NCBI RefSeq assembly: GCF_049060185.1 | Contig: NZ_JBMEQO010000002.1 | Length of the DNA: 64,000 nucleotides | Direction: 5' to 3' (one strand) | From: Nannocystis pusilla | GTDB lineage: Bacteria; Myxococcota_A; Polyangia; Nannocystales; Nannocystaceae | Part shown: positions 1 to 64,000 of the stretch, piece by piece | Layout of the letters: each line of letters begins with the position of its first letter | How positions within the stretch are numbered: position 1 is the stretch's first letter | Translations under genes and position numbers: made by a program | Notes under the pieces: generated by a model | The model's input: the letters and a program-made list of their open reading frames with translations, nothing else | Told to the model about the DNA's origin: nothing | The model's database searches: none

Positions 1-150
1 AGCGTGATCCCGTGGCTGCCGCCGACCACCAGCGAGCCGTCGGCGAGGAACGCCAGCGCGTGCGGCTTGCCGGCGAAGATCCGCAGCGACGGCGCGCGCG
101 GGGCAGGGGAGGTGGGTGATCGGGGCCGAGGGAAACGGGGTCCAGCGCAT
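1..150 (-). CDS. 5' part of a Kelch/beta-propeller-like repeat protein. Partial; it runs off the window start and shows a frame switch.
   Basis: On the reverse strand there is an ATG at 148-150 (MRWTPFPSAP...). A second frame reads ...RIFAGKPHALAFLADGSLVVGGSHGIT, a Kelch-like blade motif. The two pieces require a 1-nt indel. Confidence 0.25.
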   Translation of the reverse strand, partial: MRWTPFPSAPITHLPCPARAVAADLRRQAARAGVPRRRLAGGRRQPRDHA

Positions 151-282
151 GGGGGTGACCTCGATAGCAGCGCGCGGCTCACCTCCGCAAGCGCGTCCGG
201 GCCTTCCCCGCATGACTGAAAAGACAGGTCGAGAGCCTCTGCCCGTGAGCGTCCCTGCGGACATGTCCCGAAGAACACCTGC

Positions 283-909
283 TCAGTACAGCCGCAGCAC
301 CGCCACGCACGCGTCCCACAGCACGTGGCACACCAGCACCACGAACAGGCTGCGGGTCTTGAGGCCCAGCCAGGCCCAGAAGAACCCCGCGCCGGCGGCG
401 GCCACCACCAGCGCCGGCACCCCGAGGCTCACGTGCGCCACGGCGAAGGCGGCCGCAGACGAGGCCGCGCCCCACCACGGTCCTGCGCGCGACGCTACCG
501 CGAACGCCACCGCCCCGCGCCACACCACCTCCTCCGCCGCCGCGATCAGCGGCAGCAGCACCGCCGCGCTCCCGGCCGGCAGCAGGTGGACCCAGCTGTA
601 CACCGCCGCCACCTCGGCCCGCGCCTCCGGCGTCACCGCGAACAGCACCTGGCTGCCGAGCCAGCCCGCCGCGACCAGCACCGCCGCCGCCATCACCCCC
701 TGGACCAGCCCGCGCAGGCTCGGGCGCCACAGCTCGAGCCACGGCAGGCGCACCATCATCAGGCACAGCGGCACCAGCACCAGGTTGGCCGCCAGCATCC
801 GCCACCACACGTGCGGCGTCAGCGAGCCGAGCGCCCAGATCAGCGCCACCGCCAGCGGCACCAGCCAGGCCACGTGGATCGCGCCTTTGGAACATGTCTT
901 GAAGAACAT
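283..909 (-). CDS. CPBP-family intramembrane metalloprotease (CAAX protease-like)
   Basis: The protein MFFKTCSKGAIHVAWLVPL... has multiple TM segments, an EExxxR motif (EEVVWRG) and an FxxxH motif (FAVAH), all typical of the Abi/CPBP family. It is in frame with the upstream epimerase ORF, so the start is taken at the Met at 907-909. Confidence 0.6.
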   Translation of the reverse strand: MFFKTCSKGAIHVAWLVPLAVALIWALGSLTPHVWWRMLAANLVLVPLCLMMVRLPWLELWRPSLRGLVQGVMAAAVLVAAGWLGSQVLFAVTPEARAEVAAVYSWVHLLPAGSAAVLLPLIAAAEEVVWRGAVAFAVASRAGPWWGAASSAAAFAVAHVSLGVPALVVAAAGAGFFWAWLGLKTRSLFVVLVCHVLWDACVAVLRLY

Positions 910-1004
910 GTCCTCGTCGCCACGTCGCAGCCGCAGCGACAGCCCCAGCCACGGCTCGACCCCGGCCGACAGCGCCACGATCTTGGCCGCGGTCAGCGGC
1001 TGCG

Positions 1005-1846
1005 TCACCAGCCCGAGCTCGCGGCCGCCGGCCCCGGATCGCCGACCAGACCGTGGCTGAGCAGCCCGAGCTGCGCCCGCGTCAGCAGCGGGTCGGGCAG
1101 CTTCTCGAGCCCCGCGACCGCGATCGCCAGCAGCGGGGCAGGGCAGGGCACCAGGGTCACCGGCAGCGCCAGCGCGTCTGCCACTCGAGTCACCACCTCG
1201 CGCAGCGTCAGCACCTCGGGTCCGACCACGTCGTAGCAGCGCCCGATCGCCGCCGGTCGCTCGAGCGCCGCCGCGATCGCCAGCGCCACGTCCTCGACCA
1301 GCACCGGCTGCAGCGGCGCGTGGCCGCCGTCGGGGCCGGGAACACCCCGTGTGGCGCAGCGTCGCCGCCAGGTTGCGCACGAAGTCGTCGCCCGGCCCGG
1401 CCACCGGCCCCGGGCGGAGGATCGTCCAGTCTGTCTCCGAGGACATGACCGAACGTTCAGCCTCTCGCTTCGTCGCCATGTACTGGGTCGGCCGCGGCGG
1501 CTCCGCTCGCGGTCCCGCCACGCTGACGTGGACGAGCCGCCGGATCGCCGCCGCCTGCATCGCGGTCGTCAGCGCCGCCACCGTCGCCACGTGGGCCGAG
1601 TCGAACGACTGCCCCGGTTCGGGCCGCTTGATCCCCACCAGGTTGACCACCGCCTCGCAGCCCGCCAATGCGGCCACCAGCTCGGGCCCCCGCGGCTCAC
1701 GTCCACCTCTCGCCACACCAGCCCCGGTCGGTCGAAGCGGCCGCGACGGCCCGCGACAGGCCGACCACCGCGTGGCCGGCCTGCAGCAGCGCGTGGACGG
1801 TCGCCTGTCCGATGAACCCGCTCGCTCCGGCCACGGCGACCTGCAT
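1005..1846 (-). CDS. NAD(P)-dependent epimerase/dehydratase (NmrA/NDUFA9-like atypical SDR). It is frameshifted, with at least 2 frame switches.
   Basis: The N-terminus MQVAVAGASGFIGQATVHALLQAGHAVVGLSR carries the GxxGxxG Rossmann motif. It continues as ...VVNLVGIKRPEPGQSFDSAHV...YMATKREAERSV... and ends ...VLTLREVVTRVADALALPV... These pieces lie in three different frames. Confidence 0.55.
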
Positions 1847-1941
1847 GCGCAGCCAGCCTCGCACCCGCCGGGCCCGCGGCGCAAGGCGGGATTTTGCTTC
1901 TCAAACGCCGTCCGCGCGCCTAAAACAAAAATCAGACCCGC

Positions 1942-3022
1942 ATGCTCAGCGCCCTCGCCGACCACGCCTGCGCCCGCTTCGACCGCGTCATGCGGCACGG
2001 ACTCCGTCGCGTCCTCATGCAGCGCAACGAGCTCGACCGGCTCGCGCGGGCCGAGCTCGAGCGCCGCCTCGAGGTCGTCGCCCAGTACACCGACCCCGCC
2101 GTGCTCGCCGAGCCCGATCGCCTTCTCGCGCCGCCGCCGGCCCGCCGCCGCTCGTCCCGCTGGCCGTGCGGCCGCTCGTCGACGGCCGCGCCACGCACTT
2201 CAGCTTCGCCTCGCCGTACCGCCCGCGCGACCCCGGCTACGCCCGCGAGTACGCCACCTACGATCGCGTCGACACCGTCCATCTGCACGCCTGGCAGCAC
2301 GACCGGCCCGCGCCCGCCTCGATCTTGCTCGCGCACGGCTGGTGCGTCGGCAACCGCCGCCTGCACGAGATCGAGTTCAGCATCTCCACCCTCTACCGGG
2401 ACCTCGGCCTCGACGTCTACCTCTACGTCCAGCCGTTCCACAGCCTGCGCAAGCCGACCACCGCGCGCTTCTCGGGCGAGCTGTTCCCCTCGACCGATCT
2501 GGTGCGCACCAACGAGGCCTTCATCCAGACCGTCCAGGACGTGCGCGCCGCCATCACCGCCATCTTGCGCCACCGCCCGGCGCCGCTCGGCATGATGGGC
2601 TCGAGCCTCGGCGGCTACACCTCGGCCCTGGTCGCCTCGATCGATCCGCGGCTGTCCTTCGTCGTCCCGATCATGGCCCCCGCCTCGTTCGCGCACCTCT
2701 TCTGGGATCACGGCGAGGGCGACTCCTTCCGCCGCCAGGCCGAGGCCCTCGGCATGACCCGCGAGCGCTTCCACAGCTCGTGGGCGCTGCACAGCCCCTC
2801 TCGTACGAGCCCAAGGTGCCGTGGGAGCGCCGGCTCGTCGTCACCGCCCGCGGCGACGCCCTCGTCACCGAGGCCCACGCCGACGTGCTGTGGAACCACT
2901 GGCAGCGCCCGCGCCGCTTCCGCTTCACCGGCGGCCACTTCCTGCAGCTCGGCCGCCGCGACTACATCCGCGAGCTCGCCCGCTTCCTCACCGACCTCCG
3001 CATCATCCCCGGGCCGCGCTGA
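1942..3022 (+). CDS. Alpha/beta-fold hydrolase. It is frameshifted and spans 3 frames.
   Basis: The sequence contains HGWCVGNRRLHEIEF and the nucleophile elbow GSSLGG (GxSxG). The C-terminus reads ...RLVVTARGDALVTEAHADVLWNHW...GGHFLQL. The N-terminal, middle and C-terminal parts are in different ORF-track frames. Confidence 0.6.
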
Positions 3023-3090
3023 GCCGCCGCAGGCCGCGCGAGGGCGCGAGGCCTGGCGTGTCCTCGGGAGCGAGCGGCGCGGTGCGCGAT

Positions 3091-3187
3091 GAGACATGTT
3101 CCTTCGGGCATTGGCGAAAAGACATGCTCCATGGAGCATTGTCGATAGAACATGTCGCATGGGATATGTTTTTCAGACATGTGACCG
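3091..3187. repeat. Tandem array of ~7 units of the 14-bp palindrome family (TGTCC-N4-GGACA-like)
   Basis: The units read TGTTCCTTCGGGCA | TTGGCGAAAAGACA | TGCTCCATGGAGCA | TTGTCGATAGAACA | TGTCGCATGGGATA | TGTTTTTCAGACA. The array has lower GC than its flanks and lies just 3' of the hydrolase stop. Confidence 0.7.
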
Positions 3188-4241
3188 TGCGCCGAACTGT
3201 CCGCCGCAGCCGCCAGCGAGCGTGGTTCGGCTGGGCGAGCAAGAGGTCGCGTGCCCCGGTCGCTGCGCTCGCGCGGGCCCGGCCGCGCGGCGATCCGACG
3301 CGAACGGGGCAGGGACCGCCGCCGACCTCGGCGCACGCCAGCCGATCCCGACCCGGCGGCGACACCGTCGTGGCTGTCGTACCGGGCGCTCACTCGCGCG
3401 TCGAATCGACGGCCGCGCCCCGGCTCCAGCCCTCTGAACCGGACAGTCGTACTCTCGCCGCGGCACCCCACTGTCGTACCCATCGACGCACTGCGCTTCG
3501 CCCATCGGCTCCAGCGCCGACCGGGCGACGTCGCCTGCGCCGCCGCGCGATCGAACAACGCGTTTCAGTTCGCCTCACCACCTCGCCTCCGATGCGGGTC
3601 ACGGATGACACCGCAAGGATCGGCCCGCGCGAGCGCCAGGAACGGCGCGCGACGACCGAGCCGGAAGGAGGCGGCGCGCCGACCGACGTCGTCGACCGTG
3701 CAGCCGCGAGCGCGGGTCACCCTTGCGACCGACGCTCCGCCGAGCCGAGCACACCGGTTCGCACAGCTCGCGCCCGGGCGCCGCTGGCCCGCGGAAAACG
3801 CCTCGGAGAGGGCCTCTCCTCGCAACCGCGGGCGACCGACGACCCGTCGACTCCAGACCGTCGCCGTCATTCCTTCTTCGCGCCGGACCTGTGCCGCGCA
3901 TCACCGACTTCGTCGCAGCGAGCTTCTACACCGGCGATGCTCGCCCACATCGTCGGGCAGCATCCGTCCCGTTCGTCGCGTCGCGCCAGGTCCGCCAGCG
4001 CTGCGATTCCTTGATCTCCTCCGCGTGTTCTGGCACGATGAGACCGTGCGGTTTGGTTTGGCGCGCGCCCGGCAGGCGTCGCCTATCTCTTCTCGTGGCT
4101 GGTAGCGACTGGGTGTAGCCCCGGGCGGTCCGACGCGGCTTCGCGCGGCACCGACAGCGAGGGCGGCACCGTGGCGACGGTCGGCGAGGGAGCACCACCG
4201 GCACCGCCGGCAGCACGAGCACCGGCGACGCCGCCACCAGC

Positions 4242-5018
4242 ATGCCGGTCACCGGCACCGGCGCCCTCGTCACGCCGCCGCCCGACCTCGCGCCCGAGCT
4301 CCCGCCCGCGCCCGTCGAGCCGTGCGAGTCGCACGCGGTCGAGGCCGACTGCGACGCCGCCGGTTGCATCTGGTTCGCCACCGAGCGCCTCGCCGATCGC
4401 TCGACCTGCGCCTTCGAGGCCGCGGGCTTCTGCGCCACCGCCAGCGCCTCGACCGGCGACGAGGACTACGACTCCACCTTCTACAAGCGGGTCGGCGACG
4501 TCGTCCACGTCCGCCGCGTCGGTCGCAAGGCCGGCGACTTCCCCGGCCCCGAGCATCCCGCAGGCTGGACCGAGTGCGGCCTCGGCTCGCAGGACCCGGA
4601 GGCGTGCGCCTGCGTGTGCGCGGCCGGCCGCTGCCCGGGTGACATCGCCCTCGCGCTGCTCGACGCCTGCGCCTCGCCGCGCCCGTGCGACGACGAGGTC
4701 GCCGGCGACGCCTGCCTCTACCAGGCCCTCGCCGCCGAAGCCGCCGCCAGCCTCCGCGTCGAGAGCCTGGTCGGCACCCGCAACGTCGACGACCGCGTGT
4801 TCCTCCGCGGCGACGGCACCGCGACCTGGATGCGCAGCACCTGCGACCCGCGCGACACCAGCTGCCGCGATCGCAAGTGGGACCTGCCGCGCCTGTGCTC
4901 CCTGCGCGACCGCGCCGGCTTCCTCGCCTGCGCCGCCGCCGACCCGGCCGACCCGCAGTGCCGCGACGTGGCCGCCTGGTTCTCCGACTGCAAGCTGGCC
5001 CCCGCGACATGTCCGTGA
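4242..5018 (+). CDS. Cys-rich hypothetical protein (possibly secreted)
   Basis: A 258-aa ORF with about 20 Cys and balanced composition, unlike the R-rich shadow frames. No clear signal peptide could be resolved. The stop codon lies inside a palindrome unit (TGTCC-GTGA-GGACA). Confidence 0.4.
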   Translation: MPVTGTGALVTPPPDLAPELPPAPVEPCESHAVEADCDAAGCIWFATERLADRSTCAFEAAGFCATASASTGDEDYDSTFYKRVGDVVHVRRVGRKAGDFPGPEHPAGWTECGLGSQDPEACACVCAAGRCPGDIALALLDACASPRPCDDEVAGDACLYQALAAEAAASLRVESLVGTRNVDDRVFLRGDGTATWMRSTCDPRDTSCRDRKWDLPRLCSLRDRAGFLACAAADPADPQCRDVAAWFSDCKLAPATCP

Positions 5019-5310
5019 GGACAGCCACCGGGTGCGGGCTGCGAAGGTCCTGAACGACCTGTCTCATCGGACAGCTCGCGTCTCACGGTCGTCTGGCCGA
5101 GGCACCTCCGGGCGCGAACCGTCCGCGGCGCGGCCGACCGTGCCCCGCGCCGAGCTCGACCGGCCGATAGTTCGCCGCCCGGCACCCGACCGCCACCAGG
5201 GGCCGAACACCTCACGAAGGCGCCGATCGCCCGCGTTCCTCGTTCCCGCCGCCCGTCCGCGCGAAATCGCCCCTCGCACCTGCAGCACGACCTCGGCTAC
5301 CGTTCTCGCC

Positions 5311-5890
5311 GTGTTGCAGGTCAAGAAGTACGGCAACCGTCGGCTCTACGACACCGAGGGCAGCAGGTACGTCACCCTCGAGGAGATCGCGGAGCGCGTG
5401 CGCATGGGCGAGGACCTCAAGGTCGTCGACGCCAAGAGCGGGCAAGACCTCACCCAGGTCACGCTCGCGCAGATCATCCTCGAGAGTCGCGGCGCCGCGC
5501 GGCTGCTCCCGGTGTCCCTGCTCAAGCAGCTCGTGCGCATGCGGGACGACGCGCTCGCGGAGTTCTTCGGCCGCTACATCGCCTGGGCGCTCGAGGTCTA
5601 CCTGCAGCTCAAGGGGCGCGCGCGGTGGTCCCGTGGAACCCGCTGGCCGATCTGGCGATGCCGGGGATCCTCAAGCGGTGGTTCGGCGGGCCCGCGCCCG
5701 CGGCCGGCGAGCCGGCGCCGCCCCGTTCCCCGATGAGCCGCCTCCGCCCGAGCCTGGCGGCATGTCCGACGAGCTGGCCGCGTTGCGCCGCGAGCTCGCC
5801 GAGCTGCGGCGGACCGTCGAGGACGGCAAGCCCCCGCAAGGGCAGGCGGCCCGCCTCCTGAGCCGTTTGTGCGCTGCACATTCACGCCTT
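5311..5890 (+). CDS. phaR: PHA synthesis repressor PhaR. It is frameshifted in its C-terminal half.
   Basis: The N-terminal PhaR DNA-binding signature is present: VLQVKKYGNRRLYDTEGSRYVTLEEIAERVRMGEDLKVVDAKSGQDLTQVTLAQIILE. It starts at GTG 5311. The C-terminus (ELAALRRELAELRR...) is in other frames and its exact stop is unresolved. Confidence 0.7.
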
Positions 5891-5998
5891 GATCTCGGGC
5901 CGGGTCGGCCTATCCTCGGCCGGCAGACCCCGGCAGGCCGTTTCGCAGGTGCAGCACGGCCGGGCCTTCGGGTAGCCTCGGGAGCGGAGGATCTTCGC

Positions 5999-7520
<1,522 letters not shown>

Positions 7521-7532
7521 GACGTTTTCGCC

Positions 7533-7926
7533 ATGTCCCAAGAGACAGCCCCCAGGAACCTCACCGCCCGGATCCTCCGGCTCGTCGGCTACCTCACCGA
7601 CCCCAAGAGCGGCCCCGGCAAGTGGTGGATGCGCTTCGAGGGCGCCTCGACCGGCGTCATGACGCGCCTGGCCACGAGTCCGCGCTACCTCAAGTTCGCG
7701 GGCCGCGGGCTGCAGAAGATGTTCCACCTCCACCGCGACGTCGTCGACCTCACCGAGGAGATCCTGCACTTCTGGCGCGTGCCGACCCTCGGCGACTTCA
7801 ACGAGGTGCGGGCGCAGCTGCGGCGGGCCGAGGACCGGCTCGAGATCACCACCACCCAGCTCGAGCTCGCGCTCCAGCTGCTGGAGAAGCTGCAGGCCGA
7901 GCTGGCCCGCTCGGTCCGGGGGCCGC
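7533..7926 (+). CDS. Small PHA synthase subunit (PhaE / class IV PhaR-type)
   Basis: A ~130-aa ORF lies directly upstream of phaC. The segment VPTLGDFNEVRAQLRRAEDRLEITTTQLE resembles the PhaE/PhaR partner-subunit motif (PTRxD...A.L...E..VD...QLE). The exact end is unresolved. Confidence 0.55.
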
Positions 7927-9072
7927 GTGACGACGCCGTTTTCGCGGGTCAAGGGCGCCGCGCGCAAGCTCGCCGACATGGCCGAAGGGACAGCCACGAT
8001 CGGCGCCGCCTGGCAGCGGGCGCTGCGCGACCGCGCGATCAGCCCGACCCGCTACCTGGCGCCGCTGGTCAAGCGCGCGACCGGGCTCGGCGATCCGCCG
8101 GTCAACTCGACGCCGAAGCGGGTCGTGTACGAGCGCGGCGGCATGAAGCTGATCCGCTTCGAGCCGGCCGTGCGTCGCTTCCGCACCCCGATCCTGTTCG
8201 TCTACTCGCTGATCAACCGCTACTACATCCTCGACTTCCTGCCGGGTCGCAGCCTGATCGAGTTCATGACCCAGCAGGGCTTCGACGTCTACGCCATCGA
8301 CTGGGGCACGCCCGGCGCGGTCGAGCAGGACATGACCTGGGACGACCTGCTCGGCGGCTTCGTCGAGGCCGCCAAGCGGTGGGTCTTCAAGCTGTCCGGC
8401 GCCGACGACCTGACGATGTACGGCTACTGCATGGGCGGCACGATGGCCCTGGCCGCCGCGGCGCTGCACCCGAGCGGCGTGCGCAACTTCGTCGCCCAGG
8501 CCACCCCGGTCGACTTCAAGCACGGCGGCATCTTCACCACCTGGACCGACCCCGAGTTCTTCGACGTCGACAGCATGGTCGACGCCTACGGCAACGTCCC
8601 GATCGACCTGATGGAGTCGGGTTTCTCGATGATGGCCCCGGTGCAGCGGATCTCGAAGTGGTTCGAGGTGTTCCGCCGCCTCGACGACCGCGACTTCGTC
8701 ACCAACTTCCTCGCGATGGAGCACTGGGCCGCCGACAACGTGCCGTTCCCCGGCGAGGTGTACCGGCAGTACATCCGCGACTGCTACCAGGAGAACAACT
8801 TCTTCGAGGGCCGCATGATCGTCGGCGGCCGGCGCGTCGACCTGCGCCAGATTCACGGCCCGCTGCTCGTCCTCGTCGCCGACAACGACACCATCGCCCC
8901 GCCGCCCTCGTCGGAGGCGCTGCTCGGCGCGGTGAGCTCGACCGACAAGACCTTGCTGCGGTTCCCGGTCGGGCACATCGGCCTGTCGACCTCGAGCAAG
9001 GGTCCCAAGGTCATCTGGCCGAAGATCGCCGGCTGGCTGGCCGAGCACAGCGAGCCCATGTCGCCCGGGTGA
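7927..9072 (+). CDS. phaC: Poly(3-hydroxyalkanoate) synthase catalytic subunit PhaC (class III/IV, ~380 aa)
   Basis: It starts at GTG. The lipase-box variant GYCMGG is present, and the class III PhaC core (FDVYAIDWG ... MEHWAADNVPFPGE ... GHIGL) is conserved. It is a single intact frame. Confidence 0.9.
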   Translation: MTTPFSRVKGAARKLADMAEGTATIGAAWQRALRDRAISPTRYLAPLVKRATGLGDPPVNSTPKRVVYERGGMKLIRFEPAVRRFRTPILFVYSLINRYYILDFLPGRSLIEFMTQQGFDVYAIDWGTPGAVEQDMTWDDLLGGFVEAAKRWVFKLSGADDLTMYGYCMGGTMALAAAALHPSGVRNFVAQATPVDFKHGGIFTTWTDPEFFDVDSMVDAYGNVPIDLMESGFSMMAPVQRISKWFEVFRRLDDRDFVTNFLAMEHWAADNVPFPGEVYRQYIRDCYQENNFFEGRMIVGGRRVDLRQIHGPLLVLVADNDTIAPPPSSEALLGAVSSTDKTLLRFPVGHIGLSTSSKGPKVIWPKIAGWLAEHSEPMSPG

Positions 9073-9093
9073 GGGCCCGGGCGGGTCTTCGCG

Positions 9094-10614
9094 TCACTGT
9101 CCGAGCCACGTCGAGATCTGGGCGGCCGCCGTCGGGTGCCAGCCCAGCTTGAGGTGGTTGATGTCCTTCAGGACAGCCGAGTCGGTGAGCGTCCCGATCC
9201 CGTCGGTCGCCGCGCAGCTGTCGACGAACACCACGCCGTCGCTCGGCCCGGCGATCTCGTTGGGGATCCCCGGGATCAGCACGCTGTTGTCATTGAGGTT
9301 CAGGTCGCCGCACAGCAGGTGGGTCGAGATCGAGGCCGGGATGCCGGCGTCGATCATGTCGGCGATCACCGAGCCCTGCTGGATCGCGTAGTCGATGCCC
9401 TTGCCGCGGGCGTACACGCCCTTGTACTGGCCCTCGCCGTAGTAGGTCGACTCGCTGTCGCCGACGATCCACTGCATCAGCCCGTTGTTGGCCGTGCCGG
9501 TCAGCGGATACACGTCGTCCCACGCCGCGAGCATCTGCAGCTGCCCGCGGTAGTTGTCGCCGGCGGCCGACTTGTAGATCGCGTACTCCGAGCGGTCCTC
9601 CCACAGGCCGAAGATCAGCAGCTCGTCGTGCGGCCCGGGCGCGTGGATCTTGCCGCCGAAGTCGGCGTAGACGCCGGCGTTGTGGGCCGTGCCGTAGCGG
9701 AAGATGTAGTCGAAGCCGAGGTTCGGCCCGCCGATCAGGATCAGCTTGCCGATGTCGTTGCGGTACTCGAGGTGACCGCCGGTGAGGCCCGACGCGTACA
9801 TGCGCGACGACATCACGCCCTTGCTCCACCCGATCACGTCGACCTTGTCGACCCCGGTGCGCTCGCGGATGATGTCGATGGCCCACGCGATCTGCAGGGC
9901 CCAGAACACGTTGTCGCCCTGGCTGTGCGCGTGCGACACCGCGAACACGCGGTGGCCCGCGGCCGCCAGCTCCTGCATCAGGCCGATGTCGGGACAGGTC
10001 GACTGACCGCAGCCGAAGTCGCCGCTCTCGCCGGGGTTGGCCCACGCGCGGTCGGCCTGGTCGTTGGCGCCGTGCGCCAGCAGCACCGTCGACTTGGCGC
10101 CGTTGTTCCAGCCGGGCGCGTAGTACAGCAAGAAGCGCCCGCTGTGCGGCACCGGGTCGTTGCCGAAGAACTCGAGCCGCTGCCCGGTCTGGTGGGCCCG
10201 CTGATCGAGGTCGAACCGATCCTCCTGAATGAAGAACGGATCGGGGTCGAACCATCGCTCGACGCGGACCCAGCCGTTCAAGATCCCGTCCTCGAACGTG
10301 TCCTCGAGGATGAGCCCGTGCAACCCGTCGCCGCCGGTCTCGGTGGTCGTGCCCGTCGGCGCGGTCGGATCCTCCGTCGTCGTCGACGTGGTCGCCGGCG
10401 GCTCGGTCGTCGTCCCCGTAGGCGGCGTGTCGCTGGTTGACGTCGGCCCCGTCGTCGCAGTGTCGGTCGCGTCGCTCGAGGCGGTCGAATCGGTGCCCGG
10501 CGTGGAGTCGGTCACCGCCGCGGTCGTCGCGTCGGTGTCGCCGCCACCTTGCGGCGTGCAGGCGAGGAGGAGGGTGAGGGCGGCCCAGGGACGGCGTGTT
10601 CGCATGTGCAGCAA
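9094..10614 (-). CDS. Secreted lipoprotein, alpha/beta-hydrolase (lipase/esterase-like)
   Basis: An intact 506-aa ORF. The lipobox signal is MRTRRPWAALTLLLAC. A Thr/Ser/Pro-rich linker follows, then a catalytic domain with GWSKG (GxSxG). Confidence 0.65.
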   Translation of the reverse strand: MLHMRTRRPWAALTLLLACTPQGGGDTDATTAAVTDSTPGTDSTASSDATDTATTGPTSTSDTPPTGTTTEPPATTSTTTEDPTAPTGTTTETGGDGLHGLILEDTFEDGILNGWVRVERWFDPDPFFIQEDRFDLDQRAHQTGQRLEFFGNDPVPHSGRFLLYYAPGWNNGAKSTVLLAHGANDQADRAWANPGESGDFGCGQSTCPDIGLMQELAAAGHRVFAVSHAHSQGDNVFWALQIAWAIDIIRERTGVDKVDVIGWSKGVMSSRMYASGLTGGHLEYRNDIGKLILIGGPNLGFDYIFRYGTAHNAGVYADFGGKIHAPGPHDELLIFGLWEDRSEYAIYKSAAGDNYRGQLQMLAAWDDVYPLTGTANNGLMQWIVGDSESTYYGEGQYKGVYARGKGIDYAIQQGSVIADMIDAGIPASISTHLLCGDLNLNDNSVLIPGIPNEIAGPSDGVVFVDSCAATDGIGTLTDSAVLKDINHLKLGWHPTAAAQISTWLGQ

Positions 10615-10664
10615 TTAGCCCATTCCTCGCCGGCGCAAAAGTGCACAGAAGCCCTCTGTGGCGG

Positions 10665-11750
10665 CTAAAACACCGACTCGGCAAAATTTCGCAGCGCCGC
10701 AAGAAAGCGCTCGTGCTGCTCGATGTGCGGCGAGTGTCCGCAGTCGGAGAACACCACCTCCTCGTAGCGTCCGCCGTTGCCGGCGTAGGCGTCGAGGACC
10801 GCGCGCATCTGCCCGACCATCGGCTGCGGCGGCGCGACCTCGTCGCCCGGCCAGCCCGGCACCGCGCCCAGCTTGCCGAGGAACCCGAAGTCGAACACCG
10901 ACGTGTCGCTGACGATCTGGTCGTCGGCCCCGCGGATCCACAGCACCGGCGGCCGCGGCTCGATGCCGGCGAACGGCGACAGGTCGACGTACTTCGGCGA
11001 GATCGCGTTGTTCATCCCGCGCGTGCCGGGCGCGACTCCCGGCCAGTTCGACGAGGCAGTCATGTCGCCGGGGTAGTGGTCGTCGCCGATCTTGGTCTTC
11101 ACCACCGCTTCGACGAACGCGTCCTCGAGGACCGGCTCGACCCGGAACGGCGGCTTGAAGTAGAAGGTGTTCATCACGTTGCGCGGCGACACCTGGTTGT
11201 CGCCGCTGCGGTCGCCGGCCTTGATCAGGCGCGCGAACTCGGGGTTGGCAGTGCCGCCGCCCGAGCCGGCGAAGTCGGCGGTGGTCGCGGTGCCGCGGGC
11301 GTCGCGGGTGCCGCCGAAGCCGTACGGCGACATCGGGTTCTCGAGCACCAGCCCGGCGACATGGCTGGCGTGATCGATCGCGTACTGCATGATCACACCG
11401 CCGCCTGCCGACCAGCCGACGAACACGGCTGGCCGCGAGGACAGGTCGAGCGCGACGAGCAGCGCGTGCAGATCGTCGGCGAAGTCGCGCACGCCTCGAG
11501 TCGCGTCGATCGGCGCCGGCTCGGTGTCGCCGAAGCCGCGCATGTCGGGCGCGATCAGGCGGAAGCGATCGGAGAGCGCCAGCATCAGCGGCTCGAAGAA
11601 CCCGCCGCTCGAGGCGTTGCCGTGGACGAGGACGACGAGCGGGCCCTGCGGGACCGGCGATGCGAGTGTGGACGCGGAGACGCGAGGTGGAAACGAGCTG
11701 CTGGTCGATCGGCATGTCGGCAGCATGCAGAGTCGCAAATGGCCCCGCAC
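10665..11750 (-). CDS. Alpha/beta-fold hydrolase
   Basis: The motifs LVVLVHGNASSGGFF ... GWSAGG (GxSxG) ... a C-terminal His region are present. The true start is probably internal, near 11680. Confidence 0.7.
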   Translation of the reverse strand: MRGHLRLCMLPTCRSTSSSFPPRVSASTLASPVPQGPLVVLVHGNASSGGFFEPLMLALSDRFRLIAPDMRGFGDTEPAPIDATRGVRDFADDLHALLVALDLSSRPAVFVGWSAGGGVIMQYAIDHASHVAGLVLENPMSPYGFGGTRDARGTATTADFAGSGGGTANPEFARLIKAGDRSGDNQVSPRNVMNTFYFKPPFRVEPVLEDAFVEAVVKTKIGDDHYPGDMTASSNWPGVAPGTRGMNNAISPKYVDLSPFAGIEPRPPVLWIRGADDQIVSDTSVFDFGFLGKLGAVPGWPGDEVAPPQPMVGQMRAVLDAYAGNGGRYEEVVFSDCGHSPHIEQHERFLAALRNFAESVF

Positions 11751-12049
11751 TTGTCGATGCGAGCGAGGATGCTCGATTTCGCGCCGAAGCCGACACCTGG
11801 CGTAAGGGACAGGTCACTCGGTGGTCCATGGCGGCGCGAGGCCGGGCGCGCAGGGCAGGGCGCACGCATCGATAGGCGCTCTGCGGCCGCACCCGCCGCG
11901 CAGAGCCCGGGGCGCGCAGGGCAGGGTGTACGCCTCATGCGGCGGAGACCGGCCGTCCGGCGCCCTGCGCCGTAACGTCACCACGCGCCGGTCTGCCCCT
12001 GCGTTTCGGGTCGGGCCCGAGGAGCGTCCGTCGGCTCGCGTCGAGGCCG

Positions 12050-12610
12050 TCAGCGTCGTCGTGAGCGCCGGCCGATCGCCAGGCCGAGGACGCCCAGGGC
12101 CAGCAGCGCCGGCGCGGCGTCGTCGCTCGTCCGGCAACCTTCGCAGCCCTCCTTCTTCGGCGGCGTGCCGTCGCTGCCGCCGTCGGACTCGGAGCCCTGC
12201 GAGGTGCCGGAGCCGTCGCTCGTCGACGTCGTGCCGGTCGTGTCCGACACACACAGCTTGAACGACTTGCACATCCCCGCAGCGCACGCACCGCCCTCGC
12301 CGCAGTCTCCGAGGATGTTGTCGACCGAGAAGTCGCCCCCGGTGCTGGTCCACCCGCCGCCGCACGTGATCGTGCCCGCGCAGCGCTCGACCTCCTTGCA
12401 CACCTTGCCCGAAGGACAGGTGTCGGTGCACTCGTTCGGCTCGCAGTACTCGCCCCCGTGACAGCCGTTGGGGCTCGAGCCGTCGGGGCAGCTCGGCGGC
12501 TCGGACACCGCGTCGGCGCGGGCGGTGCGGCTCGCGGCCGGGGCGAGCAGGAGCAACAGGGCCGCGGACCACCGCGCGACGGAGGCTGTCAAGGATCGGG
12601 ACAAGGTCAT
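12050..12610 (-). CDS. Secreted Cys-rich protein with a MYXO-CTERM-like C-terminal sorting tail
   Basis: The signal peptide is MTLSRSLTASVARWSAALLLLLAPAA. Cys-rich repeats follow. The C-terminus is ...GCEGCRTSDDAAPALLALGVLGLAIGRRSRRR (GC-x-C then a hydrophobic stretch then RRRR). Confidence 0.6.
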   Translation of the reverse strand: MTLSRSLTASVARWSAALLLLLAPAASRTARADAVSEPPSCPDGSSPNGCHGGEYCEPNECTDTCPSGKVCKEVERCAGTITCGGGWTSTGGDFSVDNILGDCGEGGACAAGMCKSFKLCVSDTTGTTSTSDGSGTSQGSESDGGSDGTPPKKEGCEGCRTSDDAAPALLALGVLGLAIGRRSRRR

Positions 12611-12934
12611 CGCGCGATCGTACACGCGGCAGGGCGACCCCGGCAACCGGCGCGGACGCGGACGCGCGTCCCGAACTGGGTCTTGCGGCCCGCGAGCGAG
12701 CGCGCTCGCCCCCGGCTGGCCATTGCGACATGTCGATCGAGACATTGCTCTGCCACCGATGCCCCGCGCCCTGCGATTCGCAGCATCTGTCCTTCAAGCC
12801 ATGTTCGACTTCGCCGGGTCGCCCGCGACGTGAGGCTCACGGACCCCGTAAACCGCTGCAGAACGGCGACTAAGGGCCGCAGGGCGCGCATTCGCCTGTG
12901 CTCTCGCGGCGGATCGGCGTGTTAGCGTCGACCC

Positions 12935-14367
12935 ATGACATTCGCTTCGCATCGATGGACCTTCGCGCTCCTCGTCGCCTGCGGCTGCGGCGGCGGCAGC
13001 AACGACGACGCCGGCTCGACGACCGACGGGCCGCAGACGACGACAGCCTCGACCACCACCGACGACAGCGGCCTCACGACCACCTCGACGACGGCGAGCT
13101 CGTCCGTCGGCACCGACGATTCCGCGCCGACGACCGCCGGACCGGGGACGACGACCGAGGCCACCAGCGACCCGACTGCCGCGACGACCGAGGTCGACAC
13201 CACCGGCGATCCGGTCGACCCGCCCGACCTGTGCGCCGGGTTGGTGCAGGATCTGATGGCCCGGCCGATGACCCCGCTCGCCAAGCCCGAGGTGGGCGCG
13301 ACAGTGGTCGACGCGGAGTTCGGCACGACGATCCGGCGGATCAGCGGCGTCACTGCGATGGGCGCAAATCCGGTGATCAAGCCCGCCTACAGCACGATCG
13401 CCGCGTGGAACACGGACGAGACGCGCCTCATCCTCTACGACGTGACGGAGGGCCACCTGCTCCACGACGGCAAGACTTACGAATTTCTGAAAAAACTGCC
13501 GATCGATCCGCCGGACCTCGAGCAGTTCTACTGGCACGGCTCCGACCCCAGCATCGTGATGTTCATGCACGGCAAGACGCTGGTGCGCTTCGACGTCGAC
13601 AGCGAGGTCGAGGAGCCCGTGCACACCTTCGACTTCTGCGGCGGTCCGGTCAGCGGCGGCAGCGACCCGACGTTCTCGTCGTGGGATTCGAACCGCTTCG
13701 GCCTCATCTGCGACGATCAGGTGTTCGTCTACGACGTCGCCACCGACGCGGTGCTCGGGCAGGTCACGCTCGACGAGAACCCGGCCCAGATCGGGCCCAG
13801 CGGCTCCCTGGCGTACCTGAGCGACACCGGCCGGGTCGTCGATCCTGCGCTCGACGTGCTGCGCACCCTCGATCTGCTCGAGCCGTGGGGCCACGCCTCG
13901 CTCGGCATGCTGGCGAACGGCCACGACACCTGGAACGGCTTCGTCTACGACCCGGGCCCCGGCGGCAACGACGACATCGGTGCCCTCGTCACCTGGGACC
14001 TCACCGACGCGACCTCGCGGGTGATCATCGGCCCCAAGACGGGCTACCCATATCCGCCGGCCGGCCACATCTCGGCGCTGGCGATCCACCGGCCCGGCTG
14101 GGTCGTCGTGTCGACCATCGGCGATCCTTCCGGCCAGGGGCTCCTCGACCAGGAGCTGCTGCTGGCCGACACGAACACCGGCCAGGTGTGCCGCGTGGGC
14201 CGGCATCGCAGCTGGGGCAGAACAACACCAACCTCGGCGAGCCGTACTGGGCCGCGCCGACCGCCGTCCCCAGCCCGAGCGGCACGCGGATCCTGTTCGG
14301 CAGCGACTGGGGCGGCGGCGAGACCGTCGACGCCTACGTGGTCGAGCTGCCGAGCTACACGCCCTGA
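12935..14367 (+). CDS. Hypothetical lipoprotein (beta-propeller-like). It has one frame switch near 14200.
   Basis: The lipobox is LLVACGCGGG, followed by a Thr-rich linker and a globular domain. The C-terminus ...FGSDWGGGETVDAYVVELPSYTP is in a second frame. Confidence 0.6.
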
Positions 14368-14370
14368 GCA

Positions 14371-14466
14371 GAATATGTCCCTGAGGACAGCCGAGAGCTC
14401 GGTAAATGTCCTCGGGGACATATCACTGTTCGCCCGGCGTCACGAAATCGCCTGTCCTCGAAGACA
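14371..14466. repeat. Three palindrome units (two perfect TGTCC-N4-GGACA) in the convergent intergenic region
   Basis: The units are TGTCCCTGAGGACA at 14376-14389, TGTCCTCGGGGACA at 14407-14420 and TGTCCTCGAAGACA at 14453-14466. The first overlaps the stop codon of the upstream gene. Confidence 0.8.
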
Positions 14467-14490
14467 GGCGACCCTCCTCGCCACCTCCGC

Positions 14491-15217
14491 TCAGCGTGGC
14501 CCGTAGATCACGTCGGAGCGGACCGCATACTTCACGCCCGCCGTCACCTCCGCGCCCTCGTGGAGCAGCAGGTGGTCGAACACCACCGCGCCGCCGACGG
14601 GGGCTTCAACGCGAACCTCACCTTGTTGTCGAACTTGCGCCCGCGGCCCTGGCCGCGGCGCTGCGACTTGTCTTTCTCCTCGAAAAGCGGGTCGTGCCGC
14701 CCTCGAACTCGGCGTTGAGGAAGATGACCAGCGACTCGCGCGTCTCGCCGAGCGGCACCGCAGTGCGGACGTCGACGTGAGGCGAGAAGCGCATCCCGAC
14801 CTCGTAGCGGTACACGCGGAAGCGGAAGTTGAGCCCGCGCAGCGGCGTGCCCTCGTGCTGCGGACCTACGACCCCGCGGATCCGCTGCCACAGCCCCTCC
14901 GCCAGCTCGGGCGCGTCGAACACCACCCGCAGGTTGTTGCGGGCCGCCAGGTTGACCCGGTACGTGTCGTCGCCGATCGCCAGGCCCGCGTGGGTGAAGC
15001 CGATCGCCTCCGCCGCCGCGATGAGTCGCTTGCACTCTTTCGGAGACATCACCCCGTGGAGCACATGCACCCCTGGCGCCACCTCTTCGCGGCGGGCGGT
15101 CGCCTCGCGGTCCGCCTCCAGCACGGTCTCCGTCAGCGCGTGGGCCGCCGCGTGGAACGTCGCCTCGCGGCGGAACGACTCGTGCTCGCGGCTCCGCATC
15201 CCCTTGCCTCGGCTCAC
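14491..15217 (-). CDS. 2OG-Fe(II) oxygenase superfamily protein (prolyl-4-hydroxylase-like). It has two frame switches.
   Basis: The sequence reads ...FRVYRYEVGMRFSPHVDV...LVIFLNAEFEGGTTRF... and the C-terminus is GGAVVFDHLLLHEGAEVTAGVKYAVRSDVIYGPR. This gives the HxD...H triad and the 2OG-binding Arg, recovered from three frames. Confidence 0.6.
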
Positions 15218-15383
15218 GGTCCTCCTTTTATCACGCCATCATGCGGCGCTCCGCGGTGCGGACATTCGACCGCCCTGCGCCGCTCGCGCAGATCCGCGAA
15301 CGGCTCAAACTGCCTCCAGCCCGTCGCCTGCACGGACTTTTCCTGAGCTTGCTCAGCATATCGGCCTCGGCTAGTGTCGTCTC

Positions 15384-17294
15384 GTGGCCAACTACTTCGA
15401 CGACAACGAAGACCTCCAGTTCTACATGGATCGCGGCCTCGACTGGGCGCCGATCGTCGGGCTCGTCGAGCAGGACTTCCGCATCCCCGGCGGTTACGCC
15501 TCGTTGGACGAGGCGCGGGCCGCCTACCGCGACATCCTCGGCATGGTCGGTGAGTTCGCCGCCGAGCAGATTGCGCCGAAGTCGATGGCCATCGACGCGA
15601 AGGGCGTCCACCTGAAGGACGGCGAGGGCCACCTCGCGCCCGAGACCGACGCCCTGTTCGAGCAGATCAAGGGCCTCGACCTCCACGGCCTGGCCCTCCC
15701 GCGCGAGCTCGGCGGCATCGGCTGCCCCGCGGTCGTCCACTTCATGGTGTGCGAGCTGATGGCGCGGGCCGACAACGTCGTCATGACGCACTACAACTTC
15801 TACAGCGGCATCGCCCTGATGCTCCTGCTGTACTCGGTGCACGAGGGCTCCACCACCTTCGACCGCGAGCAGCGGGTCATCACCGGCACGCGCTTTCAGC
15901 CCGAGATCGCCGAGATCCTGCGCGGCGACGCGTGGGGCAGCATGGACATCACCGAGCCCGACGCCGGCAGCGACATGGCCGCGCTCAAGGCCCGCGCCGA
16001 GCAGGACGAAGAGGGCAACTGGTTCATCACCGGCCAGAAGATCTTCTTGACCTCCGGCCACGGCAAGCACCACATCGTCATCGCCCGCACCGAGCCCGAC
16101 AAGCCCGGCCTCGGCGGCCTGTCGCTGTTCCACGTCCCGGCCTACGAGGACATGCCCGACGGCTCGCGGCGCCGGATCGCCGTGATCGACCGCCTCGAGG
16201 AGAAGCTCGGCCACCACGGCTCGGCCACCGCCGCAGTCAGCTTCGATCGCGCCCCGGGCCGCCTGATCGGCAAGCGCGGCGAAGGCTTCCAGCTCATGTT
16301 GCTGCTGATGAACAACGCCCGCGTCGGCGTCGGCTTCGAGTCGATCGGCGCCTGCGAGGCCGCCTACCGCAAGGCCAAGGCCTACGCGGCCGAGCGCCGC
16401 AGCATGGGCAAGTCGATCGATCGCCACGAGATGATCGCCGACTTCCTCGACGAGATGCAGACCGAGATCCTCGGCCTGCGCGCGCTCGCCATGCAGTGCG
16501 CCTACCACGAGGAGCTGCATCAGCGCACCAAGATGCAGGGCGTGCTCGACACCGACCCCGACAGCATCGAGCGGGCGCGCGTGCTCAAGCAGGCCAAGCG
16601 CCACGCCAACCGGGCTCGCCGGCTCACCCCGCTGCTCAAGTACATCGCCAGCGAGAAGGCCGTCGAGATGTCGCGCAAGTGCATCCAGATCCTCGGCGGC
16701 GCCGGCTACGTCCGCGAGTACGGGGCCGAGAAGCTGCTGCGCGACGCCATGGTCCTGCCGATCTACGAGGGCACCAGCCAGATCCAGTCGCTCATGGCGA
16801 TGAAGGACGCGATGAGCGGCATCATGCGCAACCCGCAGCGCTTCCTCACCCGCGTGGCGCAGGCCCGCTGGCGCAGCCTCTCGGCCCTCGACGCGCTCGA
16901 GCGCCGCGTCGCTCGCCTCACCTCGCTGACGCTCGCCGCCCAGCAGCACCTGATCCAGCGCACCGCGGCCGACAAGCTGCGCGGCCTCGGCAAGCACAAG
17001 ATCACCGAGTGGTCCAAGGAGTTCTTCCAGAACTGGGACCCCAAGCGCGACTTCTCCTACGCGATGCTGCACGCCGAGCGTCTGACGCGCCTGATGGCCG
17101 ACACCGCGATCGTCGAGATCCTCCTCGAGCAGTCGCGCAAGCACCCGGAGCGCCGCAGCATCCTCGAGCGCTGGCTCGAGCGCGCCGAACCGCGCTGCAA
17201 CGCCCTCTACGAGGAGATCACGACCCGCGGCGACCGCCTGCTGGCCCAGCTGCGTGACCAGCAGCAGGAGGACGAGGCCGCCTCGGGCCGCTGA
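15384..17294 (+). CDS. Long-type acyl-CoA dehydrogenase (FadE-like, 636 aa)
   Basis: An intact frame starting at GTG. The ACAD N-terminal, middle and C-terminal domains are present (…[12 protein letters not shown]…, YEGTSQIQ…) plus a C-terminal extension. Confidence 0.9.
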
Positions 17295-17742
17295 GCCCCG
17301 CGCTCCTGCCGGCGCCGGCCGGCCTGCCGCGAGCAGGCCGCGCCGGCGCGCGCATTCGGGCCAGCGGCCGCGAGATCGGGTACCGTCCGGCCCCCATGGC
17401 CGCCCGCTCCCGATCTGCCGCCGAGCCGCGCCCGCGACCGCCCGCCGCGGACGGGCGCGCAAGGCCACCACGGACGAGCCTGGGGCACCCGCCGAGTCGC
17501 GCCGAGCCGTGGCGCGGCCCCGTCCGACCAGCGGTAGCGAGCGGACCCGAGAGGTCCCTGCGGACGAGCCGCAGCCTGCGACCACCCGGCGCATGCGGAC
17601 CCGTGAGACCTCAGGCGCCGAGCCACGCCGAGCCGCGCGGTCGAGCGTGCGTGAAGCCGCGCCCGCCAAGTCGCGCCCTGCCGCGCCGAAGAAAGAACAT
17701 ACCCCCGAGGTCGCGCCCACCGAGCCGCGACCTGCCCGCCGC

Positions 17743-18831
17743 GTGCAGGGCGGGGTGGCCACCGCCGACGTGGTCGTGTCCGCTCGGGTCGGCGACAACG
17801 CCGAGCTGTTCGCCCAGATCCTCGAGTTACATGTCCCGAAGGGCAGCACCGTCGCCGACGTCACTTACGGCCTCGGCGTGTTCTGGCGCCGCGTCCCCGA
17901 CGGGGTCTACACCCTGCTCGCCAGCGACATCGCCCTCAAGCCGGACGTCCCCGCGCGCGCCGGCGCGAAGCTGACGAGCGGCGTCGACTGCCGCGCCTTG
18001 CCGTACGCCGACGCGAGCCTCGACTGCGTCGTCCTCGACCCGCCGTACATGGAGGGCATGTACCGCCGCAGCGTCGACCACATGGCCGGCTCCGGCACCC
18101 ACGCCGCGTTCCGTCGCGCCTATTCGGCCGCCGCCGTCACCGAATCGGGCCCCAAGTGGCACGACGCAGTCGTCGACCTCTACGAAAAGGCCTGCCGCGA
18201 GGCCGCGCGCGTGCTCGTGCCGGGCGGCGTCCTGATCGTCAAGTGCCAGGACGAGGTCAGCGCCAACAAGCAGCGCCTCACCCACGTCGAGCTGATCACG
18301 GGCGGCGAGTCGCTCGGCCTCTACTGCAAGGACCTGTTCGTGCTCGTGCGCCCCAACAGCCCCGGGGTCAGCCGGCTCAAGGCCCAGGTCCACGCGCGCA
18401 AGAACCACTCCTACTTCCTCGTGTTCGAGAAGCGGCGCGTGGCGATCCGCAGCATCCGCGACTTCGCGGCCGGCGTCGACATGTCCGCAAGGACTGCCAC
18501 GGTCAGCCCCGAGAAACTGACCGAAGAGACAGGCACGGACCCGAGCAAGAAACAGCACAAAGTCGCCACCAAGCGCGCTACTGGCGATGGTCTGTCCTCC
18601 AGGACAGGCCCGTCGAAGGAGGCGCCGGCCGAGCCCGCGGCGGAGACCCTCGCGCAAGCCAGGGCCTCGAGCATGCGAGGGAACGCGAAGCCCGCCCAAG
18701 CGGAGATGTCCCAAAACCAGGTGCACCGGCACCTGCGACCCTACGCAGCGATCCGAGCGAGGCGCCCGCCATGGCTCATAGGTCCGTCGAGACAGGTGCA
18801 CACCAGGCCGAGCGACCACCGAGCACACTGA
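17743..18831 (+). CDS. Small DNA methyltransferase (N6_N4_Mtase family, DPPY motif). The ORF stays open through a motif-rich lower-GC tail, which may not be coding.
   Basis: The catalytic motif IV is in typical context: [17 protein letters not shown]. Downstream are LVPGGVLIV and the family-typical C-terminal HSYFLVFEK. The catalytic domain spans about 17743-18450. The frame then continues another ~130 codons through 6 or more palindrome units. Confidence 0.55.
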
Positions 18832-18870
18832 CGACTCGAGCTGTCACCGTCGATCTGTCCCTCGAGACAG
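18481..18870. repeat. Palindrome-unit-dense, lower-GC segment immediately 3' of the methyltransferase domain
   Basis: The units include ACATGTCCGCAAGGACTG, GAGACAGG, TCTGTCCTCCAGGACAGG (perfect), GATGTCCCAAAACC, GAGACAGG and TCTGTCCCTCGAGACAGC. Confidence 0.7.
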
Positions 18871-19034
18871 CCCCCGCAGCTCATCCCTCTCAACCCCTTC
18901 GTCTCAGCTGCCGCTCCTCGACCTGTCCCAAGCGCCAGCCCCCGAATCCTCCCCTGGCCGACCTCGCCGCCGCGCCGCCAAGGCGGGGCAGGGGGTGGCG
19001 GTTGAGGCGCCGGGAGTCGGGCGCGAGGGCCGCG

Positions 19035-19051
19035 CTTGCCATTTTGGCAAG
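19035..19051. promoter_or_regulatory. Perfect 7-bp inverted repeat CTTGCCA-TTT-TGGCAAG, a candidate enhancer/UAS for the downstream sigma54 activator
   Basis: An exact palindrome about 45 bp upstream of the sigma54-like -24/-12 element. NtrC-family proteins bind palindromes of this size. Confidence 0.35.
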
Positions 19052-19093
19052 CCGCCTCGGACGGCCTGACAATTGCGCGTGACACTCTCGTTC

Positions 19094-19109
19094 TGGCTCC
19101 AGGAGTTGC
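19094..19109 (+). promoter_or_regulatory. Candidate sigma54 (-24/-12) promoter TGGCTC-N6-TTGC
   Basis: TGGCTCCAGGAGTTGC matches the TGGCAC-N5-TTGC consensus with the conserved GG and GC. The spacer is one nt longer than canonical, which is possibly an indel given the quality of this sequence. It lies ~65 nt upstream of the NtrC-like gene. Confidence 0.35.
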
Positions 19110-19174
19110 CTTAGAATCATTCGCTTTTCACCGAGGACCCCGGCTTGCACACCGCGGGTTCGACTCGAGCGCCC

Positions 19175-20580
<1,406 letters not shown>

Positions 20581-20589
20581 CGGAGAGCG

Positions 20590-21643
20590 ATGGAAGCCGT
20601 CTTCAAGCAGCACTTCTGGGTCGTCAAGGCGCTGGGCCTCAGCGTCGCCGCTGCGTTCGCCGCCTCGGCGTTCACCACCTGGCTCGGCACCTCGTACATC
20701 TACGAGACCCCGACCGACGAGGCCGAGGCGACCGGCACCGACACCGACGGCGCCAAGGAAGAGGAAGAGGACGAGGAGGACAAGCCGATCATCAACCCGC
20801 GGCTGATGTCGAGCCCCTCGCGCGGACCCTCCGCGGCCGATCGCAACAAGGTCACGCAGACCATCCTCTCGCTCAACCTGTTCTGCCCGACCTGCACCAA
20901 GGTCATCACGCCCGAGACCGGCCCCGGCGGCCCGCGGTCGCGCCCGACCTCGGCCCCGGCGAGCTGCCGCAGGTGGCAGGCGGCAAGCAGCCCGGCGAGG
21001 GCCCGTGCACGCAGCCGCTGCGGCTCATCGCCACGATGGAGACCAACATGCCCGAGTACTCGTGGGCGACCATCCGCGACGAGGAGGACGGCAGCGTCGG
21101 TCCGTACTGGCCCGGCGATCGGATCCGGACCGGCGTCTACCTCGTCAGCGTCGAGCGCAGCCTCGTCCACGTCAAGAACGGCGGCGCGCTCGAGTACATC
21201 GAGCTCGGCGTCGAGCCGCCGAAGCCCTCGGCCAAGCCCGTCCAGGTGGCCGAGAAGAAGGAAGACGCGCCGCCGGCGGCGGGCGCCATCCCCGGGGCCG
21301 AGGACGCGATCAAGTGCGAGAGCGAGAACTCGTGCACCGTCGATCGCATGTTCATCGACAGCCTGTTCGCCAACCCGGCCGCGCTGACCAAGCAGGCGCG
21401 GGTGATGCCGTCGATCAAGGACGGCGAGACCAAGGGCTTCAAGTTCTACGGGATCCGCCCGGGCAGCCTGCCCAAGCTGCTCGGTATGAAGAACGGCGAC
21501 CTCCTCACCTCGGTCAACGGCATCGAGCTGAAGTCGGTCGACCAGGTCATGGGCCTTTGACCAAGATGCGCAGCGCCAGCAACCTTCAGGTCACGATTGA
21601 GCGCAAGGGCGAGTCGATCACCAAGGACATCACGATCCAATGA
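20590..21643 (+). CDS. gspC: Type II secretion system protein C (GspC). It is frameshifted.
   Basis: An N-terminal TM segment (VVKALGLSVAAAFAASAF) and a C-terminal PDZ domain (IRPGSLPKLLGMKNGDLLTSVNGIELKSVDQ...LQVTIERKGESITKDITIQ). It sits directly upstream of gspD with an ATGA overlap. Confidence 0.7.
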
Positions 21644-24051
21644 TTGCGCGTAGCAACCCCGTCCGCCCGACTGCACTGGGCCTCGCTCTCTCGGTCTGGC
21701 CGCTCTGACGCTCGGCCCGACCACCGTCTCCGCGTCCGCGCAGGATCCGACCACCGGCAGCCGTGGTGGCGAGCTGATCGGCGACGAGGGCGGCGGTACG
21801 CCCGGCGGCGGCCCGATCCCGTTCAACACGTGCAAGAAGACCCCGCGCGGGGCCAAGTTCACGATCACGTTGCCGAAGGAGACCGAGCTCGAGGACCTCG
21901 TCAACTGGATCATGTCGATCACGTGTCAGAAGTTCATCTGGGACCGCAAGGTGCGGTCCGGCAAGGTGACGATCCTGTCGCCCGAGCCGGTCACGGCCGA
22001 GGAGGCCTACGCGGCCTTCTACGCCGCGCTCGAGACGATGGGCCTGACGGTGGAGCCCTCGGGTCGCTACTTCAAGATCGTCGAGACCACCGACGCCAAG
22101 AACCGCACGCTGCCGACCTACGGCGACGACGCCGACGCGCCCAACAGCGACCGCTTCGTCACCAAGCTGATGCGCGTCAAGCACGGCAACAGCAAGGAGA
22201 TCAGCGACGTCCTCGGCCAGCTCAAGAGCAAGTCGGGCAGCGTCGACCTGGTCGGCAACCTCCTCATCATCACCGACAAGGGGTCGATGGTGCGGCGGCT
22301 CGAGACCTTCGCCGCCGAGCTCGATCAGCCGATGGGCAGCGAGAAGATCTTCTTCTACCAGCTGCAGTACGCCAACGCCGAGGAGGTCGCGCAGATCATC
22401 CGTGACATCTTCGGCGAGGCCAAGGCCAGCGGCGGCGGCGGCGGCGGCGGCGGAGCCACGGGCGGCCGCGCGGGTCGACGGGCCAGCGGCGGCGGGGGCG
22501 GCGGGGCTTCGGCCGAGTCTGCGATCAGCCGCGTGATCGTCGACGAGCGCAGCAGCACCCTCATCATCGTCACCACCGAGTCCGACTACATCGTCATCCG
22601 CAAGCTGATCGAGCGCCTCGACGTCAAGCTGCCCGGCGGCGGCGGCCGGATCCACGTTTACAAGCTCAAGAACGCCGACGCCACCGAGGTCGCGCAGGTC
22701 CTCTCGCAGCTGGCCACCGGCGCCAAGCAGGCCGCCCAGGCCTCGGCGCAGGGCGGGCAGAAGCCGCCCGCGGGCAACCCGGTCAGCGCCGACTTGTTCT
22801 CCGGCGACGTCAAGGTCACGCCCGACCCGGCGACGCGCTCGCTCGTCATCATCGCCTCGGCGGCCGACTACAAGAACTTGGAGCCGGTGATCGAGAAGCT
22901 CGACCGCGAGCGGCGCCAGCTCTACATCGAGATCTACATGCTCGAGGTGAGCATCAAGCACAACACCGACGCCGGCGCGGGCGGCCACTTCGGCTACCCG
23001 ATCAGCACCGAGCTCGGCGGCACCGCCGGCACCGCCATCGGCATGGTGGGCAGCGCGCCGACGCCCGCGCTCAACTCGCTGCTGCTCTCGCCCGACTCGC
23101 TGAAGAACTTCACCCTCGGCCTCATCGGCCCCCCGCTGCTCAACTCCGGCACCATCCTCGGCACCGGCCGCGACGTGCCGGCCTTCGGCGCCATCATCCA
23201 GGCGCTGCAGAGCAACAGCGACGTCAACGTCGTCAGCGAGCCGCACATGTACGCGGCCGACAATCAGGAGGCCACCATCGAGGTCGGCCGCAACGTCCCG
23301 ACCCCGGGCGCCCTGTCCTTCGGGGCAGGTGGCGGCGGCGGCACCGGCCTGGTCCCGCTGCAGTCGGTCGAGCGCCAGGACGTCACCCTGCGCATCAAGG
23401 TCAAGCCCTACATCAACGACGAGCGCAACGTGACGATGGACGTCGAGGTCGAGGACCGCGACATCACCGAGAAGGACCCGGTGCTCGGCGTCACCACCAC
23501 CAAGCGGCGCATCAAGCTCGACAAGATCGTCGGCCGCGACGGCCAGCCGGTCGTGCTCGGCGGCCTCATCCGTGACCGCGAGAGCGAGAACGTCAAGCAG
23601 GTCCCCGGCCTCGGCTCGATCCCGCTCCTCGGCTGGCTCTTCAAGAACCGGGTCAAGGAGAAGGAGAAGATCAACCTCCTCCTCGTCATGGTCCCGCACA
23701 TCATCGACAGCCCCGACGACGTGCGCCGGATCCACGAGCGGCGCGACAAGGAGCGGCTCGAGTTCATCGAGCGCGAGACCAACTTCCGCAAGCGCGAGCT
23801 CAAGAGCAACATCAACTACCGCAAGAAGTCCGGCATCTTGGCCGCGATCGACAAGGAGGCCCGGCGCATGGAGCAGGAGGAGCTGCTGCTGCGTCGCGCC
23901 GAGGAGGAGATGCGGCGCGAGATCATCACCGGCGAGCTCGGCCTCAGCCCGCGCTCCGCGGTCGACGACAACGTCGGCGGCGACGGCGGGCGGCGGCGCG
24001 CCGCCCGCGGCCACGGTGAACCCGGCGCCGGTGATCCGGCGCGAGCCCTGA
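21640..24051 (+). CDS. gspD: Type II secretion system secretin GspD. It has a frame switch near the N-terminus and another at the C-terminus.
   Basis: N0/N1-type domains are present (FTITLPKETELEDLVNWIMSITCQKFIW... and RVKHGNSKEIS...). The secretin core reads VNVVSEPHMYAADNQEATIEVGRNVP...PGLGSIPLLGWLFKN. Confidence 0.85.
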
Positions 24052-24070
24052 AGCTATCCTGTCGTCTGAG

Positions 24071-25918
24071 ATGCCCATGGACACCGCCCTCAAGACCACC
24101 GCAGAACGCAACGCCGGCCCGACCTTCGCGCCGCTCGGGGTCCGTCCGCTCGCGCGCCCGCTCGGCGAGATCTTGATCGAGATGGGCTGCGTCACCGCCG
24201 AGGCGCTCGCCGAGGGTTTGCAGGCGCAGCACCTCGAGGGCGAGAAGATCGGCGAGACGCTGGTGCGGCTCAAGCACTGCTCCGAGTGGGACCTCGCGCG
24301 CGGCCTGGCGCGGCAGTTCGGCCTGCCCGCCCGCGAGAACACCGAGATCAGTGACATCCAGGACGAGCTGGTCGAGCAGCTGCCGATCCAGTACGCGCGC
24401 GCCAACAAGGTCCTGCCGTACCGCCTCGACCGCGAGCGCGGCGTGCTCAGCGTCTACGCCGCCGACCCGCTGCGGCTGCTCGACCTCGACGACCTCGGCA
24501 CCCTCTACGACGCCGACGTCGACGTCACGCTGATGCCGGAGTCGAACGTCCTCGAGATCATCAACCGCACCTACGCGCGGCGCACCAAGGACGTCGACCT
24601 CGAGAAGAAGGAAGAGGAGTACGAGGAGGAGGACGAGGACATCCTGCACGCCTCGGCCGAGGACGCGCCGATCATCCGCTTCGTCAACAGCCTGATCTTC
24701 AACGCCTCGAAGGAGAAGGCGAGCGACATCCACATCGAGCCGGGCGACAAGGAGATCATCGTCCGCAACCGCGTCGACGGCGTGCTGCACGAGGTCAAGC
24801 GGGCGCCCAAGGCCCACCTTCCCAGCGTCATCGCCCGCGTCAAGATCATGGCCGGCCTCAACATCGCCGAGAAGCGGCTGCCGCAGGACGGCCGTATCCG
24901 CCGCAAGATCGCCGGCAAGGAGGTCGACATGCGCGTCGCCACCGTGCCCACGGCCCACGGCGAGCGCGTCACCGTCCGTCTCCTCGACAAGTCCGCCGTC
25001 GCGCTCAAGCTCGACAACATCGGCATCGCGGCCGACCACCTGCGGATGATCCGCGACGTCATCAACCGGCCGCACGGCATCTTCCTCGTCACCGGCCCGA
25101 CCGGTTCGGGCAAGACGACCACGCTGTACTCGGCGCTGACCGAGATCAACACGCCGGACCTCAACATCCTCACCGTCGAGGACCCGGTCGAGTACCAGCT
25201 GGCCGGCATCTCGCAGGTGCAGGTGCAGAGCAAGATCAACCTGACCTTCGCGGCCGGCCTGCGCTCCTTCCTGCGCCACGACCCCGACGTGATCATGGTC
25301 GGCGAGATCCGCGACGTCGAGACCGCCGAGATCGCGATCCAGGCGTCGCTCACCGGTCACTTGGTGCTCAGCACCATCCACACCAACGACGCCGCGACCG
25401 GCATCACGCGCCTGGTCGACATGGGCGTGCAGCCGTTCCTGGTCGCCTCGTCGCTGGTCGCGCTGCAGGCCCAGCGCCTGATCCGCCGCGTGTGCGTCCA
25501 CTGCTGCGAGCCGTACCGGCCGTTGGCGACCGAGCTCGAGGAGATCGGCATCATCCCCGCGGCCTTCTACGCGGGCGAGCAGGCGCTCAAGGTGCCGGTG
25601 CGCGACGAGAACGGCGAGGTCATCCCGCTGTCGGTGCCCGAGCCGCGGCGGCTGCCGCCGCGTGGTCACGTCTACCGCGCCGTCGGCTGCGACAAGTGCC
25701 AGGGCAGCGGCTACTCCGGGCGAACCGGCGTGTACGAGGTCTTGATGGTCAGCGAAGAGGTCCGCCGCCTGGCGATCCGCAACGCCGACGCCATGCAGAT
25801 CAAGCAGGCGGCGCTGGCTCAGGGCCTGCGCACGCTCCGCGACGACGGCGCGCACAAAGTCGTCTGCGGCATCAGCACCCTCGACGAGGTCCTGCGCGCG
25901 ACCTCGGTGGAGTCGTAA
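24071..25918 (+). CDS. gspE: Type II secretion ATPase GspE
   Basis: An intact 615-aa ORF. It has an N-terminal GspE-N domain, Walker A (GPTGSGKTT), Asp and His boxes, and the tetracysteine motif (CVHCC...CDKCQGSGY). Confidence 0.95.
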   Translation: MPMDTALKTTAERNAGPTFAPLGVRPLARPLGEILIEMGCVTAEALAEGLQAQHLEGEKIGETLVRLKHCSEWDLARGLARQFGLPARENTEISDIQDELVEQLPIQYARANKVLPYRLDRERGVLSVYAADPLRLLDLDDLGTLYDADVDVTLMPESNVLEIINRTYARRTKDVDLEKKEEEYEEEDEDILHASAEDAPIIRFVNSLIFNASKEKASDIHIEPGDKEIIVRNRVDGVLHEVKRAPKAHLPSVIARVKIMAGLNIAEKRLPQDGRIRRKIAGKEVDMRVATVPTAHGERVTVRLLDKSAVALKLDNIGIAADHLRMIRDVINRPHGIFLVTGPTGSGKTTTLYSALTEINTPDLNILTVEDPVEYQLAGISQVQVQSKINLTFAAGLRSFLRHDPDVIMVGEIRDVETAEIAIQASLTGHLVLSTIHTNDAATGITRLVDMGVQPFLVASSLVALQAQRLIRRVCVHCCEPYRPLATELEEIGIIPAAFYAGEQALKVPVRDENGEVIPLSVPEPRRLPPRGHVYRAVGCDKCQGSGYSGRTGVYEVLMVSEEVRRLAIRNADAMQIKQAALAQGLRTLRDDGAHKVVCGISTLDEVLRATSVES

Positions 25919-25924
25919 CGGAGC

Positions 25925-27163
25925 ATGCCGGCGTACGCGTATACGGGCCTGCGCAAGGACGGCAAGACGGTCAAGGGCGTCGAGTCGGCCGACACGGTCG
26001 CCGCGCTCAAGGCCAACCTCAAGCGCGCCGGCATCTTCCTCACCGCGGTCAGCGAGACCACGGCGCAGGTGGCGGCTGCGGGCGGGGCGGGCGGCCGCGA
26101 GGTCGACCTCGGGGCGCTGTTCGACCGCATCTCGCAGAAGACGGTCTCGCGCACCACGCGGCTCCTGGCCACGCTGCTGTGCGCCGGCGTCACGCTGCCC
26201 GAGTCGCTGGCGGCGATCACCGAGCAGAGCGAGAGCCGGCGGCTCAAGGGCATCCTCAGCGACATCGCCAACAAGGTGAACGAGGGCAGCTCGCTGGCCG
26301 ACGCCTGCGCCCGCTACCCCGACGTGTTCCAGCCGCTGTTCATCAACATGGTCCGCGCGGGCGAGGCGTCCGGCTCGCTCGAGACCGTGCTCCTGCGCAT
26401 CGCCGACTTCATGGATCAGCAGGAGGAGCTGAAGGGCAAGGTCACCTCGGCGATGATCTACCCGGCGATCATGACCGTGCTGTCGGGCGGCATCATCACG
26501 ATGCTGATGCTCAACGTGGTCCCGCAGATCACGGAGATGTTCGAGGGCATGAACGCCCAGCTGCCGTGGAACACCGCGTTCCTGATCTGGCTCAGCGACT
26601 TCATCGCCGCCTGGTGGTTCATGATCATCGTCGGCTTCTTCGCCGCCGGCTGGCTGTTCCGCCGCTGGCGCAAGACCGACATCGGCCGCGCGACCGGCGA
26701 CACCATCCTGCTCAAGCTGCCGATCATCGGCGACCTCGCGCGCAAGCTGGCGATCGCCCGGTTCGCTCGTACACTTGCGACCATGCTCGCCAGCGGCGTG
26801 CAGCTGCTCGCGGCGCTCGACATCGTGCGGGCGCTGCTCGGCAACTGGGTGCTCGAGAAGGTCGTCGCCACCGCCCGCGACAACATCCGCGAAGGCGAGG
26901 GCATCGCCCCGGCGCTCAAGCGCAGCGGCCAGTTCCCGGCCCTGGTGACGCACATGATCTCGGTCGGCGAGCGCTCCGGCCAGCTCGAGCAGATGCTCAC
27001 CGACGTCGCCAACGCCTACGACCGCGAGGTCAACACCGCGCTCACGCGCATGACCGCGCTGCTGGAGCCCCTCATGATCGTGTTCATGGGCGGCAGCGTC
27101 GGCTTTATCGTGTTCTCGATCATGCAGCCGATCATGATGCTCAACGAAATGGCCGCGCAGTAG
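25925..27163 (+). CDS. gspF: Type II secretion inner-membrane platform protein GspF
   Basis: An intact 412-aa ORF with a duplicated T2SSF domain. Confidence 0.95.
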   Translation: MPAYAYTGLRKDGKTVKGVESADTVAALKANLKRAGIFLTAVSETTAQVAAAGGAGGREVDLGALFDRISQKTVSRTTRLLATLLCAGVTLPESLAAITEQSESRRLKGILSDIANKVNEGSSLADACARYPDVFQPLFINMVRAGEASGSLETVLLRIADFMDQQEELKGKVTSAMIYPAIMTVLSGGIITMLMLNVVPQITEMFEGMNAQLPWNTAFLIWLSDFIAAWWFMIIVGFFAAGWLFRRWRKTDIGRATGDTILLKLPIIGDLARKLAIARFARTLATMLASGVQLLAALDIVRALLGNWVLEKVVATARDNIREGEGIAPALKRSGQFPALVTHMISVGERSGQLEQMLTDVANAYDREVNTALTRMTALLEPLMIVFMGGSVGFIVFSIMQPIMMLNEMAAQ

Positions 27164-27189
27164 CCCGAGTACCTCAGGAGAGACCACCC

Positions 27190-27636
27190 ATGAATCCGCA
27201 ACTTCACACCGTCCGCCAGGCCGTCCGCCGCCGTCGTCAGAGCCGCGGCATGACGCTGATCGAGATCCTCGTCGTGCTGGCGATCATCGGCCTCATCGTC
27301 GGCGGCGTCAGCGTCGTCGCCTTCAACGCGCTCTCGGACTCGAAGGTCAAGGTCGCCTACAACGAGGTGGTCGAGATCCAGAAGCTCAGCGAGCAGTACA
27401 TGCTGCAGAAGAACGACAAGTGCCCGAAGAGCATGGCGGACCTCAAGGCCGCCGGCGTCACGGCGCGCGTCAAGAAGGACCCGTGGGGCGAGGAGTACGT
27501 CATCGTCTGCCCGGGTCAGCACGGCCCGGTCGACGTCACCTCCAACGGCCCCGACAAGAAGCCGTCCGGCGGCGACGACGTCAACAGCTGGGAGGACCCG
27601 AAGGAGATCGAGGCCGCCAAGGAGGAGAAGAAGTGA
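27190..27636 (+). CDS. gspG: Major pseudopilin GspG
   Basis: The prepilin leader and N-terminus read RRRQSRGMTLIEILVVLAIIGLIVGG. The GspG signature DPWGEEY is present. Confidence 0.9.
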   Translation: MNPQLHTVRQAVRRRRQSRGMTLIEILVVLAIIGLIVGGVSVVAFNALSDSKVKVAYNEVVEIQKLSEQYMLQKNDKCPKSMADLKAAGVTARVKKDPWGEEYVIVCPGQHGPVDVTSNGPDKKPSGGDDVNSWEDPKEIEAAKEEKK

Positions 27637-27677
27637 TCGGGCGTTAGCCCCGATCGTTCTCTCCCGCGAGGATCGTC

Positions 27678-28664
27678 ATGGCCATGCGGAGTCGACATAC
27701 GGCAGCGCGGCGAGGGAGCCTCGGCTTCACGCTGATCGAGGTCCTCGTCGTGATGGGGATCCTCGCGCTGCTGATCGGCTCGGTGATCACCGGCCTCGGC
27801 GCCAGCAAGCAGGCGCAGGTGGCCCGCGTCACCAACCAGCTCGCCAACACGATCCGCTTCGCCTACAACAAGGCCCGCGTCACCGGCACCTACTACCGCC
27901 TCCTCATCGACATCGACAAGAACTCCTTCACCATGCAGCGCGGCGACGACCGCATGTACTTGCCCGCGACCGACCGCTACGGCCGGATCGTCGTCATCGA
28001 CCCGGGCAAGGTGAAGGAGCGCGAGGAGCGGGACAAGCGGGCCGAGGAGAACTACAACCGGTCGCTGCAGGCGCGCGTCCTCGACGCCGTCAAGGGCGCG
28101 CCGGTCGGCAAGCCGGGCCAGACCATGGGCCCGCTCGGGCAGCCGATGGCGAGCGTGGCCCAGGGGACAGGTACTCCGGGACAGCCGACGAAGGCCGGTA
28201 CCCCGGGCGCGCCGGCCACCCCCGCGGCGGCCGGCGCGGCCAAGCCGGGCACCACGCCGTCCTCCGGCCAGTCGCTCGACAAGTACATCACGCCGCCGAA
28301 GAAGGTCCCGCGGCGCAAGCCGCCGATCTTCGGCGCCTTCGAGGACGACAACAGCCTGTCGGAGCTGCGCAAGCCGTTCAAGTTCCCGGCCGAGGTCAAG
28401 GTCATCGCCGTGCGCACCGCCGAGGACCTCAAGCCGATCACCAAGGGCGAGGCGAGCCTCTACTTCTTCCCGCAGGGCCACACCCAGCTGGCGCACATCC
28501 ACGTGCAAGAGGTCGCCAACCCGGAGAACGAGTTCACCATCATCGTCAAGCCGCTGACCGGCCGCGTCGAGGTCAAGGAGGGCCACATCGACCTGGCGCT
28601 GCAGGAGGACCCGACGTCCATCCGCGACGACCTCGGCAAGAAGATGAACCGGAGGGCGTTCTGA
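27678..28664 (+). CDS. gspH: Minor pseudopilin (GspH-like) with a long Pro/Ala/Gly-rich insert
   Basis: The prepilin-type N-terminus is RRGSLGFTLIEVLVVMGILALLIGS. Confidence 0.75.
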   Translation: MAMRSRHTAARRGSLGFTLIEVLVVMGILALLIGSVITGLGASKQAQVARVTNQLANTIRFAYNKARVTGTYYRLLIDIDKNSFTMQRGDDRMYLPATDRYGRIVVIDPGKVKEREERDKRAEENYNRSLQARVLDAVKGAPVGKPGQTMGPLGQPMASVAQGTGTPGQPTKAGTPGAPATPAAAGAAKPGTTPSSGQSLDKYITPPKKVPRRKPPIFGAFEDDNSLSELRKPFKFPAEVKVIAVRTAEDLKPITKGEASLYFFPQGHTQLAHIHVQEVANPENEFTIIVKPLTGRVEVKEGHIDLALQEDPTSIRDDLGKKMNRRAF

Positions 28665-28665
28665 C

Positions 28666-29426
28666 ATGACCTCGCCCGACACCAAGCGCCCGCGGCTGCG
28701 GCCGCCCGAGCAGCGCTACGCCGCCGCCGGCTTCACCCTGCTCGAAGTCATGATCGCCATGGCCGTGCTGGCGCTGTCGCTGACCTCGATGCTGACGTCG
28801 CAGATGGCCAGCCTGCGGGCCACTCGCTACGCCCAGACCATCACCTCGGTGGCGTTCCTCGCCGACTACCAGCTCATCGAGACCGAATACATCGTCCGCA
28901 AGGAAGGCGGCTGGGTGCTCGAGGACAAGTTCTACGAGGGCACCTTCGCCGACCAGGGCTGGCCTGACGTCAAGTACAAGTGCATCGTCGACTTCCTCAA
29001 GCTGCCGGAGTTCACCGAGCTGCGCGCGGCCAAGGACGACACCGACCGGGCCAACCGCGGCGAGAGCAGCATGTACTACCGCAGCGCCGCCGATCAGGCG
29101 TTCACGGCGCTCGGCATGGTGTGGACCCCGGTCAAGCAGGCGATCGAGCGCTCGATCCGCAAGGTCAAGTGCACGGTCAAGTGGAAGAACGGCAACCTCG
29201 ACGAGGAGTTCATCGTCAACACCTTCTGGGCCGACCCGGAGAAGCTCAAGCAGCTGCCCGGCCTCGGCGGCGAGGCGAAGGAGGGCGACCTCGGCAACGA
29301 GAAGGCGCAGGAGGGCGGCGGCGCGGGCGGCGGCGCGGGCACGGGCGCCGGGGCGCAGCCGGCCGGCGGGCGGCAGACGGGCGCCACGGGCCGGGGGCCA
29401 GCATGGGCATGGGAGGGAAGCGATGA
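28666..29426 (+). CDS. gspI: Minor pseudopilin GspI. It has a C-terminal frame switch.
   Basis: The N-terminus AAGFTLLEVMIAMAVLALSLTSML is the GspI signature. A C-terminal Gly-rich tail follows. Confidence 0.75.
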
Positions 29427-30148
29427 GCACCATCGGCCATGTCGTTTCGACCATGTCCTCCAGGACAGCCCGCCAGCGCGGCCTGTCGCTGATCGAGATC
29501 CTCGTCGCCGTGGCGATGATGACGATGATGACCGCCTCGGTCTACGCCAGCTTCAGCACGACGGCGCAGAGCATGCGTACGGCGGAGAAGACCCAGCAGA
29601 AGTACGCGGTGCTGCGCAACTGCCTGGCGCGCATGGGCACCGAGGTCTCGCTGGCGTACCTGTCGCACAACCGCCCGGCGGGCGACGACAAGCACTACAC
29701 GCTGTTCGAGGGCCGCGACCAGTTCAACTCCGACAGTCTGACGTTCTCGGCGTTCGCCCACATCCGCATGCGCAAGGACGCCAACGAGAGCGACCAATCG
29801 GTCGTCCAGTACTTCCTCGCCAAGGACCCGAACGACGCCAACCGCACCCACCTCTTCAAGCGCGAGACGCGGCGGTTGATGGGGGACGTGCCGGAGAAGA
29901 TGGAAGAGTGGTGGCCGGCCTACGTGTTCTGCGAGGACATCAAGTCATTCGACGTCAAGTACTGGGACGTCAAGCGCATCGAGTGGCGCGACGAGTGGCG
30001 CACGATGAAGCAGGACATGCAGCCCAACCGCCTGCCCGAGCGCGTCAAGATCACCTTCGGTGTGTGGGACGCGGACCTCGGCAAGGAGGTCAAGTACGTG
30101 ACCCAGACCCTCATCCCGATGCAGGAGCGCATCGACTTCTCCCGCTGA
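29423..30148 (+). CDS. gspJ: Minor pseudopilin GspJ
   Basis: The leader ...MSSRTARQRGLSLIEILVAVAMMTMM is prepilin-type. The alternative start at ATG 29453 lies inside a perfect palindrome unit, TGTCCTCCAGGACA. Confidence 0.8.
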   Translation: MSTIGHVVSTMSSRTARQRGLSLIEILVAVAMMTMMTASVYASFSTTAQSMRTAEKTQQKYAVLRNCLARMGTEVSLAYLSHNRPAGDDKHYTLFEGRDQFNSDSLTFSAFAHIRMRKDANESDQSVVQYFLAKDPNDANRTHLFKRETRRLMGDVPEKMEEWWPAYVFCEDIKSFDVKYWDVKRIEWRDEWRTMKQDMQPNRLPERVKITFGVWDADLGKEVKYVTQTLIPMQERIDFSR

Positions 30149-30161
30149 AAGGCCCGTCCCC

Positions 30162-31532
30162 GTGACTGCCGACGCCGACACCACCAAGCCCAAGCGACAT
30201 GTCCGTCCGGCCAGGCCCGGCGCGGCGCGTCGGCGCGGCGGCGGCAAGGAGCACGGCATCGCGCTGCTGATGGTGCTGGCCTGCATCGCGGTGCTGCTGC
30301 CGTTCACCGCCGCGTTCAGCTACACCACGCGCGTCGACTGGCAGGCCGCGATCAACCTGCGCGACGAGATCTCGGCGCGCAACCTGACGCGCGGCGGGAT
30401 GCGCCTGTCGCTGCTGCTGTTCGAGCTGCAGCGCATGGTGTTCAACCAGAAGCAGTTCCGGCAGATGCTCGGCACCTGGGACATCACCCAGGTCGCGCCG
30501 TACCTGATGTCGGCGTTCGGCTCGAAGGACGGCCACGAGGCCATCTCGGGCCTGGTCGGCCTCGACAACTCGACCTTCAAGGATCTCGCCATCGACCACG
30601 GCGGCTTCGAGATCCGCGTCGAGGCCGAGAGCGGCAAGCTCAACGTCAACTGCCTGGCGTCGGCCGGGCAGGGCAAGGACAACTCGCAGGCGCGCACCGT
30701 CGAGACGCTCGAGGCGATGCTGATGCCGACGCTCTACGACCCGCTGTTCGACGAGGAGAAGAGCGACGGCCAGCGCTACACCCGGGCCGACGTCATCAAG
30801 GCGATCGTCGACTACATCGACGAGGACAACAAGTCCTGGGACATGGTCAAGCTGGCGTCGTCGTCGACGCAGGAGCGCTACCGCTACACCGAGATCTTCG
30901 ACCCGTACCAGCCGCGCAACGCCCGGATCGACAGCGTCGAGGAGCTGCACCTGGTCCAGGGCGTCGACGACGACCTGATGTCGGCGATCGCCGCCGACCT
31001 CACCGTCTACGGCGGCTGCAAGGTCAACCTCAACTTCGCCAGCGCCGACCAGATCGCGCTGGTGCTGCGTCACTCGGTCACTGAAGAGGACAAGTGGAAG
31101 ACCGAGGGCGAGAACTTCCTGATCAAGACGCTGCCGCTGGCCCGCTACGTGGTCGACACGCGGACGATGAGCCTGTTCGCCGACATGAAGGCGTTCAAGG
31201 AGTTCGTCGAGAAGCCCGACAAGTTCATGAACCCGCTGGCCGCGCTCGGCGGCGGCGGTGCGGCCGGGCAGGCGCTCAACCGGGCCAACCTGCCGCGCAT
31301 CCCCGAGGGCATGACCATCCGCGAGAACAGCGAGGAGGACAAGAGCTCGGGCGAGCAGCTCGGCGGCCTCAGCGACATCGCCACCATCGCCCCCGAGCGG
31401 GTCTACCGCATCGAGATCATCGCCGAGGTCGGCGCGGTCAAGAAGCGCCTCACGGCCATCTACGACATGCAGTTTGTCCGCAGCGAGGGCGCGAAGGGCA
31501 CCGGCGCGTGGCTCTACCTGCGCGAGGACTGA
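30162..31532 (+). CDS. gspK: Minor pseudopilin GspK
   Basis: The N-terminus is GIALLMVLACIAVLLPF. It has GspK length and domain order (456 aa). Confidence 0.85.
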   Translation: MTADADTTKPKRHVRPARPGAARRRGGGKEHGIALLMVLACIAVLLPFTAAFSYTTRVDWQAAINLRDEISARNLTRGGMRLSLLLFELQRMVFNQKQFRQMLGTWDITQVAPYLMSAFGSKDGHEAISGLVGLDNSTFKDLAIDHGGFEIRVEAESGKLNVNCLASAGQGKDNSQARTVETLEAMLMPTLYDPLFDEEKSDGQRYTRADVIKAIVDYIDEDNKSWDMVKLASSSTQERYRYTEIFDPYQPRNARIDSVEELHLVQGVDDDLMSAIAADLTVYGGCKVNLNFASADQIALVLRHSVTEEDKWKTEGENFLIKTLPLARYVVDTRTMSLFADMKAFKEFVEKPDKFMNPLAALGGGGAAGQALNRANLPRIPEGMTIRENSEEDKSSGEQLGGLSDIATIAPERVYRIEIIAEVGAVKKRLTAIYDMQFVRSEGAKGTGAWLYLRED

Positions 31533-31537
31533 TCTCC

Positions 31538-33326
31538 ATGGCTCTCATCTTCAACCGCAAGGACTGCCGCACGTGGCTCAGAAGTACGTAGGACTCGACC
31601 TCGGAACCTCCGAAGTCAAGGCCGTGCTCATCAACGCCGGCCTGCGCACCATCCAGGTGCTCGAGACGGTCGTCGAGCCGGTGACGCTCACGCCGCAGGG
31701 CGACACCTCGCTGGCCGCTGCGCTCGACATCGGCATCGCCGTGCTGCGCCGCCGCGGCTGGAACCACTACCCGATCGGCGTGGTGCTGCCCGGCAGCTTC
31801 GCGGCCTATCGCGTGTTCAAGTTCCCGTTCAGCGACCCGCGCCGGATCGCCCAGGCGATCGCGTTCGAGGCCGAGGGCCAGTTCCCGGTCCCGCTCGAGA
31901 ACCTCGAGCTCGACCACGTGCCCGCGACCGTCCCCGGCGCCGGCGGCCAGGCGCTCGCGGTCGCGGTCCGCCGCTCCGCCATCGACCAGGTGCAGGCCGC
32001 GTTCAAGGCGGCGACGATCGACGTCAAGCTCATCACGGTCGACGTCCTGGCGACCGCGCAGGTGCTCACCGCCGACCTGCCCGAGCCGGTCAAGGGCGCG
32101 CCGGCCGAGGCGCGCACGCCGGTGGTGCTCGGCCTCGACATCGGCCACGCGACCACCGACCTGGTGGCCTTCGGCGCCAAGGGCCCACTCGCGGCCCGCA
32201 TGCTCCGCCGCGGCGGCGTGCACGTCACGCGCGCGCTGCAGCAGCGCTACCAGCTCAGCGACGCTGAGGCCGAGGCGGCCAAGCGCGACAACGCCTTCCT
32301 GCCGCACCGCGGCCAGGGCGACCTGTCGGCGGAGCAGCTCGAGTCGGCGACGATCGTGGCCCGCGCGCTCGAGCCGGTGGTGCGGGAGATCGAGCACACG
32401 CGCATGTGGCTGCGGGCCGAGTTCTCGGCCGAGGTGGTGCAGCTGCGCCTGTCCGGCGGCGGCGCCAACCTCCGCGGCCTCGACGCCTATCTGGCCGAGC
32501 AGCTCGGGCTGCCGACCGAGCGCGCCCGCCCGCGCGAGAGCCTCGGCCTCAAAGGTCTCGCAGGACACGACTGGACGGCCATGTCGGCCGCGCTCGGCGG
32601 CGCCGTCGGGTGCGCCCGCCGGCCGCTGATCCAGCTGCACAAGGACGCCACGGTCCAGCGCGGCGGCGACGGCAGCTGGATCGCCGAGCGGATCGCCACG
32701 GTCGCCGCGCTCGGGTTCGCGATCCTCGCGTTCGGCGTGGTCGACACCGTGGTCGGCTCGAGCGCGCTCGAGGCGGAGCGCGCGGCCTACGAGGAGGAGC
32801 TCGGCGAGGCCAGCCACAAGGTGTTCGGCGAGGCGCTCATTTCGAAGGCCGAGATCGAGGAGCGCCTCAACGCCGTCGACGGCCGCGACATCACCAAGCT
32901 GATCCCGCAGCGCGGCGCGCTCGACGTGCTCGCCGGCTTCGTCAAGGCGGCCACGCCGACCGGTCCGAAGCCGGCGCCGGCGCCGACGCCGATGGTGGCG
33001 GAGGAGGGCGCCAGCCCCGACGCCGGAGCTCGTCGGCGACGACGCCGACGGCGCCGGTGCAGCTGCCCTCGGTCGAGGGCTCGGCGGGCGTCGTGTGGGA
33101 CGACGAGTTCGTGCTGTCGCTGATCGAGATCCGGCCGCGCGCGATCCAGTTCCGCGCCTCCGCCACGCGCTCGTCGGCGCAGGAGCGGTTCAAGAACAAG
33201 CTGCTGCAGACGCTGCCCTGCGTCATCCCGTTCCAGGTCGCCAAGGTGCGCGACGAGGGCACCAAGAAGGTGTTCGACCCCAACATCGAGCACGACTGCT
33301 ACAGCAGCACGGAGTCCGAGTCGTGA
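31538..33326 (+). CDS. gspL: GspL-like assembly protein with an actin-like (PilM-like) cytoplasmic domain. It is frameshifted.
   Basis: The actin-like N-terminus is KYVGLDLGTSEVKAVLI. The C-terminal part is in two further frames after a G/C homopolymer run. Confidence 0.7.
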
Positions 33327-34030
33327 GCGCCATCGAAACTACCCTGTTCGGGTTCATGTCCCGCTTCAACCAGCGCGAGCGGGCGCTGCTCGGCGTGCTG
33401 ATGCTGGTGTTCTTCGTGACCGCCGTCGGCGTGCTCTACATGATGCGCAAGAGCTCGTTCGACACGGCTCGCGCCGAGATCGCCGAGCTGCGCGAGGCCC
33501 TCGTCCTGGTGCGCACCAAGGGCACCGCGTACGACACCAAGAAGAAGGAGAAAGAGGCGCGCGAGGGCAGGATCGCCAGCGCCCAGCCGATCGTGTTCTC
33601 GATCCTCCTCGAAGAGGCGCAGAAGGACCTGGTCACCGGCACCCTGCGCGGCGAGGAGGAGCGGCAGCCGATGGTGGTCGACGAGGAGAAGGGCCTGACC
33701 AAGCGCGTGGTCGCCTTCGAGGTCCGCAACGTCGCGCTCGAGGAGCTGCTGAACTTCCTCTCCAAGCTCGAGGGGCAGCCCGGCAACATCCTGTTCGTCG
33801 AGCGCCTGATGCTGCGCTCGCCCTCGGCGCTCGAAGACCGCCTCAACGCCGAGGTCGAGCTCGCGACGTGGCAGCTGCAGAAGCCAGAAGAGCCCGCGCC
33901 GGTGCCCGGCGGCGAGGAGGGAGTCGTGAAGATCCGCCTGCCCAACCTCGCCAACCTCCGCCGCGGCGGCGACCTGCCCGCGGCCCCGCCCGCGAGCGGC
34001 ACCATGGTCGCGCCGGCCGCTCCGATCGGC
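33323..34030 (+). CDS. gspM: GspM-like protein (single TM plus periplasmic domain)
   Basis: A GTG start overlaps the gspL stop (GTGA). There is one TM segment (LLGVLMLVFFVTAVGVLYMM) followed by a ~150-aa soluble domain. No stop separates it from the next domain, so the boundary with GspN-like is inferred. Confidence 0.45.
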
Positions 34031-34039
34031 GGCTTCGGC

Positions 34040-35468
34040 GACCGCATGCGCCTGTTCTCGCGGCGCCTCCGCAGCTCCGCCGGCTGGGTGTTCCTGGCCG
34101 TGTTCGTGTTCTTCGCCTTCATCTGGATCAGCCTGCCGACCCGCGCGCTCGCGTGGCGCATCGGCCATCAGGCGCGCCAGGCCGGCTACCTCATCGACAT
34201 CGAGGACATGTCGGTGCGGCCGTGGGGCAGCGCGACGCTCTACAACGTCACGTGGACGTACGCGCCGTCGCACCCGGGCCAGATCCCGCACCAGATGGTG
34301 CTCGACGCGGTCGACGTCGACTTCTCGATCCTCGGCTACCTGCTGCTCGGCAACATCGACGTCGAGGTCGACACGGTGCTCGACGAGGCGCCGATCCACG
34401 CCGAGTATGCGCGCAGCAGCAGCGAGTCGAGCATCAAGATCGAGGTCACCGAGCTGCCGCTCGGCTCGGTGCCGAAGCTGCAGCAGGCGCTGGGCGCCCG
34501 CTGCGCGGCCTGTTCGCCCTGCACGTCGACATGACGATGCCGGAGAACCTGTTCGAGAAGGCCGAGGGCTCGGTCTCGCTCGAGTGTGCCTCGTGCTTGA
34601 TCGGCGACGGCGAGGAGCTGCTGTTCATCCCCGGCTCGTCGGGCATCACCGCCAAGGGCATCACCATCCCCGAGATCGACCTCGGCACCCTGGTCGGAAA
34701 GCTGAAGGTGTCGGAGGGCCGGATCACCGTCGAGGACTTCAAGACCAAGAGCGCGGACATCGAGCTCGAGGTCACCGGCGACATGCCGCTGAAGGATCCG
34801 TTCTCGAAGTCCGAGTTCGCGTTCCAGATGAAGCTGCTGGTCACGCAGGCGCTGCAAGACAAGAGCGAGACGCTGCGCTTCGCGGTGCAGACTGCTGGCC
34901 CCTCGTCGCGGATGGATCCGCCGGACGAAGGCTGGCTCGGCTTCAAGCTGCGCGGCACCGTCGGCAAGCCGCGCTTCATGGGCATCAAGACCAAGACCGC
35001 CGAGGAGCGGATGCTCGAGCGGCGGCAGAAGAACGCCGAGCGCGAGGCGGCCAAGAGACGCGCACCAAGTCGCGTTCGACGAAGAAGACCGAGGAGAAGG
35101 ACGCGCTCGAGCGCAACAACGGGCCGGAGCAGCCGAGCGTCGGCGCCGGCGAGACCGGCGGGACCGACCGCGAGCCGGCGAAGACGCCTGACACCGAGAT
35201 GCGTCCGGCCGAGCCGCCGCCGACGCCGTCGACCCAGCCGCCGCCGCCCGAGCCGGAGCCGGAGGCCCGGCAAGACGAGCGCCCGGCCGAGCAACTGCCG
35301 CCGCCGCCGCTGCCGCCGGCGATGGAGGAAGTGCAGCAGCCGGAGGGTGGTCAGGGCAAGGCCAGGGCGACGGTCAGGTCCCGCCCGAAGGCCAGCCGGA
35401 CGGCCAGGCGCCGGCCGAGGCGCCCGCGAGGCGAGGCGCCGCCGCCGACTGACGCGCCGACTGGCTGA
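34040..35468 (+). CDS. gspN: GspN-like protein with a Pro-rich C-terminal tail. It is frameshifted.
   Basis: The N-terminus MRLFSRRLRSSAGWVFLAVFVFFAFIWISLP is followed by a GspN/AsmA-like region (LVGKLKVSEGRITVEDFKTKSADIELEVTGDMPL). It spans three frames. Confidence 0.45.
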
Positions 35469-35548
35469 ACGCCGTGCCAGTGCGCCTTCCGTGCCAGACA
35501 TGAAAATCTCGCAACGATAGGAGAATCGTCGTGGGCGGGGGTCGCGGG

Positions 35549-35566
35549 TTTGCGCGAGCGCGCAAA
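35549..35566. promoter_or_regulatory. Perfect inverted repeat TTTGCGCG-AG-CGCGCAAA upstream of the second sigma54 activator
   Basis: An exact 8-bp arm palindrome ~65 nt upstream of the start codon. It shares TTGC...GCAA ends with the palindrome at 19035. Confidence 0.3.
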
Positions 35567-35630
35567 GTATGCATTACACCCGCGCATCTTCCGCCCGCAG
35601 AGTAGGCGAAGCCCCGCGGAGGTACCGCCT

Positions 35631-37039
35631 ATGACGAAACTGAAGAGACCAGGCCGACCCAGATTCTGGTGGTCGATGACGAGTCAAGCGCACGCTCTGC
35701 ACTCAGCGAGCTGCTGCGCGAGGAAGGTTATGAAGTCCAGTCCGCCGCCGACGGATACAAGGCGCTCGGACGCATCGACCAGTGGGAGCCGGATGTCGTC
35801 ATCACCGACGTCAAGATGCCCGGCCTCAACGGCCTCGAGCTCATATCCAAACTTCGTGAACTCTACCCTGACGTCGCGGTCGTTGTGATGACTGCCTTCG
35901 GCTCGGTCGAGGGCGCCGTCGAGGCGCTCCACCTCGGCGCCGACGATTACCTCAGCAAGCCCGTCGATCTGCCGCAGCTGCTCATCGTGCTGCAGCGGGT
36001 CCTGCGACACGCGCGCTGCAACGCGAGGCCCGACACCTCCGCTCGGCGCTCGAGGCCAGCGCGCCGACCAGCGCGCCGGCATCATCGGCCAGTCGAAGGT
36101 GTTCCGCGACCTCCTCGGCCTCGCGCGCCAGGTCGCCGACTCGCCGGTGTCGGTGCTCGTCACCGGCGAACGCGGCACCGGCAAGCAACATCTGGCGCGC
36201 CTGATCCACCAGTGGAGCGGCCGCCGCGGCCCGTTCGTCAGCCTGCAATGCAGCGGCTTCACCGACGAGGCGTGCGCCCGCGAGCTGTTCGGGGTGCGCG
36301 ACGGCGAGGCGGTGCTGCGCGAGGGCCGGCTCGTCGAGGCCGACGGCGGCACGCTTTTCTGGCCGACGTCGAAGAGCTGCCGGCGGGCGTGCAGGCGGCG
36401 CTGCTGCGGTTCCTGCAGGACCGGGCGTTCTGCCGCGTCGGCGACAGCGAGCCGCTGCACGCCGATGTCCGCGTGATCGCGGCGACCAGTCAGGACCTCG
36501 GCGCGGCCAGGGCAGCAAGCTGCGCGAGGACCTGTACTACCGCCTCAACGTGGTCAGCCTGCGCATGCCGTCGCTGCGCGAGCGCCGGGACGACATCCCG
36601 CTGCTGGCGATGCACTTCCTGCGGCAGTTCGCCGCCCAGGCGCACCGACCGATGGTCGGCTTCAGCGAGCGAGCGCTCGGGGTGCTGCTCGGGTGCGACT
36701 GGCCGGGCAACATCCGTCAGCTCGAGAACAGCGTCGAGCGGGCGGTGGTGCTCGCGCGCGGGGCGGAGATCGAGCCGCGCGACCTGCCGCGCGAGCTGAT
36801 GTCGAAGATGCGCGGCGACGACTCGGCGCCCGTGATCCGGGCGCGTCGCTGCGGAGATCGAGCGCTACGCGATCCTGCGGACGCTCGAGCACGTCGGCGG
36901 CAGCACGAGCAAGGCCGCGAAAATCCTCGGGATCTCGCCGCGTAAGATTCAGTACCGCCTCAACGAATACCGCGTCGCTCCGCAGACGGGGATGCCTCCC
37001 GTGCCACCCGAACCGCACGCGCACCGCGGCGCGCTGAGT
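35631..37039 (+). CDS. Second sigma54-dependent activator (NtrC-family: receiver, AAA+ and HTH domains). It is heavily frameshifted, with at least 4 frame switches.
   Basis: The receiver domain reads ILVVDDESSARSALSELLREEGYEVQSAADGYKAL...VVITDVKMPGLNGLEL. The AAA+ domain has GERGTGKQ, RELFG and ADVRVIAATSQDL. The HTH is AKILGISPRKIQYRLNEY. Confidence 0.75.
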
Positions 37040-37204
37040 AGGGCGCAGAACATCGAACCGCGGCGCGTGACCACGGTTCACCGAGCTCACTGGCTGTCCC
37101 TGAGGACATGTCGCATTTCTCCAGCGCCGCCGCGTCCGCGCGCGTGGGGCGCGCGTCCGGTGACGTCGCGGCAGCGTGTTACGCTCGCGCCTTCGGAGGG
37201 TGCG

Positions 37205-39600
37205 ATGAAGGAGATCGAGATTCGGATCGGGCGTGGCACCGCGGCCACGCGTTTCGCCGCCGTCCTGGTCAAGTCGGGCAGCACGGCCACCCGCAGCTTC
37301 GAGCGCGCGCGCAGCGGGCCGGGCGTGCAGATCCACCTCACCGGCGAGCGCGACTACCACGTCGCCCTCGTCGCCGAGCCCTCGGCGGCCGACAAGGCGC
37401 TGCTGCGGTCGTCGGTCGGGCACAAGATCCTGCTCGACTTCCCCGGCCGCCGCGCCGTCCGCCAGCGCCTCGCATGTCTCTCGGGACAGGGCCTTCAAGA
37501 CAGGCCGGAGCCGCAGGCGGCGGCGCTCGACCTGACCGCCGGCATCCACGGCGCGGCCCCGCTGTTCCTTCTGCCGTCCGGCGAGCTGGCGGGTGACGCA
37601 GCAGGACCTGCCCCGAAGGACATGTCGGCGCTGCCGGTGTTCGTCGCCGCGGCGCGCTGGATCTCCGCGCGGCGGACGTCGAGCTTCGAATGCCTGTTCC
37701 CGCCGAGCGCGTTCTTCCCCGACGAGCCGCTGCGGACCGAGCGGCTGACGCCGGCACAGGCGGGGCGCTGCTGCAGCAGGTCGAGGCGGTGCTGACCGCG
37801 GCGGCGCCCGCGGGCCCGCACGGGGCGGTCGACGACGCGGTGCAGCTGCGCTCGGCGGCGCTGACCGTGCTGTCGCACGTGGTCGCCACGGCGCTCAAGG
37901 ACCCCGAGTTCCGCGCCGCCGCCGACGCGGCTGCCGGGCGCATCTTCCGGCTGGTCGACGAGGAGGCCGGGCCCGGCGGGCGCAGCGAGCTGCGGGCGCA
38001 CGCCATCTCGCTGCTGTCGCTGCGCGGCCCGGCGCTGCGACCCGAGCAGCAGGGGCGCGCGCAGTCGCTGCTGCGCTCGCTGTCGCGGCAGGCCCCGCCG
38101 TACGCGGCGCTGAACGGGCCGTGGCGGTTCGCCCTGGCCTCGGCCTCCGAGTTCTTCCCCGGCGAGGTCGAGCTGCTGCAGACCAAGTACGGCTTCACCA
38201 AGATCGCCGCGCCCGAGGTACGCCGAAGCCGCCGAACCAGTGGGGCGAGGGCTACGTGGTGCTGCAGGCGCCGTTCGTCGGCAAGGGCGGGCGCGAGTTC
38301 TTGCTGTTCGCCCGCTCGGCCTCGCCGCGCGACGAGAACTTCGAGATGTCGCAGGAGTTCTTCACCGGCCTGCTCGTCAGCCGCCACGCCAACCTCGGCG
38401 CCTACGACATGCGCGCCTCGGCGATCCAGACCCAGCAGGTCGGCTACAAGCTGATGATGAACTGCCAGTGCGCCGGGCTGACCACGCGCTTCGCCATCGC
38501 CCGCATGTTCCCCGACGCCGACATCTTCTCGAGCTGGGACTCGACCTACTTCCGCACCGGCGAGGGCGACAAGGTGGTGGCCTCGGAGGGCGTCGACTGC
38601 TTCGTGGCGATCCTGCGCGGCCTCGCCGAGGAGGAGGACTTCGCGGCGATCGATCAGCGGATCCGCAAGGCCCAGTGGCACCACCGCCAGAGCCGCACGC
38701 CCGACTTCGTGCAGTTCATCGGCCCGGCCCACCCGCTGGTGGTGGCGCGCTACCAGGACATCAACCGCGACGGCAAAGCCGACTACTACGACGGCTTCCT
38801 CGACTTCCGCCTGGTCGAGATCGCCGAGAGCCTCAAGGACTCGGCGGTGCCGCGCGACCCCGGCGCGTCGCCGTCGCAGATCAGCGGCGAGGCGGCGCGC
38901 GGGCTCGGCTGGGCCGCCGGCAGCCTCAACCGGGTCACGCAGTACTCTGAACTTTGGGACAGCTTGCCGGGCCAGGCCGAGATCCTCTACGCGTTCCGGG
39001 CCGGCGGCTTCTTCAGCGGCGCCGAGCCGCCGCGCGACGTGCCGGCCGGCAAGGGCCCGCGCGGGAGCTCGGCCGCTTGCCCGCGGTGGTCCGCTACGTC
39101 CGCGACCCGGCCGGCGACGCGCTGACCGCCGACGTGCTGTTCCACAGCCACCTCAGTCACAGCGCGCAGGAGCTCAAGCGCCTGCTGGTCGCCGCGGAGG
39201 CGTGGTGGCGGGCGATCGACCTCGGCTACCTCGCCGACGCGCCGCCGCTCGACACGCCGCTCGGCCAGCGCGCCGGACTGCTGCTGCTGCTCGCCGGGCT
39301 GCTCGAGTTCCCGGCCGACCAGAACTTCGTCGACGGCCTGTGGGAGATGGCGCTCGACATGCTGCAGCTGCCGCGGCTGTCTCGCTCGCTGATCCGCCGC
39401 TGCAACAGCGACGAGGACCACAATAACGGCAACTATTACGGGTCGGTGCGAGGCATCCGCGAGCTCGTCGGCACGGCCGAAGCCCCGGCGGGGCGCTCAA
39501 GCAGGCGAACCCGGAGGCCTACGAGGATCTGGCCGCCGCCGACCCGGCGATCGGCCGCGCCCGCCCGCTCGGCGAGGTCGCGCAGGCGGCAGGAGTGTGA
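37205..39600 (+). CDS. Large hypothetical protein (~800 aa). It is frameshifted.
   Basis: Long non-R-rich translations are recovered in consecutive frames (MKEIEIRIGRGTAATRF..., ...KLMMNCQCAGLTTRFAIARMFPDADIFSSWDSTYFRTGEGDK..., ...LLVAAEAWWRAIDLGYLADAPPLD...). No family could be assigned. Confidence 0.45.
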
Positions 39601-39779
39601 ACCGGTCGGTTCGGGCGCGGGCAACCCCGCTGCGGCGACGGCTCGGCGGCGTGCACGTGCGCCGCGCTTTCGGGCTCGCGCGTGGCCATGCTCGCGAGCG
39701 GCCGCTCGCGGGCACACGTCGTGTCCGCGCGGGTATCGAACCTGCGCTTCAGGACATGTCCTGAGGCGCAGGCCGCGGC

Positions 39780-40802
39780 TCACTCCGAGCTGCTGTTCGC
39801 AGAGACCTGCTCTTCGGGCAATGTCCCGGCGGCCAGGTGCTCGAGCCAGGCGGCGAAGCGCGGGCCGACGAGCCCGTGGCCGAGGTGGTAACGCAGCTCG
39901 GCCTCGACCGCGCCGCGCCACGCCTCGACCTCGCCCGAGCCGGCCAGCAGCTCGCCGACCGTGACGTCGCCGAGGCCGGCGACCGCCTCGGTGAGCACCG
40001 CCTCGACCTCGGCTGGCAGGCGGTCCCAGGCGGCCACTGCGACCAGCGCAGCCTGGACGTCGGCCGCGACCACGGCCGGGTCGAGCTTGACGAGCTCGGC
40101 GTGGACGGCAGACTCCGGCAGATCGAGCAGCGAGGCGAGCACGTCGGCGCGGAAGGCCGCGCCCTCGCCGGCGTGCTTGGGGTCGCTGACGCGATCGACG
40201 ATCATGTCGATCACGCGGCTGACGGCCCCATCGACGAAGCCACGCACGCGATCCTCGACCGAGGCGTCGAGTCCGACCACGGAGGCCATGCCCTTGGCGA
40301 CGCCGAACAGCTTCGAGGTGACGCCGGCGCCCGGGATCTTGCTGGTGTCCGGCAAGATCGAGCCGACCTTCTTGGCGAAGTCGAGCAGGGTGGTGTGGAG
40401 GATCGTGCGCGACAGGTCGCGCACCGTCGCCTGATCGACGACGGCTCGCACGAGCGCGCGGTTCGGCGTGTAGGGCCTGCGGACCACGGTGCGCAGCAGC
40501 GGCAACAGTTCGCCGGGCAGTCGCGCGCGCAACGTGCCTTGCCGCGGCCGGATCCGTGCGAGCGCGTCGCGGAGGCGCTGCTCGAGCCACGCCTTGTGGC
40601 CGGGCGCGGCGGCGACGGCCTGCAGGCCGGTGACGATCAGCGGGGTCAGCCTTACTGGATCGATGAAGCGGCGGGCCGGCGCGGCGAGGACCTCGTCGAC
40701 CAGCAGCGCTGCCAGCGCGGCGAGGTAGCGCGGCTCGTCGCGCAGTCGCGCGAGGAGGGCAGGGACGTGGGGCACGCCGGCCCTATACCAAGCTTCTCGC
40801 AC
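39780..40802 (-). CDS. Hypothetical protein (340 aa)
   Basis: An intact ORF with balanced, helical-looking composition. The GGACATGTCC palindrome at 39752-39761 lies immediately 3' of it. Confidence 0.5.
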   Translation of the reverse strand: MREAWYRAGVPHVPALLARLRDEPRYLAALAALLVDEVLAAPARRFIDPVRLTPLIVTGLQAVAAAPGHKAWLEQRLRDALARIRPRQGTLRARLPGELLPLLRTVVRRPYTPNRALVRAVVDQATVRDLSRTILHTTLLDFAKKVGSILPDTSKIPGAGVTSKLFGVAKGMASVVGLDASVEDRVRGFVDGAVSRVIDMIVDRVSDPKHAGEGAAFRADVLASLLDLPESAVHAELVKLDPAVVAADVQAALVAVAAWDRLPAEVEAVLTEAVAGLGDVTVGELLAGSGEVEAWRGAVEAELRYHLGHGLVGPRFAAWLEHLAAGTLPEEQVSANSSSE

Positions 40803-40884
40803 GGGGATACGCTGGTCCTCACGACGCGCTGCGCCGAGCTCTCGCCCGAGACCCGGCCCTCACCACGCGCGTTGTCCCGCCGCC

Positions 40885-41723
40885 ATGCACAGTCGCAACG
40901 TCGAGATCAAGAGCCCCTGCCACGAGTCGTGGGACGCCATGCACGGCGATGCGGAGCGCCGCTTTTGCGATGTCTGCGCCAAACACGTGCACAACCTCTC
41001 GGCGATGACGCGACAGGCGGCCACCGATCTCCTGCAGGCGCACAAGGGCGAGCACCTGTGCGTCCGCTACTCGAACCAGGAAGACGGCCAGATCGCGTTC
41101 CGCGACACCGTCCCACTGTCTCGCCTCCGCCCGGTGCGGACCGCCTTCGCGGCGATGCTTTGGCCGCCTGCGCCCCGCACGGCGACGGGCCGCCGATCCA
41201 GGACATCGGCGACATCGCCATCGAGGCGATGGCCCGCGACGCCAAGCCCTCGCCCGAGGGCGGTTGCGAGGTCCAGACGGGGCCCTTCACGACCATGCAC
41301 TTCCCCGCGGGCCACGAGGTCTGCAAGAACGTGGTCGACCTCGGGGCCCAGATCCGTCCGCCCCAGCCGCCGCCGATCCCGACGGTGCCCGAGGTGACGG
41401 TGCCGACGATGGGTGCCGCGCCGATCGCCGCCGACCCGCCGCCGCCGACCGAGGAGCTGATGGGCAAGGTGGCGCCGGTCGAGCACGCGAAGATGGGCGA
41501 GGCGATGCCGGAGGTGAAGGAGCCGTGCGATCCGCAGCCCGGCTTCGCCCCGCCGCCGCCGCAGATGGGCCAGGCGCCGGTGAAGGTGGTCGAGCCGCCC
41601 AAATCGGAGCCGCTGATGGGCGACATCGCCGTCGTCGAGCCGCCGCCGCCGCCCGAGCCGGTGCGGATGGGCCGGATGGCCCCGGCCAAGACCGGCACGG
41701 CGAAGGTCGCAGGCGACCTCTGA
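40885..41723 (+). CDS. Hypothetical protein with an N-terminal Cys/His zinc-finger-like domain and a Pro-rich C-terminal half. It has one frame switch.
   Basis: The N-terminus reads IKSPCHESWDAMHGDAERRFCDVCAKHVHNLS. The C-terminal half has proline-rich PPPP repeats. Confidence 0.45.
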
Positions 41724-41920
41724 GCGCGAGCTCGGGTCGAACTGCTGAGCGCCGGAAGTTGCCATCGAGCGAGACGCCCTCGATCCACGTGAACGCCTGA
41801 GCGGCGTCGGTAGGCGGCTCGTCGTCAAAGCCTTCGTCCTTGTGGGCGGCCGTCTTCGAGGACGAGGGGCGCCGGTCTCGCTCGATGGGAGAGGCGTCGC
41901 CGCGGCGTCGGGCATGGTCG

Positions 41921-42070
41921 AAGGGACATGTCCTGGCGGTCATGCCTGACGCGTCCTGCGAGCGCGGCTGGAGACCCGGCCGAGGAGCTCACGGACATGA
42001 CCGAACAGACATGTCCAAATCGCCATGCTGCTTCGGGCATGTCTTCGAGGACATGCCCGAAGCGACAGGC
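41921..42070. repeat. Two adjacent tandem arrays of palindrome units between convergent genes
   Basis: The first run is GGGACA|TGTCCTGGCGGTCA|TGCCTGACGCGTCC. The second is GGACA|TGACCGAACAGACA|TGTCCAAATCGCCA|TGCTGCTTCGGGCA|TGTCTTCGAGGACA|TGCCCGAAGCGACA. Confidence 0.75.
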
Positions 42071-42072
42071 TC

Positions 42073-45000
42073 TCAGCTGCCGGCGGTGAAGTCCTCGCGG
42101 TTGCTGTCCCACCAGGCTTGCCAGGCGCGCAGGGCCAGCTCGCGGCTGCGGCGGTCGCCCTCGGCCGGGAACGGGATCCGCTGGCCGGTGATCCGCGCCA
42201 GCTCGTCGGCGGCCCAGCGGCGCACGGCCTCGTCGCGGTGGCGCAGGCCGTCGATGACCCACTCGATGCGCGGCTCCTGGCCGTGCTCGGCGTACCAGGC
42301 CCGCCAGCGCTGGGCGCGGTAGCCGTGGTGCTTGGCGGTGATCGAGCACAGGGCCTCGAGTGCGGCCTCGCGGACGTGCTTGTCGCGGACCGCCAGCAGG
42401 TCGATGAGGCGCGGCACTGCGAGGGTGTCGCGCAGCGTGCCGGCGGCCTCGACGGCGAGCAGCTGACGGTCGCGGTCCGAGCTCTCGAGCTCGCCGCGGA
42501 TCTCCGCGGCCACCGCCGCGAAGTCGGGCACGCGGCTGTAGGACTCGAGCACCCGGGTGGCGATCAGCCGCACGTCGGGGTCGGAGTCGAACGCCAGCTC
42601 GCCGAGTGGCCGCAGGCACTTCGGGTCGCGCAGCTCCTGGAACAGGAACGCGGCGTAGAAGCGGATCTGCGGCCGTGCGCTGGCGAACAGGGCGAGCACG
42701 TGCGGGCTGACCGCGTGGCCGAGCTCGACGCAGGCGCGCAGCAGCGGGCCGTGAGCGCTCGGCGGCGGGAAGTTGGTCGCGTTGGCGAGGTCGATGGGCC
42801 CGGGGAAGCGGGCGGCCAGGCGGGCCAGGCCGCGCTCGTCGAGCGCGCGCAGCCGCGACACGCTGGTCCACTCGGCCGGGTTCTGCAAAAAGTCCTCGAT
42901 CACCGCGTCGATCTCGCGGTCGTCGAGCGCCGCGCCAGAGGCGACCTCGGCGGCCGCGGCCGGCTCCTCGGTCGACGGCTCGTCGGCCGCGCGGCGCTCG
43001 TCGACCGGCGGGGCCGCGGCGGACCCGCTCGCCTCGTCGGCGCCGGCTGGCGCGCTCGAGTCGACCTGCGCTTCGGGACCGGTCTTGTGGGACATGTCCT
43101 CGGGAGCATGTTCCGAAGGGACGATCCCTCTCGCGGTCGACTGGGCCGCTGCCTCGTCGGCCTCGGCCTCGCGCACCAGCCGGGGCATGGTCAGGGCGCT
43201 GGACGAGGAGTCGGGGCGCGGGTCGTGCTTGCCGCGGCGCCGGCCGCTGCGCGGGCCGATCAGAGTGGTCGGCATCGACAGCGTGGGGCCGCCCTCGAGC
43301 TCGTCGGGGTCGCTGCGACGGGCCATCGGGTGCGGCGTGGCGGTGAGGCCGCCCGAGCGCCGCAGCGTCTTCGGGATCACCAGCACCGGCTCGTCCTCGT
43401 CCGGCTCGTTCGCGCGGCGACGGCGGCCCGCGCCGGGCGTGCCGGGCGGGGCGACCAGGTTGGGGATCAGGGTCTCGGGCGGGACCGGGGAGTCGACCCG
43501 CGGCAGGTCGAGGACGGTCTTGGCGTCGGGCGCGGCGCGGGTCTCGACCAGCAGCGGCTCGTGGGTCGGAGGCGGCGAGAGGTCGAGGATGGTCGGGGTG
43601 TCGGAGGCGGCGCGCGGCCACTCGTCGAACTCGTCGCGCGTGGATGTGGATGACCGCGTGGTCTCCTCGAGCACCACCCGCGGCGCGCCCGGCAGCGTCG
43701 CCGCCGGATCGTGGTCGACGCGGGCCGCGGCGGCGGTCGCGGCCGAGCGCAGCGCCGCGGCCACGGGCAGCGGGTCCTCGATGCCCGACGGTTCGGCGGT
43801 GGCGATCCAGCCCGGCATCTCCGGCTGCGGGCTCGCCGGCGGCGCCTCGGGGCTGTCCGATCGCGCATGTCCGAAGGTATTGGGCCGATCGGACAGGTCG
43901 ATCGTCACCGCCGGCAGCGGCGGCTTGGTGAACATCGCGGCGAAGCGGGCCACGAGCGGGCTGTCCTGGCCGTTCTCGGGGCCGAGCGGCACGGGGACCG
44001 GGGCGAGGCCGAGACCGGGGCCGTCGCGGCGCGGCGGCGGGCTGTCGGGCTCGTCGGGGTCGTCGGTGAGGTCCTCGTACTCCGGCTCGTCGGACGGGGG
44101 CGGCGGCTCGTCCGCGAGCGTCTGGGCCCGCACGAGCGCGGAGCTCTCGGCGCGGACCGGCAGCGGCGTCACGGTCGCCGGGTCGTCGCGGCGGATCGGG
44201 TTCTTCAGGGTGATGACGGCGCGTCCGCGGTTGCCGCGGCTGCGCAGCCGGCTGGCGAGGCTGTTGCTGTCCCCGAAGCCAGGTTCACTCGCCGCGCCGC
44301 TCGCGGTCGGCGGCGACTCGGGCTCGTCGGGTTCGGCCGAGCTCTCGGCGGCCGGCGCCTCGGGCTCGCTCTCGGAGCTGTCCGCAGAGACAGGTGGTGT
44401 CGTGGCCGGCGCGTCGGCCTCGTCGATGGTGACGATCGGGGTCGCCGGCCGGATCGACGGCCGCGTGCGGTCGGCCGGGCCGGCCCCGGGCGTGCCGCCG
44501 GGCACCACCCAGCCGAGCAGCCGCAGCAGCGCCTCGAGGCTCTGGCGGGCCGTGTCGCACAGCTCGCGCAGGACGGTCCGCTCGCGCGGATCGAAGGCGA
44601 CGCCGGAGCGGTCGAGGTAGAGCATCAGCACGGTGCGGCCGCCGGCGAGCACGGGCTCGAAGATGCAGGGGATCCCCAGCGGCTGGCCGACGGCGAACGA
44701 CAGGCTCGGCTCGATCAGGAGGTGCAGCGGTCCCTGGCCCGACACTGCGCGATCGAGCAGGCCGCCCTCGGGCAGCGGGATGACGAGGCCCTCGGACATC
44801 CGCAGCGCGCTGCCGGGCGCGGCCAGGACGCGCAGACCCTCGCGCTTGACCCCGAACAGGGCCACGCGGGGCGCGATCAGGCTGGAGGCCCGCACCAAAG
44901 CCTCGGTGATCCGGTCGCGCTCGCGCGCGGTGGCCAGAGTGGCGCGAGCGGCGTCGAGGCGCTGCGCCAGAGTCATGACCATCGGCTGCGGCAGGGCCGG

Positions 45001-47402
45001 CGGCTTGCGCGTCGACGACTCGACCCGATCCTCGTCGGACACGGCCTCGGGGGCGCCCGGCGCGGCCTCCGGAGAGCTGGCCGAAGGGACAGGCGGGCTC
45101 GGCGCGGGCTCGGCGGGGCTGACCGGAGGGACAGGTGTGCCCGGCGCGGGCTCGACGGGGCTGGCCGAAGGGACAGGCGGGCTCGGCGCGGGCTCGGCGA
45201 GGCTGACCGGAGGGACAGGTGTGCCCGGCGCGGTCGTGGAGCGAGCGACGCCGTTGCTGGGGCCGTGCGCGGACGCGGGCTTGTCGGCGGCGGGGGCGGG
45301 GGCGGGGGCGGGCGCCACGCCGACGGGGATGCCGACGAGGGTGCGCCTGTCCCAATTGCCAGACGAGGTGTCCGAATAGATGGGCACCCCGAGGGCCGGA
45401 GTCACCGGTCGCGGGGTGGTCGCCGGCGGCAGGATGATGAGCGGCGTGTCAGGGGCGATGGCCATCGCCGCCAGCGAGGCGTTCTGGTCCTCGAAGCCGC
45501 CCGGGTCGATGAGCGGGGCGTCCGGGGCGACGGGGACGGGCGAGGGCCGCGTCGACGGCCGTTTGGCGGGGGCAGCGGAATCGGGCTCGGGCGCCCGGGA
45601 GTCGTAGGCAGCCGTCTGGCGGCTCGCCGCGGCGGCAGGCGTGGGGGCGGTTTCGGTCCGGCGTCCCGTGGCGGCGTGGCCCGGGGTATCGAGCTGAGGT
45701 GACCTGGTCTCGGAGACAGGTGTTGCCTCCGGCGCAGGCGCGCGGCCGGAGGATGGGGCCGAGGCGTTCGCGGCGGAGCTGTCCGCGGGGACAGGTGCGG
45801 ACGGGGCAGTGACGCTCGGTGCTGCGGCGCGGCTGTCCTCAGGGACAGATGCGGCAGCAGGGGCCGACGCCGGCGCCGGCGTCGCGGTGCGGGTCGCGGC
45901 GGCCCGGTCCGCGGCGAGTTCGTCGGAGGCGCGAGGCGCGTTGGCGCGAGCGTCCGAGTCGGTCGCCGGCGAGCCGGCGAGAGCGGGGACGAACCCGCGG
46001 CGAGCGCGGGACCGTTCGCCGGGCGGGCCCGGTCCGCGTCGATGGCCGCGTCGCGGCTGTCCTTGAGTGCAGGTGCGAGCGACTCGCTCGGCCTGTCCCC
46101 GGGGACATGCGCCGTCGCGGCGGCGTCGTCGGGCGTGCCCGACCGCGGCGAGCCGGCCTCCGACGGCGAGGCGCCGGACGGCGAACCCGTCGCGCGCGCC
46201 GCGGTGTTCGGCCCGGACATCGCCGCCGGGCGCGGGCCGGCCATCTGCCTGTCCGATGGGACAGGTACGTCGGCCTGCAGCGCGTCGGCCAGCGACGGTC
46301 GCGCGCCCGCGGTCGCCTCGTCCATCGTGACAGGGGCGGTCTGCGTGTCTTCTGCGGCGTCGGCCTTCGGGGTGGCGGCAGGCCTGGCCTCGTCCACCTT
46401 CGCGTCGATGGCGGACCTGTCCGCCGGGACAGGCGCGTCCGCATGACCGGCGGCGACCTGGCCGCTCGCGGATTTGTCGGCGCGCGACGAACCGAAGGCA
46501 GGACCTCCGGCCTCGACCTCGACCCCGTGACTGGCGGCGGCCGTGTCGGGGCGACGGGCCGGGGCGCCTGCCCCTGGCTCGCGTCGGGCTGGGCCGCCGG
46601 GCCCTCGCCAGCGCTCGGCGCGTCAGCGTTGCGAGCGTCGACCGGCGTGTTCGCGCCGGACGGCTCCGATCCGGCGTCGGCCTGCGACCTGTCCGCAGGG
46701 ACAGCCGCATCGGCGCCGCGGGCATCGGCCGGCTGCCTGTCCGCGGGGACAGGCGCCCCCTCGCGCGCCTCGGCTGTCGGCCTGTCCGGGACAGCTGCCT
46801 CGGCGCGGGCTTCCGTCGGCTGCCTGTCTGATGAGACAGGTGCGTCGGCCGACCGCCTGTCCGCAGGGACAGCCGCCTCGCTCGGCCGCGGCTCGGCGGC
46901 GCCCGGCACCAGGCTGATCGTGATCGAGGCGGTGCGCAGCGCCTCGAGGTAGTCGAGCAGGATCAGCGCGTAGCGCGGGGCGAGGATCGAGCCGGTGCGC
47001 TCGGCGGCGATCTTGGCCAGGCAGCACTCGGGCGCGACGACCGGGTAGAAGCCGCGGACCATGCGGTAGAGCTGGCCGAGCTTGGCGTCGGGCAGGTCGG
47101 GGTGGACGGCGACGATCAGCCGGCCGTCCTCCTGCGCGAGCGGCATGGCCCAGCCGATGTCGACCAGGTCTCTCGGGACATGTTCCCAGGGACGGGTCGG
47201 CCCGCGCTCGAGCAGCCGCACCGGCGCGCCGGGAGGCCGCAGGCGCTCTGCAGCAGGGCGTCGAGCTGCAGCGGGGTCATCAGCCCGAGCTCGAGGATCG
47301 CGGTGTCGAGGCTGCCGCCGGCCAGCTGCTGCCGCCGGGTCGCGGCCTCGAGATCGGCGCGCGACAGCGGGCCGTTGGCTTCGAGGTGGCGCAGGAGGAG
47401 GC
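42073..47402 (-). CDS. Giant multidomain protein (~1770 aa). Its domains, in order, are: two N-terminal GspE-N/MshEN-like domains, long Pro/Ala/Asp-rich tandem repeats, a GAF-like domain, acidic/Pro-rich linkers, and C-terminal HEAT (PBS-lyase-type) repeats. It has at least one frame switch near 46800-47200.
   Basis: The N-terminus is VSLLLRHLEANGPLSRADLEAATRRQQLAGGSLDTAILELGLMTPLQLDALLQ. It is followed by MRLLERGPTRPWEHVPRDLVDIGWAMPLAQEDGRLIVAVHPDLPDAKLGQLYRMV. The middle has a GAF-like block MVMTLAQRLDAARATLATARERDRITEALV... The C-terminus has HEAT repeats ...DPDVRLIATRVLESY...VRDKHVREAALEAL...DEAVRRWAADELARI. The GTG start overlaps the stop of the upstream RDD gene. Confidence 0.55.
46089..46875. 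repeat. Coding tandem repeat of 33-48 bp units, each beginning with a TGTCC-N4-GGACA palindrome
   Basis: The units are CCTGTCCGCAGGGACAGCCGC..., CCTGTCCGCGGGGACAGGCGCC..., CCTGTCCGGGACAGCTGCC..., CCTGTCTGATGAGACAGGTGCG... and CCTGTCCGCAGGGACAGCCGCC. They encode the protein repeat AVPADR(Q/S)(P/A)(T/A)(E/D)A... Confidence 0.75.
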
Positions 47403-48002
47403 TCACTGTTCCCTCACGACGTAGGTGCCTGTCAGGTAGTCGTGGAAGGCCCGCTTCTCGCGGTCGAAGGCCATCCACAGCGAGCCGAGGCCGCCGGGCA
47501 CCAGGCCGACGGCGGTGCCCGCGAAACGCACCGTCGCGCGCACCGGACCGACTTTGCCGCCGGCGCGGTGGACCACGCGGATCCCGGTGAGCTTCTGCCC
47601 GGGTGTCCTTCCGGACAGGGCGATGAAGAGCACGAAGTAGAACGCGACCATCACCAGGAGCGGCGCCAGCCACACCAGGATCTCGAGCGGGTCGACGGTC
47701 AAGAGCTGGAGCAGACCGGCCCACGAGAAGGCGCCGCGCACCGGGCTCGCGTCACCGATCACGCGCTGCAGCCCGAGGTGCAGCGGGCCGGCGGTGACGA
47801 GCAGGATCGCGGCGTCGACCACCGCGGCGGCGAGGCGACGCCAGAAGCCGGCGACGCGCACCGGCACCAGCGCTTGCCCGCACGCCGGGCACGTCGGTTG
47901 CCCGTCCTTGACGAGGCCGATGTCCAGCGCCGCGTCGCAGCTCGGACACGGTGCGGGTCGCTCCTTGCGGGACCAAAACGCCATCGGCGCGCACCATAAC
48001 AC
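47403..48002 (-). CDS. RDD-family membrane protein with an N-terminal zinc-ribbon
   Basis: The zinc ribbon is CPSCDAALD...CPACGQ. The RDD-domain signature RTPGQKLTGIRVV is present, with TM segments. Confidence 0.7.
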   Translation of the reverse strand: MLWCAPMAFWSRKERPAPCPSCDAALDIGLVKDGQPTCPACGQALVPVRVAGFWRRLAAAVVDAAILLVTAGPLHLGLQRVIGDASPVRGAFSWAGLLQLLTVDPLEILVWLAPLLVMVAFYFVLFIALSGRTPGQKLTGIRVVHRAGGKVGPVRATVRFAGTAVGLVPGGLGSLWMAFDREKRAFHDYLTGTYVVREQ

Positions 48003-48056
48003 GGCCCCGGGCCTCCCGGTCCGTCCCCGCGCGGCGCGGCGGGTCCCCGCCGGCGC

Positions 48057-48743
48057 TCAGGCGAACATCACGCGAGCGACAGCGACCAGCGCCGCCGTCT
48101 CGGTGCGCAGCGTGTAGGGCCCGAGGCCGAGCGCGCGGAAGCCCGCGGCGCGCAGCAGCGCCGCCTCCTCGGGGTAAACCCACCCTCGGGCCCCACGCAC
48201 ACACGAGCACCCGCGGTGACCGCCGGCGCGTCGCTCGATGTCGCGCGCAGCTCCTCCCACGCGAACAAGCCGGGGAGGTCGGTGCGCCGGTACGTGGCCT
48301 CGCGGAGATCGACGGGTCCCGAGATCGCGGGCGCGCGGGGCCTGCCGCACTGCCGTTGCGCCGCTCGCAGCACCCGCGCGATCCGTTCGCCGCCGGGCGC
48401 CGCGCCCTGGCTGCGGGCGCAGCGGACCAGCACGACCTCGGCGACGCCGATCTCGCACAGCGCGGGGAGGACGTCCAGCACGGTGGCCGGCTCCGGCATG
48501 CCGAGCAAGACCACGACCTCGCGCGCGGGGCCGGCACCGTTCGTTGCTCGAGCAACTTCACGGTGGTGCCGCGCGCGTCGCCGCCGACGACCTCGGCCAG
48601 CCACAGCGCGCCGTGGTCGTCGATCGCCTCGATGCGCGCGCCGTCGCCGACCCGGCGGACCCGCCGGAGGTAGTGCGACTCGGCGGCGTCCAGGTCGACG
48701 CGCGCCGGGTCGGCCGGCGCGCCCACGAACACCCGCGTGCTCA
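48057..48743 (-). CDS. rsmE: 16S rRNA (uracil1498-N3)-methyltransferase RsmE. It is frameshifted and spans 3 frames.
   Basis: The sequence reads MSTRVFVGAPADPARVDLDAAESHYLRRVRRVGDGARIEAIDDHGALWLAEVV, then ...VVLLGMPEPATVLDVLPALCEIGVAEVVLVRCARSQ..., then ...GPYTLRTETAALVAVARVMFA. Confidence 0.8.
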
Positions 48744-49709
48744 TCCGGCCGCTCGCAGGACCAGCGCGCACCACTCGGCGAGGTCGCGGCGGTCGGCGAG
48801 CGCCAGCCCGGCCGCGGTGTAGGCGGCGAGCACGTCCTCGGCCTCCTCGCCGAGCACGCCGCTGAGGACGACGGCGCCGCCGGGGGCGAGGCGGCGGGCG
48901 AGGTCGCCGGCGATCGGGATCAGCACGCCGGGGCGGATGTTGGCGAGGATCAGATCGAAGCTGTCCGAAAGTTCCAAGACGGTCGCGGCCCGGATCTCGA
49001 GCCGGTCTTCTAGTTTGTTGGCGGCGGCGTTCTCGGCGGTGGTGTCGGCGGCCTCGGGATCGTTGTCGGCGGCGACCACCGCGGCCTGCGGGAACAGCCG
49101 CGCCGCCGCGAGGGCCAGGATGCCGGAGCCGCAGCCGAGGTCGAGCACGCGGTCGGGGCGCGCGCCGGCCTCGGCGAGGGCGACCAGCAGCTCCAGGCAC
49201 AGCCGCGTGGTCTCGTGCTGGCCGGTGCCGAAGGCGCGGCCGGGATCGAGGACCAGCTCGAGCTCCGGGTCGCCGGGCCGGCGATCGATCCAGCTCGGCC
49301 GCACCAGCAGCGTCGTCGTCGCGGCCGAGAACACCAGCGGCGCGTAGAACTGCTTCCACGTGTCGCGCCAGTCGTCGTCGGTGCGCACCGCCGGGGTCAG
49401 CCGCAGCGGCAGGAGCAGGTCGGCGCCGAGCCGCTCGACCTCGGCGATGAGGCCTTCGAGGCCGTCCGGGGTGGTGTAAATCGTCAACTCGGGGATCTCG
49501 CACCGACTGCCGAGCGTCGAGGTGTCCCGCGTCTCCACGCCCGCAGCGCGCGGGTCTTCGGCGATCAGCGTCGCCAGCGCCTCGAGCCGCTCCGACGCCT
49601 CGGTCAGCTCGCCGAGGTCGAGGCCCTCGCCGTCGTCGTCGGACCGGCCGCGGAGCTGGACCAAAAGCGTCGCCCACGGTTCGGCGGTCGTCTCTGCTGT
49701 CTCACGCAT
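48741..49709 (-). CDS. prmA: Ribosomal protein L11 methyltransferase PrmA
   Basis: An intact 322-aa ORF. The motifs RAFGTGQHETTRLCLELL, VLDLGCGSGILALAA and NDPEAADT are present. Confidence 0.9.
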   Translation of the reverse strand: MRETAETTAEPWATLLVQLRGRSDDDGEGLDLGELTEASERLEALATLIAEDPRAAGVETRDTSTLGSRCEIPELTIYTTPDGLEGLIAEVERLGADLLLPLRLTPAVRTDDDWRDTWKQFYAPLVFSAATTTLLVRPSWIDRRPGDPELELVLDPGRAFGTGQHETTRLCLELLVALAEAGARPDRVLDLGCGSGILALAAARLFPQAAVVAADNDPEAADTTAENAAANKLEDRLEIRAATVLELSDSFDLILANIRPGVLIPIAGDLARRLAPGGAVVLSGVLGEEAEDVLAAYTAAGLALADRRDLAEWCALVLRAAG

Positions 49710-49937
49710 GGCGCGGCAATATAGGCGAGTTCGTCACAATATCGACGGATCAATTGCATGCTCAATTACAAAAAGGCTCTAACAGGCCGTGACCTGCGGC
49801 CCGCGGGCCCGTGCGCACTTTAACTTTATTCGCCCCGTTGCCTCTGCCATACCTCAGGGCCAGATCTGGGCGGCGCCTCCGGCGACGGCGACCCATGAGG
49901 GGTCGGCCGCGACGCATCACCCCGGGCGCTGCAAGAG

Positions 49938-50175
49938 GGAGAGGCACATGGTGGCATTTACGGGAGTCAAGGTGTTCTCGGCGACCAAGGCTTGGGAGCG
50001 CGAGCAGATCAGCGACCGCATCAACGAGTGGCTCGAGGCCAATCCCGGCGTCGAGATCGTCGACAAGGTGGTCACCCAGAGCTCCGACAGCGAGTTCCAC
50101 TGCCTGACCATCACCCTGTTCTACAGCCGCCCGACCAGCCGTGGTGCCCACGCCCAGGCGTCCGTGGCGCCCTGA
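49938..50175 (+). CDS. Small hypothetical protein (~78 aa)
   Basis: An RBS (AGGGAGAGG) precedes the ATG. The composition is protein-like: MVAFTGVKVFSATKAWEREQISDRINEWLEANPGVEIVDKVVTQSSDSEFHCLTITLFY. Confidence 0.45.
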
Positions 50176-50220
50176 CGCCGGTCGCGGGCCGCAGTCCGAT
50201 CGAGCTCTTCACCTCGCGCC

Positions 50221-50239
50221 CCGACGCCTGTCGCGTCGG
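50221..50239 (+). terminator. GC-rich hairpin CCGACGC-CTGTC-GCGTCGG downstream of the small ORF (no U-tract)
   Basis: A perfect 7-bp stem with a 5-nt loop, ~45 nt after the stop at 50175. Confidence 0.2.
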
Positions 50240-50375
50240 CAGTCGCGCTGTCTCGGCGGTTCGCGTCGTGCCCGCTGTGAGCGCGATGGACGCGGTGTGA
50301 TGCGCGTCTGAACTTCGGGACAGGTCCTCCGGGACATCCGGTGGCGCCGCTTGTAGCGCAGCCCGGCCAGCGGGT

Positions 50376-51401
50376 ATGGTGCGCCCGGCGATGGCACGAG
50401 GGCGGCTCAGCGTCGAGGCGTACGCAGCGGGGGTGCAGGCCGGCGATCGGGCGGTGCTGGCGCGAGCGATCACCCTGGTCGAGAGCCAGCGGGCCGACGA
50501 TCAGGCGCTGGCGCGCGAGCTGGTGGCGGCGCTGCAGACGGGCGATTCGCGGGCGGGTGGGGCGCTGCGCGTCGGCATCACCGGCAGCCCGGGGGCCGGC
50601 AAGAGCACCCTGATCGAGGCGCTCGGCCTCCATTTGGTGCGAGACCTCGGTCGCCGCGTCGCAGTGCTCGCGGTCGATCCGAGCTCGGTGCGCAGCGGCG
50701 GCAGCATCCTCGGCGACAAGACCCGCATGCAGGAGCTGGCCCGTGAGCCGCGCGCCTTCATCCGCCCGTCGCCGTCGCTCGGCGAGCTCGGCGGCGTCGC
50801 CCGTCACACCCGCGAGACCGTGCTGCTGTGCGAAGCCGCCGGCTTCGACGTCGTGCTCGTCGAGACCGTCGGCGTCGGCCAGTCGGAGGTGATGGTCGCG
50901 CAGCTCGTCGACTGCTTCCTCGTCCTCATGCTCGCCGGCGCCGGCGACGAGCTGCAGGGCATCAAGCGCGGGATCCTCGAGCTCGCCGACATCCTCGCCA
51001 TCACCAAGGCCGACGGCGACAACCTCGCCGCTGCCGAGCGCGCCCGCGCCGAGTATGCCCTGGCGATGCGCCTCATCCGGCCCAAGCACGCCGGCTGGTC
51101 GGTCCCCGTCGTCACTACTTCATCCGTCACCGGCGCCGGCCTCGCGGCGCTGTGGCAGACCGTCGAGCGTCACCGCGAGGCCCTCCAGGCCGGCCCCGCC
51201 TGGCAGGCTCAGCGCGAGGCCCAGCACGTGCACTGGTTGTGGCGGGCGATCGAGGCCGAGCTGATGCGCCGCTTCGCCGCCGATCCCGAGGTGCTCGCGC
51301 GCCGGCCCGCGCTCGAGGCGGCCGTCCGCGCCGGGCGGCTCAGCCCCGATCACGCGGCCGCCGAGCTGCTGGCCGCGTTCGCCGGGCCGGCGGGGCGGTA
51401 G
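50376..51401 (+). CDS. meaB: Methylmalonyl-CoA mutase-associated GTPase MeaB (ArgK family)
   Basis: An intact ORF. The P-loop GSPGAGKST and the motifs VETVGVGQSE and ITKADG are present. Confidence 0.9.
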   Translation: MVRPAMARGRLSVEAYAAGVQAGDRAVLARAITLVESQRADDQALARELVAALQTGDSRAGGALRVGITGSPGAGKSTLIEALGLHLVRDLGRRVAVLAVDPSSVRSGGSILGDKTRMQELAREPRAFIRPSPSLGELGGVARHTRETVLLCEAAGFDVVLVETVGVGQSEVMVAQLVDCFLVLMLAGAGDELQGIKRGILELADILAITKADGDNLAAAERARAEYALAMRLIRPKHAGWSVPVVTTSSVTGAGLAALWQTVERHREALQAGPAWQAQREAQHVHWLWRAIEAELMRRFAADPEVLARRPALEAAVRAGRLSPDHAAAELLAAFAGPAGR

Positions 51402-51487
51402 GGCAGATCCTCGCGCGCACCGTCGCTTCGGCCGCGACGTGCCGCGCGGGCGGGCGCGGGATTCCGGCAGGTCGGTATGATGCGCCC

Positions 51488-52898
51488 GTGAGCGTCGATC
51501 CCGACCGGTTGCTCGAGTTGTTCCGCCGTCACCTCCCGCTGCGCGAAGGGTCCGTCGAGCTCGCGTTCGCGTCCGGCTACGACGCGCCCGTGTGGCGCAG
51601 CGAGGCGGGCTATCCCCTCATGGCCCTGCGGCTGACGACCTTCGATCCGGTCGACGGCGTCATCCCGCTCGACATCCGCGAGCAGGAGGTCTTCATCGGC
51701 GACGATCGCAAGCACGCCCCCGAGCGCTGGCTGGCGTATGTCGAGGGCCACCTGCAGGCGATGCCGGCGATCCTCGCGCATTTCGGCGAACCCGACGCGA
51801 TGATGCCCTGCGACCTGTTCGTCTACGGGGCAGTGCTCGCCGACGAAGCGCTGCAGCGACCCGACCAGTTCGCCGCGGCGCTCCGCGATCCGGTTCGCCT
51901 CGCGGCCATGGACGAGGCCGCGCGCGAGGCCGAGTGGCGCGATCGCCTGGAGCCGCTCGGCCTCGCCGATCACGCCGCCGAGGTGCAAGCCATGGCTCGC
52001 CCCTCGATCCGCCTGCACCTCTCTCGCAGCGACGAGCTCGACGAGGACGAGGACGAAGACGAAGATGCCGAGGTCGACGAGGACGAGGACGAAGACGAAG
52101 GTGACGGCGACGACGCGGAGGCCACTCATGAGCCCGGCCAGACGCGCCTGGGCGGCGCTCCTGACTTGCCGCCCGACTTGCCGTGGCCGAGGTCGACGGC
52201 GTCGAGCTGACCTTCGTCGCCCAGTTCGATCTCGCCGGGCTGGCGGATCGCGCCGCCGCGCGCGAGCTGCCCACACACGGCCTCCTGAGCTTCTTTACGC
52301 CCCGATCCCGCCCGACGGCGTGCGCGGGCATCCGGTGCGGGTGCTCCACTTCACCGACCTCGACGCGCTCGCGCGCCGCCCGGTGCCTCCGGGGTCGAGC
52401 CGCTGAGCGCCTACGACATCGACCTCGCCGACGAGCGGCTGTACCCGTGCGTCGACAGCTACTTCTTCTACGAGTCATTGCTGCCCGAGGCGCGCATCCT
52501 CGAGGTCCATCGTCAGCGTCAGCAGGGCGAGGGGGCGAGCTGATCCCGTTCAACCCGCTCGAGCGCTTCATCGCCGAGTCCGGCGAGCTCGACGACTACG
52601 AGCGGCCGTACCACCGCCTGTTGGGTCACCCGGCCTCGATCCAGGGCGATCCGTACCTCGACGTCGAGATCGACACCCGCCCCCAGGGCTGGGACGGCTG
52701 GGACGACGGCAGCCCCGAGGCGCTGGCCATCCGCCGACGAGCGCTGCGCTGGCGGCTGCTGCTGCAGATCGACGCCCAGGAGGACGGCGAGCTGCTGCTC
52801 AACCAGGACGGCGGCTTCTTCTACTTCTGGATCCCCGCCGACGCCCTGGCCGTCCACGACTGGTCGCAGGCGCGCGGGGCGCTGCAGTGCCATTGAAG
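51488..52898 (+). CDS. DUF1963 (YwqG-like) domain protein with an acidic Asp/Glu-rich linker. It is frameshifted.
   Basis: The C-terminal domain reads ...TRLGGAPDLPPDLPWP...LTFVAQFDLAGL...LPTHGLLSFF... and ...WRLLLQIDAQEDGELLLNQDGGFFYFWIPADAL. The internal linker is DELDEDEDEDEDAEVDEDEDEDEGDGDD. Confidence 0.65.
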
Positions 52899-52950
52899 AA
52901 CATGTCCTCGAGAGCATGCCCTCGAGGACATGTTCTTGAGAGCATGCTCG
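52897..52950. repeat. Gap-free array of 4 palindrome units with exact 14-bp periodicity between convergent genes
   Basis: The array reads GAACA|TGTCCTCGAGAGCA|TGCCCTCGAGGACA|TGTTCTTGAGAGCA|TGCTCG. It begins one nt after the stop of the DUF1963 gene. Confidence 0.85.
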
Positions 52951-52951
52951 A

Positions 52952-54367
52952 TCAACCGGTCGCGCCGCGGCCGGTGATGTCGATGCGGCGCCAGGCGCCG
53001 GTGCGGAAGCGGAGCACCATCGCCAGGGCCAGGAACACCATATACACGCACATGCTCCACGTCGCCGCGACCGCGCCGCCGTCCCAGACGAACACGGTCA
53101 GCCAGGCCAGGGGCAGCCAGATCACCCAGGCGAGCGAGATCCGGAGGATCAGCGGCCAGGCGGTGTCGCCGGCGGCGCGCAGCGCCTCGTTGACGGTGAT
53201 CACGGTGGCGTCGAGCAGCTGCCACACCGCGCTGATCGCCAGCAGCTGGGCGCCGAGGTTCACGACCTCGCCGGACGTCTCGATCTCGTCGCGGGCGAAG
53301 ATCATCATCAGCGGCACCGGGAACGTGAAGTAGAGCAGCCCGACCAGGCCTTGCCAGACGGCGGCGACCGAGAAGGTGCGCACCACGATCCGCGGCACGT
53401 AGTCGTGGCGACCGGCGCCGATCGCCTGGCCGACCAGGACCGCCCCGGCCGAGCCGAGGCCGAAGGCGGGCATGAACGAGACCGAGTTGACGGCCACCAC
53501 GGCCATCAGCGCCGCGACCGCGACGGTCCCGAGCTCGGCGACCACGAGGTTGATGAAGATCAAAAAGGCCGCGAACTCGAGGAACCAGTTGAGGCCGTTC
53601 GGCAGGCCGAACCGCATCATCCGCGAGAACTCGCGCAGGTTGAGGCGGCCGTCCGAGCTGTCCGGAAGGTCAGGTACCGGGTGCTCGACGGGGCCGAGCA
53701 CCGCCGGGTCGACCGTCCGCTGGCCGCGCGCGCGCCAGAAGGCGTGGCAGCACACTGCGAAGCCGGCCACGCTGGCGAACACGCTGGCCCACGCGGCCCC
53801 CTGGACGCCGAGCGCGGGGGCGCCGAGGTTGCCGTAGATCAGGACCCAGTTGAGGCCGATGTTGACGACCATCGCGACCAGGCTGGCGTGCATCGACACC
53901 CGGGTGTTGCCGAGGCCGGCGAACCAATTGCCGAGCGCCTCGGTGCCGACGACCACGCCGGTGCTGAGCATGCGGATCGCCATGTACTCGGCCATCGTCT
54001 CGCGCACCGCCGGCTCGTGGCCCGTGAGCGACAGCAGCGGGCCTATCGCCGGGATGGCGGCGATGGTGGCGAGCATCGCCACGGCGGCCAGGCACAGGCC
54101 GTACCAGGCGTAGCGGCGCGCGCTGGCGAGGTCGCCCCGGCCGGCGAGCTGGGCCGCGTAGCTCTGGACGATGAACGTGATGCCCATCGGCAGCACGAGG
54201 ATCCCCAGCGCGTTCATGGCGCCCGTGGTCGCGGCCGCGAGCGCGTCGTCGCCGAGCGGGGCGACCATCGCCGCGTCGCTGAAGCTGATCACCGACTGCG
54301 CCGAGCGTGCGAGCACGATCGGCCAGGCGAGGGTGATGAGCGCGCGGAGTCCGGGGACCGAGGCCAT
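52952..54367 (-). CDS. MATE-family efflux transporter
   Basis: The N-terminus is MASVPGLRALITLAWPIVLARSAQSVISFSDAAMVAPLG. There are 12 predicted TM segments and MATE repeat structure. Confidence 0.8.
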   Translation of the reverse strand: MASVPGLRALITLAWPIVLARSAQSVISFSDAAMVAPLGDDALAAATTGAMNALGILVLPMGITFIVQSYAAQLAGRGDLASARRYAWYGLCLAAVAMLATIAAIPAIGPLLSLTGHEPAVRETMAEYMAIRMLSTGVVVGTEALGNWFAGLGNTRVSMHASLVAMVVNIGLNWVLIYGNLGAPALGVQGAAWASVFASVAGFAVCCHAFWRARGQRTVDPAVLGPVEHPVPDLPDSSDGRLNLREFSRMMRFGLPNGLNWFLEFAAFLIFINLVVAELGTVAVAALMAVVAVNSVSFMPAFGLGSAGAVLVGQAIGAGRHDYVPRIVVRTFSVAAVWQGLVGLLYFTFPVPLMMIFARDEIETSGEVVNLGAQLLAISAVWQLLDATVITVNEALRAAGDTAWPLILRISLAWVIWLPLAWLTVFVWDGGAVAATWSMCVYMVFLALAMVLRFRTGAWRRIDITGRGATG

Positions 54368-55999
54368 GGGCGCGGCAGGATACTCGGCCTTCGCCCGCGA
54401 CGTCTCGCGCGTCAAGGCGCGCGCGAACTGTGCAGCCGCCGGATCGACGAGGCTGTCGACGCTCACGCGGCCGTTGCTGGCGAGGTGACGCAGCACCTGC
54501 CACACCGCCACGGGGTCGGCGCCGAGCGTCTCGGCGAGCTCGCGCGCGGTCTTGCCTCCAGATCCGCCCGGCAGCGCAGCGAGCACCGCGGCCTGCAGCG
54601 TGAGCACGCCCTTCGCCGCCTGCTTGCCGGCCTCGACGCCGGGCTGGTGGTAGGCGTTGACGTCGATGAGCTCGGCGTAGATCCCGACGGCGCGCTCGAA
54701 CAGCGCGATCAAGGCGCCGACGGCGGCGGCGTCGACCTGGCGCAGGACGATCGTCGCGCTGGCCCGACCGCGCTCGGCGAGCGCGGCGCGGGTGCCCTGG
54801 TAGAAGCCGTCGAGGCAGTCGCCCGAGCTCACCTGCGGCTCGACCTCGACCATGCCCGGTCCCGTGACCTGGCCGTCGAGGTCGCGGAGCACCCGCACGA
54901 ACACCGCGAAGAAGTTGTGCAGGCCGTCGCGCAGCTGCTGCACATAGGCGTGTTGGTCGGTCGAGCCCTTGTTGCCGTAGACCGCGAGCCCCTGCCACAC
55001 CTCGCGGCCCTGGCGGTCGAGCCGCTTGCCGAGCGACTCCATCACCAGCTGCTGCAGGTAGCGCGACATCAGCGACAGGCGATCCTTGTATGGCAAAATG
55101 ACCATGTCCCGAAGGCCATGTCCGGAGCCCTGCTGGTGCCACAGCCAGGCGAGCAGGGCGGCCGGGTTGCGCCGCGCCGGCCGCACGCGGCCCCACTGGT
55201 CCATCGCCGCGGCGCCGCGCAGGAGGCCGCGCCAGTCGTGGCCGAGCAGCGCCGCCGGCAGCAGGCCGACCGGCGAGAGCACGCTGGTGCGCCCGCCGAC
55301 CCAGTCCCACATCGGGAAGCGCGCCAGCCAGCCCTCGCGCTGCGCCAGCTGGTCGAGCGTGCTGCCCTCGAGGGTGATGGCGATCGCCCGCTTGGGGAAC
55401 TCGATCGCCTGCCGGGCGCAGGCGGCCCGCAGCTCGAGCATGCCGTTGCGCGTCTCGACGGTGGAGCCCGACTTGGAGACGACGAGGATCAAGGTCTGCG
55501 CGAGCGTACCTGTCTCTGCGAGCAGGTCGGCGATGCCGGCGGGGTCGGTGTTGTCGAGGACGCGCAGGCTGAAGCCGGGGCCGCTGTCGCGCGCGGTGAG
55601 GGCGGCCTCGAGCAGCTGCGGGCCGAGAGCGCTGCCGCCGATCCCGACGAGGATGGCGCCGGTGAACGGCCGGCCGTCGTCGGCGAGGATCTGGCCGCCG
55701 CGCACGCCGGCGGCGAAGGCCTCGATCTGCCGCCAGCTTTCGTGGATGGCCTGGGTGATCGCGGGATCGGGGGCGCGCTCCGGGTCGCGCAACCAGTAGT
55801 GCCCGACCATGCGGCCCTCGTCGGCGTTGGCGACGGCGCCGCCCTCGATCCGGTGGAGGGCGTCCAGCGCGGCCTCGAGCCGCGGGGCGCTGGCGGTCAG
55901 CGCGGGCTCGTCGAGCTGGGCGTCGGCGAAGTCGAGCTCGATGTCGAGTTCGGCACGGTAAAGGCGCCAGGTGAGATAGTGGTCGAGTGCGTCGGCCAT
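54368..55999 (-). CDS. pgi: Glucose-6-phosphate isomerase (Pgi). It is in frame with the downstream MATE gene and no stop was found.
   Basis: The sequence reads MADALDHYLTWRL... The PGI family signatures VGIGGSALGP and ...SKSGSTVETRNG are present, followed by the SIS domains. Confidence 0.85.
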
Positions 56000-56465
56000 G
56001 TCGGCGCGCTTTATAGCAGCGTCGGCGCTCGCGGGGAGCCTGGGGACGCCAGGCCTCGGGCGGGCGGCCTTGCTGCAGGGGTTCGTTGCAGTTGCTGCGG
56101 AGTCACGGTTCGCGAACTGCCGAGGCCGCCGTGCAGCGGTCGGGGACGCGGGCCGGCGCCCAGTCCTCGCGGATGCACCCTCCTTCGTCGGGCGCATCTC
56201 GCTGCGGATGGGCGCCGACCCGCGTCCCCGACCGCTGCACGGCCAGCCTCGTGGGTGGCCCGAGCGCCGGTCTCGGGCTTCGCTGTCGGGAGGGCGCGGG
56301 GCGGGGAGGGCTCTCCGAGCGATGGACGGCCGGGGCCGGCCGCCCATCGCTCGGACCTCCTGGAGACCTATCCGGCGCTCGTCGGTGCGCGGCGACGGGC
56401 GGCGCGGGCGGTCGTCTCGGGGCGGCGAACGGCGGCGGGGGACGCGTGCGGAGGACTGGGGAAAG

Positions 56466-56548
56466 TCATGGCATGTCCTTCACGGCATGTTGTGAAGAAC
56501 ATGGTGACATGGACATGTCTCTACGGGCATGTCCATGCGGGCATGCCG
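56466..56548. repeat. Tandem array of ~6 palindrome units in an intergenic region
   Basis: The array reads TGGCA|TGTCCTTCACGGCA|TGTTGTGAAGAACA|TGGTGACATGGACA|TGTCTCTACGGGCA|TGTCCATGCGGGCA|TGCC. Confidence 0.75.
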
Positions 56549-56583
56549 ATCGATGTGGCTTGTTCGGCGGGGGCGCGCGGGCG

Positions 56584-57708
56584 TCAGCCGGGATCGAGGC
56601 CGACGCTGCGGACGATCTCGGTCATCGCGGGGCGGGCGGCGGCGAGGTCGTCGCGGGTCTTGATCGGGAGGAAGCGGGAGCGGTCGACCCGCAGGCAGGC
56701 GGTCCTGGCGAACTCGGTGATCTGGCCGATGAGCTGTTCGAACTGGATGACGGGTTGGTCGTCGCGGCCGGGCCACTCGACGGAGCGCTCGACGGGGAAC
56801 CAGGTGAGCGGGTAGGGGCGCTCGAGGGCGGCCAGGGAGATCCACAAGGTGTTGGTGTTGAAGTGCGGATACTGGGCCAGGGAGACGCCGGGGGGCAGGC
56901 GGAAGGACTCGATGATGGTGGCGCGGCCGTCGACCTCGGCGACGCAGCCGCCGGCGTCGTCGGGGGCCCGCGCGACGACCTCGACGCTGAGCTCGGCGCC
57001 GCCGTCGACTGCGTCGAGGTGAGCGCCGAGGACGGTGGGATCGAGGGAGGCGCCGAGGTTGTCGACGTTGGAGACGAGGAGGTGCTCGATGCCGCGACGC
57101 CGCAGCTCGGCGACGACGCCGCTGTCGCGCACGCGCCGGAGGGTGTCGCCGTGGCCGGGGGCGGCGTAGACGGTGGTGTCGGGCAAGACGTCGGCCCCGG
57201 GCAGGCTGACGAGCGGGGTGCCGTCAGGCGAGACGCGCGGCATCAAGGACTGCAAGAACTCGTGGCGATCGTCGGCAGGGACGCCGGACCAGCCGATGGT
57301 GGCGAGGTGATCGCCGGAGGCTGCCCGGGTGGCGAAGCTGTGCATGACGACGGCCGGGACACCGGCCGCGCGGACGCCGGCGAGCTTGACGGCCAGGAAC
57401 GAGAGGTCAGGTCGATCGGGCAAGACCGGGACGACGCCCTTGACGACGCCGCCGAAGCGCGTGGCCATGCCACCGTTCAAGACCAGGGCGGCGACCTTGC
57501 GCGCGGCGAGGGCTTCCTGACCGCGGGCGCGCCAGCCGGGCCGGGCGTCGGCGCGGCCGAGGTCGAGCAGGACGTCGTCGCCGAGCGGCCGCGGCGGGGC
57601 GGTCAGCCGGGCGCGCGTGGGGCTGAGCTCGCCGCGGGCGAGGGCGCTGCGGAGAAAGTCGAAGAGGGCGGCGTCGAAGGCGATGTCGGCGACCGAAGGG
57701 CGGAGCAT
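56584..57708 (-). CDS. UDP-sugar pyrophosphorylase (UDPGP family, eukaryotic-type UTP--glucose-1-phosphate uridylyltransferase-like)
   Basis: An intact 374-aa ORF with the UDPGP-type motif LVLNGGMATRFGG. Confidence 0.7.
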   Translation of the reverse strand: MLRPSVADIAFDAALFDFLRSALARGELSPTRARLTAPPRPLGDDVLLDLGRADARPGWRARGQEALAARKVAALVLNGGMATRFGGVVKGVVPVLPDRPDLSFLAVKLAGVRAAGVPAVVMHSFATRAASGDHLATIGWSGVPADDRHEFLQSLMPRVSPDGTPLVSLPGADVLPDTTVYAAPGHGDTLRRVRDSGVVAELRRRGIEHLLVSNVDNLGASLDPTVLGAHLDAVDGGAELSVEVVARAPDDAGGCVAEVDGRATIIESFRLPPGVSLAQYPHFNTNTLWISLAALERPYPLTWFPVERSVEWPGRDDQPVIQFEQLIGQITEFARTACLRVDRSRFLPIKTRDDLAAARPAMTEIVRSVGLDPG

Positions 57709-57986
57709 GACGCGCTGGTCTTACTCCACGTCGGCCGCGCGGTCGAACCCGAGGGCGCGAAGACCCGCCGAACGCGCCCGCGCGTCACGTGCGGGCGGCG
57801 AGCTCGCGACGCCCCGGAGTCGACTGCGGAATCACCGCGAGATCGCAACCTCCGGAACGACAGGAGCAGATGTCCGGGTCGACGCCGGGTCGACGTCGGA
57901 GTCCTCGGAACAACCCTCGTCCTCGAGGTCGCAGCTCGGTTCGCGGACGCCGGCGCTGCATCACGCGTCGAGGTCGACGCGAAGCA

Positions 57987-59102
57987 TCACAGGCGACCGA
58001 CGGAGCGGGCCCACGCGACTGTGTGCTCGAGCCCTCGCGCGAGCGGCCAAAGTGGGGCGTACTCGAGCTCGCGCACGGCCCGGCTGTCGTCGCACCACCA
58101 GCCCGGCGCCATGCTGCCGCGGGCCTTGTCGAGGGTCAGCGCGGGGGCCTTGCCGCGCAGGCGGCCGATCGCGTGGTTGATGCCGGCGACGGTCCACACC
58201 GCGGCCTGCGGCATCGGCAGCGCGAGCGCCCGCCGGCCGAGCGCCGCGGCGGCGGCCCGGCCGAACTCGACGACGGTGCTACGCTGGCCGTCGGTCAAGT
58301 AGTAGATGCCGGCGCCGGCGGGTGAGAGATGTCCTCGGGGACATGGTCGAAGGGGCTGCCTTGATCGGCGAGCACGTGCTCGCCGTCGCGGGGATCGGGC
58401 AACCGCGAGCGCCGGCGCGGGCGATGCCCTCGACGAGATCGAGGGCGTGGATGAAGGACATCCACGCGGGGCGCAGGCCGGGCTGGGCGATCACCCCGAA
58501 CTTGGCGGAGCGGATCATCTGCAACATGTCGAGGTCGCGCGGGCCGTAGACCGCCGGCGGACGCACGATCACCGCCTCGACGTCGCCGGTGCGCGCGGCC
58601 GCGAAGACCAGCCGCTCGCCGTCGAGCTTGCTGTCGCCGTAGAGCGTGTAGCCGACGCGCGGGGCGTGGTGCTCACGCCGCGCGACCTCCGGGTGCGACG
58701 GGCCGGCGGCCATCAACGACGACACGTAGACGAGCCGCCGCGGCCGTCGCGGGCCTGGCGGATCGCCGCGAGCACGTTGGCGACGCCGGCCGCGTTGGCC
58801 CGCGCGAACTCGTCGCGGGTGAACGCGGCGGTCAGGCCGGCCACGTGATAGACGGTGTCGACGCCGTCGAACGCGGCCGCCATCGCGTCGACGTCGGACA
58901 GCGACGCGCGCACGAGCTCGGGCTGCGCGTCGGTCCGCGCGAGCGCGTCGGCGAGGTTGTCGAGGTTGGCGCTGGCGCGGACCATCGCCCTCACGTCGTC
59001 GCCGCCCGCGAGCAGACGATCGACGAGGTGACTGCCGATGAAGCCGTTCGCGCCGGTGACGAGGACCTTCGTGCGCACGAAGCGGGGATTACCCACCGCC
59101 AT
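57987..59102 (-). CDS. NAD-dependent epimerase/dehydratase. It is frameshifted and carries a palindrome-unit insert-like segment.
   Basis: The N-terminus KVLVTGANGFIGSHLVDRLL has the GxxGxxG motif. YGDSK (YxxxK) is present. The C-terminus is in a third frame. Confidence 0.75.
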
Positions 59103-59372
59103 GCGTCGACGTCAAGGCGGTGACACAGGGCTCGAGAGCTTCACCACGCGCCGCTTCGATCGCGGTCTCTTGTCCGCAGCATGCGTGACATACAGCCAGT
59201 GTGCGACGCATTTCGCAGTCTACACGCGAGCGCGAGCGCGACTCGGCCGTCGAGTTCGCTGCGGGGCGTGGAGATTGTTGCACTCGAGATTAACTACCAG
59301 CGGCCGATGCAGCCGCATGCGGCCGTATCGAGGCGCATCATTTTATGCACCGGTTTAAATAGTTCGCCGATA

Positions 59373-59389
59373 AGGCCAGCGCGTCGCAA
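59373..59389 (+). promoter_or_regulatory. Weak sigma54-like -24/-12 candidate (AGGCCA-N5-TCGCA) upstream of the lipid operon
   Basis: The GG and GC dinucleotides are at canonical spacing, but the other positions are poor. It sits in a lower-GC promoter-like region. Confidence 0.2.
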
Positions 59390-59523
59390 TCTGCAACACG
59401 TGCAACGAGGCGACAGGCGCGCTGCACGTGGATCCGCATGCGCTGAGGAACAAAATTTCCGTGACAGCCGCGATACTTTCGCTGTAACTACGCCCGGGCC
59501 CCGACATGCCGGGGAGTTCCGTG

Positions 59524-60777
59524 ATGGGCCGCGAAGCCGAGCACAGTTTGGCCGACTTCTACTTCTCGGACAGCGACGATCCGCTCCGTCCGCCCGAGGG
59601 CTTCGTGCAGTGGGCCGAGGCCGGCTCCTGGGCGATGTCGATGTACGAGCCCCACATGTTGGGGGCCGTCGCACCGCGCATGGCGATCGAACGCGCCGGC
59701 GAACGCAGCGACGTCATCAACCTCAGCTCGTACAACTACCTCGGGCTGGCGACGCACCCGGAGGTCGTCGAGGCGGCGCAGGAGGCCCTGCGCACCTACG
59801 GCACCGGGGCCTGCGGATCGCCGCTGCTGTCGGGGCTGTCGGATCTGCACCGCGGGCTCGAGCGCGAGCTGGCGGCGTTCCTCGGCCAGGAGGACTGCAT
59901 CCTCTTCAACAGCGGCTTCGCCGGGGAATGGGCACGCTGGCCGGCGTGTTGCGCAAGGGCGACGTGGCCATCCTCGACGCCAAGACCCACCTGTGCTCGA
60001 TCGACGGCGTCAAGCTGTCGCGCGCCAAGCTGGTGTTCTTCGACCACAACGACCCCGACTCGCTCGACCAGGCGCTGACCGACAGCGAGGGCGCGCGCCG
60101 GCTGGTGGTGGTCGAGGGCGTGTACTCGATGGACGGCGACACGGCCGATCTGCCGAAGCTGCTGCCGGTGGCCGAGAAGCACGGCGTCGGCGTGCTGATC
60201 GACGAGGCCCACTCGATCCTCGTCTACGGCGCCAACGGCCGCGGCGTGGTCGAGCACTACGGCGCCGAGAAGTCGATCGGCCTGCAGTTCGCGACCTTCA
60301 GCAAGGCGTTCGCCGGCTGCGGCGGCTTCACCGTCGGACCGCGCGCTGCTGCAGTACATGCGCTACTACATCAACGCCTACGGCTTCAGCTGCGCGCTGC
60401 CGCCGGCGGTGGTGGCCGGGCTCCGCAAGGCGCTCGAGGTGGCGACCCGCGACAACTCGCTGCGCGAGACGCTGTGGGCCAACACCCGCTACTTCCGCGA
60501 GAAGGCGCAGCAGATCGGCCTCGACCTCGGGCATGGCTCGAGTCAGGTGGTGCCGATCATGGTCGGATCGGATCGCCGCCGGCTGTATGAGTTGACGCGC
60601 ACGCTCCACCGCCGCGGGCTGTTCCTCGCGCCGGTCGACTACCCCTCGGTGCCCGAGGACGGGCTGCGCTTCCGCGTCGCGATCACGGCCGCGCACACGC
60701 GCGCCGACCTCGACCGCGCGCTCGAGATCCTCGAGGACACGATCATCCGCGGCCGCGTCGACGGGGCGGCCGAGTGA
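59524..60777 (+). CDS. Alpha-oxoamine synthase (serine palmitoyltransferase / 8-amino-7-oxononanoate synthase family). It is frameshifted.
   Basis: The motifs VINLSSYNYLGLATHPEVVEAAQEALRTYGTGACGSPLLSG ... GFAGNMGTLAGVL ... SKAFAGCGGF are present. The PLP-Lys region is conserved. It spans three frames. Confidence 0.8.
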
Positions 60778-60798
60778 GCGGGACAGGGTAGGGGCACG

Positions 60799-61809
60799 AT
60801 GAAGACGACGCTGGTGTTCATGTTCCCAGGGCAGAGCTCGCGCTACCCCGGGATGCTCGGCAAGCTGGCCCGGCTGCACCGCCGGGCCGCCGAGGTGCTG
60901 GCGCGCTGCAACGACGTGCTCGGCCGCGACCTCGACGCGCACACCAGCGAAGACAACCCGACGGCGTTCGATCGCAACGTCGACGTCCAGGTCGGCGTGT
61001 TCGTCGCCAACCACATGATGCTCAGCATCCTGCAGGCCGAGGGCGTCGACGCCGAGCTGTCGCTGGGGCTGTCGCTCGGCGAGTACAACCACCTCGTCCA
61101 CATCGGCGCGCTCGAGCTGCCGGAGGCGCTGCGCCTGGTCCAGGCCCGCGGCGAGGCCTACGACGCCGGCCCGCGCGGGATGATGGCCTCGGTCCAGCCG
61201 CTCGACCTCGAGACGCTCGAGGAGGTGGTCGAGCAGATCCGCGGCCAGGGCCTCGGGGTGCTCGAGATCGTCAACCTCAACTCGCCGAAGCAGCACGTGC
61301 TGTCGGGCGACGCCGCCGCGGTCGAGGCCGCGGTCGCGCTGCTGGAGGACGAGCACTACGTGGTGCCGACGATCATCGAGCGCCAGGTGCCGATGCACTC
61401 GTCGCTGTTCGAGCCGGTCGGCGTGGCCCTGCGCCCGCACCTGCAGCGCGCGCGCTTCAAGGCCCCGCGGCTGCCGTACCTGCCGAACCGCCGCGGCGAG
61501 TTCATGCCGGCGCCGGGGCCGGGCGTGTTCGTCGACCTGCTCGAGGAGCACGTGCACACGCCGGTGCTGTGGCGCAAGTCGATCGACCGCGTCACCGAGC
61601 GCCACCCGGGCGCGGTGTTCGTCGAGGTCGGCCCGCGCCAGGTGCTTCACAACCTGCTCGACCGCAAGTGGTCGTCGCGGCCGAAGTACGCCACCGACAA
61701 CCGCGACGATGCCGCCGGGCACCTGGCCGGCGTGCTCGCGGCGCTGCGCCAGCACCTGCCGCCGACCCCGCGCAAGGACGTGGCTCAGGAGGCGTCGTGG
61801 ACGAGCTGA
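60799..61809 (+). CDS. Acyltransferase (malonyl-CoA:ACP transacylase FabD-like)
   Basis: An intact ORF with FPGQSSRYPGM and the active-site GLSLGEYN (GHSxG-type). There is no C-terminal extension. Confidence 0.85.
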   Translation: MKTTLVFMFPGQSSRYPGMLGKLARLHRRAAEVLARCNDVLGRDLDAHTSEDNPTAFDRNVDVQVGVFVANHMMLSILQAEGVDAELSLGLSLGEYNHLVHIGALELPEALRLVQARGEAYDAGPRGMMASVQPLDLETLEEVVEQIRGQGLGVLEIVNLNSPKQHVLSGDAAAVEAAVALLEDEHYVVPTIIERQVPMHSSLFEPVGVALRPHLQRARFKAPRLPYLPNRRGEFMPAPGPGVFVDLLEEHVHTPVLWRKSIDRVTERHPGAVFVEVGPRQVLHNLLDRKWSSRPKYATDNRDDAAGHLAGVLAALRQHLPPTPRKDVAQEASWTS

Positions 61810-62351
61810 GCGGCCTCGACGCGCTGATCAAGCAGCACCGCCGGCGGCCCGTGTTCGTGCCCGGAGAGGGCAGCACGCGGGTCGAGTTCGGCCGCGCCGC
61901 GATCGAGCGCATGCTGCCGCACCGCGATCCGTTTCTGTTCGTCGACGCGATCGACGCGGTCGAGCTGCCGCGCACGCCCGAGGACCCGGGCATGATCCGC
62001 GGCGTGCGGACTATCGACGCCGGCGACGCGGTGTTCGCCGGCCACTTCCCCGGCGACCCGGTGTACCCAGGCGTGCTGCTGGTCGAGGCGATCGGGCAGC
62101 TCGGGATCTGTCTCTTGCACCTCATGGCCAAAGGGACAGCCAGCATCGACGCCGCCGACGCGCCGGCGCGCCTGCGGCTGCTCAAGGTCCACCACGCCCT
62201 GTTCCAGGGCGGCGTCCGCCCGGGTGACCGGCTGACGCTGCTCGCCCGCTCGCTCGAGCACAGCGACTACGTCTCGACCTGCGTCGGCCAGGCCCTCCGC
62301 GGCGAGGAGGTCCAGGCCCTCGCGGTGTTCGAGGTCTACTTGATGGACTGA
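61798..62351 (+). CDS. FabA/FabZ-type 3-hydroxyacyl-ACP dehydratase
   Basis: A GTG start overlaps the upstream stop. The motifs LPHRDPFLFVD...GHFPGDPVYPGVLLVEAIGQ are present. Confidence 0.8.
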
Positions 62352-62370
62352 CTCCCCCAGAAGAGCACGC

Positions 62371-63680
62371 ATGGTCTCATCGCAGGCACAATCGCCCCGC
62401 CGCGTGGTCATCACCGGCCTCGGCATCAACACGCCCCTGGGCGACGATCTCGACACCTTCTACGCCAACCTCGTCGCCGGCAAGTCGGCGATCACGCGCT
62501 GGAAGTGGCACAACAACGACGGCGTGTACTCGAAGATCGGCGGCGATCTGTCGGAGTACGACGTCAAGGCCAAGCTGGCGCGTCTGCGCGACGTGCTGCC
62601 GGCCGAGGTGCACAAGCGGGCCCGCCAGCTGTGCAACAAGGCGCCGTTCTCGACGTCGCTGTCGGTGCTGTGCGCGGCCGATGCCTGGCGCGACGCCGGC
62701 ATGGTCGAGGTCGCGGACCCGACCCGCTGCGCGGTGCTGGTCGGCGGCCACAACCTCAACGAGCGCTACTTCGCCGACAACTACGTCACCTTCCAGACGG
62801 AAGACCCCGACTACATCGACTCGATGGCGGCGCTGCACATGCTCGACACCGACCACGCCGGCTCGGTGAGCGAGATGCTCGGCTGGAAGGGCGCCTGCTA
62901 CACGCTCGGGGCGCGTGCGCCAGCGCGAACGTGGCCCTGCGCAACGCGATCGACGAGATCCGCCACCACGACCACGACATGGCGATGGTGGTCGGCGCGG
63001 TGCTCGACTTCTCGCAGATGGGCGTGCACGCGATGGCGCTGCTCGGCGCCATCACCTTCGAGAGCTTCAACGACACGCCCGAGCTGGCCAGCCGGCCCTA
63101 CGACTCGCGGCGCGAGGGCTTCGTGCCGTCGCACGGGGCGGGCGCGCTGGTGCTCGAGGAGCTCGGCCACGCGCTGAAGCGCGGCGCGACGATCTACGCC
63201 GAGGTGCTCGGCTGCACCTCGACGTCGGACGGCTGCCACCTGCCGTCGCCGTCGACCGAGGGCCAGGCGCGCACGCTCGAGCGGCTGCTGCGGCGCGCGC
63301 AGGTGCGGCCCGACGAGATCGACTTCGTGTGCGCCCACGCGACCAGCACGCCGCTCGGCGACCTGTCCGAGCTCAACGCGATCCGCAAGGTCTTCGGCGC
63401 CCACGCCAAGAAGCTCAAGATCAACGCGCCGAAGTCGATGCTCGGCCACACCTGCTGGTCGGCGCCGGCGGTCGAGACCGTGGCGGCGATGCTGCAGATG
63501 CGCGGCGGCGTGCTGCACCCGTCGATCAACATCGACGAGCTCGACCCCGAGGTCGACCTCGACGTGTGCGCCAACAAGGCGGTCGAGCACCGCATCGAGC
63601 TGATGGTCAAGAACTCGTTCGGCTTCGGCGGCCTCAACTGCTGCGCGCTGTACCGCCGGTGGGACCCGAACAGCCTGTGA
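62371..63680 (+). CDS. Beta-ketoacyl-ACP synthase (KAS I/II-like). It has one frame switch near 62900.
   Basis: The sequence reads VVITGLGINTPLGDDLDTFYANLVAGKS... The active-site Cys region (GACYTLG) is at the frame switch. The His-His region reads CAHATSTPLGD...LGHTCWSAP. Confidence 0.85.
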
Positions 63681-63689
63681 GCCGCGCCA

Positions 63690-64000
63690 TGAACTTCTTC
63701 GTCACCGGAGGCTCGCGGGGCATCGGCGCCGGCATCGTGCTCGAGGCGGTGCGTGCCGGTCACGACGTCGCGTTCGCGTACCGCAGCAACGACGACGCGG
63801 CGCGCAAGATCGAGGCCGAGGCGGCGGCGATCCGCCCGGGCGCGAAGGTCAAGGGCTACGCGCTCGACGTGAGCCGCTCCGACCGCGTCGGCGAGGTCGC
63901 CGACGAGGTGCTGAACGACTTCGACAGCGTCGAGGTGATCGTCAACTGCGCCGGCATCAACCGCGCCAACCTCGTGGTCTCGATGTCCGACGAGGAGTGG
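63690..64000 (+). CDS. SDR family oxidoreductase (3-oxoacyl-ACP reductase-like). Partial; it runs off the window end.
   Basis: The sequence reads MNFFVTGGSRGIGAGIVLEAVRAG...NCAGIN. Confidence 0.8.

Follow-up and report, generated by a model that had tools for sequence, protein, structure and literature searches.

A 14-base palindrome, TGTCC-N4-GGACA, is over-represented throughout the window (the whole 64-kb stretch of DNA analysed), is restricted to the soil myxobacterial genus Nannocystis among the genomes compared, and forms arrays of exact 14-base period, mostly at the 3' ends of genes; it looks more like an undescribed repeat family peculiar to the genus than a conventional gene switch. 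We tentatively favour the explanation, which as a whole falls a little short of even chances, that it is an undescribed Nannocystis-specific iterated recognition palindrome whose copies build hairpins at 3' ends. The sites are listed in Table 1.

Table 1. Motif copies, decamers, and arrays in the window
Position	Strand	Feature	Context
250-277		Decamer GGACATGTCC (259-268) with two flanking one-mismatch 14-mers	About 15 nt downstream of stop (283-285) of minus-strand CAAX-protease-like gene
3092-3189		Array, 7 degenerate units (longest), 14-bp period, 47% G+C	Begins on last base of TGA stop (3090-3092) of plus-strand hydrolase-like gene
5010-5073		Perfect copy 5010-5023, one-mismatch copy 5060-5073	Loop of perfect copy holds TGA stop (5016-5018) of ORF 4242-5018
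9162-9175	-	Perfect copy	22 codons before stop of hydrolase-like gene; reads V-L-K-D-I
14372-14470		Three units (14376, 14407, 14453); 14376 and 14407 are mutual reverse complements forming one long hairpin	Spacer between convergent genes by rough gene calls
18593-18869		Perfect copy 18593-18606, one-mismatch copy 18856-18869	Near 3' end of methyltransferase-like ORF, and 25 nt past its stop (18829-18831)
19269-19282	+	Perfect copy	Receiver domain of sigma-54 activator; reads M-S-V-R-T (ATG TCC GTT CGG ACA; rare codons GTT, ACA)
29454-29467	+	Perfect copy	Start codon of pseudopilin gene (leader MSSRTARQRG / LSLIEIL)
37095-37108		Perfect copy	Stretch without coding signal
39740-39775		Decamer 39752-39761 at apex of hairpin with 15-bp stem	18 nt downstream of minus-strand gene stop (39780-39782)
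41910-41951, 41993-42076		Arrays, 3 and 6 units, mutually one base out of register	Fill spacer from MshEN-HEAT stop (42073-42075, minus) to ATG (41943) of next minus-strand ORF; ATG overlapped by array at 41910-41947
43062-43117	-	Array, 4 units	Disordered linker of MshEN-HEAT protein; in-frame translation GIVPSEHAPEDMSHKTGPEAQV; codon-position G+C signal locally lost
45055-46871	-	Low-complexity linker: 42-bp tandem repeat x4.3 (45055-45233) with CCTGTCCC half-sites; eight perfect CCTGTCC-N4-GGACAGG copies (45780-46871)	Giant MshEN-HEAT gene; copies read (A/P)-V-P-x-D-(R/S)
47604-47617	-	Perfect copy	RDD-family membrane protein gene; reads L-S-G-R-T; three consecutive rare codons (GGA AGG ACA)
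52898-52953		Array, 4 units	Fills 55-nt spacer between convergent genes; bordering stops 52894-52896 (plus) and 52952-54 (minus)
55100-55127	-	Two units	Phosphoglucose-isomerase-like gene; reads G-H-G-L-R-D-M-V; rare codons (GGA CAT GGC CTT CGG GAC ATG)
56483-56552		Array, 5 units	32-36 nt downstream of stop (56584-86, minus) of UDP-glucose pyrophosphorylase gene
58330-58343	-	Perfect copy	Epimerase gene, frame broken in assembly; reads V-P-E-D-I

Motif abundance

The 64-kb window contains 18 exact matches to TGTCCNNNNGGACA (TGTCC-N4-GGACA), where dinucleotide-preserving shuffles predict 0.06, and the one-mismatch search proposed in the original prediction, run on the window, gave 48 copies with at most one mismatch against 1.83 expected. 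The decamer GGACATGTCC occurred four times (259, 39752, 41924, and 43090; 0.08 expected). The observed motif counts were attained by no shuffle, either of the window or of synonymous codons in coding sequence. The dispersed family is thus real and strongly over-represented, with a chance expectation, as had been claimed, far below one copy. Each kb contains on average approximately 0.28 perfect copies and 0.75 near-perfect ones, from which we estimate thousands of copies in a 12-Mb genome; perfect and one-mismatch copies stand at 1:1.7 to 1:2.4, far above the 1:30 given by chance, and TGTCC with a 4-base gap ranks top among the 5-gap-5 palindromes of the window.

The earlier count of about twenty perfect copies was slightly too high, and many of the copies sit in one repetitive gene. 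Sixteen of the 18 coordinates listed at that time are perfect copies, six of them shifted by one base (correct positions 5010, 29454, 46418, 46690, 46738, and 58330), whereas 44379 and 52917 are one-mismatch copies rather than 10/10; two perfect copies (9162 and 47604) and two decamers (259 and 43090) had been overlooked. Eight of the 18 perfect copies fall within 45780-46871, a low-complexity part of one gene, and are not all independent, because five or six share flanking similarity; those in 46226-46880 are protein-repeat duplicates, as shown by their common flanks. Perfect single copies lay in stretches without coding signal in 58% of cases, compared with 20% of random positions, and were 3-fold depleted in solid coding sequence.

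Array structure

Distances between CATG cores in the window peaked at 14 (18 pairs), 28 (14), and 42 (8), with 0-3 at neighbouring distances. Six arrays of 3-7 units with an exact 14-base period were found in the window, and arrays reach up to 14 units. The gap-free 14-bp periodicity of the original prediction was therefore borne out, but the units are degenerate (G-R-R-C-A-T-G-Y-Y-C plus four free bases) rather than perfect copies. The arrays are AT-enriched as described, at 47-64% G+C versus 71% for the whole window. Neighbouring units often carry the same non-palindromic spacer (tgcg-tgcg, tcct three times, cgat three times), and in some arrays the units have become homogenised to a variant form; units have been duplicated together with their spacers. 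The array at 52898 has four units in the window versus five rearranged units in N. pusilla. Arrays probably grow by duplicating the 14-base unit.

Distribution among relatives

The window and N. pusilla share 95% identity. N. pusilla (Na p29) has both the motif and its arrays, and in N. radixulma they are sparser; among 79 orthologous loci, it occurred in the two Nannocystis loci only, and the same family was found in 72 metagenome contigs. In 1.25 Mb from other high-GC genomes, sister genera among them, neither motif nor arrays were found (window: 4 arrays per 64 kb), and the sister genera had no counterpart to the window's top 5-gap-5 palindrome. The family is thus not confined to the window as an assembly artefact. 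Homopolymer indel errors in the assembly and the concentration of eight of 18 perfect copies in one repetitive linker, with partly common flanks, would fit an explanation by chance, assembly error, or repeated peptides such as P-V-P-x-D-R. However, the window has a further ten perfect copies and six arrays outside that linker, the shuffles all fell short of the observed counts, the family occurs in two independent genomes and the metagenome contigs, and the 1.25 Mb of control genomes contained no arrays; this explanation is effectively refuted, and we give it almost no weight.

Individual sites differed in conservation. N. pusilla and N. radixulma carry the copy at 47604-47617 unchanged, the units at 55100-55127 are conserved across all three Nannocystis genomes, and the copy at 58330-58343 is perfect in N. 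pusilla with one mismatch in N. radixulma. N. pusilla shares the array at 56483-56552, which N. radixulma lacks at the corresponding position. The convergent spacer of N. radixulma corresponding to array 52898 holds unrelated sequence in which an inverted repeat was read by eye, and might be a functional replacement of the array. Only one of the 13 indels between the window and N. pusilla touches an array, and copies in Pfam domains show no indel, which argues against a spread of the copies by insertion.

Gene-end placement and folding

Arrays and decamers of the window lie 0-36 nt from stop codons. Among 43 metagenomic arrays, 20 (47%) were convergent, 20 (47%) co-directional, and 3 (7%) divergent, compared with 53, 128, and 57 (22, 54, and 24%) for the baseline under the same classifier (chi-square p = 0.0012), in a sample of taxonomically unassigned contigs picked for having an array and with gene calls that are rough because of frameshift errors in the assembly and a home-made codon-usage classifier. 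About half of the arrays are co-directional and could equally well act on the promoter or start codon that follows.

Five of the eight stretches folded gave -31 to -56 kcal/mol with z of -3.2 to -7.1, including 14372-14470 (-56.5 kcal/mol, z = -7.1), 41985-42080 (-50.6 kcal/mol, z = -5.5), and the array at 52898-52953 (hairpin with a 17-bp stem, -31.7 kcal/mol, z = -5.3). Since every unit reads the same on both strands, the hairpins formed by pairs and arrays are long and strand-symmetric. Single copies have merely 5-6 paired bases and therefore could not terminate transcription alone. The part of the window from 38 to 58 kb yielded no canonical terminator of the hairpin-plus-T-run type. Position and folding together suggest termination or insulation as the function.

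Constraint on the motif

Among 168 one-mismatch copies, variation fell at positions 3/12 in 93 and 5/10 in 47, but at 4/11 in only 9 and 2/13 in only 1; positions 2, 4, 11, and 13 are almost invariant, giving a core of T-G-n-C-c-N4-g-G-n-C-A. Within the spacer, A is rare at the first position and T at the last, and the preferred 16-mer is CTGTCC-N4-GGACAG in singles and ACATGTCC-N4-GGACATGT in arrays. In two diverged orthologous pairs, with each site counted from both genomes, identity was 86% in half-sites versus 71% in spacers and 73% in flanks; in the L081/L109 pair (81% identical), the half-sites were unchanged and the spacers differed. Conservation of half-sites but not spacers, together with the mismatch spectrum, indicates sequence-specific recognition; the motif sequence itself, not just its pairing ability, appears constrained.

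Pfam-supported genes (23.8 kb) contained 3 perfect and 7 one-mismatch copies, whereas 500 synonymous shuffles gave 0.07 and 0.92; this approximately 10-fold excess is made with rare codons and without indels. At 19269-19282, the absence of an indel follows from the Pfam domain alignment, which runs continuously across the copy.

Comparison with known systems

The LuxR-type CviR/CsuR box is CTGNCC-N4-GGNCAG, ideally CTGTCCGATAGGACAG (PMC12114271). The Nannocystis motif equals this consensus in length, register, and invariant positions, with the consensus N at free position 3/12, and this exact match displaces CRP/FNR as the nearest geometry. PadR boxes (ATGT-N8-ACAT) have the same register; of the two flank variants of the motif, C..G corresponds to the LuxR-type box and A..T to the PadR-type box. 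CviR and PadR boxes number few to tens per genome and lie upstream of promoters, whereas the Nannocystis motif, at an estimated thousands, is found chiefly downstream of genes, within genes, and in arrays. The mismatch spectrum and half-site conservation make an operator for a helix-turn-helix dimer a reasonable idea, but approximately 0.75 sites per kb, placement after stop codons and between convergent genes, depletion between divergent genes, and rare-codon coding copies contradict the role of an ordinary promoter operator. An ordinary regulon, in which one dimer of LuxR, PadR, or CRP/FNR type would bind the copies as operators and control neighbouring promoters, with the arrays serving cooperative binding, would explain the box identity, the position-specific information profile with free spacers, and copies at gene starts (29454 and 41929); the thousands of extrapolated copies, arrays abutting stop codons, divergent placement at 7% versus 24%, many sites within genes, and arrays of the window and N. 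pusilla that are missing at orthologous N. radixulma spacers make it improbable.

The likeness of the arrays to p53 response elements (RRRCATGYYY) is real in sequence and, as had been assumed, coincidental: the array unit fits the half-site consensus RRRCWWGYYY, but the arrays have fixed 4-base spacing and up to 14 units, and bacteria are not known to have a p53-family protein.

The motif resembles REP/BIME and DUS/HIP1 elements and satisfies none of their definitions. With REP/BIME of Enterobacteria and Pseudomonas it shares species- or genus-specific palindromes clustered after genes in convergent and co-directional spacers, hairpins, and gain and loss between relatives. A selfish element of this type, with extragenic hairpins copied by a REP-associated tyrosine transposase (RAYT) or a similar single-strand DNA enzyme, would attribute stem conservation to enzyme recognition and recent copying and treat the arrays as miniature BIMEs; the 3'-end and convergent placement, the clustered units with an inverted pair (14376/14407) like the long hairpin of a REP doublet, confinement to one genus, species-level gain and loss at fixed spacers, and the enrichment of perfect singles outside coding signal all fit. 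However, units are 14-16 bp in exact 14-bp abutment with stems of 5-6 bp, compared with the usual 20-40 nt of REP units; neither a GTAG-like head nor a conserved flank was seen, no recurrent neighbouring gene was found, and only 1/13 indels hit an array. Insertion cannot produce the indel-free copies that codon choice places in conserved domains at 10-fold over expectation. A tblastn search of 0.6 Mb with a RAYT query, a weak test, gave no match. We consider the selfish element unlikely, although transposition could still have spread the non-coding copies.

The DUS of Neisseria and USS of Pasteurellaceae likewise occur about once per kb, are lineage-specific, are read by a protein, and occupy tolerant coding frames and positions, and HIP1 (GCGATCGC, cyanobacteria) is a highly iterated, short, lineage-restricted palindrome that is conserved beyond expectation and whose function is unsettled. 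An uptake- or HIP1-like signature, in which the palindrome is favoured by an uptake receptor at the cell surface or by a DNA-processing methyltransferase/repair system, spread follows from molecular drive or selection, and 3' hairpin use is secondary, would suit the copy density, genus specificity with lower density in N. radixulma, the perfect to one-mismatch ratio, and coding copies achieved by codon choice in tolerable-peptide frames and poorly conserved linkers. Yet known uptake sequences are non-palindromic 9-12-mers without tandem arrays, and competence and sequence-selective uptake are not on record for Nannocystis. HIP1 is 8 bp, contiguous, not arrayed, common in genes (as is USS), and tied to known methyltransferases, whereas the Nannocystis motif is bipartite (5-N4-5), arrayed, and enriched outside genes; the methyltransferase-like ORF within the window, which would favour the signature, has a weak Pfam match (E = 2e-6). 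The frequent location of the motif inside terminator-like inverted repeats does parallel DUS/USS, which have about half of their copies in such repeats, in predicted terminators (bioRxiv 10.1101/2025.10.24.684340), and which favour poorly conserved positions (PMC2817400). Overall, we find a signature of this kind quite doubtful. In line with the original prediction, which recognised none of them in it, the element fails each definition of REP/BIME, DUS/USS, parS, matS, and CRISPR, and no description of it was found in the searchable literature.

Proposed origin and role

Under the favoured explanation, an iterated recognition palindrome, we infer, as to both existence and identity, a putative dimeric DNA-binding protein that would read the motif and be the most plausible cause of its maintenance. 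In spacers, replication slippage would duplicate the 14-bp unit in tandem, giving arrays of exact period, and within genes copies would arise through point changes and codon choice where the protein tolerates them. Copies would build up where they are least harmful, in short post-stop spacers and especially between convergent genes, and their hairpins would most likely be two-way transcript-end or insulator structures.

Abundance and arrangement of the palindrome

The palindrome TGTCC-N4-GGACA constitutes a real repeat family without a description in the accessible literature. Pattern searching of the 64-kb window revealed 18 exact copies of TGTCCNNNNGGACA, where dinucleotide-preserving shuffles predict 0.06, and, with up to one mismatch, 48 copies against 1.83 expected from shuffles (approximately 0.75 sites per kb). 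The junction decamer of abutting units, GGACATGTCC, occurred four times (0.08 expected), and no 5-gap-5 palindrome of the window ranked above TGTCC with a 4-base gap. These counts bear out the originally predicted excess over chance. Among the 18 positions that had been listed as perfect copies, 16 were perfect (six of them off by one) but 44379 and 52917 carried one mismatch. Absent from the list were two perfect copies (9162 and 47604) and two decamers (259 and 43090).

The window contains six arrays of 3–7 units each. CATG-to-CATG distances showed 18 cases at 14 bp, 14 at 28 bp, and 8 at 42 bp, with 0–3 at neighbouring distances, in agreement with the exact 14-bp periodicity first read by eye; the suspected AT-enrichment of the arrays was likewise found (47–64% G+C versus 71% for the window). 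Array units were degenerate, with a profile of G-R-R-C-A-T-G-Y-Y-C plus four free bases (41 units) in which the central CATG was most informative. The region at 3190–4240, approximately 1 kb after the longest array, showed neither a clear coding signal nor any Pfam match.

Arrays, selected copies, and neighbouring features of the window
Feature	Position	Observation
Array	3092-3189	14-bp periodicity; starts on last base of TGA stop
Array	41910-41951	14-bp periodicity
Array	41993-42076	14-bp periodicity; 42072 abuts stop at 42073
Array	43062-43117	14-bp periodicity
Array	52898-52953	Fills 55-nt spacer, stops of convergent genes at both ends
Array	56483-56552	56552 is 32 nt from stop at 56584
Decamer	259	After stop at 283-285
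Perfect copy	5010	TGA inside loop
Copy	14376	9 nt after stop
Decamer	39752	18 nt after stop
Copy in RDD-family protein		GGA AGG ACA; identical in all three Nannocystis genomes
Copy in receiver domain		GTT CGG ACA; Pfam alignment continuous across copy, without indel
Copy in phosphoglucose isomerase		GGA CAT GGC CTT CGG GAC ATG; rare codons
MshEN-HEAT gene	42073-47406, minus strand	Protein of ~1,770 aa: N-terminal MshEN-like domain, C-terminal HEAT repeats
42-bp tandem repeat (x4.3)	45055-45233	In MshEN-HEAT linkers
Type II secretion cluster	20973-34534, plus strand	GspC-like, secretin GspD, ATPase GspE, GspF, GspK-like, several pseudopilins with N-methylation motifs
Sigma-54 response regulator	19175-20806	Directly upstream of type II secretion cluster
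Methylase-like ORF	17254-18831	Weak match to PF01555 N6_N4_Mtase (E = 2e-6); three motif copies within, one just past stop
PhaR-like regulator	5311-5736	Polyhydroxyalkanoate-related
PhaC-like synthase	~7663 to 9072	Polyhydroxyalkanoate-related
Segment within 61797-62351	62123-62169	79% DNA identity to paralogous 7977-8023; one-mismatch motif copy in both

Distribution among genomes and metagenomes

With a protein adjoining one array as the query, we found a 17.5-kb collinear match in N. pusilla Na p29 (95% DNA identity) and a match of approximately 87% in N. radixulma; a MYXO-CTERM domain in the window fits a myxobacterium. Of 79 orthologous loci, the motif was present in the two from Nannocystis and in none of the others. 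Zero copies were found in Plesiocystis, Enhygromyxa, and other Nannocystaceae (about 21 kb each), and sister genera had no counterpart of the top 5-gap-5 palindrome. Under one fixed criterion, the window contained 4 arrays per 64 kb versus 0 in 1.25 Mb of other high-GC genomes.

Scanning metagenomes for two abutting perfect units yielded 72 contigs, mostly of 70–76% G+C and many with additional copies; none overlapped the window, and the viral contigs scanned contained zero arrays. The densest case was the 13.5-kb contig L108 (Ga0075163_10003264), with 43 motif copies in total and six separate arrays at 658–13265 (maximum 14 units), each homogenised to a variant unit of its own (GGACATGGCC, GGACAGGTCC, or GGACATGTCC). 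Six contigs of 58–62% G+C (L088, L093, L096, L112, L127, and L135) had in common a nearly identical stretch, (TCCAATGTCCatcc)GGACATGTCCtcaaGGACAATGTC, and no other motif copy; the stretch resembles one conserved site of an unrelated organism, outside the Nannocystis family. Since the palindrome is present in Nannocystis loci and in the 72 metagenome contigs, it is not an artefact of the assembly and is not limited to the window, possibilities raised with the original prediction, and an origin as an artefact or by-product is scarcely credible.

Placement relative to genes

In the window, a stop codon is found 0–36 nt from each extragenic array, from the decamers at 259 and 39752, and from several single copies. 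The neighbours of arrays in high-GC metagenome contigs (n = 43) were convergent in 20 cases, co-directional in 20, and divergent in 3, which differs from the baseline of 53/128/57 (chi-square p = 0.0012) obtained from array-free non-coding spots of the same contigs with the same classifier. Perfect single copies lay in solid coding context in 13% of cases versus 44% of random positions and lacked a coding signal on either side in 58% versus 20%. The palindrome is thus enriched outside coding sequence, yet it also occurs inside genes.

Flanking-gene orientation was assigned by codon-usage score; a first round of GC3-based calls proved unreliable owing to assembly frameshifts. ORF calls were handled with caution because the window assembly contains homopolymer indel errors, with one-base gaps relative to both other Nannocystis genomes and several Pfam domains split between frames. 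Frameshift-type errors were located at 58320, 57987–59111, 59506–60777, about 47235, and 5633–7520. One G run has a one-base gap relative to N. pusilla and N. radixulma, and the sequences split between frames were an epimerase, a BioF/Kbl-type acyltransferase, an AMP-binding enzyme, and the MshEN-HEAT gene.

Copies within coding sequences

Pfam-supported coding sequence (23.8 kb) contained 3 perfect and 7 one-mismatch copies versus 0.07 and 0.92 expected from 500 shuffles preserving every amino acid and codon usage; these 10 copies are approximately 10-fold above the synonymous-shuffle expectation. They use rare codons in a genome whose third positions exceed 90% G+C. Because the coding genes were non-syntenic in the loci fetched from other genera, an insertion test against those genera was replaced by Pfam continuity and the shuffle test. 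Judged by these two measures, the gene-internal copies are not insertions but base changes that were kept.

The long, disordered, Ala/Pro/Asp-rich linkers of the MshEN-HEAT protein contain a translated, in-frame 4-unit array and eight perfect copies whose translation is (A/P)-V-P-x-D-(R/S). Some of the eight are protein-repeat duplicates. The copies at 7979 and 62125 lie in paralogous coding segments. The methylase-like ORF could matter if the palindrome is tied to methylation. A start-codon or leaderless-mRNA signal for the class ACATGTCC-N4-GGACAGCC was rejected as appearance only: 29453 was the sole convincing start in this class, and the copy at 19268 lies inside a receiver domain despite a good GAAGGAG upstream.

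Origin and turnover of arrays

Adjacent units in metagenomic arrays very often had an identical non-palindromic 4-base spacer (tgcg-tgcg, tcct x3, cgat x3, gtga-gtga). Such shared spacers, together with the homogenised arrays, are the mark of entire 14-bp units having been duplicated in tandem. At 52898 the window carries an array of 4 units, where N. pusilla has 5 that are rearranged (CATG spacings 13, 14, 12, and 14) in surrounding DNA 96% identical to the window. Both intergenic arrays are missing in N. radixulma, whose convergent spacer contains unrelated sequence with an inverted repeat read by eye, suggesting that the position needs a hairpin and that the sequence family is exchangeable. 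In a contig pair only 81% identical, an array was kept at the same convergent junction with all half-sites unchanged and with different spacers. The window also has an acidic Asp/Glu-coding 36-bp tandem repeat at 52039–52119, where N. pusilla is longer by 78 bp; repeat length therefore varies between close relatives.

Sequence versus structural constraint

Folding of pairs and arrays gave long hairpins, 5 of 8 stretches reaching -31 to -56 kcal/mol (z -3.2 to -7.1), and no canonical hairpin-plus-T-run terminator was found in the scanned 20-kb stretch (38–58 kb). Among 168 one-mismatch copies in 517 kb, the mismatch fell at positions 3/12 in 93, 5/10 in 47, 1/14 in 18, 4/11 in 9, and 2/13 in 1, so that the middle pair of the 5-bp stem (3/12) is the most variable. 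In diverged orthologous pairs, half-sites shared 86% identity, compared with 71% in spacers and 73% in flanks. A is avoided at the first base of the spacer and T at the last. Single-copy stems rarely exceeded 6 bp, and no flank was conserved beyond one base, perfect single copies being flanked most often by C..G (27/71).

Selection for an RNA-level hairpin was rejected, as transitions keeping G.U pairs on the transcribed strand were not favoured (7 consistent versus 6 inconsistent, hand count), variation is greatest at the middle stem pair, and flank-pair covariation was absent in the window and weak in the larger set. Pairing alone is not what conservation acts on. The effective consensus, (C/A)-T-G-n-C-C-N4-G-G-n-C-A-(G/T), is of the type that a symmetric protein dimer would read. 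Neither a larger MITE-like element around the units nor known RNA families or tRNAs were found.

Comparison with known systems and interpretation

We favour, at somewhat less than an even chance, a genus-specific, iterated recognition palindrome that is kept for its sequence, multiplied by slippage, and, at gene 3' ends, folded into hairpins that probably end or insulate transcription; we infer both the protein that reads the palindrome and the role in termination. The palindrome would be maintained as a recognition site; 14-bp slippage would multiply units in spacers, copies would creep into tolerant coding positions in genes, and strand-symmetric hairpins at gene 3' ends would probably serve transcript termination or insulation.

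The CRP/FNR-type geometry noted originally was sound as a suggestion of an operator for a helix-turn-helix dimer. CRP and FNR boxes (TGTGA-N6-TCACA and TTGAT-N4-ATCAA) lie at promoters, a placement not matched by the Nannocystis arrays; set against these consensus sequences, the unit has the total length of the FNR box, but its conserved TG and C lie one base nearer the centre than in CRP boxes. PadR boxes (ATGT-N8-ACAT) have their register in common with the Nannocystis unit, and the A..T flank variant used in arrays fits them. The LuxR-type quorum-sensing receptor CviR/CsuR reads CTGNCC-N4-GGNCAG, ideally CTGTCCGATAGGACAG (PMC12114271). The Nannocystis 16-mer is identical to this box and the mismatch spectrum agrees, the free N of the box being the position most variable in the Nannocystis copies. 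Given this identity, the PadR register, and the differing CRP/FNR register, CRP/FNR is not the closest relative. CviR operators are promoter-proximal, upstream of the genes of a limited regulon, whereas the Nannocystis sites are at 3' ends and convergent junctions and few lie between divergent genes. A classical operator regulon is accordingly very improbable, as approximately 0.75 sites per kb, post-stop placement, divergent depletion, and coding copies do not fit it.

The original prediction recognised no REP/BIME, DUS/USS, or CRISPR element, and the palindrome indeed does not fully match these definitions. CRISPR repeats are 24–48 bp with unique spacers of similar length, in contrast to a 10-bp unit with a 4-bp spacer. 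REP/BIME elements resemble it in placement (after genes, convergent or co-directional, rarely divergent), clustering, and lineage specificity, but they are imperfect palindromes of about 20–40 nt with a GTAG/GGAG head, confined to extragenic space; the Nannocystis unit is 14–16 bp without such a head and also occurs in genes, where it is translated in the MshEN-HEAT gene. The palindrome thus differs from them in size, head motif, and strictly extragenic location, and we regard a RAYT-driven REP-like element as unlikely. REP/BIME genomes carry a cognate RAYT (a Y1 transposase), often with repeats on its flanks; a RAYT tblastn of 0.6 Mb, a weak test, gave no match, and no recurrent neighbouring gene of the units was found in 0.6 Mb.

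About half of DUS/USS copies lie in predicted terminators (bioRxiv 10.1101/2025.10.24.684340), and coding copies of uptake sequences occupy tolerant positions (PMC2817400). At about 1 copy per kb, lineage-specific, and present in genes and terminator-like inverted repeats, DUS/USS have properties that the palindrome also shows. In naturally competent organisms, a specific receptor takes up DNA bearing such sequences in preference to other DNA. Their core, however, is an oriented, non-palindromic 9–12-mer, whereas the Nannocystis motif is bipartite, palindromic, and tandemly arrayed; HIP1 is a contiguous octamer common in genes. HIP1-type palindromes have a cognate DNA methyltransferase, and the window has the methylase-like ORF at 17254–18831. 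An uptake-sequence-like or HIP1-like genome signature is distinctly unlikely. The palindrome agrees with uptake sequences in density, lineage specificity, terminator location, and tolerated coding positions, but uptake sequences are neither palindromic nor arrayed. We give a similarly small chance to the palindrome being a 'self' tag for a dimeric protein, that is, a palindromic uptake sequence or HIP1-like modification/repair signature spread by drive or selection and secondarily used as a 3'-hairpin block. If true, it would be the first uptake- or HIP-type signature beyond Neisseriaceae, Pasteurellaceae, and cyanobacteria, as well as the first with a bipartite, arrayed form. Literature searches on Nannocystis and myxobacteria returned no description of the palindrome, and every match to the decamer came from the p53 literature.

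At about 12 Mb, Nannocystis genomes are large; they are rich in natural-product genes and little studied. A 14–16-bp palindrome marking a large share of gene ends would be a practical annotation feature for transcript ends, and the variable 14-bp arrays would be a strain-typing marker. Operator-like constraint, tandem slippage, terminator-like placement, and rare-codon recoding, usually divided among REP, DUS/USS, and HIP1, are joined here, making the palindrome a clean system for studying how genomes become saturated with a protein-recognition sequence. The identity of the reader protein would tell whether a LuxR/PadR-like fold has been recruited genome-wide.

Follow-up and report, generated by a model that had tools for sequence, protein, structure and literature searches.

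A bipartite palindrome abundant in Nannocystis and its copy next to a rare leucine codon in a DNA methyltransferase gene

The palindrome family and the closest described systems

The described system most similar to the repeat reported here is HIP1 (GCGATCGC), a short palindrome of cyanobacteria. It is 15- to 300-fold over-represented and conserved both within and between ORFs, and its function is unknown (PMC5861425). A speculative link to methyltransferases and repair has been proposed (PMC4390886), and either selection or biased repair has been suggested as the cause of its abundance (PMC5861425, PMC4390886). Other traits of the HIP1 class are cognate orphan methyltransferases and a periodic distribution along the chromosome.

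We have analyzed a stretch of 64,000 nucleotides from Nannocystis pusilla, which is called the window throughout. A 14-bp palindrome, TGTCC-N4-GGACA, is found in it both inside ORFs and between ORFs. If one transition is allowed in each arm (TGYCC-N4-GGRCA), 23 exact copies are present against 0.40 expected, an excess of about 57-fold. The unit TGTCC-N4-GGACA itself, with 18 copies, is the commonest 5-N4-5 palindrome of the window, despite its AT-containing arms. The same arms are never found with a spacer of 3, 5 or 6, and other arms of matched composition give at most one copy. Abutting units join as ACA|TGT, which generates CATG and arrays with a 14-bp period; the spacing between CATG sequences has peaks at 14, 28 and 42 bp. 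Outside the arms, a symmetrised logo of the flanks shows a preference for G at positions -5 and -4 (0.55 and 0.49, with T at 0.10–0.12), while position -3 is either A (0.45) or G (0.42). With up to three mismatches allowed, the 17-mer ACATGTCCCGAAGGGCA of 17829-17845 is matched 12 times in the window, where 0.08 matches are expected. Its sequence is that of the 17829 site itself, however, and hence is not the family consensus.

The abundance of this palindrome is a feature of one lineage. Our sample comprises the 64 kb of the window and orthologous loci. The density of the palindrome is 0.36–0.42 copies per kb in the window and in the loci of cultured Nannocystis. Related Nannocystaceae MAGs contain 0.02–0.06 copies per kb. 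In all other phyla the density is 0.003 per kb, rising to 0.011 per kb when only their high-GC members are counted.

The Nannocystis unit thus resembles HIP1 in several respects: Both are short palindromes whose counts exceed expectation by one to two orders of magnitude, both occur within and between ORFs, and both are accommodated by codon choice and restricted to a lineage. In the material covered, 64 kb of window and 54 kb of related loci, the abundance of the Nannocystis unit lies above the at least 15-fold over-representation of the HIP1 class. HIP1 is a contiguous 8-mer. In Nannocystis, by contrast, two 5-bp arms flank a spacer of always 4 bp (5+4+5), and these bipartite units abut in arrays of 14-bp period which form long hairpins. 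These intergenic arrays are reminiscent of REP/BIME elements, since they are clusters of imperfect palindromes, some of them between convergent genes and one of them folding strongly (Table 1). REP elements, however, are extragenic by definition, whereas in the Nannocystis family in-frame coding copies are significantly over-represented, and one of them, at 17832, lies in a conserved enzyme domain. The Nannocystis unit also lacks a GTAG-type head and is shorter (14 bp).

Arrays with three to six abutting units are located at 52893-52951, 56472-56556, 41913-42066 and 3085-3170. The array at 52893-52951 sits between convergent genes. These arrays could act as bidirectional terminators or cruciforms. 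No Rfam family matches the palindrome, and our search of the literature on palindromes in Nannocystis or myxobacteria found no description of such a repeat.

Two other ways of describing the family were discarded. A 14-column weight matrix derived from the arrays contains too little information: It ranked the methyltransferase site only 43rd in the window, so the palindrome definition was used instead. The ATG of CATG is not a start codon as a general rule, because this fits only 2–4 copies (for example, 7533 and 29453). At 7533, 29453 and 55107(-) it is the likely start of the downstream gene, and copies of this type read ATG TCC CAA GAG ACA GCC (MSQETA) or ATG TCC TCC AGG ACA GCC (MSSRTA).

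The chances are about even that cultured Nannocystis possess a HIP1-like system of their own: a bipartite palindrome with about one copy per 3 kb, able to override a GC3 bias of 97%, which would imply a genome-wide sequence-specific agent. On this reading, the palindrome would lie behind roughly one in three of the ACA and CAT codons in the genes of the window, and it touches the only TTA. The agent would be an undescribed one: a dimeric DNA-binding protein present in large amounts, or else an activity of biased repair or conversion. If the pressure on the palindrome holds for the whole genome, Nannocystis would be a second, independent and culturable system, beside HIP1, in which to study how one short palindrome comes to saturate a bacterial genome and its genes. 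Its extreme codon bias exposes the rare codons driven by the motif, so that selection and mutational drive might be separated by comparative genomics. There is also a warning for annotation: Rare codons of these genomes, such as TTA, CTA, ACA and CAT, are often signs of a palindrome copy, and need not mean horizontal transfer, sequencing errors or translational control.

The methyltransferase gene and its palindrome copy

The main features of the region are listed in Table 1. A preliminary description of this DNA had placed the peptide ELHVPKGS, with a TTA leucine codon, in a methyltransferase domain. This is correct: The bases GAG TTA CAT GTC CCG AAG GGC AGC are found at 17824-17847, in frame with the plus-strand ORF 17254..18831. 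GC3 in this frame is locally 0.94–0.98, which indicates that the plus frame is coding and that the minus-strand ORFs overlapping it are shadows. The ORF matches PF01555 (N6_N4_Mtase) with 28.2 bits, the gathering cut-off being 26.7, and it contains the catalytic motif DPPY as part of LDPPYMEG, which is invariant in our methyltransferase alignment. A protein 100% identical to it is annotated as DNA methyltransferase of N. pusilla. No solved relative was found in a PDB search and no equivalog in NCBIfam, and neither identified the target specificity.

Table 1. Location of the palindrome copies, rare codons and other features considered in this work. Positions are counted from the first nucleotide of the window.
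Feature	Position	Strand	Remarks
DNA methyltransferase gene	17743..19010	+	GTG start at 17743 by homology; conserved core to about 18480
TTA leucine codon, the only in-frame TTA of the window	17827..17829	+	only its third base (17829) lies in the extended motif flank
Rare histidine codon CAT	17830..17832	+	its T opens the palindrome arm TGTCC
Coding-embedded palindrome TGTCC CGAA GGGCA	17832..17845	+	exact TGYCC-N4-GGRCA; frame b: caT GTC CCG AAG GGC Agc
Palindrome copy with one mismatch, methyltransferase tail	18482..18495	+	frame c: GAC ATG TCC GCA AGG ACT (DMSART)
Exact palindrome copy, methyltransferase tail	18593..18606	+	frame c: CTG TCC TCC AGG ACA (LSSRT)
Palindrome copy with one mismatch, methyltransferase tail	18856..18869	+	CTG TCC CTC GAG ACA (LSLET), frame as in orthologs
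Exact palindrome copy, NtrC-type response-regulator gene	19269..19282	+	AAC ATG TCC GTT CGG ACA (from 19267), with rare GTT and ACA
Intergenic array of abutting 14-bp units	52893..52951	.	folds to a 17-bp stem, -31.7 kcal/mol, z -6.9

The part of the protein encoded beyond about 18480 is a low-complexity tail, specific to Nannocystis. The ORF ends at 18831 in the window as a result of two probable single-base assembly frameshifts (at about 18705 and 18880); the true end of the gene lies at about 19002-19025. In all the Nannocystis genomes compared, the genes follow each other in the same order: 2OG oxygenase, acyl-CoA dehydrogenase (ACAD), methyltransferase, NtrC-type regulator, a hypothetical gene and secretin.

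The peptide which carries the palindrome belongs to the conserved part of the protein. LHVPxG[S/A] lies directly upstream of the SAM-binding motif DVTYGLG (DVT[YF]G.G), at a constant position in homologs. In an alignment of 18 sequences from different phyla, the conservation of its L, H and V is 90% or more, and the peptide recurs in loci of many phyla. The core of the methyltransferase family has about 250 amino acids. Relatives are encoded in at least 526 genomic stretches. In loci L001-L080, members with 57–72% identity come from Planctomycetota, Acidobacteriota, Chloroflexota, Cyanobacteria, CPR bacteria and even from a Micrarchaeota MAG. Such an unusually wide distribution, at high sequence identity, suggests that the family may have spread horizontally.

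TTA is indeed almost absent from coding sequence, as had been claimed. The coding set, delimited by GC3 (about 0.97), consists of 60 segments with 16,011 codons; a few of the palindrome copies that this procedure calls coding (for example, 55105 and 43095) may straddle gene boundaries. It contains 1,666 leucine codons, with a single TTA and a single CTA, two codons which are about equally rare; the others are CTG (821), CTC (762), TTG (72) and CTT (9). We have scanned all 50 TTA trinucleotides of the window on both strands. Besides 17827, the only in-frame candidate is 47999(-), which was rejected as a second coding TTA, because it is upstream of a likely ATG start and probably belongs to a 5' leader. 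The TTA codon is not a sequencing error either, since the same 24 bases are found in two independent genomes, Nannocystis sp. RBIL2 and N. pusilla Na p29. The neighbouring CAT is also rare: Only 15 are found in the 16,011 codons, and 4 of these 15 are inside palindrome copies. The A before this CAT and the GT after it form ACATGT.

The relation between TTA and the palindrome is only partial. It had been stated that the site contains the motif. This holds for the 17-mer at 17829-17845, but the real unit is 17832-17845, and just the third base of TTA falls within the 17-mer. The codon itself occupies positions -5, -4 and -3 of the flank. Its two T are outside the motif, at positions which prefer G, so the motif accounts for a leucine codon of the type NNA (CTA or TTA), not for the T in first position. 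The left flank, TTACA, matches A-C-A of the consensus but not its G-G. In the right flank, GCACC, only the first base fits, and GC does not mirror the CA on the left. The right arm, GGGCA, is one transition away from the majority arm GGACA. GGACA is impossible here because the glycine codon fixes GG, and GGGCA is the closest attainable form. When the peptide is written in preferred codons, CAC GTC CCG AAG GGC AGC, the result is cGTCC CGAA GGGCA, one base short of the palindrome.

This copy is solitary, like most coding copies: No CATG or arm is found 14 bp upstream or downstream of it. Its RNA hairpin is a modest one (-5.1 kcal/mol, z -1.06) and there is no Rfam match, which makes a role as RNA structure unlikely. 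By our reading of the copies, G-U pairs are no more frequent than C-A pairs among the arm variants on the sense strand (two of each). In summary, the TTA codon is by itself of little significance, and the site is a modest anecdote in a larger palindrome pattern.

Codon choice in the coding copies

The effect of the palindrome on coding sequences was evaluated by a shuffling test, in which synonymous codons are exchanged between positions with the same amino acid, so that both the proteins and the overall codon usage stay unchanged. Exact palindromes in the coding segments are far more abundant than in the shuffled sequences, 6 against 0.129 expected (P<0.0005). Three of them are read in frame b, as the 17832 site is (xxT GTC C..); 0.12 are expected in this frame, a comparison which is an aggregate test and no proof for a particular site. 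The other three are in frame c (xTG TCC ... ACA), where only 0.006 are expected. A similar excess is found with the 16-mer CATGYCCNNNNGGRCA: three exact matches against 0.07, and 16 against 3.18 when up to one mismatch is allowed.

The codon preceding the frame-b copies is also unusual. It ends in A in seven of the eight cases (gga, gaa, gta, cca and tta are found), although such codons are only 1.3% of the background. Without the 17832 site the proportion is 6/7 (P about 3e-11), and in a conservative subset of these copies it is 3/4 (P about 9e-6). The A in the third position of the leucine codon therefore fits the usual flank ACA|TGTCC. From the symmetrised logo, where A and G are almost equally frequent at -3, we had concluded that the A of TTA is irrelevant; this has been withdrawn in view of the seven A-ending codons.

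Of the 13 codons ACA, a rare one for threonine, five are inside copies, which cover only 0.6% of all codons; the association of ACA and CAT with the palindrome is partly inherent in the definition of the motif, the shuffling being the independent test. A signature of the same kind in the NtrC gene had been mentioned in the preliminary description, and the copy in question is real (Table 1): GTT CGG ACA is present in 6/6 orthologs. The palindrome is exact in only two of these six, and the conservation of background rare codons is also high; rare CTA, CAT and ACA codons are shared by 6/6 orthologs as well. As for the DNA-level signature which had been attributed to the TTA codon, it is supported by CAT, by the A in third position and by the excess in the shuffling test (6 against 0.13). 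It does not extend to the TT, which is outside the motif.

A very large ORF on the minus strand, continuing from 42079 and with 1,599 codons or more, has a low-complexity N-terminal region at 45055-46872. At least 12 palindrome copies in a single frame are found there, as CTG TCC nnn CGG ACA GG, which codes for LSxRTG. A 42-bp (3 x 14) tandem repeat is located at 45055-45233. In this ORF, repetitive peptide segments seem to be built from the palindrome.

Orthologs and possible explanations

The Leu-His codons of the site have been compared in ten Nannocystis genomes. TTA CAT is found in the window, RBIL2 and Na p29; CTA CAT in JAIRAU and N. exedens; CTG CAT in SCPEA4 and ncelm1; CTA CAC in N. 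pusilla CP185339, which belongs to the clade of the window (1.6% ACAD divergence); and CTG CAC in N. punicea and N. bainbridge. Leucine is thus coded by TTA in three genomes, CTA in three and CTG in four. CAT, and with it the palindrome, is present in 7/10, the exceptions being N. punicea, N. bainbridge and CP185339. Sister genomes have the same palindrome with either CTG or CTA. Every single-step intermediate exists, and TTA derives from CTA by a C>T change specific to one clade. Among the high-GC relatives listed that do not belong to cultured Nannocystis, 13 of 15 have CAC. The methyltransferase copy is confined to the group of genomes which are rich in palindromes.

These data do not amount to constraint, a word used in the preliminary description which is too strong: The site varies among the ten genomes, even inside the N. 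pusilla clade, as CP185339 shows. In a parsimony analysis, based on a neighbour-joining tree with weak inner nodes, the Leu-His pair requires five changes and ranks among the top 5 of the 712 windows of adjacent codons, while other spots in the methyltransferase have 5–6. Synonymous divergence among Nannocystis genomes is only 3–10%, and many AT-ending codons are common to most species. Taken alone, the retention of CAT is therefore a weak argument, and we have rejected it as proof of constraint. Since the copy is polymorphic among ten genomes, any selection on it would be weak at most.

A similar situation is found in ACAD. At codon 256 (about 16150 in the window), L081-L085 contain an exact copy, GAC ATG CCC GAT GGG ACA, with rare GAT and ACA codons. 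It is present in 5/9 genomes. The clade of the window lacks it (GGC TCG or ACG), and so does N. bainbridge (GGG ACC). Coding copies are thus gained and lost through synonymous or conservative changes.

Building on the observed anatomy, enrichment, codon-level excess, lineage specificity and ortholog states, we propose, with a probability of about 0.6, that the 17832 site is a coding copy of a hyper-abundant, Nannocystis-specific palindrome, superimposed on a peptide constrained at the protein level, and that CAT and the NNA leucine codon result from a pressure at the DNA level. Most of the palindrome would already have been present in the preferred codons of the ancient peptide LHVPxG[S/A]. 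One synonymous C>T change, from CAC to CAT, would have completed the TGTCC arm, and a G>A change in the third base of leucine (CTG>CTA) would have added the usual flank ACA|TGTCC. Both changes may have been favoured by a genome-wide pressure which raises the frequency of the palindrome in genes and in intergenic regions. By analogy with HIP1, this pressure might stem from selection for a sequence which an abundant dimeric DNA-binding protein recognises, or else from a sequence-biased repair or conversion process. The change from CTA to TTA, outside the motif, would most simply be a near-neutral, clade-specific C>T between two equally poor leucine codons.

The polymorphism of the site also agrees with a simpler possibility, that HVPKGS just happens to be coded by a near-palindrome, and that TTA and CAT reflect slightly deleterious drift towards AT in a weakly expressed gene. 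Other spots of the methyltransferase are equally variable, rare AT-ending codons shared between species are common in neighbouring genes (such as the CTA, CAT and ACA codons of the six NtrC orthologs), the weak position-weight matrix gives the site a low rank, and its hairpin is unremarkable. Against mere coincidence stand the number of frame-b copies, well above what codon usage predicts, and the recurrence of A-ending codons before them. Moreover, the copy is found only in palindrome-rich genomes, and three changes towards AT fall within six bases where GC3 is 0.97. Pure coincidence at this one site is disfavoured by the shuffling test, the recurrent A-ending codon and the match with the lineage, and we consider it rather unlikely. 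It is more doubtful still that this copy has a function of its own, as an operator or RNA hairpin for the methyltransferase or for the downstream NtrC-type gene. The fixed spacer of 4 is typical of dimeric DNA-binding sites, and the copy lies about 90 nt into its gene, much as the NtrC copy lies about 92 nt into the NtrC gene. However, three of the ten genomes have lost it with synteny unchanged, and neither the stability of the hairpin nor the pairing of the arm variants, nor Rfam, points to an RNA element.

In Streptomyces, TTA codons confer dependence on bldA. The Nannocystis site is bldA-like in that a TTA appears in a very GC-rich genome which is nearly devoid of this codon, here next to a second rare codon. 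TTA, alone or with CAT, might accordingly be a rare-codon pause or a bldA-like switch which ties the expression of the methyltransferase to a scarce tRNA-Leu(UAA). We regard this as very improbable: Unlike the case of bldA, the codon is not kept among orthologs, being restricted to three close genomes; CTA or the preferred CTG is found in the others, one of which belongs to that clade. The window contains no tRNA genes, and a single TTA does not form a pattern across regulatory genes. Even less can be said for the insertion or gene conversion of a repeat unit which brought its own codons into the methyltransferase gene. The 13-base stretch ACATGTCCCGAAG is indeed common to this site and to the copy at 261-273, and in-frame copies are numerous in the methyltransferase tail and in the large neighbouring ORF. 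But LHVPxG is conserved across many phyla, without change of length, in homologs which lack the palindrome, and the single-base intermediates among Nannocystis genomes speak for point substitutions. Insertion is effectively refuted.

Several irregularities have been noticed in the assemblies of this region. Compared with other Nannocystis, the window lacks single bases, with one 2-bp gap, at 19968-19972, about 20115, about 20535, in 20590-21700, at 18705 and about 18880, some of them in short runs of C or T. In the NtrC-type gene, two compensating shifts garble about 50 AAA+ residues and a third one lengthens the ORF. The gene after NtrC and the methyltransferase tail are also frameshifted, and the NtrC gene of Na p29 has one such gap. 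The missing bases look like indels of long-read assembly rather than biology. In N. pusilla CP185339 (L086, 2733-3062), one base pair is inserted in the methyltransferase gene. Two G>A changes replace D by N, one of them within the SAM-binding DVTYG, further GC>AT changes are present, and the annotated protein begins only at about residue 90. This gene may be a pseudogene, or there may be errors in the assembly.

Finally, the length of the methyltransferase tail varies among Nannocystis, whose proteins have 360–552 amino acids. In-frame palindrome copies stud this tail. They encode [DN][LM]SxxT[AG], with threonine nearly always coded by the rare ACA, and the N. punicea locus (L081) contains seven palindrome copies.

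Follow-up and report, generated by a model that had tools for sequence, protein, structure and literature searches.

Repeat arrays at the locus

The stretch of DNA considered here (the window) covers 64 kb of the Nannocystis pusilla genome, has a G+C content of about 71%, and carries arrays of a short palindromic repeat, most of them in the gaps between its genes. Myxobacteria possess very large, G+C-rich genomes in which the termination of transcription and 3′-end formation have barely been studied. Runs of RRCATGYY units are present at all five positions where the original prediction had placed an array, within a few bases of the boundaries proposed, and they are listed together with further copies in Table 1. 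The central array, predicted at 41921-42070, consists of two sub-arrays (A3a with three units and A3b with six) that are about 40 nt apart, with the register of A3a offset by 1 relative to that of A3b.

Plain lists of open reading frames (ORFs), and a first gene caller based on G+C at third codon positions, yielded shadow ORFs and changes of frame inside genes. Because ORF lists are unreliable in this DNA, the genes flanking each array were called with a frameshift-tolerant six-frame coding HMM. Stop codons were found on both sides of A2, of the A3 pair and of A4, a convergent arrangement being one of the two placements that had been proposed for these three, and A5 is flanked by two minus-strand genes, as had also been proposed. 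A1 had been described as lying either between convergent genes or 3′ of a stop codon, and it is the latter description that holds. The plus-strand gene before A1 stops at 3022 as judged by codon-position G+C, or at 3092 in the frame that the earlier reader probably used; convergence is not demonstrable for this array, since it is directly followed by about 1 kb (3190-4190) with approximately 80% G+C at all codon positions, where none of the six frames shows a coding signal.

Further copies were located with a weight-matrix score over three units, the threshold being the maximum of 20 Markov-chain nulls. The score exceeds all 20 nulls at 13 places in the window, and every named array passes except the degenerate one at 14369-14466. 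One of the 13, at 55084-55125, is a coding false positive within the conserved DMVILPY motif of phosphoglucose isomerase (PGI) and was rejected as an array.

Table 1. Arrays and single copies of the repeat in the window, with gene context and predicted RNA folds (plus strand / minus strand)
Feature	Coordinates	Strand	Composition	Gene context	Fold (kcal/mol)
Two adjoining units	888..915		GAACATGTCT, GAACATGTCC; weight-matrix site 874-929	near boundary of two minus-strand ORFs	
A1	3090..3187		6-7 units, several CATT/TATG variants	3′ of plus-strand alpha/beta-hydrolase gene	-40.3 / -31.1
Two single elements	5010-5023, 5060-5073			first overlaps TGA of plus-strand ORF ending 5018	
A2	14369..14466		degenerate; three TGTCC-N4-GGACA hairpins at 14376, 14407 and 14453	convergent: TGA 14365-67 (+) / TCA 14491-93 (-)	-61.4 / -56.2 (z -8.5 / -5.0)
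Two CATG units and terminal hairpin	29433..29467		hairpin TGTCC-TCCA-GGACAGCC; weight-matrix site 29419-29474	same-strand gap	
Weaker weight-matrix sites	37468-37509; 39801-39842		score above 20 Markov nulls		
Three-unit array	39736..39777		near-perfect 32-bp palindrome centred on GGACATGTCC	convergent gap; ends 2 nt from minus-strand gene stop (39780-82)	-31.1 / -26.9
A3a	41908..41949		three units GGGCATGGTC, GGACATGTCC, GGTCATGCCT	convergent gap shared with A3b (TGA 41721-23 / TCA 42073-75); begins 185 nt past TGA 41721-41723 of plus-strand gene	20-bp stem on plus strand, -36.3 (z -4.2)
A3b	41991..42074		six 14-bp units; core hairpin CTTCGGGCATGTC-TTCGAG-GACATGCCCGAAG	last unit overlaps stop TCA 42073-42075 of minus-strand HEAT-repeat gene	-47.0 / -50.1 (z -6.5 / -6.1)
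Four-unit array	43060..43129	-	reads ...VPSEHAPEDMSHKTGPEAQV...	in frame in disordered linker of HEAT-repeat protein	
Nine single elements	45780..46871	-	CTGTCC-N4-GGACAG	within repetitive Ala/Pro/Asp/Arg-rich coding region	
Weak three-unit array	47160..47201		GACCAGGTCT, GGACATGTTC, GGACGGGTCG; above weight-matrix nulls		
A4	52896..52951		four units	exactly fills 55-nt convergent gap: TGA 52894-96 (DUF1963 gene, +) / TCA 52952-54 (PGI-MatE ORF, -)	17-18 bp stem, -31.7 / -34.8
A5	56467..56550		six units	between two minus-strand genes; 33 nt downstream of UDP-glucose pyrophosphorylase stop (56584, - strand), ~467 nt upstream of PGI start	
Two-unit hairpin	58323..58350		ATGTCC-TCGG-GGACAT; weight-matrix site 58323-58364	kept in N. 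pusilla and N. radixulma	

The basic element

The arrays are strictly periodic. Pairs of CATG tetranucleotides in the window number 18, 14, 8 and 5 at distances of 14, 28, 42 and 56 bp, and every other distance up to 70 bp is represented by at most six pairs. The CATG palindrome had been taken as the repeating unit, an assignment that has to be revised. When the search for dyads is centred on the spacer rather than on CATG, the motif TGTCYNNNNRGACA (TGTCY-N4-RGACA) emerges, with 27 exact copies in the 64 kb as against 0.12 +/- 0.36 expected from 100 dinucleotide shuffles, and most of these copies in the window are single. The basic element is thus a 14-bp hairpin, TGTCC-N4-GGACA, in which two 5-bp arms enclose a 4-nt spacer (a 5+4+5 dyad). 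Altogether 141 elements were counted in 525 kb of Nannocystis-like DNA; the extended and symmetrised consensus of the element is RCMTGTCC-YNNR-GGACAKGY, with a conserved core of 14 bp that becomes 20 bp when the weakly conserved flanks are included.

CATG is the junction between head-to-tail copies (GGACA:TGTCC, the colon marking the junction), and GGACATGTCC arises where an element's right arm meets the left arm of its neighbour. The 14-bp period follows from this arrangement, as the element is 14 bp long and the junction of tandem copies reads CATG. Single copies usually take the form CCTGTCC-N4-GGACAGG and head-to-tail runs the form CC-TGTCC-N4-(GGACA:TGTCC-N4)n-GGACA-GG, and the flanks of the consensus fit the head-to-tail model. 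This model predicts that NCTG should stand at array ends where the next CATG would fall, and among 56 metagenomic arrays from the matches listed (see below) 44 of the 112 ends agree, from which the overall structure CC/GC-TGTCC-N4-(GGACATGTCC-N4)n-GGACA-GG/GC is derived. A role for CATG as a restriction or methylation site was rejected, as the tetranucleotide is not avoided in the window (257 observed, 168 expected) and is merely the junction.

An asymmetric variant, ATGTCC-N4-GGACAGCC, recurs in the window at 5008, 7532, 9160, 14374, 19267 and 29452. The possibility that such copies supply true start codons (M-S-x-R-T-A) was ruled out at three of these positions: a receiver domain begins about 23 residues upstream of the variant at 19267 (site 19268), the variant at 29452 does not share the frame of its ORF, and no gene is opened by the one at 14374 (site 14375). 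The copy at 7532 coincides with the ATG of an ORF at 7533..9152.

Distribution and turnover among relatives

A flanking UDP-glucose pyrophosphorylase gene assigns the window to Nannocystis. The window is 95.8% identical at the DNA level to N. pusilla Na p29 (L001) over 17 kb and 85-93% identical to N. radixulma (L010). Extrapolation from the window would give thousands of elements and about 1,000 arrays per genome; the complete N. pusilla Na p29 contig (NZ_JAPNKE010000002.1) measures 11.9 Mb. Among the 80 loci scanned the element is confined to Nannocystis-like sequences, being present in N. pusilla, N. radixulma and a Nannocystis-like metagenome contig (L080); the 76 loci of other taxa, including other Nannocystaceae, Plesiocystis and Enhygromyxa, yielded none, bar one chance hit. 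A metagenome search with a pattern of three GRCATGYC units at 14-bp spacing matched at least 120 loci. At least 59 of these have a G+C content of 68% or more (mostly 70-77%), and most carry arrays like those of the window; the remaining matches listed are unrelated low-G+C minisatellites. Comparison of the metagenome contigs with named loci by tblastn gave no informative taxonomic placement; in the one contig checked individually (L163) the nearest named relative is Nannocystis sp., at 56-64% protein identity. Viral contigs, searched for four CATG at 14-bp spacing, contained only ordinary perfect minisatellites or chance matches.

Arrays are retained in orthologous gaps, with change in the number of units and in the spacers. 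A4 consists of five units in N. pusilla as against four in the window. The 10-mer cores of A5 have barely changed there, but about half of the bases in its 4-nt spacers differ, which is far above the overall divergence of approximately 4%; pairings that involve the spacers in the window are not kept in N. pusilla. N. radixulma lacks both A4 and A5 and has an array of its own elsewhere, the site of A4 being taken by an unrelated 8-bp hairpin. In L080 (79% protein identity) three units beginning at the stop codon stand in the A3 gap, which is occupied again in a contig with 68% DNA identity (L191). L080 has no counterpart of the array at 39736-39777 in its orthologous gap, and ordinary hairpins occur at other convergent gaps of L080 and of L280, a Nannocystis sp. 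metagenome-assembled genome (GCA_016714285.1).

Many of the metagenomic runs are near-perfect direct repeats. Contig L181 carries eight identical units of GGGGCATGTCCTGC, and L198 carries four direct repeats of GGGCATGTCC-GTAY that agree in their spacers and in their asymmetric core. Runs of this kind point to growth by a slippage-type process.

Placement relative to genes

The original prediction that arrays concentrate at the 3′ ends of genes is borne out within the window and beyond it. By the coding HMM, arrays occupy four of the five convergent gaps of the window and none of its six divergent gaps, and its two same-strand arrays (3090 and 56467) are near the stop of the preceding gene and a long way from the next start. 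For 49 metagenomic arrays among the matches listed both flanks could be called, giving 33 convergent, 12 same-strand and 4 divergent placements; nine of the 12 same-strand arrays are nearer to the upstream 3′ end. Only 30 of 131 other gaps on the same contigs are convergent, so that arrays are enriched in convergent gaps (Fisher p = 6e-8) and divergent gaps are depleted of them (p = 4e-5). The same trend is seen in gaps of these contigs that played no part in contig selection, where two or more half-motifs occur in 14 of 38 convergent, 20 of 79 same-strand and 1 of 62 divergent gaps.

Counted over the 525 kb of Nannocystis-like DNA, noncoding sequence holds 1.53 elements per kb and coding sequence 0.10. 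The distance from stop codon to array edge has a median of 12 nt and is at most 15 nt in 50 of 81 cases (metagenomic arrays among the matches listed), and the TGA often lies inside a degenerate terminal half-site of the array. The elements are, in short, almost confined to promoter-free DNA just past stop codons, chiefly in short convergent gaps.

Copies inside coding sequence

The in-frame array at 43060-43129 coincides with a local dip in G+C at third codon positions. It is found at the same place in a 79%-identical homologue (P0001, from L080) and is absent from more distant homologues. The nine copies between 45780 and 46871 all read xxT GTC CCN NNG GAC Axx (V-P-x-D) and use codons that are rare in the genome (CCT/GCT, AGG); relative to N. 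pusilla one compensatory arm change is seen (TGTCT/AGACA as against TGTCC/GGACA). That these nine are independent insertions was ruled out because they sit within a peptide repeat that has been amplified as a whole, and they look like one element multiplied together with the peptide.

In L280, 14-bp runs of GGGACAGGTC occur within annotated genes. At 6048-6089 and 9155-9265 of that contig, tandem runs of this non-palindromic relative (GGGACAGGTC-N4) lie in an annotated Lhr-type helicase gene.

Folding of the arrays

One unit on its own forms five base pairs, and it had been suggested that any stable structure must come from pairing between units. Folding of whole arrays agrees with this, as neighbouring units pair to give predicted stems of 13-20 bp on both strands. 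The arrays of the window fold with -31 to -61 kcal/mol and z-scores of -3 to -8.5, counting both strands, and the mean best-strand energy of 59 metagenomic arrays among the matches listed is -41.6 kcal/mol.

Intrinsic terminators combine a G+C-rich hairpin with a U-tract directly after it; strong hairpins are present here and U-tracts are not. No T-run follows the array stems, a scan of 39000-58900 for a hairpin plus T-run of the consensus terminator type returned nothing, and Rfam at gathering thresholds gave no match in the whole window. The folding energies show no bias towards the sense strand: the transcribed strand folds better in one of the two same-strand arrays of the window, and the sense strand in just four of the 12 same-strand metagenomic arrays among the matches listed. 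This comparison gives no indication that the sense RNA is under selection and is uninformative or slightly negative.

Among the 141 elements the arm pairs are C-G in 98, T-G in 21, C-A in 20 and T-A in 2, and the stems show no covariation beyond the first flanking pair, which covaries weakly. Arm variants are thus mismatches rather than compensatory changes, and look like decay from a sequence consensus. Together with the low count of better-folding sense strands, these mismatches indicate that conservation applies to a sequence on both strands and not merely to the fold of one RNA.

Comparison with known repeats

REPs occur in high copy number downstream of ORFs, in same-strand and convergent gaps, are clustered, and are sometimes intragenic (PMC3733652); members of the GTAG and CGTC superfamilies carry the respective conserved tetranucleotide at one end of the palindrome (Di Nocera et al. 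2013, PMC3733652). The Nannocystis element resembles the REPs and BIMEs of Enterobacteria and Pseudomonas in being a short, G+C-rich palindrome with hundreds to thousands of copies, specific to a species or genus, that lies extragenically 3′ of ORFs in convergent and same-strand gaps, forms clusters whose units pair into larger structures, and has some intragenic copies. The suggestion that the arrays are REP/BIME-like therefore stands as far as copy number, placement and clustering are concerned, and fails on the tag and the unit length. The core of 14 bp (20 bp with flanks) is shorter than the 20-40 bp of a REP. Neither superfamily tag is present: GTAG or CTAC lies within 8 nt of none of the 27 elements in the window, and CGTC is found near five of them as against 2.9 expected from position-matched sampling, which is no excess.

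The organization of the arrays differs as well. BIMEs consist of REPs in alternating orientation joined by linker motifs, whereas the Nannocystis units abut head to tail, share their flanks, are separated only by a variable 4-nt spacer, keep a strict 14-bp period and form minisatellite-like direct runs. The unit of a REPIN is an inverted REP doublet, and expanded Nannocystis runs are by contrast direct repeats. In REPIN-RAYT systems the genome contains the gene of the cognate RAYT (a Y1/HUH transposase), which is typically flanked by the repeats. No transposase is present among the 30 window ORFs scanned or among the 25 commonest Pfam families in 92 ORFs flanking arrays, which are ordinary cellular families (PurT/ATP-grasp, PGI, Lon, TrpA and others).

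Other known elements share single features with the arrays. Among Neisseria dRS3 repeats (ATTCCC-N8-GGGAAT) and NIMEs, the dRS3 units flank repeat segments of 50-150 bp and serve as integration sites for phages or insertion sequences; they too are short dyads with fixed arms and a variable centre that are intergenic, arrayed and of very high copy number, but their units do not abut each other, and neither the sequence nor the host lineage is related. Bidirectional intrinsic terminators between convergent genes provide one self-complementary structure that can be used from both strands. The Nannocystis arrays likewise fill convergent gaps with self-complementary structure immediately after both stop codons, but they are without flanking A/U tracts, are multi-unit and variable in length, and have a stem sequence that is uniform throughout the genome rather than idiosyncratic. 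Rickettsia palindromic elements (100-150 bp) are mostly intragenic, and Nannocystis palindromes are similarly tolerated in frame within genes (43060-43129 and 45780-46871), although such copies are here the minority. REP/BIME is the closest known kind, as the right analogy and not as a matter of membership. Species-specific REP-like families are common, and the literature searched yielded neither a described Nannocystis or myxobacterial repeat of this kind nor a TGTCC/GGACA operator, so that the TGTCC-N4-GGACA hairpin is apparently a REP-like family without prior description.

Function and origin of the arrays

On balance, the arrays are probably clusters of a high-copy, lineage-specific REP-like element that serves as a two-way 3′ hairpin. 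Transcription entering an array from either gene would allow neighbouring units to pair into G+C-rich stems of 10-20 bp. As an array is self-complementary the same structure forms on both strands, and it should for this reason act in both directions, where it would stop or block read-through and shield the 3′ end from exonucleases. Canonical T-tract terminators are absent from the 20 kb scanned. Growth and shrinkage of the runs proceed, as the direct repeats show in outline, through direct tandem duplications like those of a minisatellite; unit number and spacers consequently turn over fast while an array keeps its intergenic site. A trans-acting factor or a copying mechanism would keep the TGTCC/GGACA sequence uniform. 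The presence of other hairpins in gaps without arrays suggests that a hairpin is needed there. Several observations weigh against a hairpin role: the arrays have no U-tract, the sense strand of same-strand arrays is not favoured in folding, spacer pairings of the window are not kept in N. pusilla, sequence is conserved and not merely structure, which a plain terminator would not need, and placement in promoter-free gaps is equally expected of a neutral element that is tolerated.

The last of these observations leads to the alternative that deserves most attention, which we regard as possible though not favoured. The arrays may be a selfish or neutral repeat without function, a hairpin with slippage-prone runs that spreads by copying or repair and survives wherever it does no harm, such as promoter-free gaps and disordered linkers. 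Much of the comparative evidence is what such a repeat would leave behind: variants that resemble mutational decay in an element whose sequence rather than structure is kept, fast change of unit number and spacers between genomes that are 96% identical, near-perfect minisatellite-like runs, in-frame copies within coding sequence, presence or absence that differs between N. pusilla and N. radixulma, and no sense-strand bias. A neutral repeat accounts less readily for a convergent gap that stays occupied across relatives at 68% DNA identity, for arrays that often fill the entire gap and start within a few bases of the stop, and for the other hairpins in array-less gaps; nor was a mobilising gene found adjoining the arrays sampled.

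It is doubtful that the arrays act at the level of DNA, with TGTCC-N4-GGACA as an operator-like site for a dimeric protein (a nucleoid protein or a partner of topoisomerase or gyrase) and several dimers loaded where convergent transcription piles up positive supercoils. A fixed 5+4+5 dyad kept across species without covariation in its stems, 10-mer cores that are retained while spacers change, the equivalence of both strands and the enrichment at convergent gaps would all suit a protein-binding site, and the BIMEs of Escherichia coli are bound by gyrase and IHF. The geometry is less suitable, however, since the 14-bp period sets successive sites on different faces of the helix and dimers would be crowded on the half-sites of adjoining elements, which abut directly; single and decayed copies are moreover numerous, no candidate protein or known motif matches, and the literature searched gave nothing. 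An equally improbable proposal assigns recognition of the dyad, as DNA or as hairpin, to a dedicated Nannocystaceae protein that keeps the sequence uniform, in which case arrays built in exact 14-bp steps would insulate convergent gene ends or serve there as platforms on which proteins load (topoisomerase or nucleoid proteins, for instance), rather than as passive RNA hairpins. The system would then be REP-like but run by machinery of its own and not by a RAYT.

Mobilization as a canonical REP or REPIN by a REP-associated tyrosine transposase (RAYT) is very unlikely, for although the element behaves like a REP in its high copy number, extragenic location, 3′ bias, clustering and occasional intragenic copies (PMC3733652), it differs from one in its tags, core length and direct head-to-tail runs, and in the flanking genes sampled, as set out above.

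With a repeat that is easy to recognise and stands at a large share of convergent ends, bidirectional termination independent of a U-tract would become directly testable in this clade. Annotators could use the repeat to mark gene ends should a genome-wide census confirm the bias in placement, and because unit number changes fast the arrays may lend themselves to strain typing in Nannocystis as VNTR markers. The debate on how repeats spread and persist may also gain a REP-like family that has neither the GTAG nor the CGTC tag and no RAYT adjoining the arrays sampled.

Other features of the window

Jumps of frame in third-position G+C occur inside apparent single genes at 2770-2800, at about 14175, at 45850-46090 and at 46420-46690. 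The proteins of the window have no exact match in the protein collection, and the two observations together suggest assembly indel errors or pseudogenes.

On the minus strand at 52952-55999, phosphoglucose isomerase and a MatE efflux transporter read as one ORF of 1015 aa with no stop between them, and this ORF is flanked by A4 and A5. A segment of about 300 bp (56108-56405) from the gap upstream of PGI occurs twice in N. radixulma (L010 11517-11816 and 16580-16877), as inverted copies on either side of the PGI-MatE gene.

A type II secretion or type IV pilus-like cluster occupies 21870-33123 on the plus strand (secretin GspD, GspE ATPase, GspF, and GspK-like and PilM-like proteins), preceded by a sigma-54 activator at about 19175-20806. 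Several genes contain repeats of other kinds. The secretin gene includes a GCG/GGC triplet-rich repeat at 22429-22507, and the Pro/Ala-rich part of a long minus-strand ORF holds a 42/84-bp tandem repeat at 45055-45233 (4.3 copies, 82-93% matches) that encodes PVPPVS...EPAPSPPVPSAS. An acidic (GACGAG)n repeat lies at 52039-52119, near the end of the gene upstream of A4.

Follow-up and report, generated by a model that had tools for sequence, protein, structure and literature searches.

The 64-kb stretch of Nannocystis pusilla DNA analysed here (the window) carries on its minus strand a gene at 42073..47406 that starts with GTG (47406-47404), ends with a stop codon at 42075-42073, and encodes a conceptual protein of 1778 aa after three single-base repairs. 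Upstream on the same strand lies a gene for a 199-aa zinc-ribbon and RDD-family membrane protein (47403..48002; Pfam RDD, 6.5e-24), the TGA of which overlaps the GTG of the large gene (GTGA). This 4-nt overlap of stop and start codons was seen in 43 of 50 related loci. Next come prmA and rsmE (48057..49709, minus strand), with prmA at 48741..49709 (Pfam PrmA, 4e-54) and rsmE at ~48057..48774. In the window, undercalled homopolymers at 48530 and 48174 break rsmE; the intact rsmE copy in genome L007 matches Methyltrans_RNA at 6e-31. The conserved context of the large gene is prmA–rsmE–RDD–target, an order found in ~50 loci of Nannocystis, Plesiocystis, Enhygromyxa, Paraliomyxa, and Anaeromyxobacteraceae.

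A type II secretion (T2SS) cluster (GspD/E/F, pseudopilins, GspK, PilM-like) occupies 21654-~35400 on the plus strand. The sequence-only reading, which was made without database searches, had placed the large gene directly after this cluster, but the two are 6.7 kb apart, on opposite strands and convergent, with four genes between them, and no GspD/E/F were found in the flanks of orthologues outside Nannocystis. These observations speak against the functional link to T2SS raised in that reading. A role as a T2SS component or accessory was rejected, as the gene is neither co-oriented with the cluster nor conserved beside gsp genes outside Nannocystis. The nearness to secretion genes looks incidental.

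A reading frame broken at three sites

No intact ORF of ~1770 aa, the size proposed earlier, is present in the 64-kb window, and the length of the span given for it, 42073-47402, is not divisible by three. The longest uninterrupted ORF, 42073..46725, has 1550 aa, of which approximately the first 250 are in the wrong frame as judged by GC3. According to a GC3 frame plot and a three-frame print, the reading frame of the gene passes from f1 to f3 (~47233), then to f2 (~46571) and back to f1 (~45984). One base added at each of the three sites gives the 1778-aa ORF, from 47406 to 42073; only after these additions does that ORF exist, and the frames had been joined silently in the sequence-only reading. 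The peptide RRQQLAGGSLDTAILELGLMTPLQLDALLQ quoted there does lie in frame in the minus-strand gene, and the idea of a single large protein stands, given the intact orthologues of 1756-1840 aa in other Nannocystis genomes, although the window itself holds three frame breaks.

Break 1 (47230..47236, minus strand, f1 to f3) has three C residues in the window versus four in L007 and L001, and L002 too carries one extra base relative to the window (blastn, three Nannocystis genomes); the orthologues P0001, P0002, and P0004 have exactly the same peptide, CGLPGAPVRLL, across the junction. Break 3 (45980..45988, minus strand, f2 to f1) has C4 in the window versus C5 in L007 and L001. Break 2 (46565..46590, minus strand, f3 to f2) lies at or adjoining a G4 run near 46571, where the alignment is less clean than at the other two breaks; once repaired, the peptide reads ...PDASQGAGAPARRPDTAAASHGVEVEAGG, in agreement with ...GAPARRTDAPPAAHGLEVEAGG in P0002.

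The three breaks are present in the sequence as given, and in the published annotation of this genome the gene appears only as a 96-aa N-terminal stub (P0033, WP_421068337.1). The frameshifts could thus be genuine, belonging to a decaying pseudogene or to several independent small genes as annotated. We regard this as highly improbable, since breaks 1 and 3 are clear undercalls of a single base in C runs, with break 2 at a G run, and since conserved genes nearby, among them prmA-rsmE and a sigma54 activator, show the same type of error at intervals of ~1-1.5 kb (four shifts in a 799-aa gene, two in a 515-aa gene, at least three in the sigma54 activator, and two in rsmE). Moreover, the corrected frame contains no stop codon, has a GC3 of 0.84-1.0 over most of its length (with drops in short stretches of linker 1, below), and is 90% identical, end to end, to the intact Nannocystis orthologue P0001. 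The splitting of the gene into several ORFs by three one-base deletions is most probably a sequencing artefact, not biology, and the gene is a real, conserved myxobacterial gene.

Domain organisation of the predicted protein

Conservation across the family is limited to three blocks: an MshEN-type domain, a GAF domain, and HEAT repeats. The first, residues 1-165 (46913..47406, minus strand), has the MshEN/GSPII fold according to an AlphaFold model (pLDDT 92), Foldseek, and profile matches. It consists of a four-helix bundle, made up of two 24-residue motifs on either side of the spacer QLAGG, and continues into an alpha/beta subdomain (T2SSE_N1) and a long helix. The top 19 Foldseek matches in the PDB are all MshE, PilB-N, PilF-GSPII, or XpsE-N, with 132-143 aligned columns, and a family profile run against PDB sequences found PilF (9e-7), M. 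xanthus PilB (9e-5), and MshE (0.013). Pfam PF05157 is matched by Anaeromyxobacter orthologues at 3e-15. On the target itself it gave no match at E<=1, and on 15 Nannocystales N-termini none at E<=0.1; 11 of these 15 matched DUF2949 instead. The MshEN-type assignment made earlier therefore holds at the level of the fold, as seen by structure prediction and Foldseek, which show one MshEN/GSPII domain only and not the two copies that had been proposed.

Most of the protein is disordered, as two disordered linkers separate the folded blocks. Linker 1 (~640 residues; 44992..46912, minus strand) is net acidic and rich in Ala (24%), Pro (17%), and Ser (10%); it contains some five degenerate PVPADR-type motifs and a 42-nt tandem repeat (4.3 copies, at 45055-45233), and its sequence is not maintained in distant members of the family. 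Linker 2 (~535 residues; 42892..44496, minus strand) has 16% Pro and 15% Ala, with 92 Asp and Glu versus 50 Lys and Arg. The long disordered repeats noted earlier correspond to these Ala/Pro/Ser/Asp-rich segments.

Between the linkers, a central domain (44497..44991, minus strand; model pLDDT 86) has a central antiparallel sheet with flanking helices, the GAF fold. Foldseek against the PDB gave 188 matches at E<=1e-3, the best of them GAF domains, and those at probability 1.00 include phytochrome GAFs, the PtsP GAF 3ci6 (TM scores 0.65/0.70), the MCP GAF 3oov (0.67/0.73), and the Lcd1 GAF 5w10. The GAF-like domain seen from the sequence is thus borne out as a fold, though no Pfam GAF, GAF_2, or GAF_3 match exceeded its gathering score (E 7e-4 to 0.05; 14-20 bits versus cut-offs of 22-29). 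Sub-threshold Pfam matches of GAF type occur in six of 15 family members.

The C-terminal block (42076..42891, minus strand) consists of PBS-type HEAT repeats, as the sequence-only reading had said, with Pfam matches to HEAT_2 (4e-11; 43.4 bits, cut-off 27.7), HEAT (27.1 bits, cut-off 23.5), and Arm, and with alphaRep and PBS-HEAT matches in the PDB (5e-14). This domain is 45-56% identical across Nannocystales.

Loss of the c-di-GMP motif and resemblance to FrgA

The c-di-GMP-binding MshEN domain is defined by two tandem copies of the strict motif RLGxx(L/V/I)(L/V/I)xxG(L/V/I)(L/V/I)xxxxLxxxLxxQ with a 5-residue spacer. A stretch reminiscent of this motif had been pointed out in the target, and the resemblance extends to the layout: motif I, LLLRHLEANGPLSRADLEAATRRQ, and motif II, SLDTAILELGLMTPLQLDALLQSA, keep the 24+5+24 spacing. 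The key residues, however, are missing. Where binders have RLG...Q, the target has LLL...Q in motif I and SLD...A in motif II, with neither RLG triplet retained and Ala in place of the motif II Gln. As a candidate c-di-GMP MshEN receptor, the target fails the strict and also the relaxed motif of Wang et al. 2016 (PMC5013675). A six-frame scan of the whole window matched neither motif, and among 146 family members the strict motif was found in none and the relaxed motif in one. Position 3 of motif II is Asp in all 146, and 138 members retain the Gln that ends motif I.

Changes at these positions are known to matter. [quoted passage not shown] The earlier suggestion of c-di-GMP responsiveness through the MshEN motif is thus not upheld, and from the residues at these positions the target is predicted to lack c-di-GMP binding.

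The structural relatives of the domain differ in the same residues. Its top fold match, MshE of V. cholerae (MshEN, PDB 5htl; E 1.6e-6, ~139 aligned columns), shares the two-subdomain organisation and the 24+5+24 layout. In MshE this domain, fused to a secretion ATPase, binds c-di-GMP by the RLG...Q of its two motifs, whereas the target has neither these residues nor an ATPase. T. thermophilus PilF GSPII-A (PDB 9g1w) is the third-ranked fold match, PilF being the best PDB sequence-profile match, and has in common with the target a 'GGSL' in which Ser replaces the Arg of motif II. PilF GSPII-A belongs to a pilus ATPase and has a nearly intact motif I; unlike it, the target has lost RLG from both motifs and carries the invariant Asp. 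The N-domains of XpsE/GspE and of Xanthomonas PilB (PDB 2d27, 7lko), also fold matches, are protein-docking modules (for GspL/XpsL and PilZ) that do not bind c-di-GMP; they are ATPase-linked, unlike the target, but offer a functional analogy for it.

The sequence-only reading did not recognise the architecture as that of a described protein. M. xanthus FrgA (MXAN_1130, ABF88426) is, however, listed as 'MshEN - UNK - HEAT' (Wang et al. 2016, PMC5013675, Supplementary Table 4), and the target has the same order of an N-terminal MshEN, an uncharacterised middle, and a C-terminal HEAT region, in both cases confined to myxobacteria (PMC5013675). The architecture is thus already catalogued, as FrgA, with the place of the central GAF domain labelled 'UNK'. 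Our comparison with FrgA covers its N-terminal 70 aa and this published domain order. The 70 aa contain GGQVDSVLLEQG, with the GGx[L/V]D[S/T]xLLExG signature and the 5-residue spacer found in the target, and likewise have no RLG. They score 37 bits with the family N-terminal HMM, versus 38.9 for M. xanthus PilB and 34.2 for MshE. The closest FrgA relatives in the protein library are P0229 (51% identical over these 70 aa) and P0261 (47%), both of which match the family profile as full-length members (E 2e-126 and 8e-119) and have an RDD gene directly upstream. The target is ~32% identical to FrgA-like P0229 in the N-terminal and HEAT domains and is about twice the length of FrgA because of its two huge linkers. 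In M. xanthus, frgA is encoded alongside frgB (MXAN_1129, histidine kinase) and frgC (MXAN_1128, NtrC-type regulator). No such pair was found next to the target, where the only nearby sigma54 activator lies on the T2SS side, at a distance of ~5 kb and on the opposite strand.

A possible adaptor and the alternatives

We think it rather likely that the gene, broken by assembly errors, encodes a cytoplasmic ~1778-aa protein of the myxobacterial 'MshEN-(GAF)-HEAT' family, with FrgA as its named member and a candidate orthologue, that acts as a c-di-GMP-independent adaptor or scaffold, with three small folded modules held apart by two very long acidic Ala/Pro-rich linkers. The MshEN-fold domain, with its nucleotide-contacting residues lost and a family-invariant surface, GG[A/S/T]LD[T/S]xLLExG, would probably be a protein-docking domain like the N-domains of GspE/XpsE and Xanthomonas PilB (GspL, PilZ). 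The HEAT repeats could bind a second partner, the GAF domain might serve in ligand sensing or dimerisation, and the linkers would be flexible tethers. The overlapping stop and start codons suggest that the protein and the zinc-ribbon/RDD protein may be made in a fixed ratio by translational coupling, and the latter probably recruits the former to the membrane. The Tn-seq pattern of frgA resembles that of frzF/E/B (bioRxiv 10.64898/2026.08.28.747804), and by analogy with frgA the output would probably be regulation of gliding motility, reversals, and aggregation rather than type II secretion. It is gene order and analogy that suggest an interaction with the RDD protein, recruitment to the membrane, and a role in motility.

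Alternatively, the target could be a scaffold that responds to c-di-GMP and, through its MshEN domain, links this second messenger to the adjacent T2SS (or pilus) machinery. The genuine fold with its 24+5+24 layout, the widely kept motif I Gln, the presence in the same window of a T2SS cluster whose GspE has an MshEN domain, and the known docking of GspE-type N-domains onto GspL are all consistent with such a role. We nevertheless consider it very unlikely, in view of the two lost RLG triplets, the Ala at the motif II Gln, the near-complete absence of both motifs from the family, the abolition of binding by equivalent substitutions in MshE, XpsE, and PilF GSPII-A (PMC5013675; PMC12002112), and the distant, convergent position of the gene, with no GspD/E/F beside orthologues outside Nannocystis.

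Another possibility, which we regard as unlikely, is that the remodelled MshEN pocket, which is invariant in the family, the GAF domain, or both bind a small molecule other than c-di-GMP that switches the scaffold. GG-x-L-D-T/S and the motif I Gln are kept more strictly than upkeep of the fold needs, and cyclic nucleotides or other small molecules are common ligands of GAF domains. A search for ligand-binding residues identified none, however, and the invariant Asp at the phosphate-proximal Gly position argues against anionic nucleotides there. Furthermore, the minimal family members, of 330-360 aa, have no GAF domain at all and consist of an MshEN-like domain and HEAT repeats.

Reading frame of the gene and homopolymer errors in the assembly

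The minus-strand gene at 42073..47406 is one gene encoding three folded modules on long tethers, and its coding frame switches three times in the assembled sequence, as documented by a GC3 frame plot and a three-frame print. Coding begins in frame 1 with a GTG at 47406 that overlaps the upstream gene's TGA, passes to frame 3 at ~47233, to frame 2 at ~46571 and back to frame 1 at ~45984, and ends at the stop at 42075-42073. In proposing a ~1770-aa protein, the sequence-only reading correctly reconstructed the gene as intended, but, with three frame breaks, the sequence as assembled does not encode that protein. The interval assigned to it, 42073-47402, has a length not divisible by three, and the longest minus-strand ORF at the site (42073..46725) has 1550 aa, with a product that had no exact match in the protein collection searched; long spurious ORFs are common in the window because its G+C content is ~73-78%. 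The peptide RRQQLAGGSLDTAILELGLMTPLQLDALLQ quoted in that reading lies in the first frame-1 segment, the remainder of the N-terminal domain that holds it is in frame 3, and the PVPADR-type repeats continue across frames 3 and 2.

When one base was duplicated at every break site, a single 1778-codon ORF resulted, which aligned end to end with the intact orthologues of Nannocystis sp. ILAH1 (P0001, 1769 aa; 90%), N. pusilla (P0002, 1756 aa; 87%) and N. punicea (P0004, 1840 aa; 65%), and with a further orthologue, P0003 (82%). This repair supersedes a first composite of 1767 aa, in which junctions 2 and 3 were slightly off; residue numbers for conserved blocks and linkers are those of the first composite, and past residue ~470 they lie 11 below the repaired numbering. 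In the annotation of the source genome (N. pusilla, 12.69-Mb contig), the gene is represented only by a 96-aa stub, WP_421068337.1, identical to the first frame-1 ORF.

The frame breaks are assembly errors, and the evidence points, at every break, to a single base lost from a homopolymer run. In blastn comparisons with three other Nannocystis genomes (L007, L002 and L001), the window has C3 at 47233 versus C4 in L007 and L001, and C4 at 45984 versus C5 in the same two genomes; the remaining break is at a G run near 46571, where the alignment is less clean. Relative to the three genomes, single-base homopolymer undercalls recur approximately every 1-1.5 kb across 37000-50000, with examples at 49923, 49774, 49753, 48530, 48174, 40806, 39486, 39065, 38218, 37765, 37148 and 37037. 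When neighbouring genes were scored by tblastn with proteins of N. pusilla CP185339.1, shifts were found in a 799-aa gene (four), a 515-aa gene (two), a 278-aa gene (one), a sigma54 activator gene (at least three) and a DUF1963 gene (at least two), and rsmE is likewise broken by homopolymer undercalls. The assembly is thus full of indels that hide large genes, a 1778-aa protein being called as a 96-aa stub, and ORF-based readings of this window are unreliable without frame repair.

Three folded modules and two long linkers

Conservation among 22 homologues (991-1840 aa) is confined to three blocks, at residues 3-154, 804-956 and 1512-1756 (first-composite numbering). Fold searches and the Pfam HEAT_2 model support the MshEN-type, GAF and HEAT assignments of the sequence-only reading, which were largely right; its two GspE-N/MshEN-like copies, however, reduce to a single domain in the model and its fold matches. 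The N-terminal block, modelled with confidence (pLDDT 92), is one complete MshEN/GSPII domain consisting of a four-helix bundle and an alpha/beta subdomain. The top 19 hits in a PDB fold search, aligned over ~135-143 columns, were all MshE-N, PilB-N, PilF GSPII-A/B or XpsE-N, and a sequence profile of the block matched PilF (9e-7), PilF GSPII-A (6e-5), M. xanthus PilB (9e-5) and MshE (0.013). Because the Pfam MshEN model, PF05157, gave no match to this N-terminus, we take the homology from the PDB profile, the fold and the Anaeromyxobacter orthologues, which PF05157 matches at 3e-15. Rather than PF05157, it is DUF2949 that matches the four-helix bundle in 11 of 15 Nannocystales members (best 3e-6; here residues 4-52, window ~47250-47397, minus strand), and DUF2949 could itself represent an MshEN_N-type bundle that has gone unrecognised.

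The central block gave only sub-threshold sequence matches to GAF models, and a PDB sequence search with its profile returned nothing meaningful. Its model (pLDDT 86) has a GAF fold, placed at residues ~801-981 of the repaired protein, with 188 PDB fold matches at E<=1e-3, including the PtsP GAF 3ci6, the MCP GAF 3oov, the cAMP-binding Lcd1 GAF 5w10 and phytochrome GAFs. PBS-type HEAT repeats make up the C-terminal block (HEAT_2 at 4e-11, above threshold; alphaRep at 5e-14).

The two linkers, of ~640 and ~535 residues, are rich in Ala, Pro and Ser, net acidic and 11-17% hydrophobic, and show no conservation among distant homologues. In linker 1 there is a 42-nt (14-aa) tandem repeat of 4.3 copies at 45055-45233 (minus strand) and (A/D)(A/V)PVPADR-type motifs at about five sites within 45800-46860 (minus strand). 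In N. punicea and in Nannocystaceae further removed, these motifs recur in the form VPADRQ or VPEDR; they may constitute a short linear binding motif.

Membership of the FrgA family and the c-di-GMP site

The protein adds a new member, of unusual length, to the known but poorly understood FrgA family, which is large. An Anaeromyxobacter member used as query gave 221 matches; among those listed, all have MshEN and nearly all also HEAT_2 in the precomputed Pfam annotation. The family profile retrieved at least 150 representatives (50% identity clustering) above 400 bits. The family core is defined by minimal forms of 330-360 aa with an MshEN-like domain and HEAT only. In two loci of uncultured Myxococcales (L051, 6240-7394; L052, 9977-11053), the MshEN-like domain is almost directly fused to HEAT, without GAF or linkers, and prmA and RDD still precede these genes.

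An 'MshEN - UNK - HEAT' class restricted to Myxococcales and exemplified by M. xanthus FrgA (MXAN_1130) was previously listed in Supplementary Table 4 of Wang et al. 2016 (PMC5013675). In our model the 'UNK' middle region is predicted to be a GAF fold, a new point that is testable. Their Table 3 places FrgA in one column with V. cholerae PilB/GspE and E. coli HofB, which we read as the column of non-conserved motifs. The N-terminal 70 residues of FrgA given in the supplement contain GGQVDSVLLEQG and the same spacer as in the Nannocystis protein. They share 51% identity with P0229 and 47% with P0261, both full-length family members (2e-126 and 8e-119, respectively); RDD is directly upstream in both, and the entire prmA-rsmE-RDD order is present in P0261. 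Against an HMM of family N-termini the FrgA fragment did not score above PilB, and we left this score out of the case for orthology because it does not discriminate FrgA, PilB and MshE. Common family membership with FrgA is well supported, and strict orthology, for which the N-terminal 70 aa of FrgA were compared, is a possibility. PMC10630675, bioRxiv 10.64898/2026.08.28.747804 and the title of Cho et al. 2000 tie FrgA genetically to frizzy-type aggregation and motility regulation. M. xanthus also has frgB/frgC, a histidine kinase and NtrC-type pair (PMC3892784). The Nannocystis gene is not followed by a pair of this kind.

Taken as a novel c-di-GMP/T2SS scaffold, the proposal of the sequence-only reading is not supported, and the MshEN site is degenerate. 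The two motifs, LLLRHLEANGPLSRADLEAATRRQ - QLAGG - SLDTAILELGLMTPLQLDALLQSA, retain the 24+5+24 spacing exactly; neither has RLG's Arg and Gly, and motif II also lacks the final Gln. The strict c-di-GMP motif was found in none of 146 family N-termini, and the relaxed search motif, also offered by Wang et al. 2016 (PMC5013675), in one. The family has an invariant signature of its own, diagnostic for FrgA-type proteins. In motif II, position 3 is Asp in all 146, position 1 holds Ala, Ser or Thr and position 24 is mostly Ala; the motif I Gln is retained in 138. The MshE mutants G11L and G40I lost the c-di-GMP thermal shift (PMC5013675, supplement), XpsE lost binding through changes including R38G, G40L and Q61V (PMC5013675), and PilF GSPII-A, the closest solved relative, with the same Ser-for-Arg change, did not bind c-di-GMP by ITC or NMR (PMC12002112). 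Judged from the replaced motif residues and these published data, canonical c-di-GMP binding is unlikely. The T2SS ATPase GspE (24035-25918, plus strand) has a Pfam MshEN domain at 5e-10. The motifs at its N-terminus (PLGEILIEMGCV..., KIGETLVRLKHC...) likewise match neither the strict nor the relaxed motif, and no c-di-GMP-binding MshEN site is predicted anywhere in the window.

Genomic context and a candidate membrane partner

The T2SS cluster (21654 to ~35400, plus strand) encodes GspD, the MshEN-containing GspE, GspF, pseudopilins, GspK and a PilM/GspL-like protein. The gene studied here does not directly follow it, as had been thought, but is convergent with it on the opposite strand, with four genes in between: the sigma54 activator and three hypothetical genes also present in N. 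pusilla CP185339.1, encoding proteins of 799 aa (37205-39597, plus), 331 aa (39783-40775, minus) and 278 aa (40885-41720, plus), none with a significant Pfam match, although the last gave a weak Agenet hit. There is no conserved link with the T2SS, since GspD/E/F are absent from the flanks of orthologues outside Nannocystis in a scan of one genome per species. The 51 loci found there come from Nannocystis, Plesiocystis, Enhygromyxa, Paraliomyxa and many Nannocystales MAGs, with a few Polyangiaceae and Anaeromyxobacteraceae.

In nearly all 51 loci the order is prmA, an interval of ~740 bp, RDD and the FrgA-type gene. The interval is rsmE, a 16S rRNA methyltransferase gene (PF04452 and PUA; ~48057-48774, minus strand), which is invisible as an ORF in the window through two frameshifts, at 48530 and 48174, and is intact in L007 (8631-9350). 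The RDD gene product combines a zinc ribbon with an RDD membrane domain, and in 43 of 50 loci its stop and the downstream start share a 4-nt overlap. Since such an overlap is a classic sign of translational coupling, the gene is nearly always translationally coupled to the zinc-ribbon/RDD protein, downstream of prmA-rsmE, which is a new point.

These data shift the protein from c-di-GMP and the T2SS to a family genetically implicated in motility and aggregation. We suggest that it is probably a cytoplasmic, c-di-GMP-independent adaptor, with the MshEN-fold and HEAT ends docking partners, a GAF domain that may sense or dimerise, and recruitment by the RDD partner, and that it probably works in motility or aggregation control, like FrgA. 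A bolder model, which we regard as a long shot, would make the FrgA-type family a new kind of membrane-tethered receptor, in which the remodelled MshEN pocket GG[A/S/T]LD[T/S]...Q, with or without the GAF domain, binds a ligand other than c-di-GMP, and the MglA/Frz polarity and reversal machinery would receive the signal by way of the co-translated zinc-ribbon/RDD protein and the HEAT platform. The GAF-fold region, the degenerate-MshEN signature and the RDD coupling are three testable details added here for the family, the last providing a concrete candidate partner for testing in M. xanthus.

The sigma54-dependent activator (35870-37036, plus strand), which has a truncated receiver domain, lies just past the T2SS genes. 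We considered it as a counterpart of FrgC and rejected this, given its position on the T2SS side and the plus strand, and the numbering of M. xanthus Nla4 beside gsp. The NtrC-type gene nla4 (MXAN_2516) is presumably adjacent to the M. xanthus gsp genes (MXAN_2515-2502), and the pairing of an NtrC-type activator with gsp genes may be conserved.

Follow-up and report, generated by a model that had tools for sequence, protein, structure and literature searches.

The giant gene and its palindromic repeats

The window, a 64,000-nucleotide stretch of Nannocystis pusilla DNA, carries a gene for a giant protein on its minus strand (Table 1). An earlier note on this DNA had treated 42073-47402 as one protein, but no single open frame spans the region in this window: the gene begins at a GTG at 47406, and three frame changes are needed to read it through. 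A GC3 frame plot and reconstruction, together with indels relative to L006, place these changes at ~47233 (-1), ~46570 (-1) and ~45984 (-10). GC3 frame calls within the linkers are unreliable, and their place was taken by unbroken ORFs of orthologues together with strict ORF criteria. Orthologues of 1673-1840 aa with an unbroken frame are present in Nannocystis spp., and the window assembly shows isolated 1-bp deletions every ~1-1.5 kb relative to two related genomes. Programmed frameshifting is thereby ruled out as the source of the three frame changes, which are most likely assembly errors. The protein consists of a conserved N-terminal domain, long disordered linkers, a central domain and C-terminal HEAT repeats. 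UniRef names the N-terminal domain GspE N-terminal-like, and HEAT repeats were the sole match in a Pfam search of the protein. A megablast search of the plasmid database with the giant gene gave no matches.

Table 1. Palindromic units and associated features at the giant-gene locus (positions in the window)
Feature	Position	Strand	Remarks
Gene for giant protein	42073..47406	minus	start GTG 47406; product ~1778 aa
First array, linker 1	46689..46872	minus	five units, 33-48 bp apart
First-array unit	46857-46872	minus	encodes AVPADR
First-array unit	46824-46839	minus	CTGTCT..AGACAG, both inner bases changed, still palindromic; encodes PVSSDR
First-array unit	46782-46794	minus	1-nt loop (3 bp shorter); encodes AVPDR
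First-array unit	46737-46752	minus	encodes PVPADR
First-array unit	46689-46704	minus	encodes AVPADR
Dispersed single units, linker 1	45779..46432	minus	five units
Single unit	46417-46432	minus	PVPADR
Single unit	46249-46264	minus	PVPSDR; adjoins conserved AGPRPAAMSGP
Single unit	46093-46108	minus	HVPGDR
Single unit	45833-45848	minus	SVPEDS
Single unit	45779-45794	minus	PVPADS
Second block, true tandem repeat	45055..45233	minus	encodes PVPPVS(L/P)AEPAPSPPVPSASPVEPAPGT twice
Second-block units	45077-45092, 45119-45134, 45161-45176, 45203-45218	minus	one mismatch each
Single unit, linker 2	44378..44393	minus	PPVSADSS; sense strand CTGTCT..GGACAG
3' hairpin, perfect	42030..42063	minus	34 nt, 14-bp stem; GCTTCGGGCATGTC-TTCGAG-GACATGCCCGAAGC; palindrome core shared
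Intergenic unit	41928..41943	no strand	CATGTCC..GGTCATG; downstream of giant gene

The repeats were described in the earlier note as spaced by 33-48 bp and as followed by a second block alternating two sequences, and both descriptions agree with what we found. The first array reads (A/P)-V-P-A-D-R on the minus strand. The stretch 46680-46900 does not come up as a tandem repeat in TRF, as its units have nothing but the palindrome in common. The second block was reported by TRF with a period of 42 bp in 4.3 copies or 84 bp in 2.1 (93% matches, score 312). It alternates GAAGGGACAGG and GGAGGGACAGG, and its copies are one-mismatch versions of the palindrome (TGGCC or TGACC ... GGACA). Several of the single-unit sites in linker 1 are conserved in position across species while their loops vary, and the linker-2 unit is kept in L001 and L006. 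The perfect hairpin starts 10 nt past the stop codon of the giant gene, folds at -26.7 kcal/mol (z = -7.3) and stands at the same location in L001, L006 and L004; it is probably a 3'-end hairpin or terminator of this gene. The intergenic unit further downstream is part of a chain of CATGTCC/GGACATG half-sites across 41915-42063.

The palindrome as a nucleotide-level feature

The unit had been written as CCTGTCC-N4-GGGACAG, which has no match as such, nor has its core CTGTCC-NNNN-GGGACAG; the correct unit is CTGTCC-N4-GGACAG. The repeats and palindromes themselves are present and far above chance. In 45060-46900 we count 12 units that deviate at one position at most, and two variants besides. 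Across the window, TGTCC-N4-GGACA with at most one mismatch occurs 48 times against 1.83 expected, a count reached in none of 100 shuffles, and CTGTC-N(1-12)-GACAG occurs 15 times against 1.1 expected (11 of the 15 within the giant gene). The commonest inverted repeat with 6-bp arms in the window is CTGTCC with a 4-nt loop. In the dispersed family, N4 is the spacing in 91 of 95 inverted pairs when spacings of 0-30 are counted. A chance origin of the units is excluded. The family core is TGTCC-N4-GGACA, flanked by C or A on the left and G or T on the right and usually 16-22 bp overall; head-to-tail arrays with a 14-bp period are also seen. About 31 of the 48 units lie outside the giant gene, whose linkers are the densest site in the window at ~7 units per kb.

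One explanation of the repeats is that P-V-P-x-D-R/S is an ordinary short linear motif, duplicated for multivalent binding, and that the palindrome comes from inherited codons. The peptide does recur in this family's linkers over a broad clade, and at the site D-V-P-V-P-S-D-R-Q N. punicea (L002) has lost the palindrome and kept the peptide, all in common codons. At that same site, however, the arms with rare CCT and AGG are retained in six of seven genomes while the loop varies. Codon resampling of the identical protein under genome codon usage, in which GCT makes up 4%, CCT 6% and AGG 5%, yielded 0.02 perfect units; the window gene has 8, and four intact orthologues hold 1-10. The codon preceding Val ends in T in 13 of 13 window-gene units, and the codon following Asp is AGG in six and AGC in seven. 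The rare codons (CCT/GCT, AGG) are fixed only at paired positions of the arms, whereas loop positions vary freely. Synonymous codons in the units are thus not free, as they would be in a peptide-level tandem repeat or short linear motif. The same palindrome is also carried by intergenic DNA and is read in other frames in other genes. As a general cause the linear motif is already contradicted, and we consider it highly improbable. We conclude that the palindrome is a nucleotide-level feature. The proposal that a DNA-level element shapes the protein sequence is supported by the codon resampling, the orthologous site, the intergenic copies and the reading in three frames.

Dispersal and copy number in Nannocystis and beyond

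In the ~0.2 Mb of Nannocystis DNA sampled from several genomes, units occur at ~1 per 1.5 kb in Nannocystis proper, including intergenic DNA and 3' hairpins. Most copies are in intergenic DNA, frequently with the sequence CATGTCC..GGACATG and in pairs or 14-bp-period arrays, and within 3'-end hairpins; coding DNA holds copies as well. We counted 108 units in 168 kb of flanking DNA from related genomes. The density is 1.64 units per kb in non-coding-like DNA, which lacks a strong coding signature, against 0.34 per kb in strongly coding DNA; chance would give ~0.03 per kb. Units persist for a long time at orthologous sites, with no sign of recent mobility there, and several overlap probable start codons or 5' regions. 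In the more distant L007, L009 and L010, units are abundant in the giant gene and nearly absent from its 12-17 kb flanks. Either the element is not dispersed in these lineages or the giant gene is a special host, and a gene-specific function fits their pattern better than passive colonisation.

A metagenome scan matched at least 120 contigs. Their taxon was assigned through a Cu-ATPase search, and tblastn with the window proteins gave paralogue-level matches only. Among the matches listed, at least 212 units lie in at least 62 confidently coding ORFs of unrelated proteins, read in all three frames (frame 0, 129 units; frame 2, 55; frame 1, 28), and 127 of 130 unit spacings are multiples of 3. 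The hosts of arrays among these matches include Cu-ATPase, kinases, a Clp-like ATPase, MoeA and TPR proteins. Arrays in relatives have periods of 21, 27, 36 or 48 bp, and their translations within unrelated proteins read PVPxDS, DLSxGT or TCPxGQ; one ORF has arrays in two frames. The insert in the Cu-ATPase is missing in an outgroup and ranges from ~1 to 9 units across the clade.

Copy number also differs between close strains, with 5, 5, 6 and ~10 units in the first array and 4, 3 and 2 copies in the second block. The linker is present in orthologues with the same palindromes. With head-to-tail units, strain-variable number and length steps in multiples of 3, the arrays form a variable-number coding tandem repeat. 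The repeat block could instead be an artefact of assembly, by collapse or expansion. The error-prone window assembly, with its frequent 1-bp deletions and the three frame-changing indels inside the giant gene, speaks for this, and the exact copy numbers could therefore be off. However, the same arrays stand in the same place in independent assemblies of at least seven Nannocystis genomes and several metagenomes, and at no more than 180 bp they are well under read length. We regard an artefact as extremely improbable.

Two alternatives had been offered for the linker: that the palindrome drove the expansion of the repeat, or that the linker tolerates and accumulates units. Both are supported, and they are compatible with each other. 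The difference in density between DNA with and without a strong coding signature argues for tolerance and accumulation; variation in copy number among strains and the array periods argue for tandem expansion. Because the palindrome is kept at the nucleotide level, is dispersed and occurs in other genes, the DNA element, and not protein function, dictates the repeat peptides. The linkers are its densest site in the window; the AVPADR-type repeat is accordingly a translation by-product of a nucleic-acid element. Taken together, we are highly confident of conservation at the nucleotide level, dispersal in the sampled regions, translation in three frames, variation in copy number and spacing in multiples of 3.

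Folding, binding and relation to known repeat families

The units fold as hairpins with a 7-bp stem and a tetraloop at -9 to -11 kcal/mol, and some copies reach 34 nt. They could act as mRNA hairpins under selection for RNA structure, slowing translation between domains, shielding the transcript or offering a site to an RNA-binding protein. Every unit forms such a stable hairpin, non-coding units are enriched in TTCG/CGAA and GGAA/TTCC loops (UUCG- and GNRA-type), longer related hairpins come after stop codons, and the distant relatives concentrate units in the giant-gene family and not in its flanks. Against this reading, the stem is conserved in sequence and does not covary: we found 6 compensated pairs in the stem core against 9.2 under shuffling, which is not significant. 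A suspected H...M (CAT...ATG) covariation was traced to heterogeneity of context; beyond the gene, either type of flank pairs with the other independently. Degenerate units carry mostly non-pairing mismatches, and on the sense strand G.U was not favoured over A.C (21 versus 16, no bias), so the structure itself is not demonstrably under selection. The 226-nt array region folded no better than shuffled sequences (z = -1.65), and a search of the whole window against Rfam at gathering thresholds returned no family. We judge selection on RNA structure to be improbable.

The strict N4 spacing and the independent half-sites suit a double-stranded binding site equally well. The dyads might thus be duplex-DNA sites bound sequence-specifically by the dimer of a host protein (a LexA-like repressor, a nucleoid-associated protein or a global regulator, for instance), with the intragenic arrays as selected multi-site platforms. 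The core is defined by sequence, and CTGT-N8-ACAG shares its geometry with the E. coli-type SOS box. In the window count, the A and C flank variants of the half-sites occur in independent combinations, and both compensatory covariation and a strand-specific G.U bias are absent. The head-to-tail arrays of 14-bp period, the units over probable start codons or 5' regions and the long-term conservation at orthologous sites are likewise in keeping with protein binding. A density of ~1 per 1.5 kb, however, is far beyond any ordinary regulon, and operators are not expected as strain-variable tandem arrays of 5-20 sites in unrelated coding regions. The central 4 bp lack self-complementarity and are rich in stable tetraloops; a continuation of a perfect duplex palindrome through them is ruled out (29 against 33.9 expected; 21 against 29.5). 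Many units also lie within longer perfect 3'-end hairpins. We consider selected binding platforms unlikely. Sites of the CRP/MrpC type have the spacing TGT-N10-ACA and are ruled out, because the spacing here is TGT-N8-ACA.

Our literature search for palindromic, REP or tandem repeats of Nannocystis or myxobacteria found nothing specific and no prior description of the family. Among known systems, the palindromes of Nannocystis appear to resemble the REP/BIME elements of Enterobacteria and Pseudomonas. REPs have been found within ORFs, including clusters that encode 43-82 aa, and one end of the REP palindrome carries a conserved tetranucleotide, GTAG or CGTC (Di Nocera et al. 2013, PMC3733652). 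The likeness lies in short, lineage-specific, conserved palindromes, in arrays of strain-variable copy number and in occasional copies within ORFs. REPs number thousands per genome and are mostly intergenic or at 3' ends; the ~0.2-Mb sample suggests the same for Nannocystis proper, but the units of the giant gene are intragenic, and the flanks in L007, L009 and L010 are nearly free of units. The Nannocystis units are short imperfect stem-loop palindromes, as REPs are, yet at the short end, with 16-22 bp and a strict 4-nt loop against 20-40 bp. In-frame tandem coding arrays, a rarity in REPs, are regular in the Nannocystis group. The GTAG/CGTC tag is absent to 32 nt out: in a position frequency matrix built from 216 half-sites, GGACA[T/G]G[Y]nC is all that appears. 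A tblastn search of 0.98 Mb with an E. coli RayT query gave no match for a RAYT-like gene, a weak test given that RAYTs are usually single-copy.

Three other systems share some of these properties. The Rickettsia palindromic elements (RPE), which are mentioned in PMC3733652, are reported by Ogata et al. (2000) to be inserted in frame within protein-coding genes. RPEs are single insertions of 100-150 bp. In both cases a palindromic DNA repeat joins functional proteins at permissive positions, and selfish or neutral DNA would therefore create peptide segments. The Nannocystis units, at 16-22 bp, in tandem and in three frames, do not belong to the RPEs, and their host is a free-living member of the Myxococcota with a large genome of ~11-13 Mb and 72% GC. 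HIP1 of cyanobacteria (GCGATCGC) is a hyper-abundant, clade-specific palindrome in coding and non-coding DNA (PMC5861425, PMC4390886). It resembles the Nannocystis element in abundance, in its upkeep at orthologous sites against codon preference and in a function long unknown. HIP1, however, is a contiguous 8-mer tied to orphan methyltransferases and without tandem arrays, whereas the Nannocystis element is a split dyad of other sequence with hairpin potential. Ordinary coding repeats made by slippage likewise have periods in multiples of 3, vary in number among strains and occur only in low-complexity linkers. In Nannocystis, by contrast, diverged copies have kept the palindrome but not the rest of the unit, and the palindrome is common to intergenic DNA and unrelated genes.

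We propose that the palindrome belongs, as one copy type, to a family of short dyad repeats that is defined by its sequence and confined to the clade of Nannocystis and its close relatives. A REP/BIME-like palindromic repeat would have colonised tolerant coding DNA and expanded there by tandem duplication. Coding units would be concentrated in weakly coding segments, such as disordered linkers and surface loops, and those that survive would stand mostly in frames yielding harmless peptides: frame 0 as x-V-P/L/S-x-D-R/S, frame 2 as D-L/M-S-x-G/R-T, with the Cys-containing frame the rarest. Amplification of a unit with a short spacer, by tandem duplication in multiples of 3 bp, would then give repeat peptides of variable copy number. 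Against it count the missing tag, the short units, the lack of covariation and of a G.U bias, the unit-poor flanks in the distant relatives and the long persistence at orthologous sites in place of recent mobility. We consider this explanation as a whole somewhat probable. By analogy with REP/BIME elements, the family may be propagated or maintained by a factor with sequence-specific recognition of the dyad or hairpin, and hairpin-assisted replication slippage may drive the expansions; on this mechanism our view is tentative, with the chances for and against nearly balanced. A bolder reading, which we find rather doubtful, is an undescribed repeat system in which a specific 16-22 bp hairpin or dyad with a putative dedicated factor actively seeds and amplifies in-frame arrays in coding DNA and so generates disordered linkers and surface loops genome-wide, the giant GspE_N-HEAT protein being its oldest and densest host. 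A further possibility is that the giant gene has co-opted its arrays, say as a regulatory or length-tuning module, given that they persist there in lineages whose flanks are free of the element.

If the proposed explanation is true, Nannocystis and its relatives would offer a clear bacterial case in which recurrent peptides such as P-V-P-x-D-S and D-L-S-x-G-T are written into many unrelated proteins, among them a Cu-ATPase, kinases, Clp-like ATPases and the giant protein, by a repeat in the nucleic acid and not by selection for what the protein does. This would be a concrete route to the birth and fast length change of disordered linkers in large GC-rich genomes, and a caution against taking such repeats for functional protein motifs. 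Since copy number is variable, the arrays would also put a strain-typing marker at hand. Further, TGTCC-N4-GGACA would be a sharp target for tracing the factor that recognises or spreads the element in Myxococcota.

Palindromic units in the giant gene

In the window, CTGTC-N(1-12)-GACAG matched 15 times against 1.1 expected, and 11 of the 15 matches fell in the giant gene, whose product joins a GspE N-terminal-like domain, disordered linkers and C-terminal HEAT repeats. No other inverted repeat with 6-bp arms was as frequent in the window as CTGTCC with a 4-nt loop. The core of this palindromic unit (CTGTCC-N4-GGACAG), TGTCC-N4-GGACA, was found 48 times with at most one mismatch (1.83 expected). 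An earlier note had headed each repeat with CCTGTCC-N4-GGGACAG, which has zero matches because the spacing had been miscounted. On the coding strand the unit is (G/C)CT GTC CCn nnG GAC AG(G/C), encoding (A/P)-V-P-x-D-(R/S). The repeat spacing that the note gave holds for all units of the first array, and the alternating motifs it described in a second block proved to be a true tandem repeat. The first array was unreported by TRF, a tandem-repeat search, because likeness between its units is confined to the palindromes. In the second block, the GGGACAGG motifs are parts of one-mismatch palindromes (TGGCC or TGACC ... GGACA). A perfect 34-nt hairpin with the same core (42030-42063; -26.7 kcal/mol) lies 10 nt past the giant gene stop and was found at several orthologous loci. 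The unit at 46782-46794 is shorter by 3 loop bases than its counterpart in Nannocystis sp. RBIL2 (CTGTCC-C-GGACAG), so that it can no longer form a hairpin; AVPDR replaces AVPGDR and the frame is retained.

Coordinates of features in the window
Feature	Position	Strand	Details
Giant gene	42073-47406	minus	GTG start at 47406
First array	46689-46872	minus	five units, 33-48 bp spacing
Second block	45055-45233	minus	true tandem repeat, 42/84-bp period
1-bp deletions, examples	52295, 52188, 51450, 49923, 49774, 48530, 48174, 47233, 41160, 40806, 39486, 39065, 38218		relative to RBIL2 (L006) and another related genome (L001)
Paired or tripled CATGTCC-type copies, examples	14376/14407/14453, 5010/5060, 250/264, 41929/42040		
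CATGTCC-N4-GGACATG-type clusters	250-277, 5010-5073, 14376-14466, 18482-18869, 41915-42063, 52917-52930, 56515-56543, 58330-58343		copies often abutting (14-bp period) or 30-110 bp apart

Codon usage, estimated from ~110 kb of confident coding DNA, was 4% for GCT, 6% for CCT, 5% for AGG and 12% for CAT. All 13 units of the window gene had a T-ending codon ahead of Val, and Asp was followed by AGG in six of them and by AGC in seven; orthologue units had the same pattern, a few with ATG or ATC after Asp. Synonymous-codon resampling of the window protein gave 0.02 perfect units compared with 8 observed, and resampling of four intact orthologues gave 0.001-0.02 compared with 1-10 (4-11 with a relaxed pattern). 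At the site D-V-P-V-P-S-D-R-Q-M-A-G-P-R-P-A-A-M-S-G-P, GTA CCT GTC CCn nCG GAC AGG was kept in six of seven genomes and the loop alone varied. N. punicea retains the peptide V-P-I-P-A-D-R-Q at the same orthologous site, coded GTG CCG ATC CCC GCC GAC CGG; the palindrome is lost and all codons have returned to common ones. Further units also hold the same positions in different species, and their loops vary. The rare codons in the arms, the resampling and the orthologous sites therefore indicate that the arms are held against strong GC3 pressure. We conclude that the palindrome is a nucleotide-level feature and not a by-product of the peptide. The idea that a DNA-level element is shaping the protein is thus supported by codon resampling and orthologous sites, as well as by dispersed copies and frame independence.

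Copy number, which the note had suggested comparing among strains, differed in both blocks. First array and second block held five and four units in the window, five and three in Nannocystis sp. ILAH1, and six and two in one N. pusilla genome (a); a second N. pusilla genome (b) had ~10 in the first array. N. punicea had four units in the first array and, for the second block, a different 21-aa repeat in ~6 copies, and the N. radixulma/SCPEA4 group was missing the entire 200-aa segment bearing the first array.

Reading frame and assembly quality

The giant gene had been taken as one open frame; a GC3 frame plot showed instead three coding-frame changes, near 47233, 46570 and ~46000. Joining the four gene pieces gave a giant protein of 1778 aa, with the C-terminal HEAT repeats as its sole Pfam recognition. 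Orthologues are intact in Nannocystis species (1673-1840 aa), with identities of 95% (ILAH1), 81-86% (N. pusilla) and 58-67% (N. punicea, N. bainbridge, N. radixulma). Compared with the intact gene of RBIL2, the closest genome compared (89-95% nucleotide identity), the window has three gaps: a single base of a C run at 47233, another single base at 46570, and 10 bp at 45984. Over the 21 kb compared (37000-57500), isolated 1-bp deletions occurred about once per 1-1.5 kb, at the same positions relative to both L006 and L001, and such recurrent deletions are the signature of an unpolished long-read assembly. We consider the frame shifts of the giant gene most likely to be assembly errors. The window assembly appears prone to errors, with apparent frameshifts to be expected in many genes.

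Seven or more independently assembled Nannocystis genomes, together with several metagenomes, have the arrays at the same place, which contradicts the possibility that the arrays themselves are an assembly artefact. Apart from the miscounted spacing and the interrupted frame, the note's observation was confirmed. The gene order prmA - rsmE (PUA_4/Methyltrans_RNA) - RDD-family protein - giant HEAT protein (window 47403-49677; L009-L011) is conserved from Nannocystis to distant Myxococcota, and the RDD gene stop and giant gene start overlap by 4 nt in annotated loci.

Units in relatives and outside the giant gene

Metagenomic homologues of the giant protein at two more distant loci (L009 and L010) share the prmA-rsmE-RDD-giant gene synteny, and their giant genes hold 18 and 13 units, of which almost all are read in frame 0, in arrays such as APVPTDSPDTSS and APVPRDSSDPTD. 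In both, and in a third relative (L007), units were dense in the giant gene and nearly absent from 12-17 kb flanks, a pattern more in keeping with a gene-specific role than with passive colonisation. The most distant homologue locus (L011, a Myxococcota MAG with 69% GC) had zero TGTCC-N4-GGACA units. This locus contains three copies of GGCATG-N5-CATGCC, perhaps another palindrome family of that lineage.

When metagenome contigs were scanned for pairs of units separated by 8-38 bp, at least 120 contigs matched, most at 70-78% GC. Among the matches listed, at least 62 ORFs passing strict coding criteria contained at least 212 units. Frame 0 (PVPxDS, AVPEDR) accounted for 129 of these, frame 2 (DLSPGT) for 55 and frame 1 (TCPRGQ) for 28, and 127 of 130 unit spacings in these ORFs were multiples of 3. 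The array hosts were unrelated proteins, among them a Cu+-P-type ATPase, Ser/Thr kinases (one with WD40 repeats), a Clp-like AAA+ protein, MoeA and TPR proteins. A single 2205-codon ORF (L024 329-6943, minus) holds both GLSEGTG (frame 2) and AVPEDRS (frame 0) arrays. The array-bearing Cu-ATPase (L118 3-1388) was most similar to proteins labelled Nannocystis sp. MAGs (81% identity); its insert of D-L/M-S-x-G-T units, with the palindrome in frame 2, occurs in ~1-9 copies at the same position across the Nannocystis clade, and none was found in the Longimicrobiales outgroup (alignment A2).

Some frame-1 arrays are doubtful; the one in L100 lies upstream of the probable true start. A second doubtful case comes from two metagenomic homologues of the giant protein: P0017 corresponds to P0012 with a frameshift, its stretch RCTCPRGQPVHRCTCPRGQ... 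being the +1 reading of the APALRDSPPAD repeats, which shows that public protein sets contain array frameshifts or miscalls. At L023 9737-9870 and L027 8892-8974, where the coding signature is weak, arrays have a 17-bp period (unit plus 1 nt); translation, if any, would pass through all three frames every 51 bp. An unrelated contig of 41% GC (L025 928-1110) has a 30-bp tandem repeat with the same CTGTCCTCGAGGACAG palindrome and one inverted copy mid-array, probably a coincidental match.

The dyad is dispersed over the Nannocystis regions sampled. About 31 of the 48 window matches lie outside the giant gene, many of them CATGTCC-N4-GGACATG in DNA without a coding signature. We counted 108 units in 168 kb (flanking DNA of related genomes plus the window). 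Density was 1.64/kb in non-coding-like compared with 0.34/kb in strongly coding-like DNA (chance ~0.03/kb). The N4 spacing was strict (91 of 95 inverted pairs, counting spacings of 0-30), and abutting units gave arrays with a 14-bp period. Probable ATG starts of downstream genes lie inside units at 7533, 19268 and 29453 (also 7978 and 62124), and a start codon within a hairpin or dyad suggests possible translational or transcriptional control. At these sites an ATGTCC-N4-GGACAGCC unit supplies an ATG that shares the frame of a long high-GC3 ORF, yielding N-termini M-S-x-R/E-T-A, and AAGGAG stands just 5' of the unit at 19268.

Nature of the element

The units may act as duplex DNA, single-stranded DNA or RNA. 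Several observations would favour a hairpin form: single units fold as stable 7-bp tetraloop hairpins, non-coding units are enriched in TTCG/CGAA and GGAA/TTCC loops (5 of 35 when only the window is counted), self-complementarity is avoided in the central 4 bp, and longer perfect hairpins are present at 3' ends. Against selection on structure alone, we found no compensatory covariation in the stem, mismatches in degenerate copies were mostly non-pairing and did not favour G.U on the sense strand, and the array region folded no better than shuffled sequence. The missing covariation, the non-pairing mismatches and the unremarkable array fold imply a putative sequence-specific factor that would recognise the units.

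Among known classes, REP/palindromic units with their BIME arrays come closest, and REPs have been reported within ORFs, including clusters encoding 43-82 amino acids (PMC3733652). The half-site consensus, GGACA[T/G]G[Y]nC, contains no GTAG or CGTC tag, however, and the Nannocystis units thus lack the tag that defines REPs. By analogy, the element would work like the REP family, although we do not file it as a member, and the non-coding CATGTCC-type clusters form an intergenic repeat family resembling REP/BIME. Our literature search found no description of such palindromic repeats in Nannocystis or other myxobacteria. In the most likely account, a clade-specific palindromic repeat family would colonise tolerant coding segments, its units would persist mainly in two harmless reading frames, and tandem duplication would expand them into variable-number repeat peptides.
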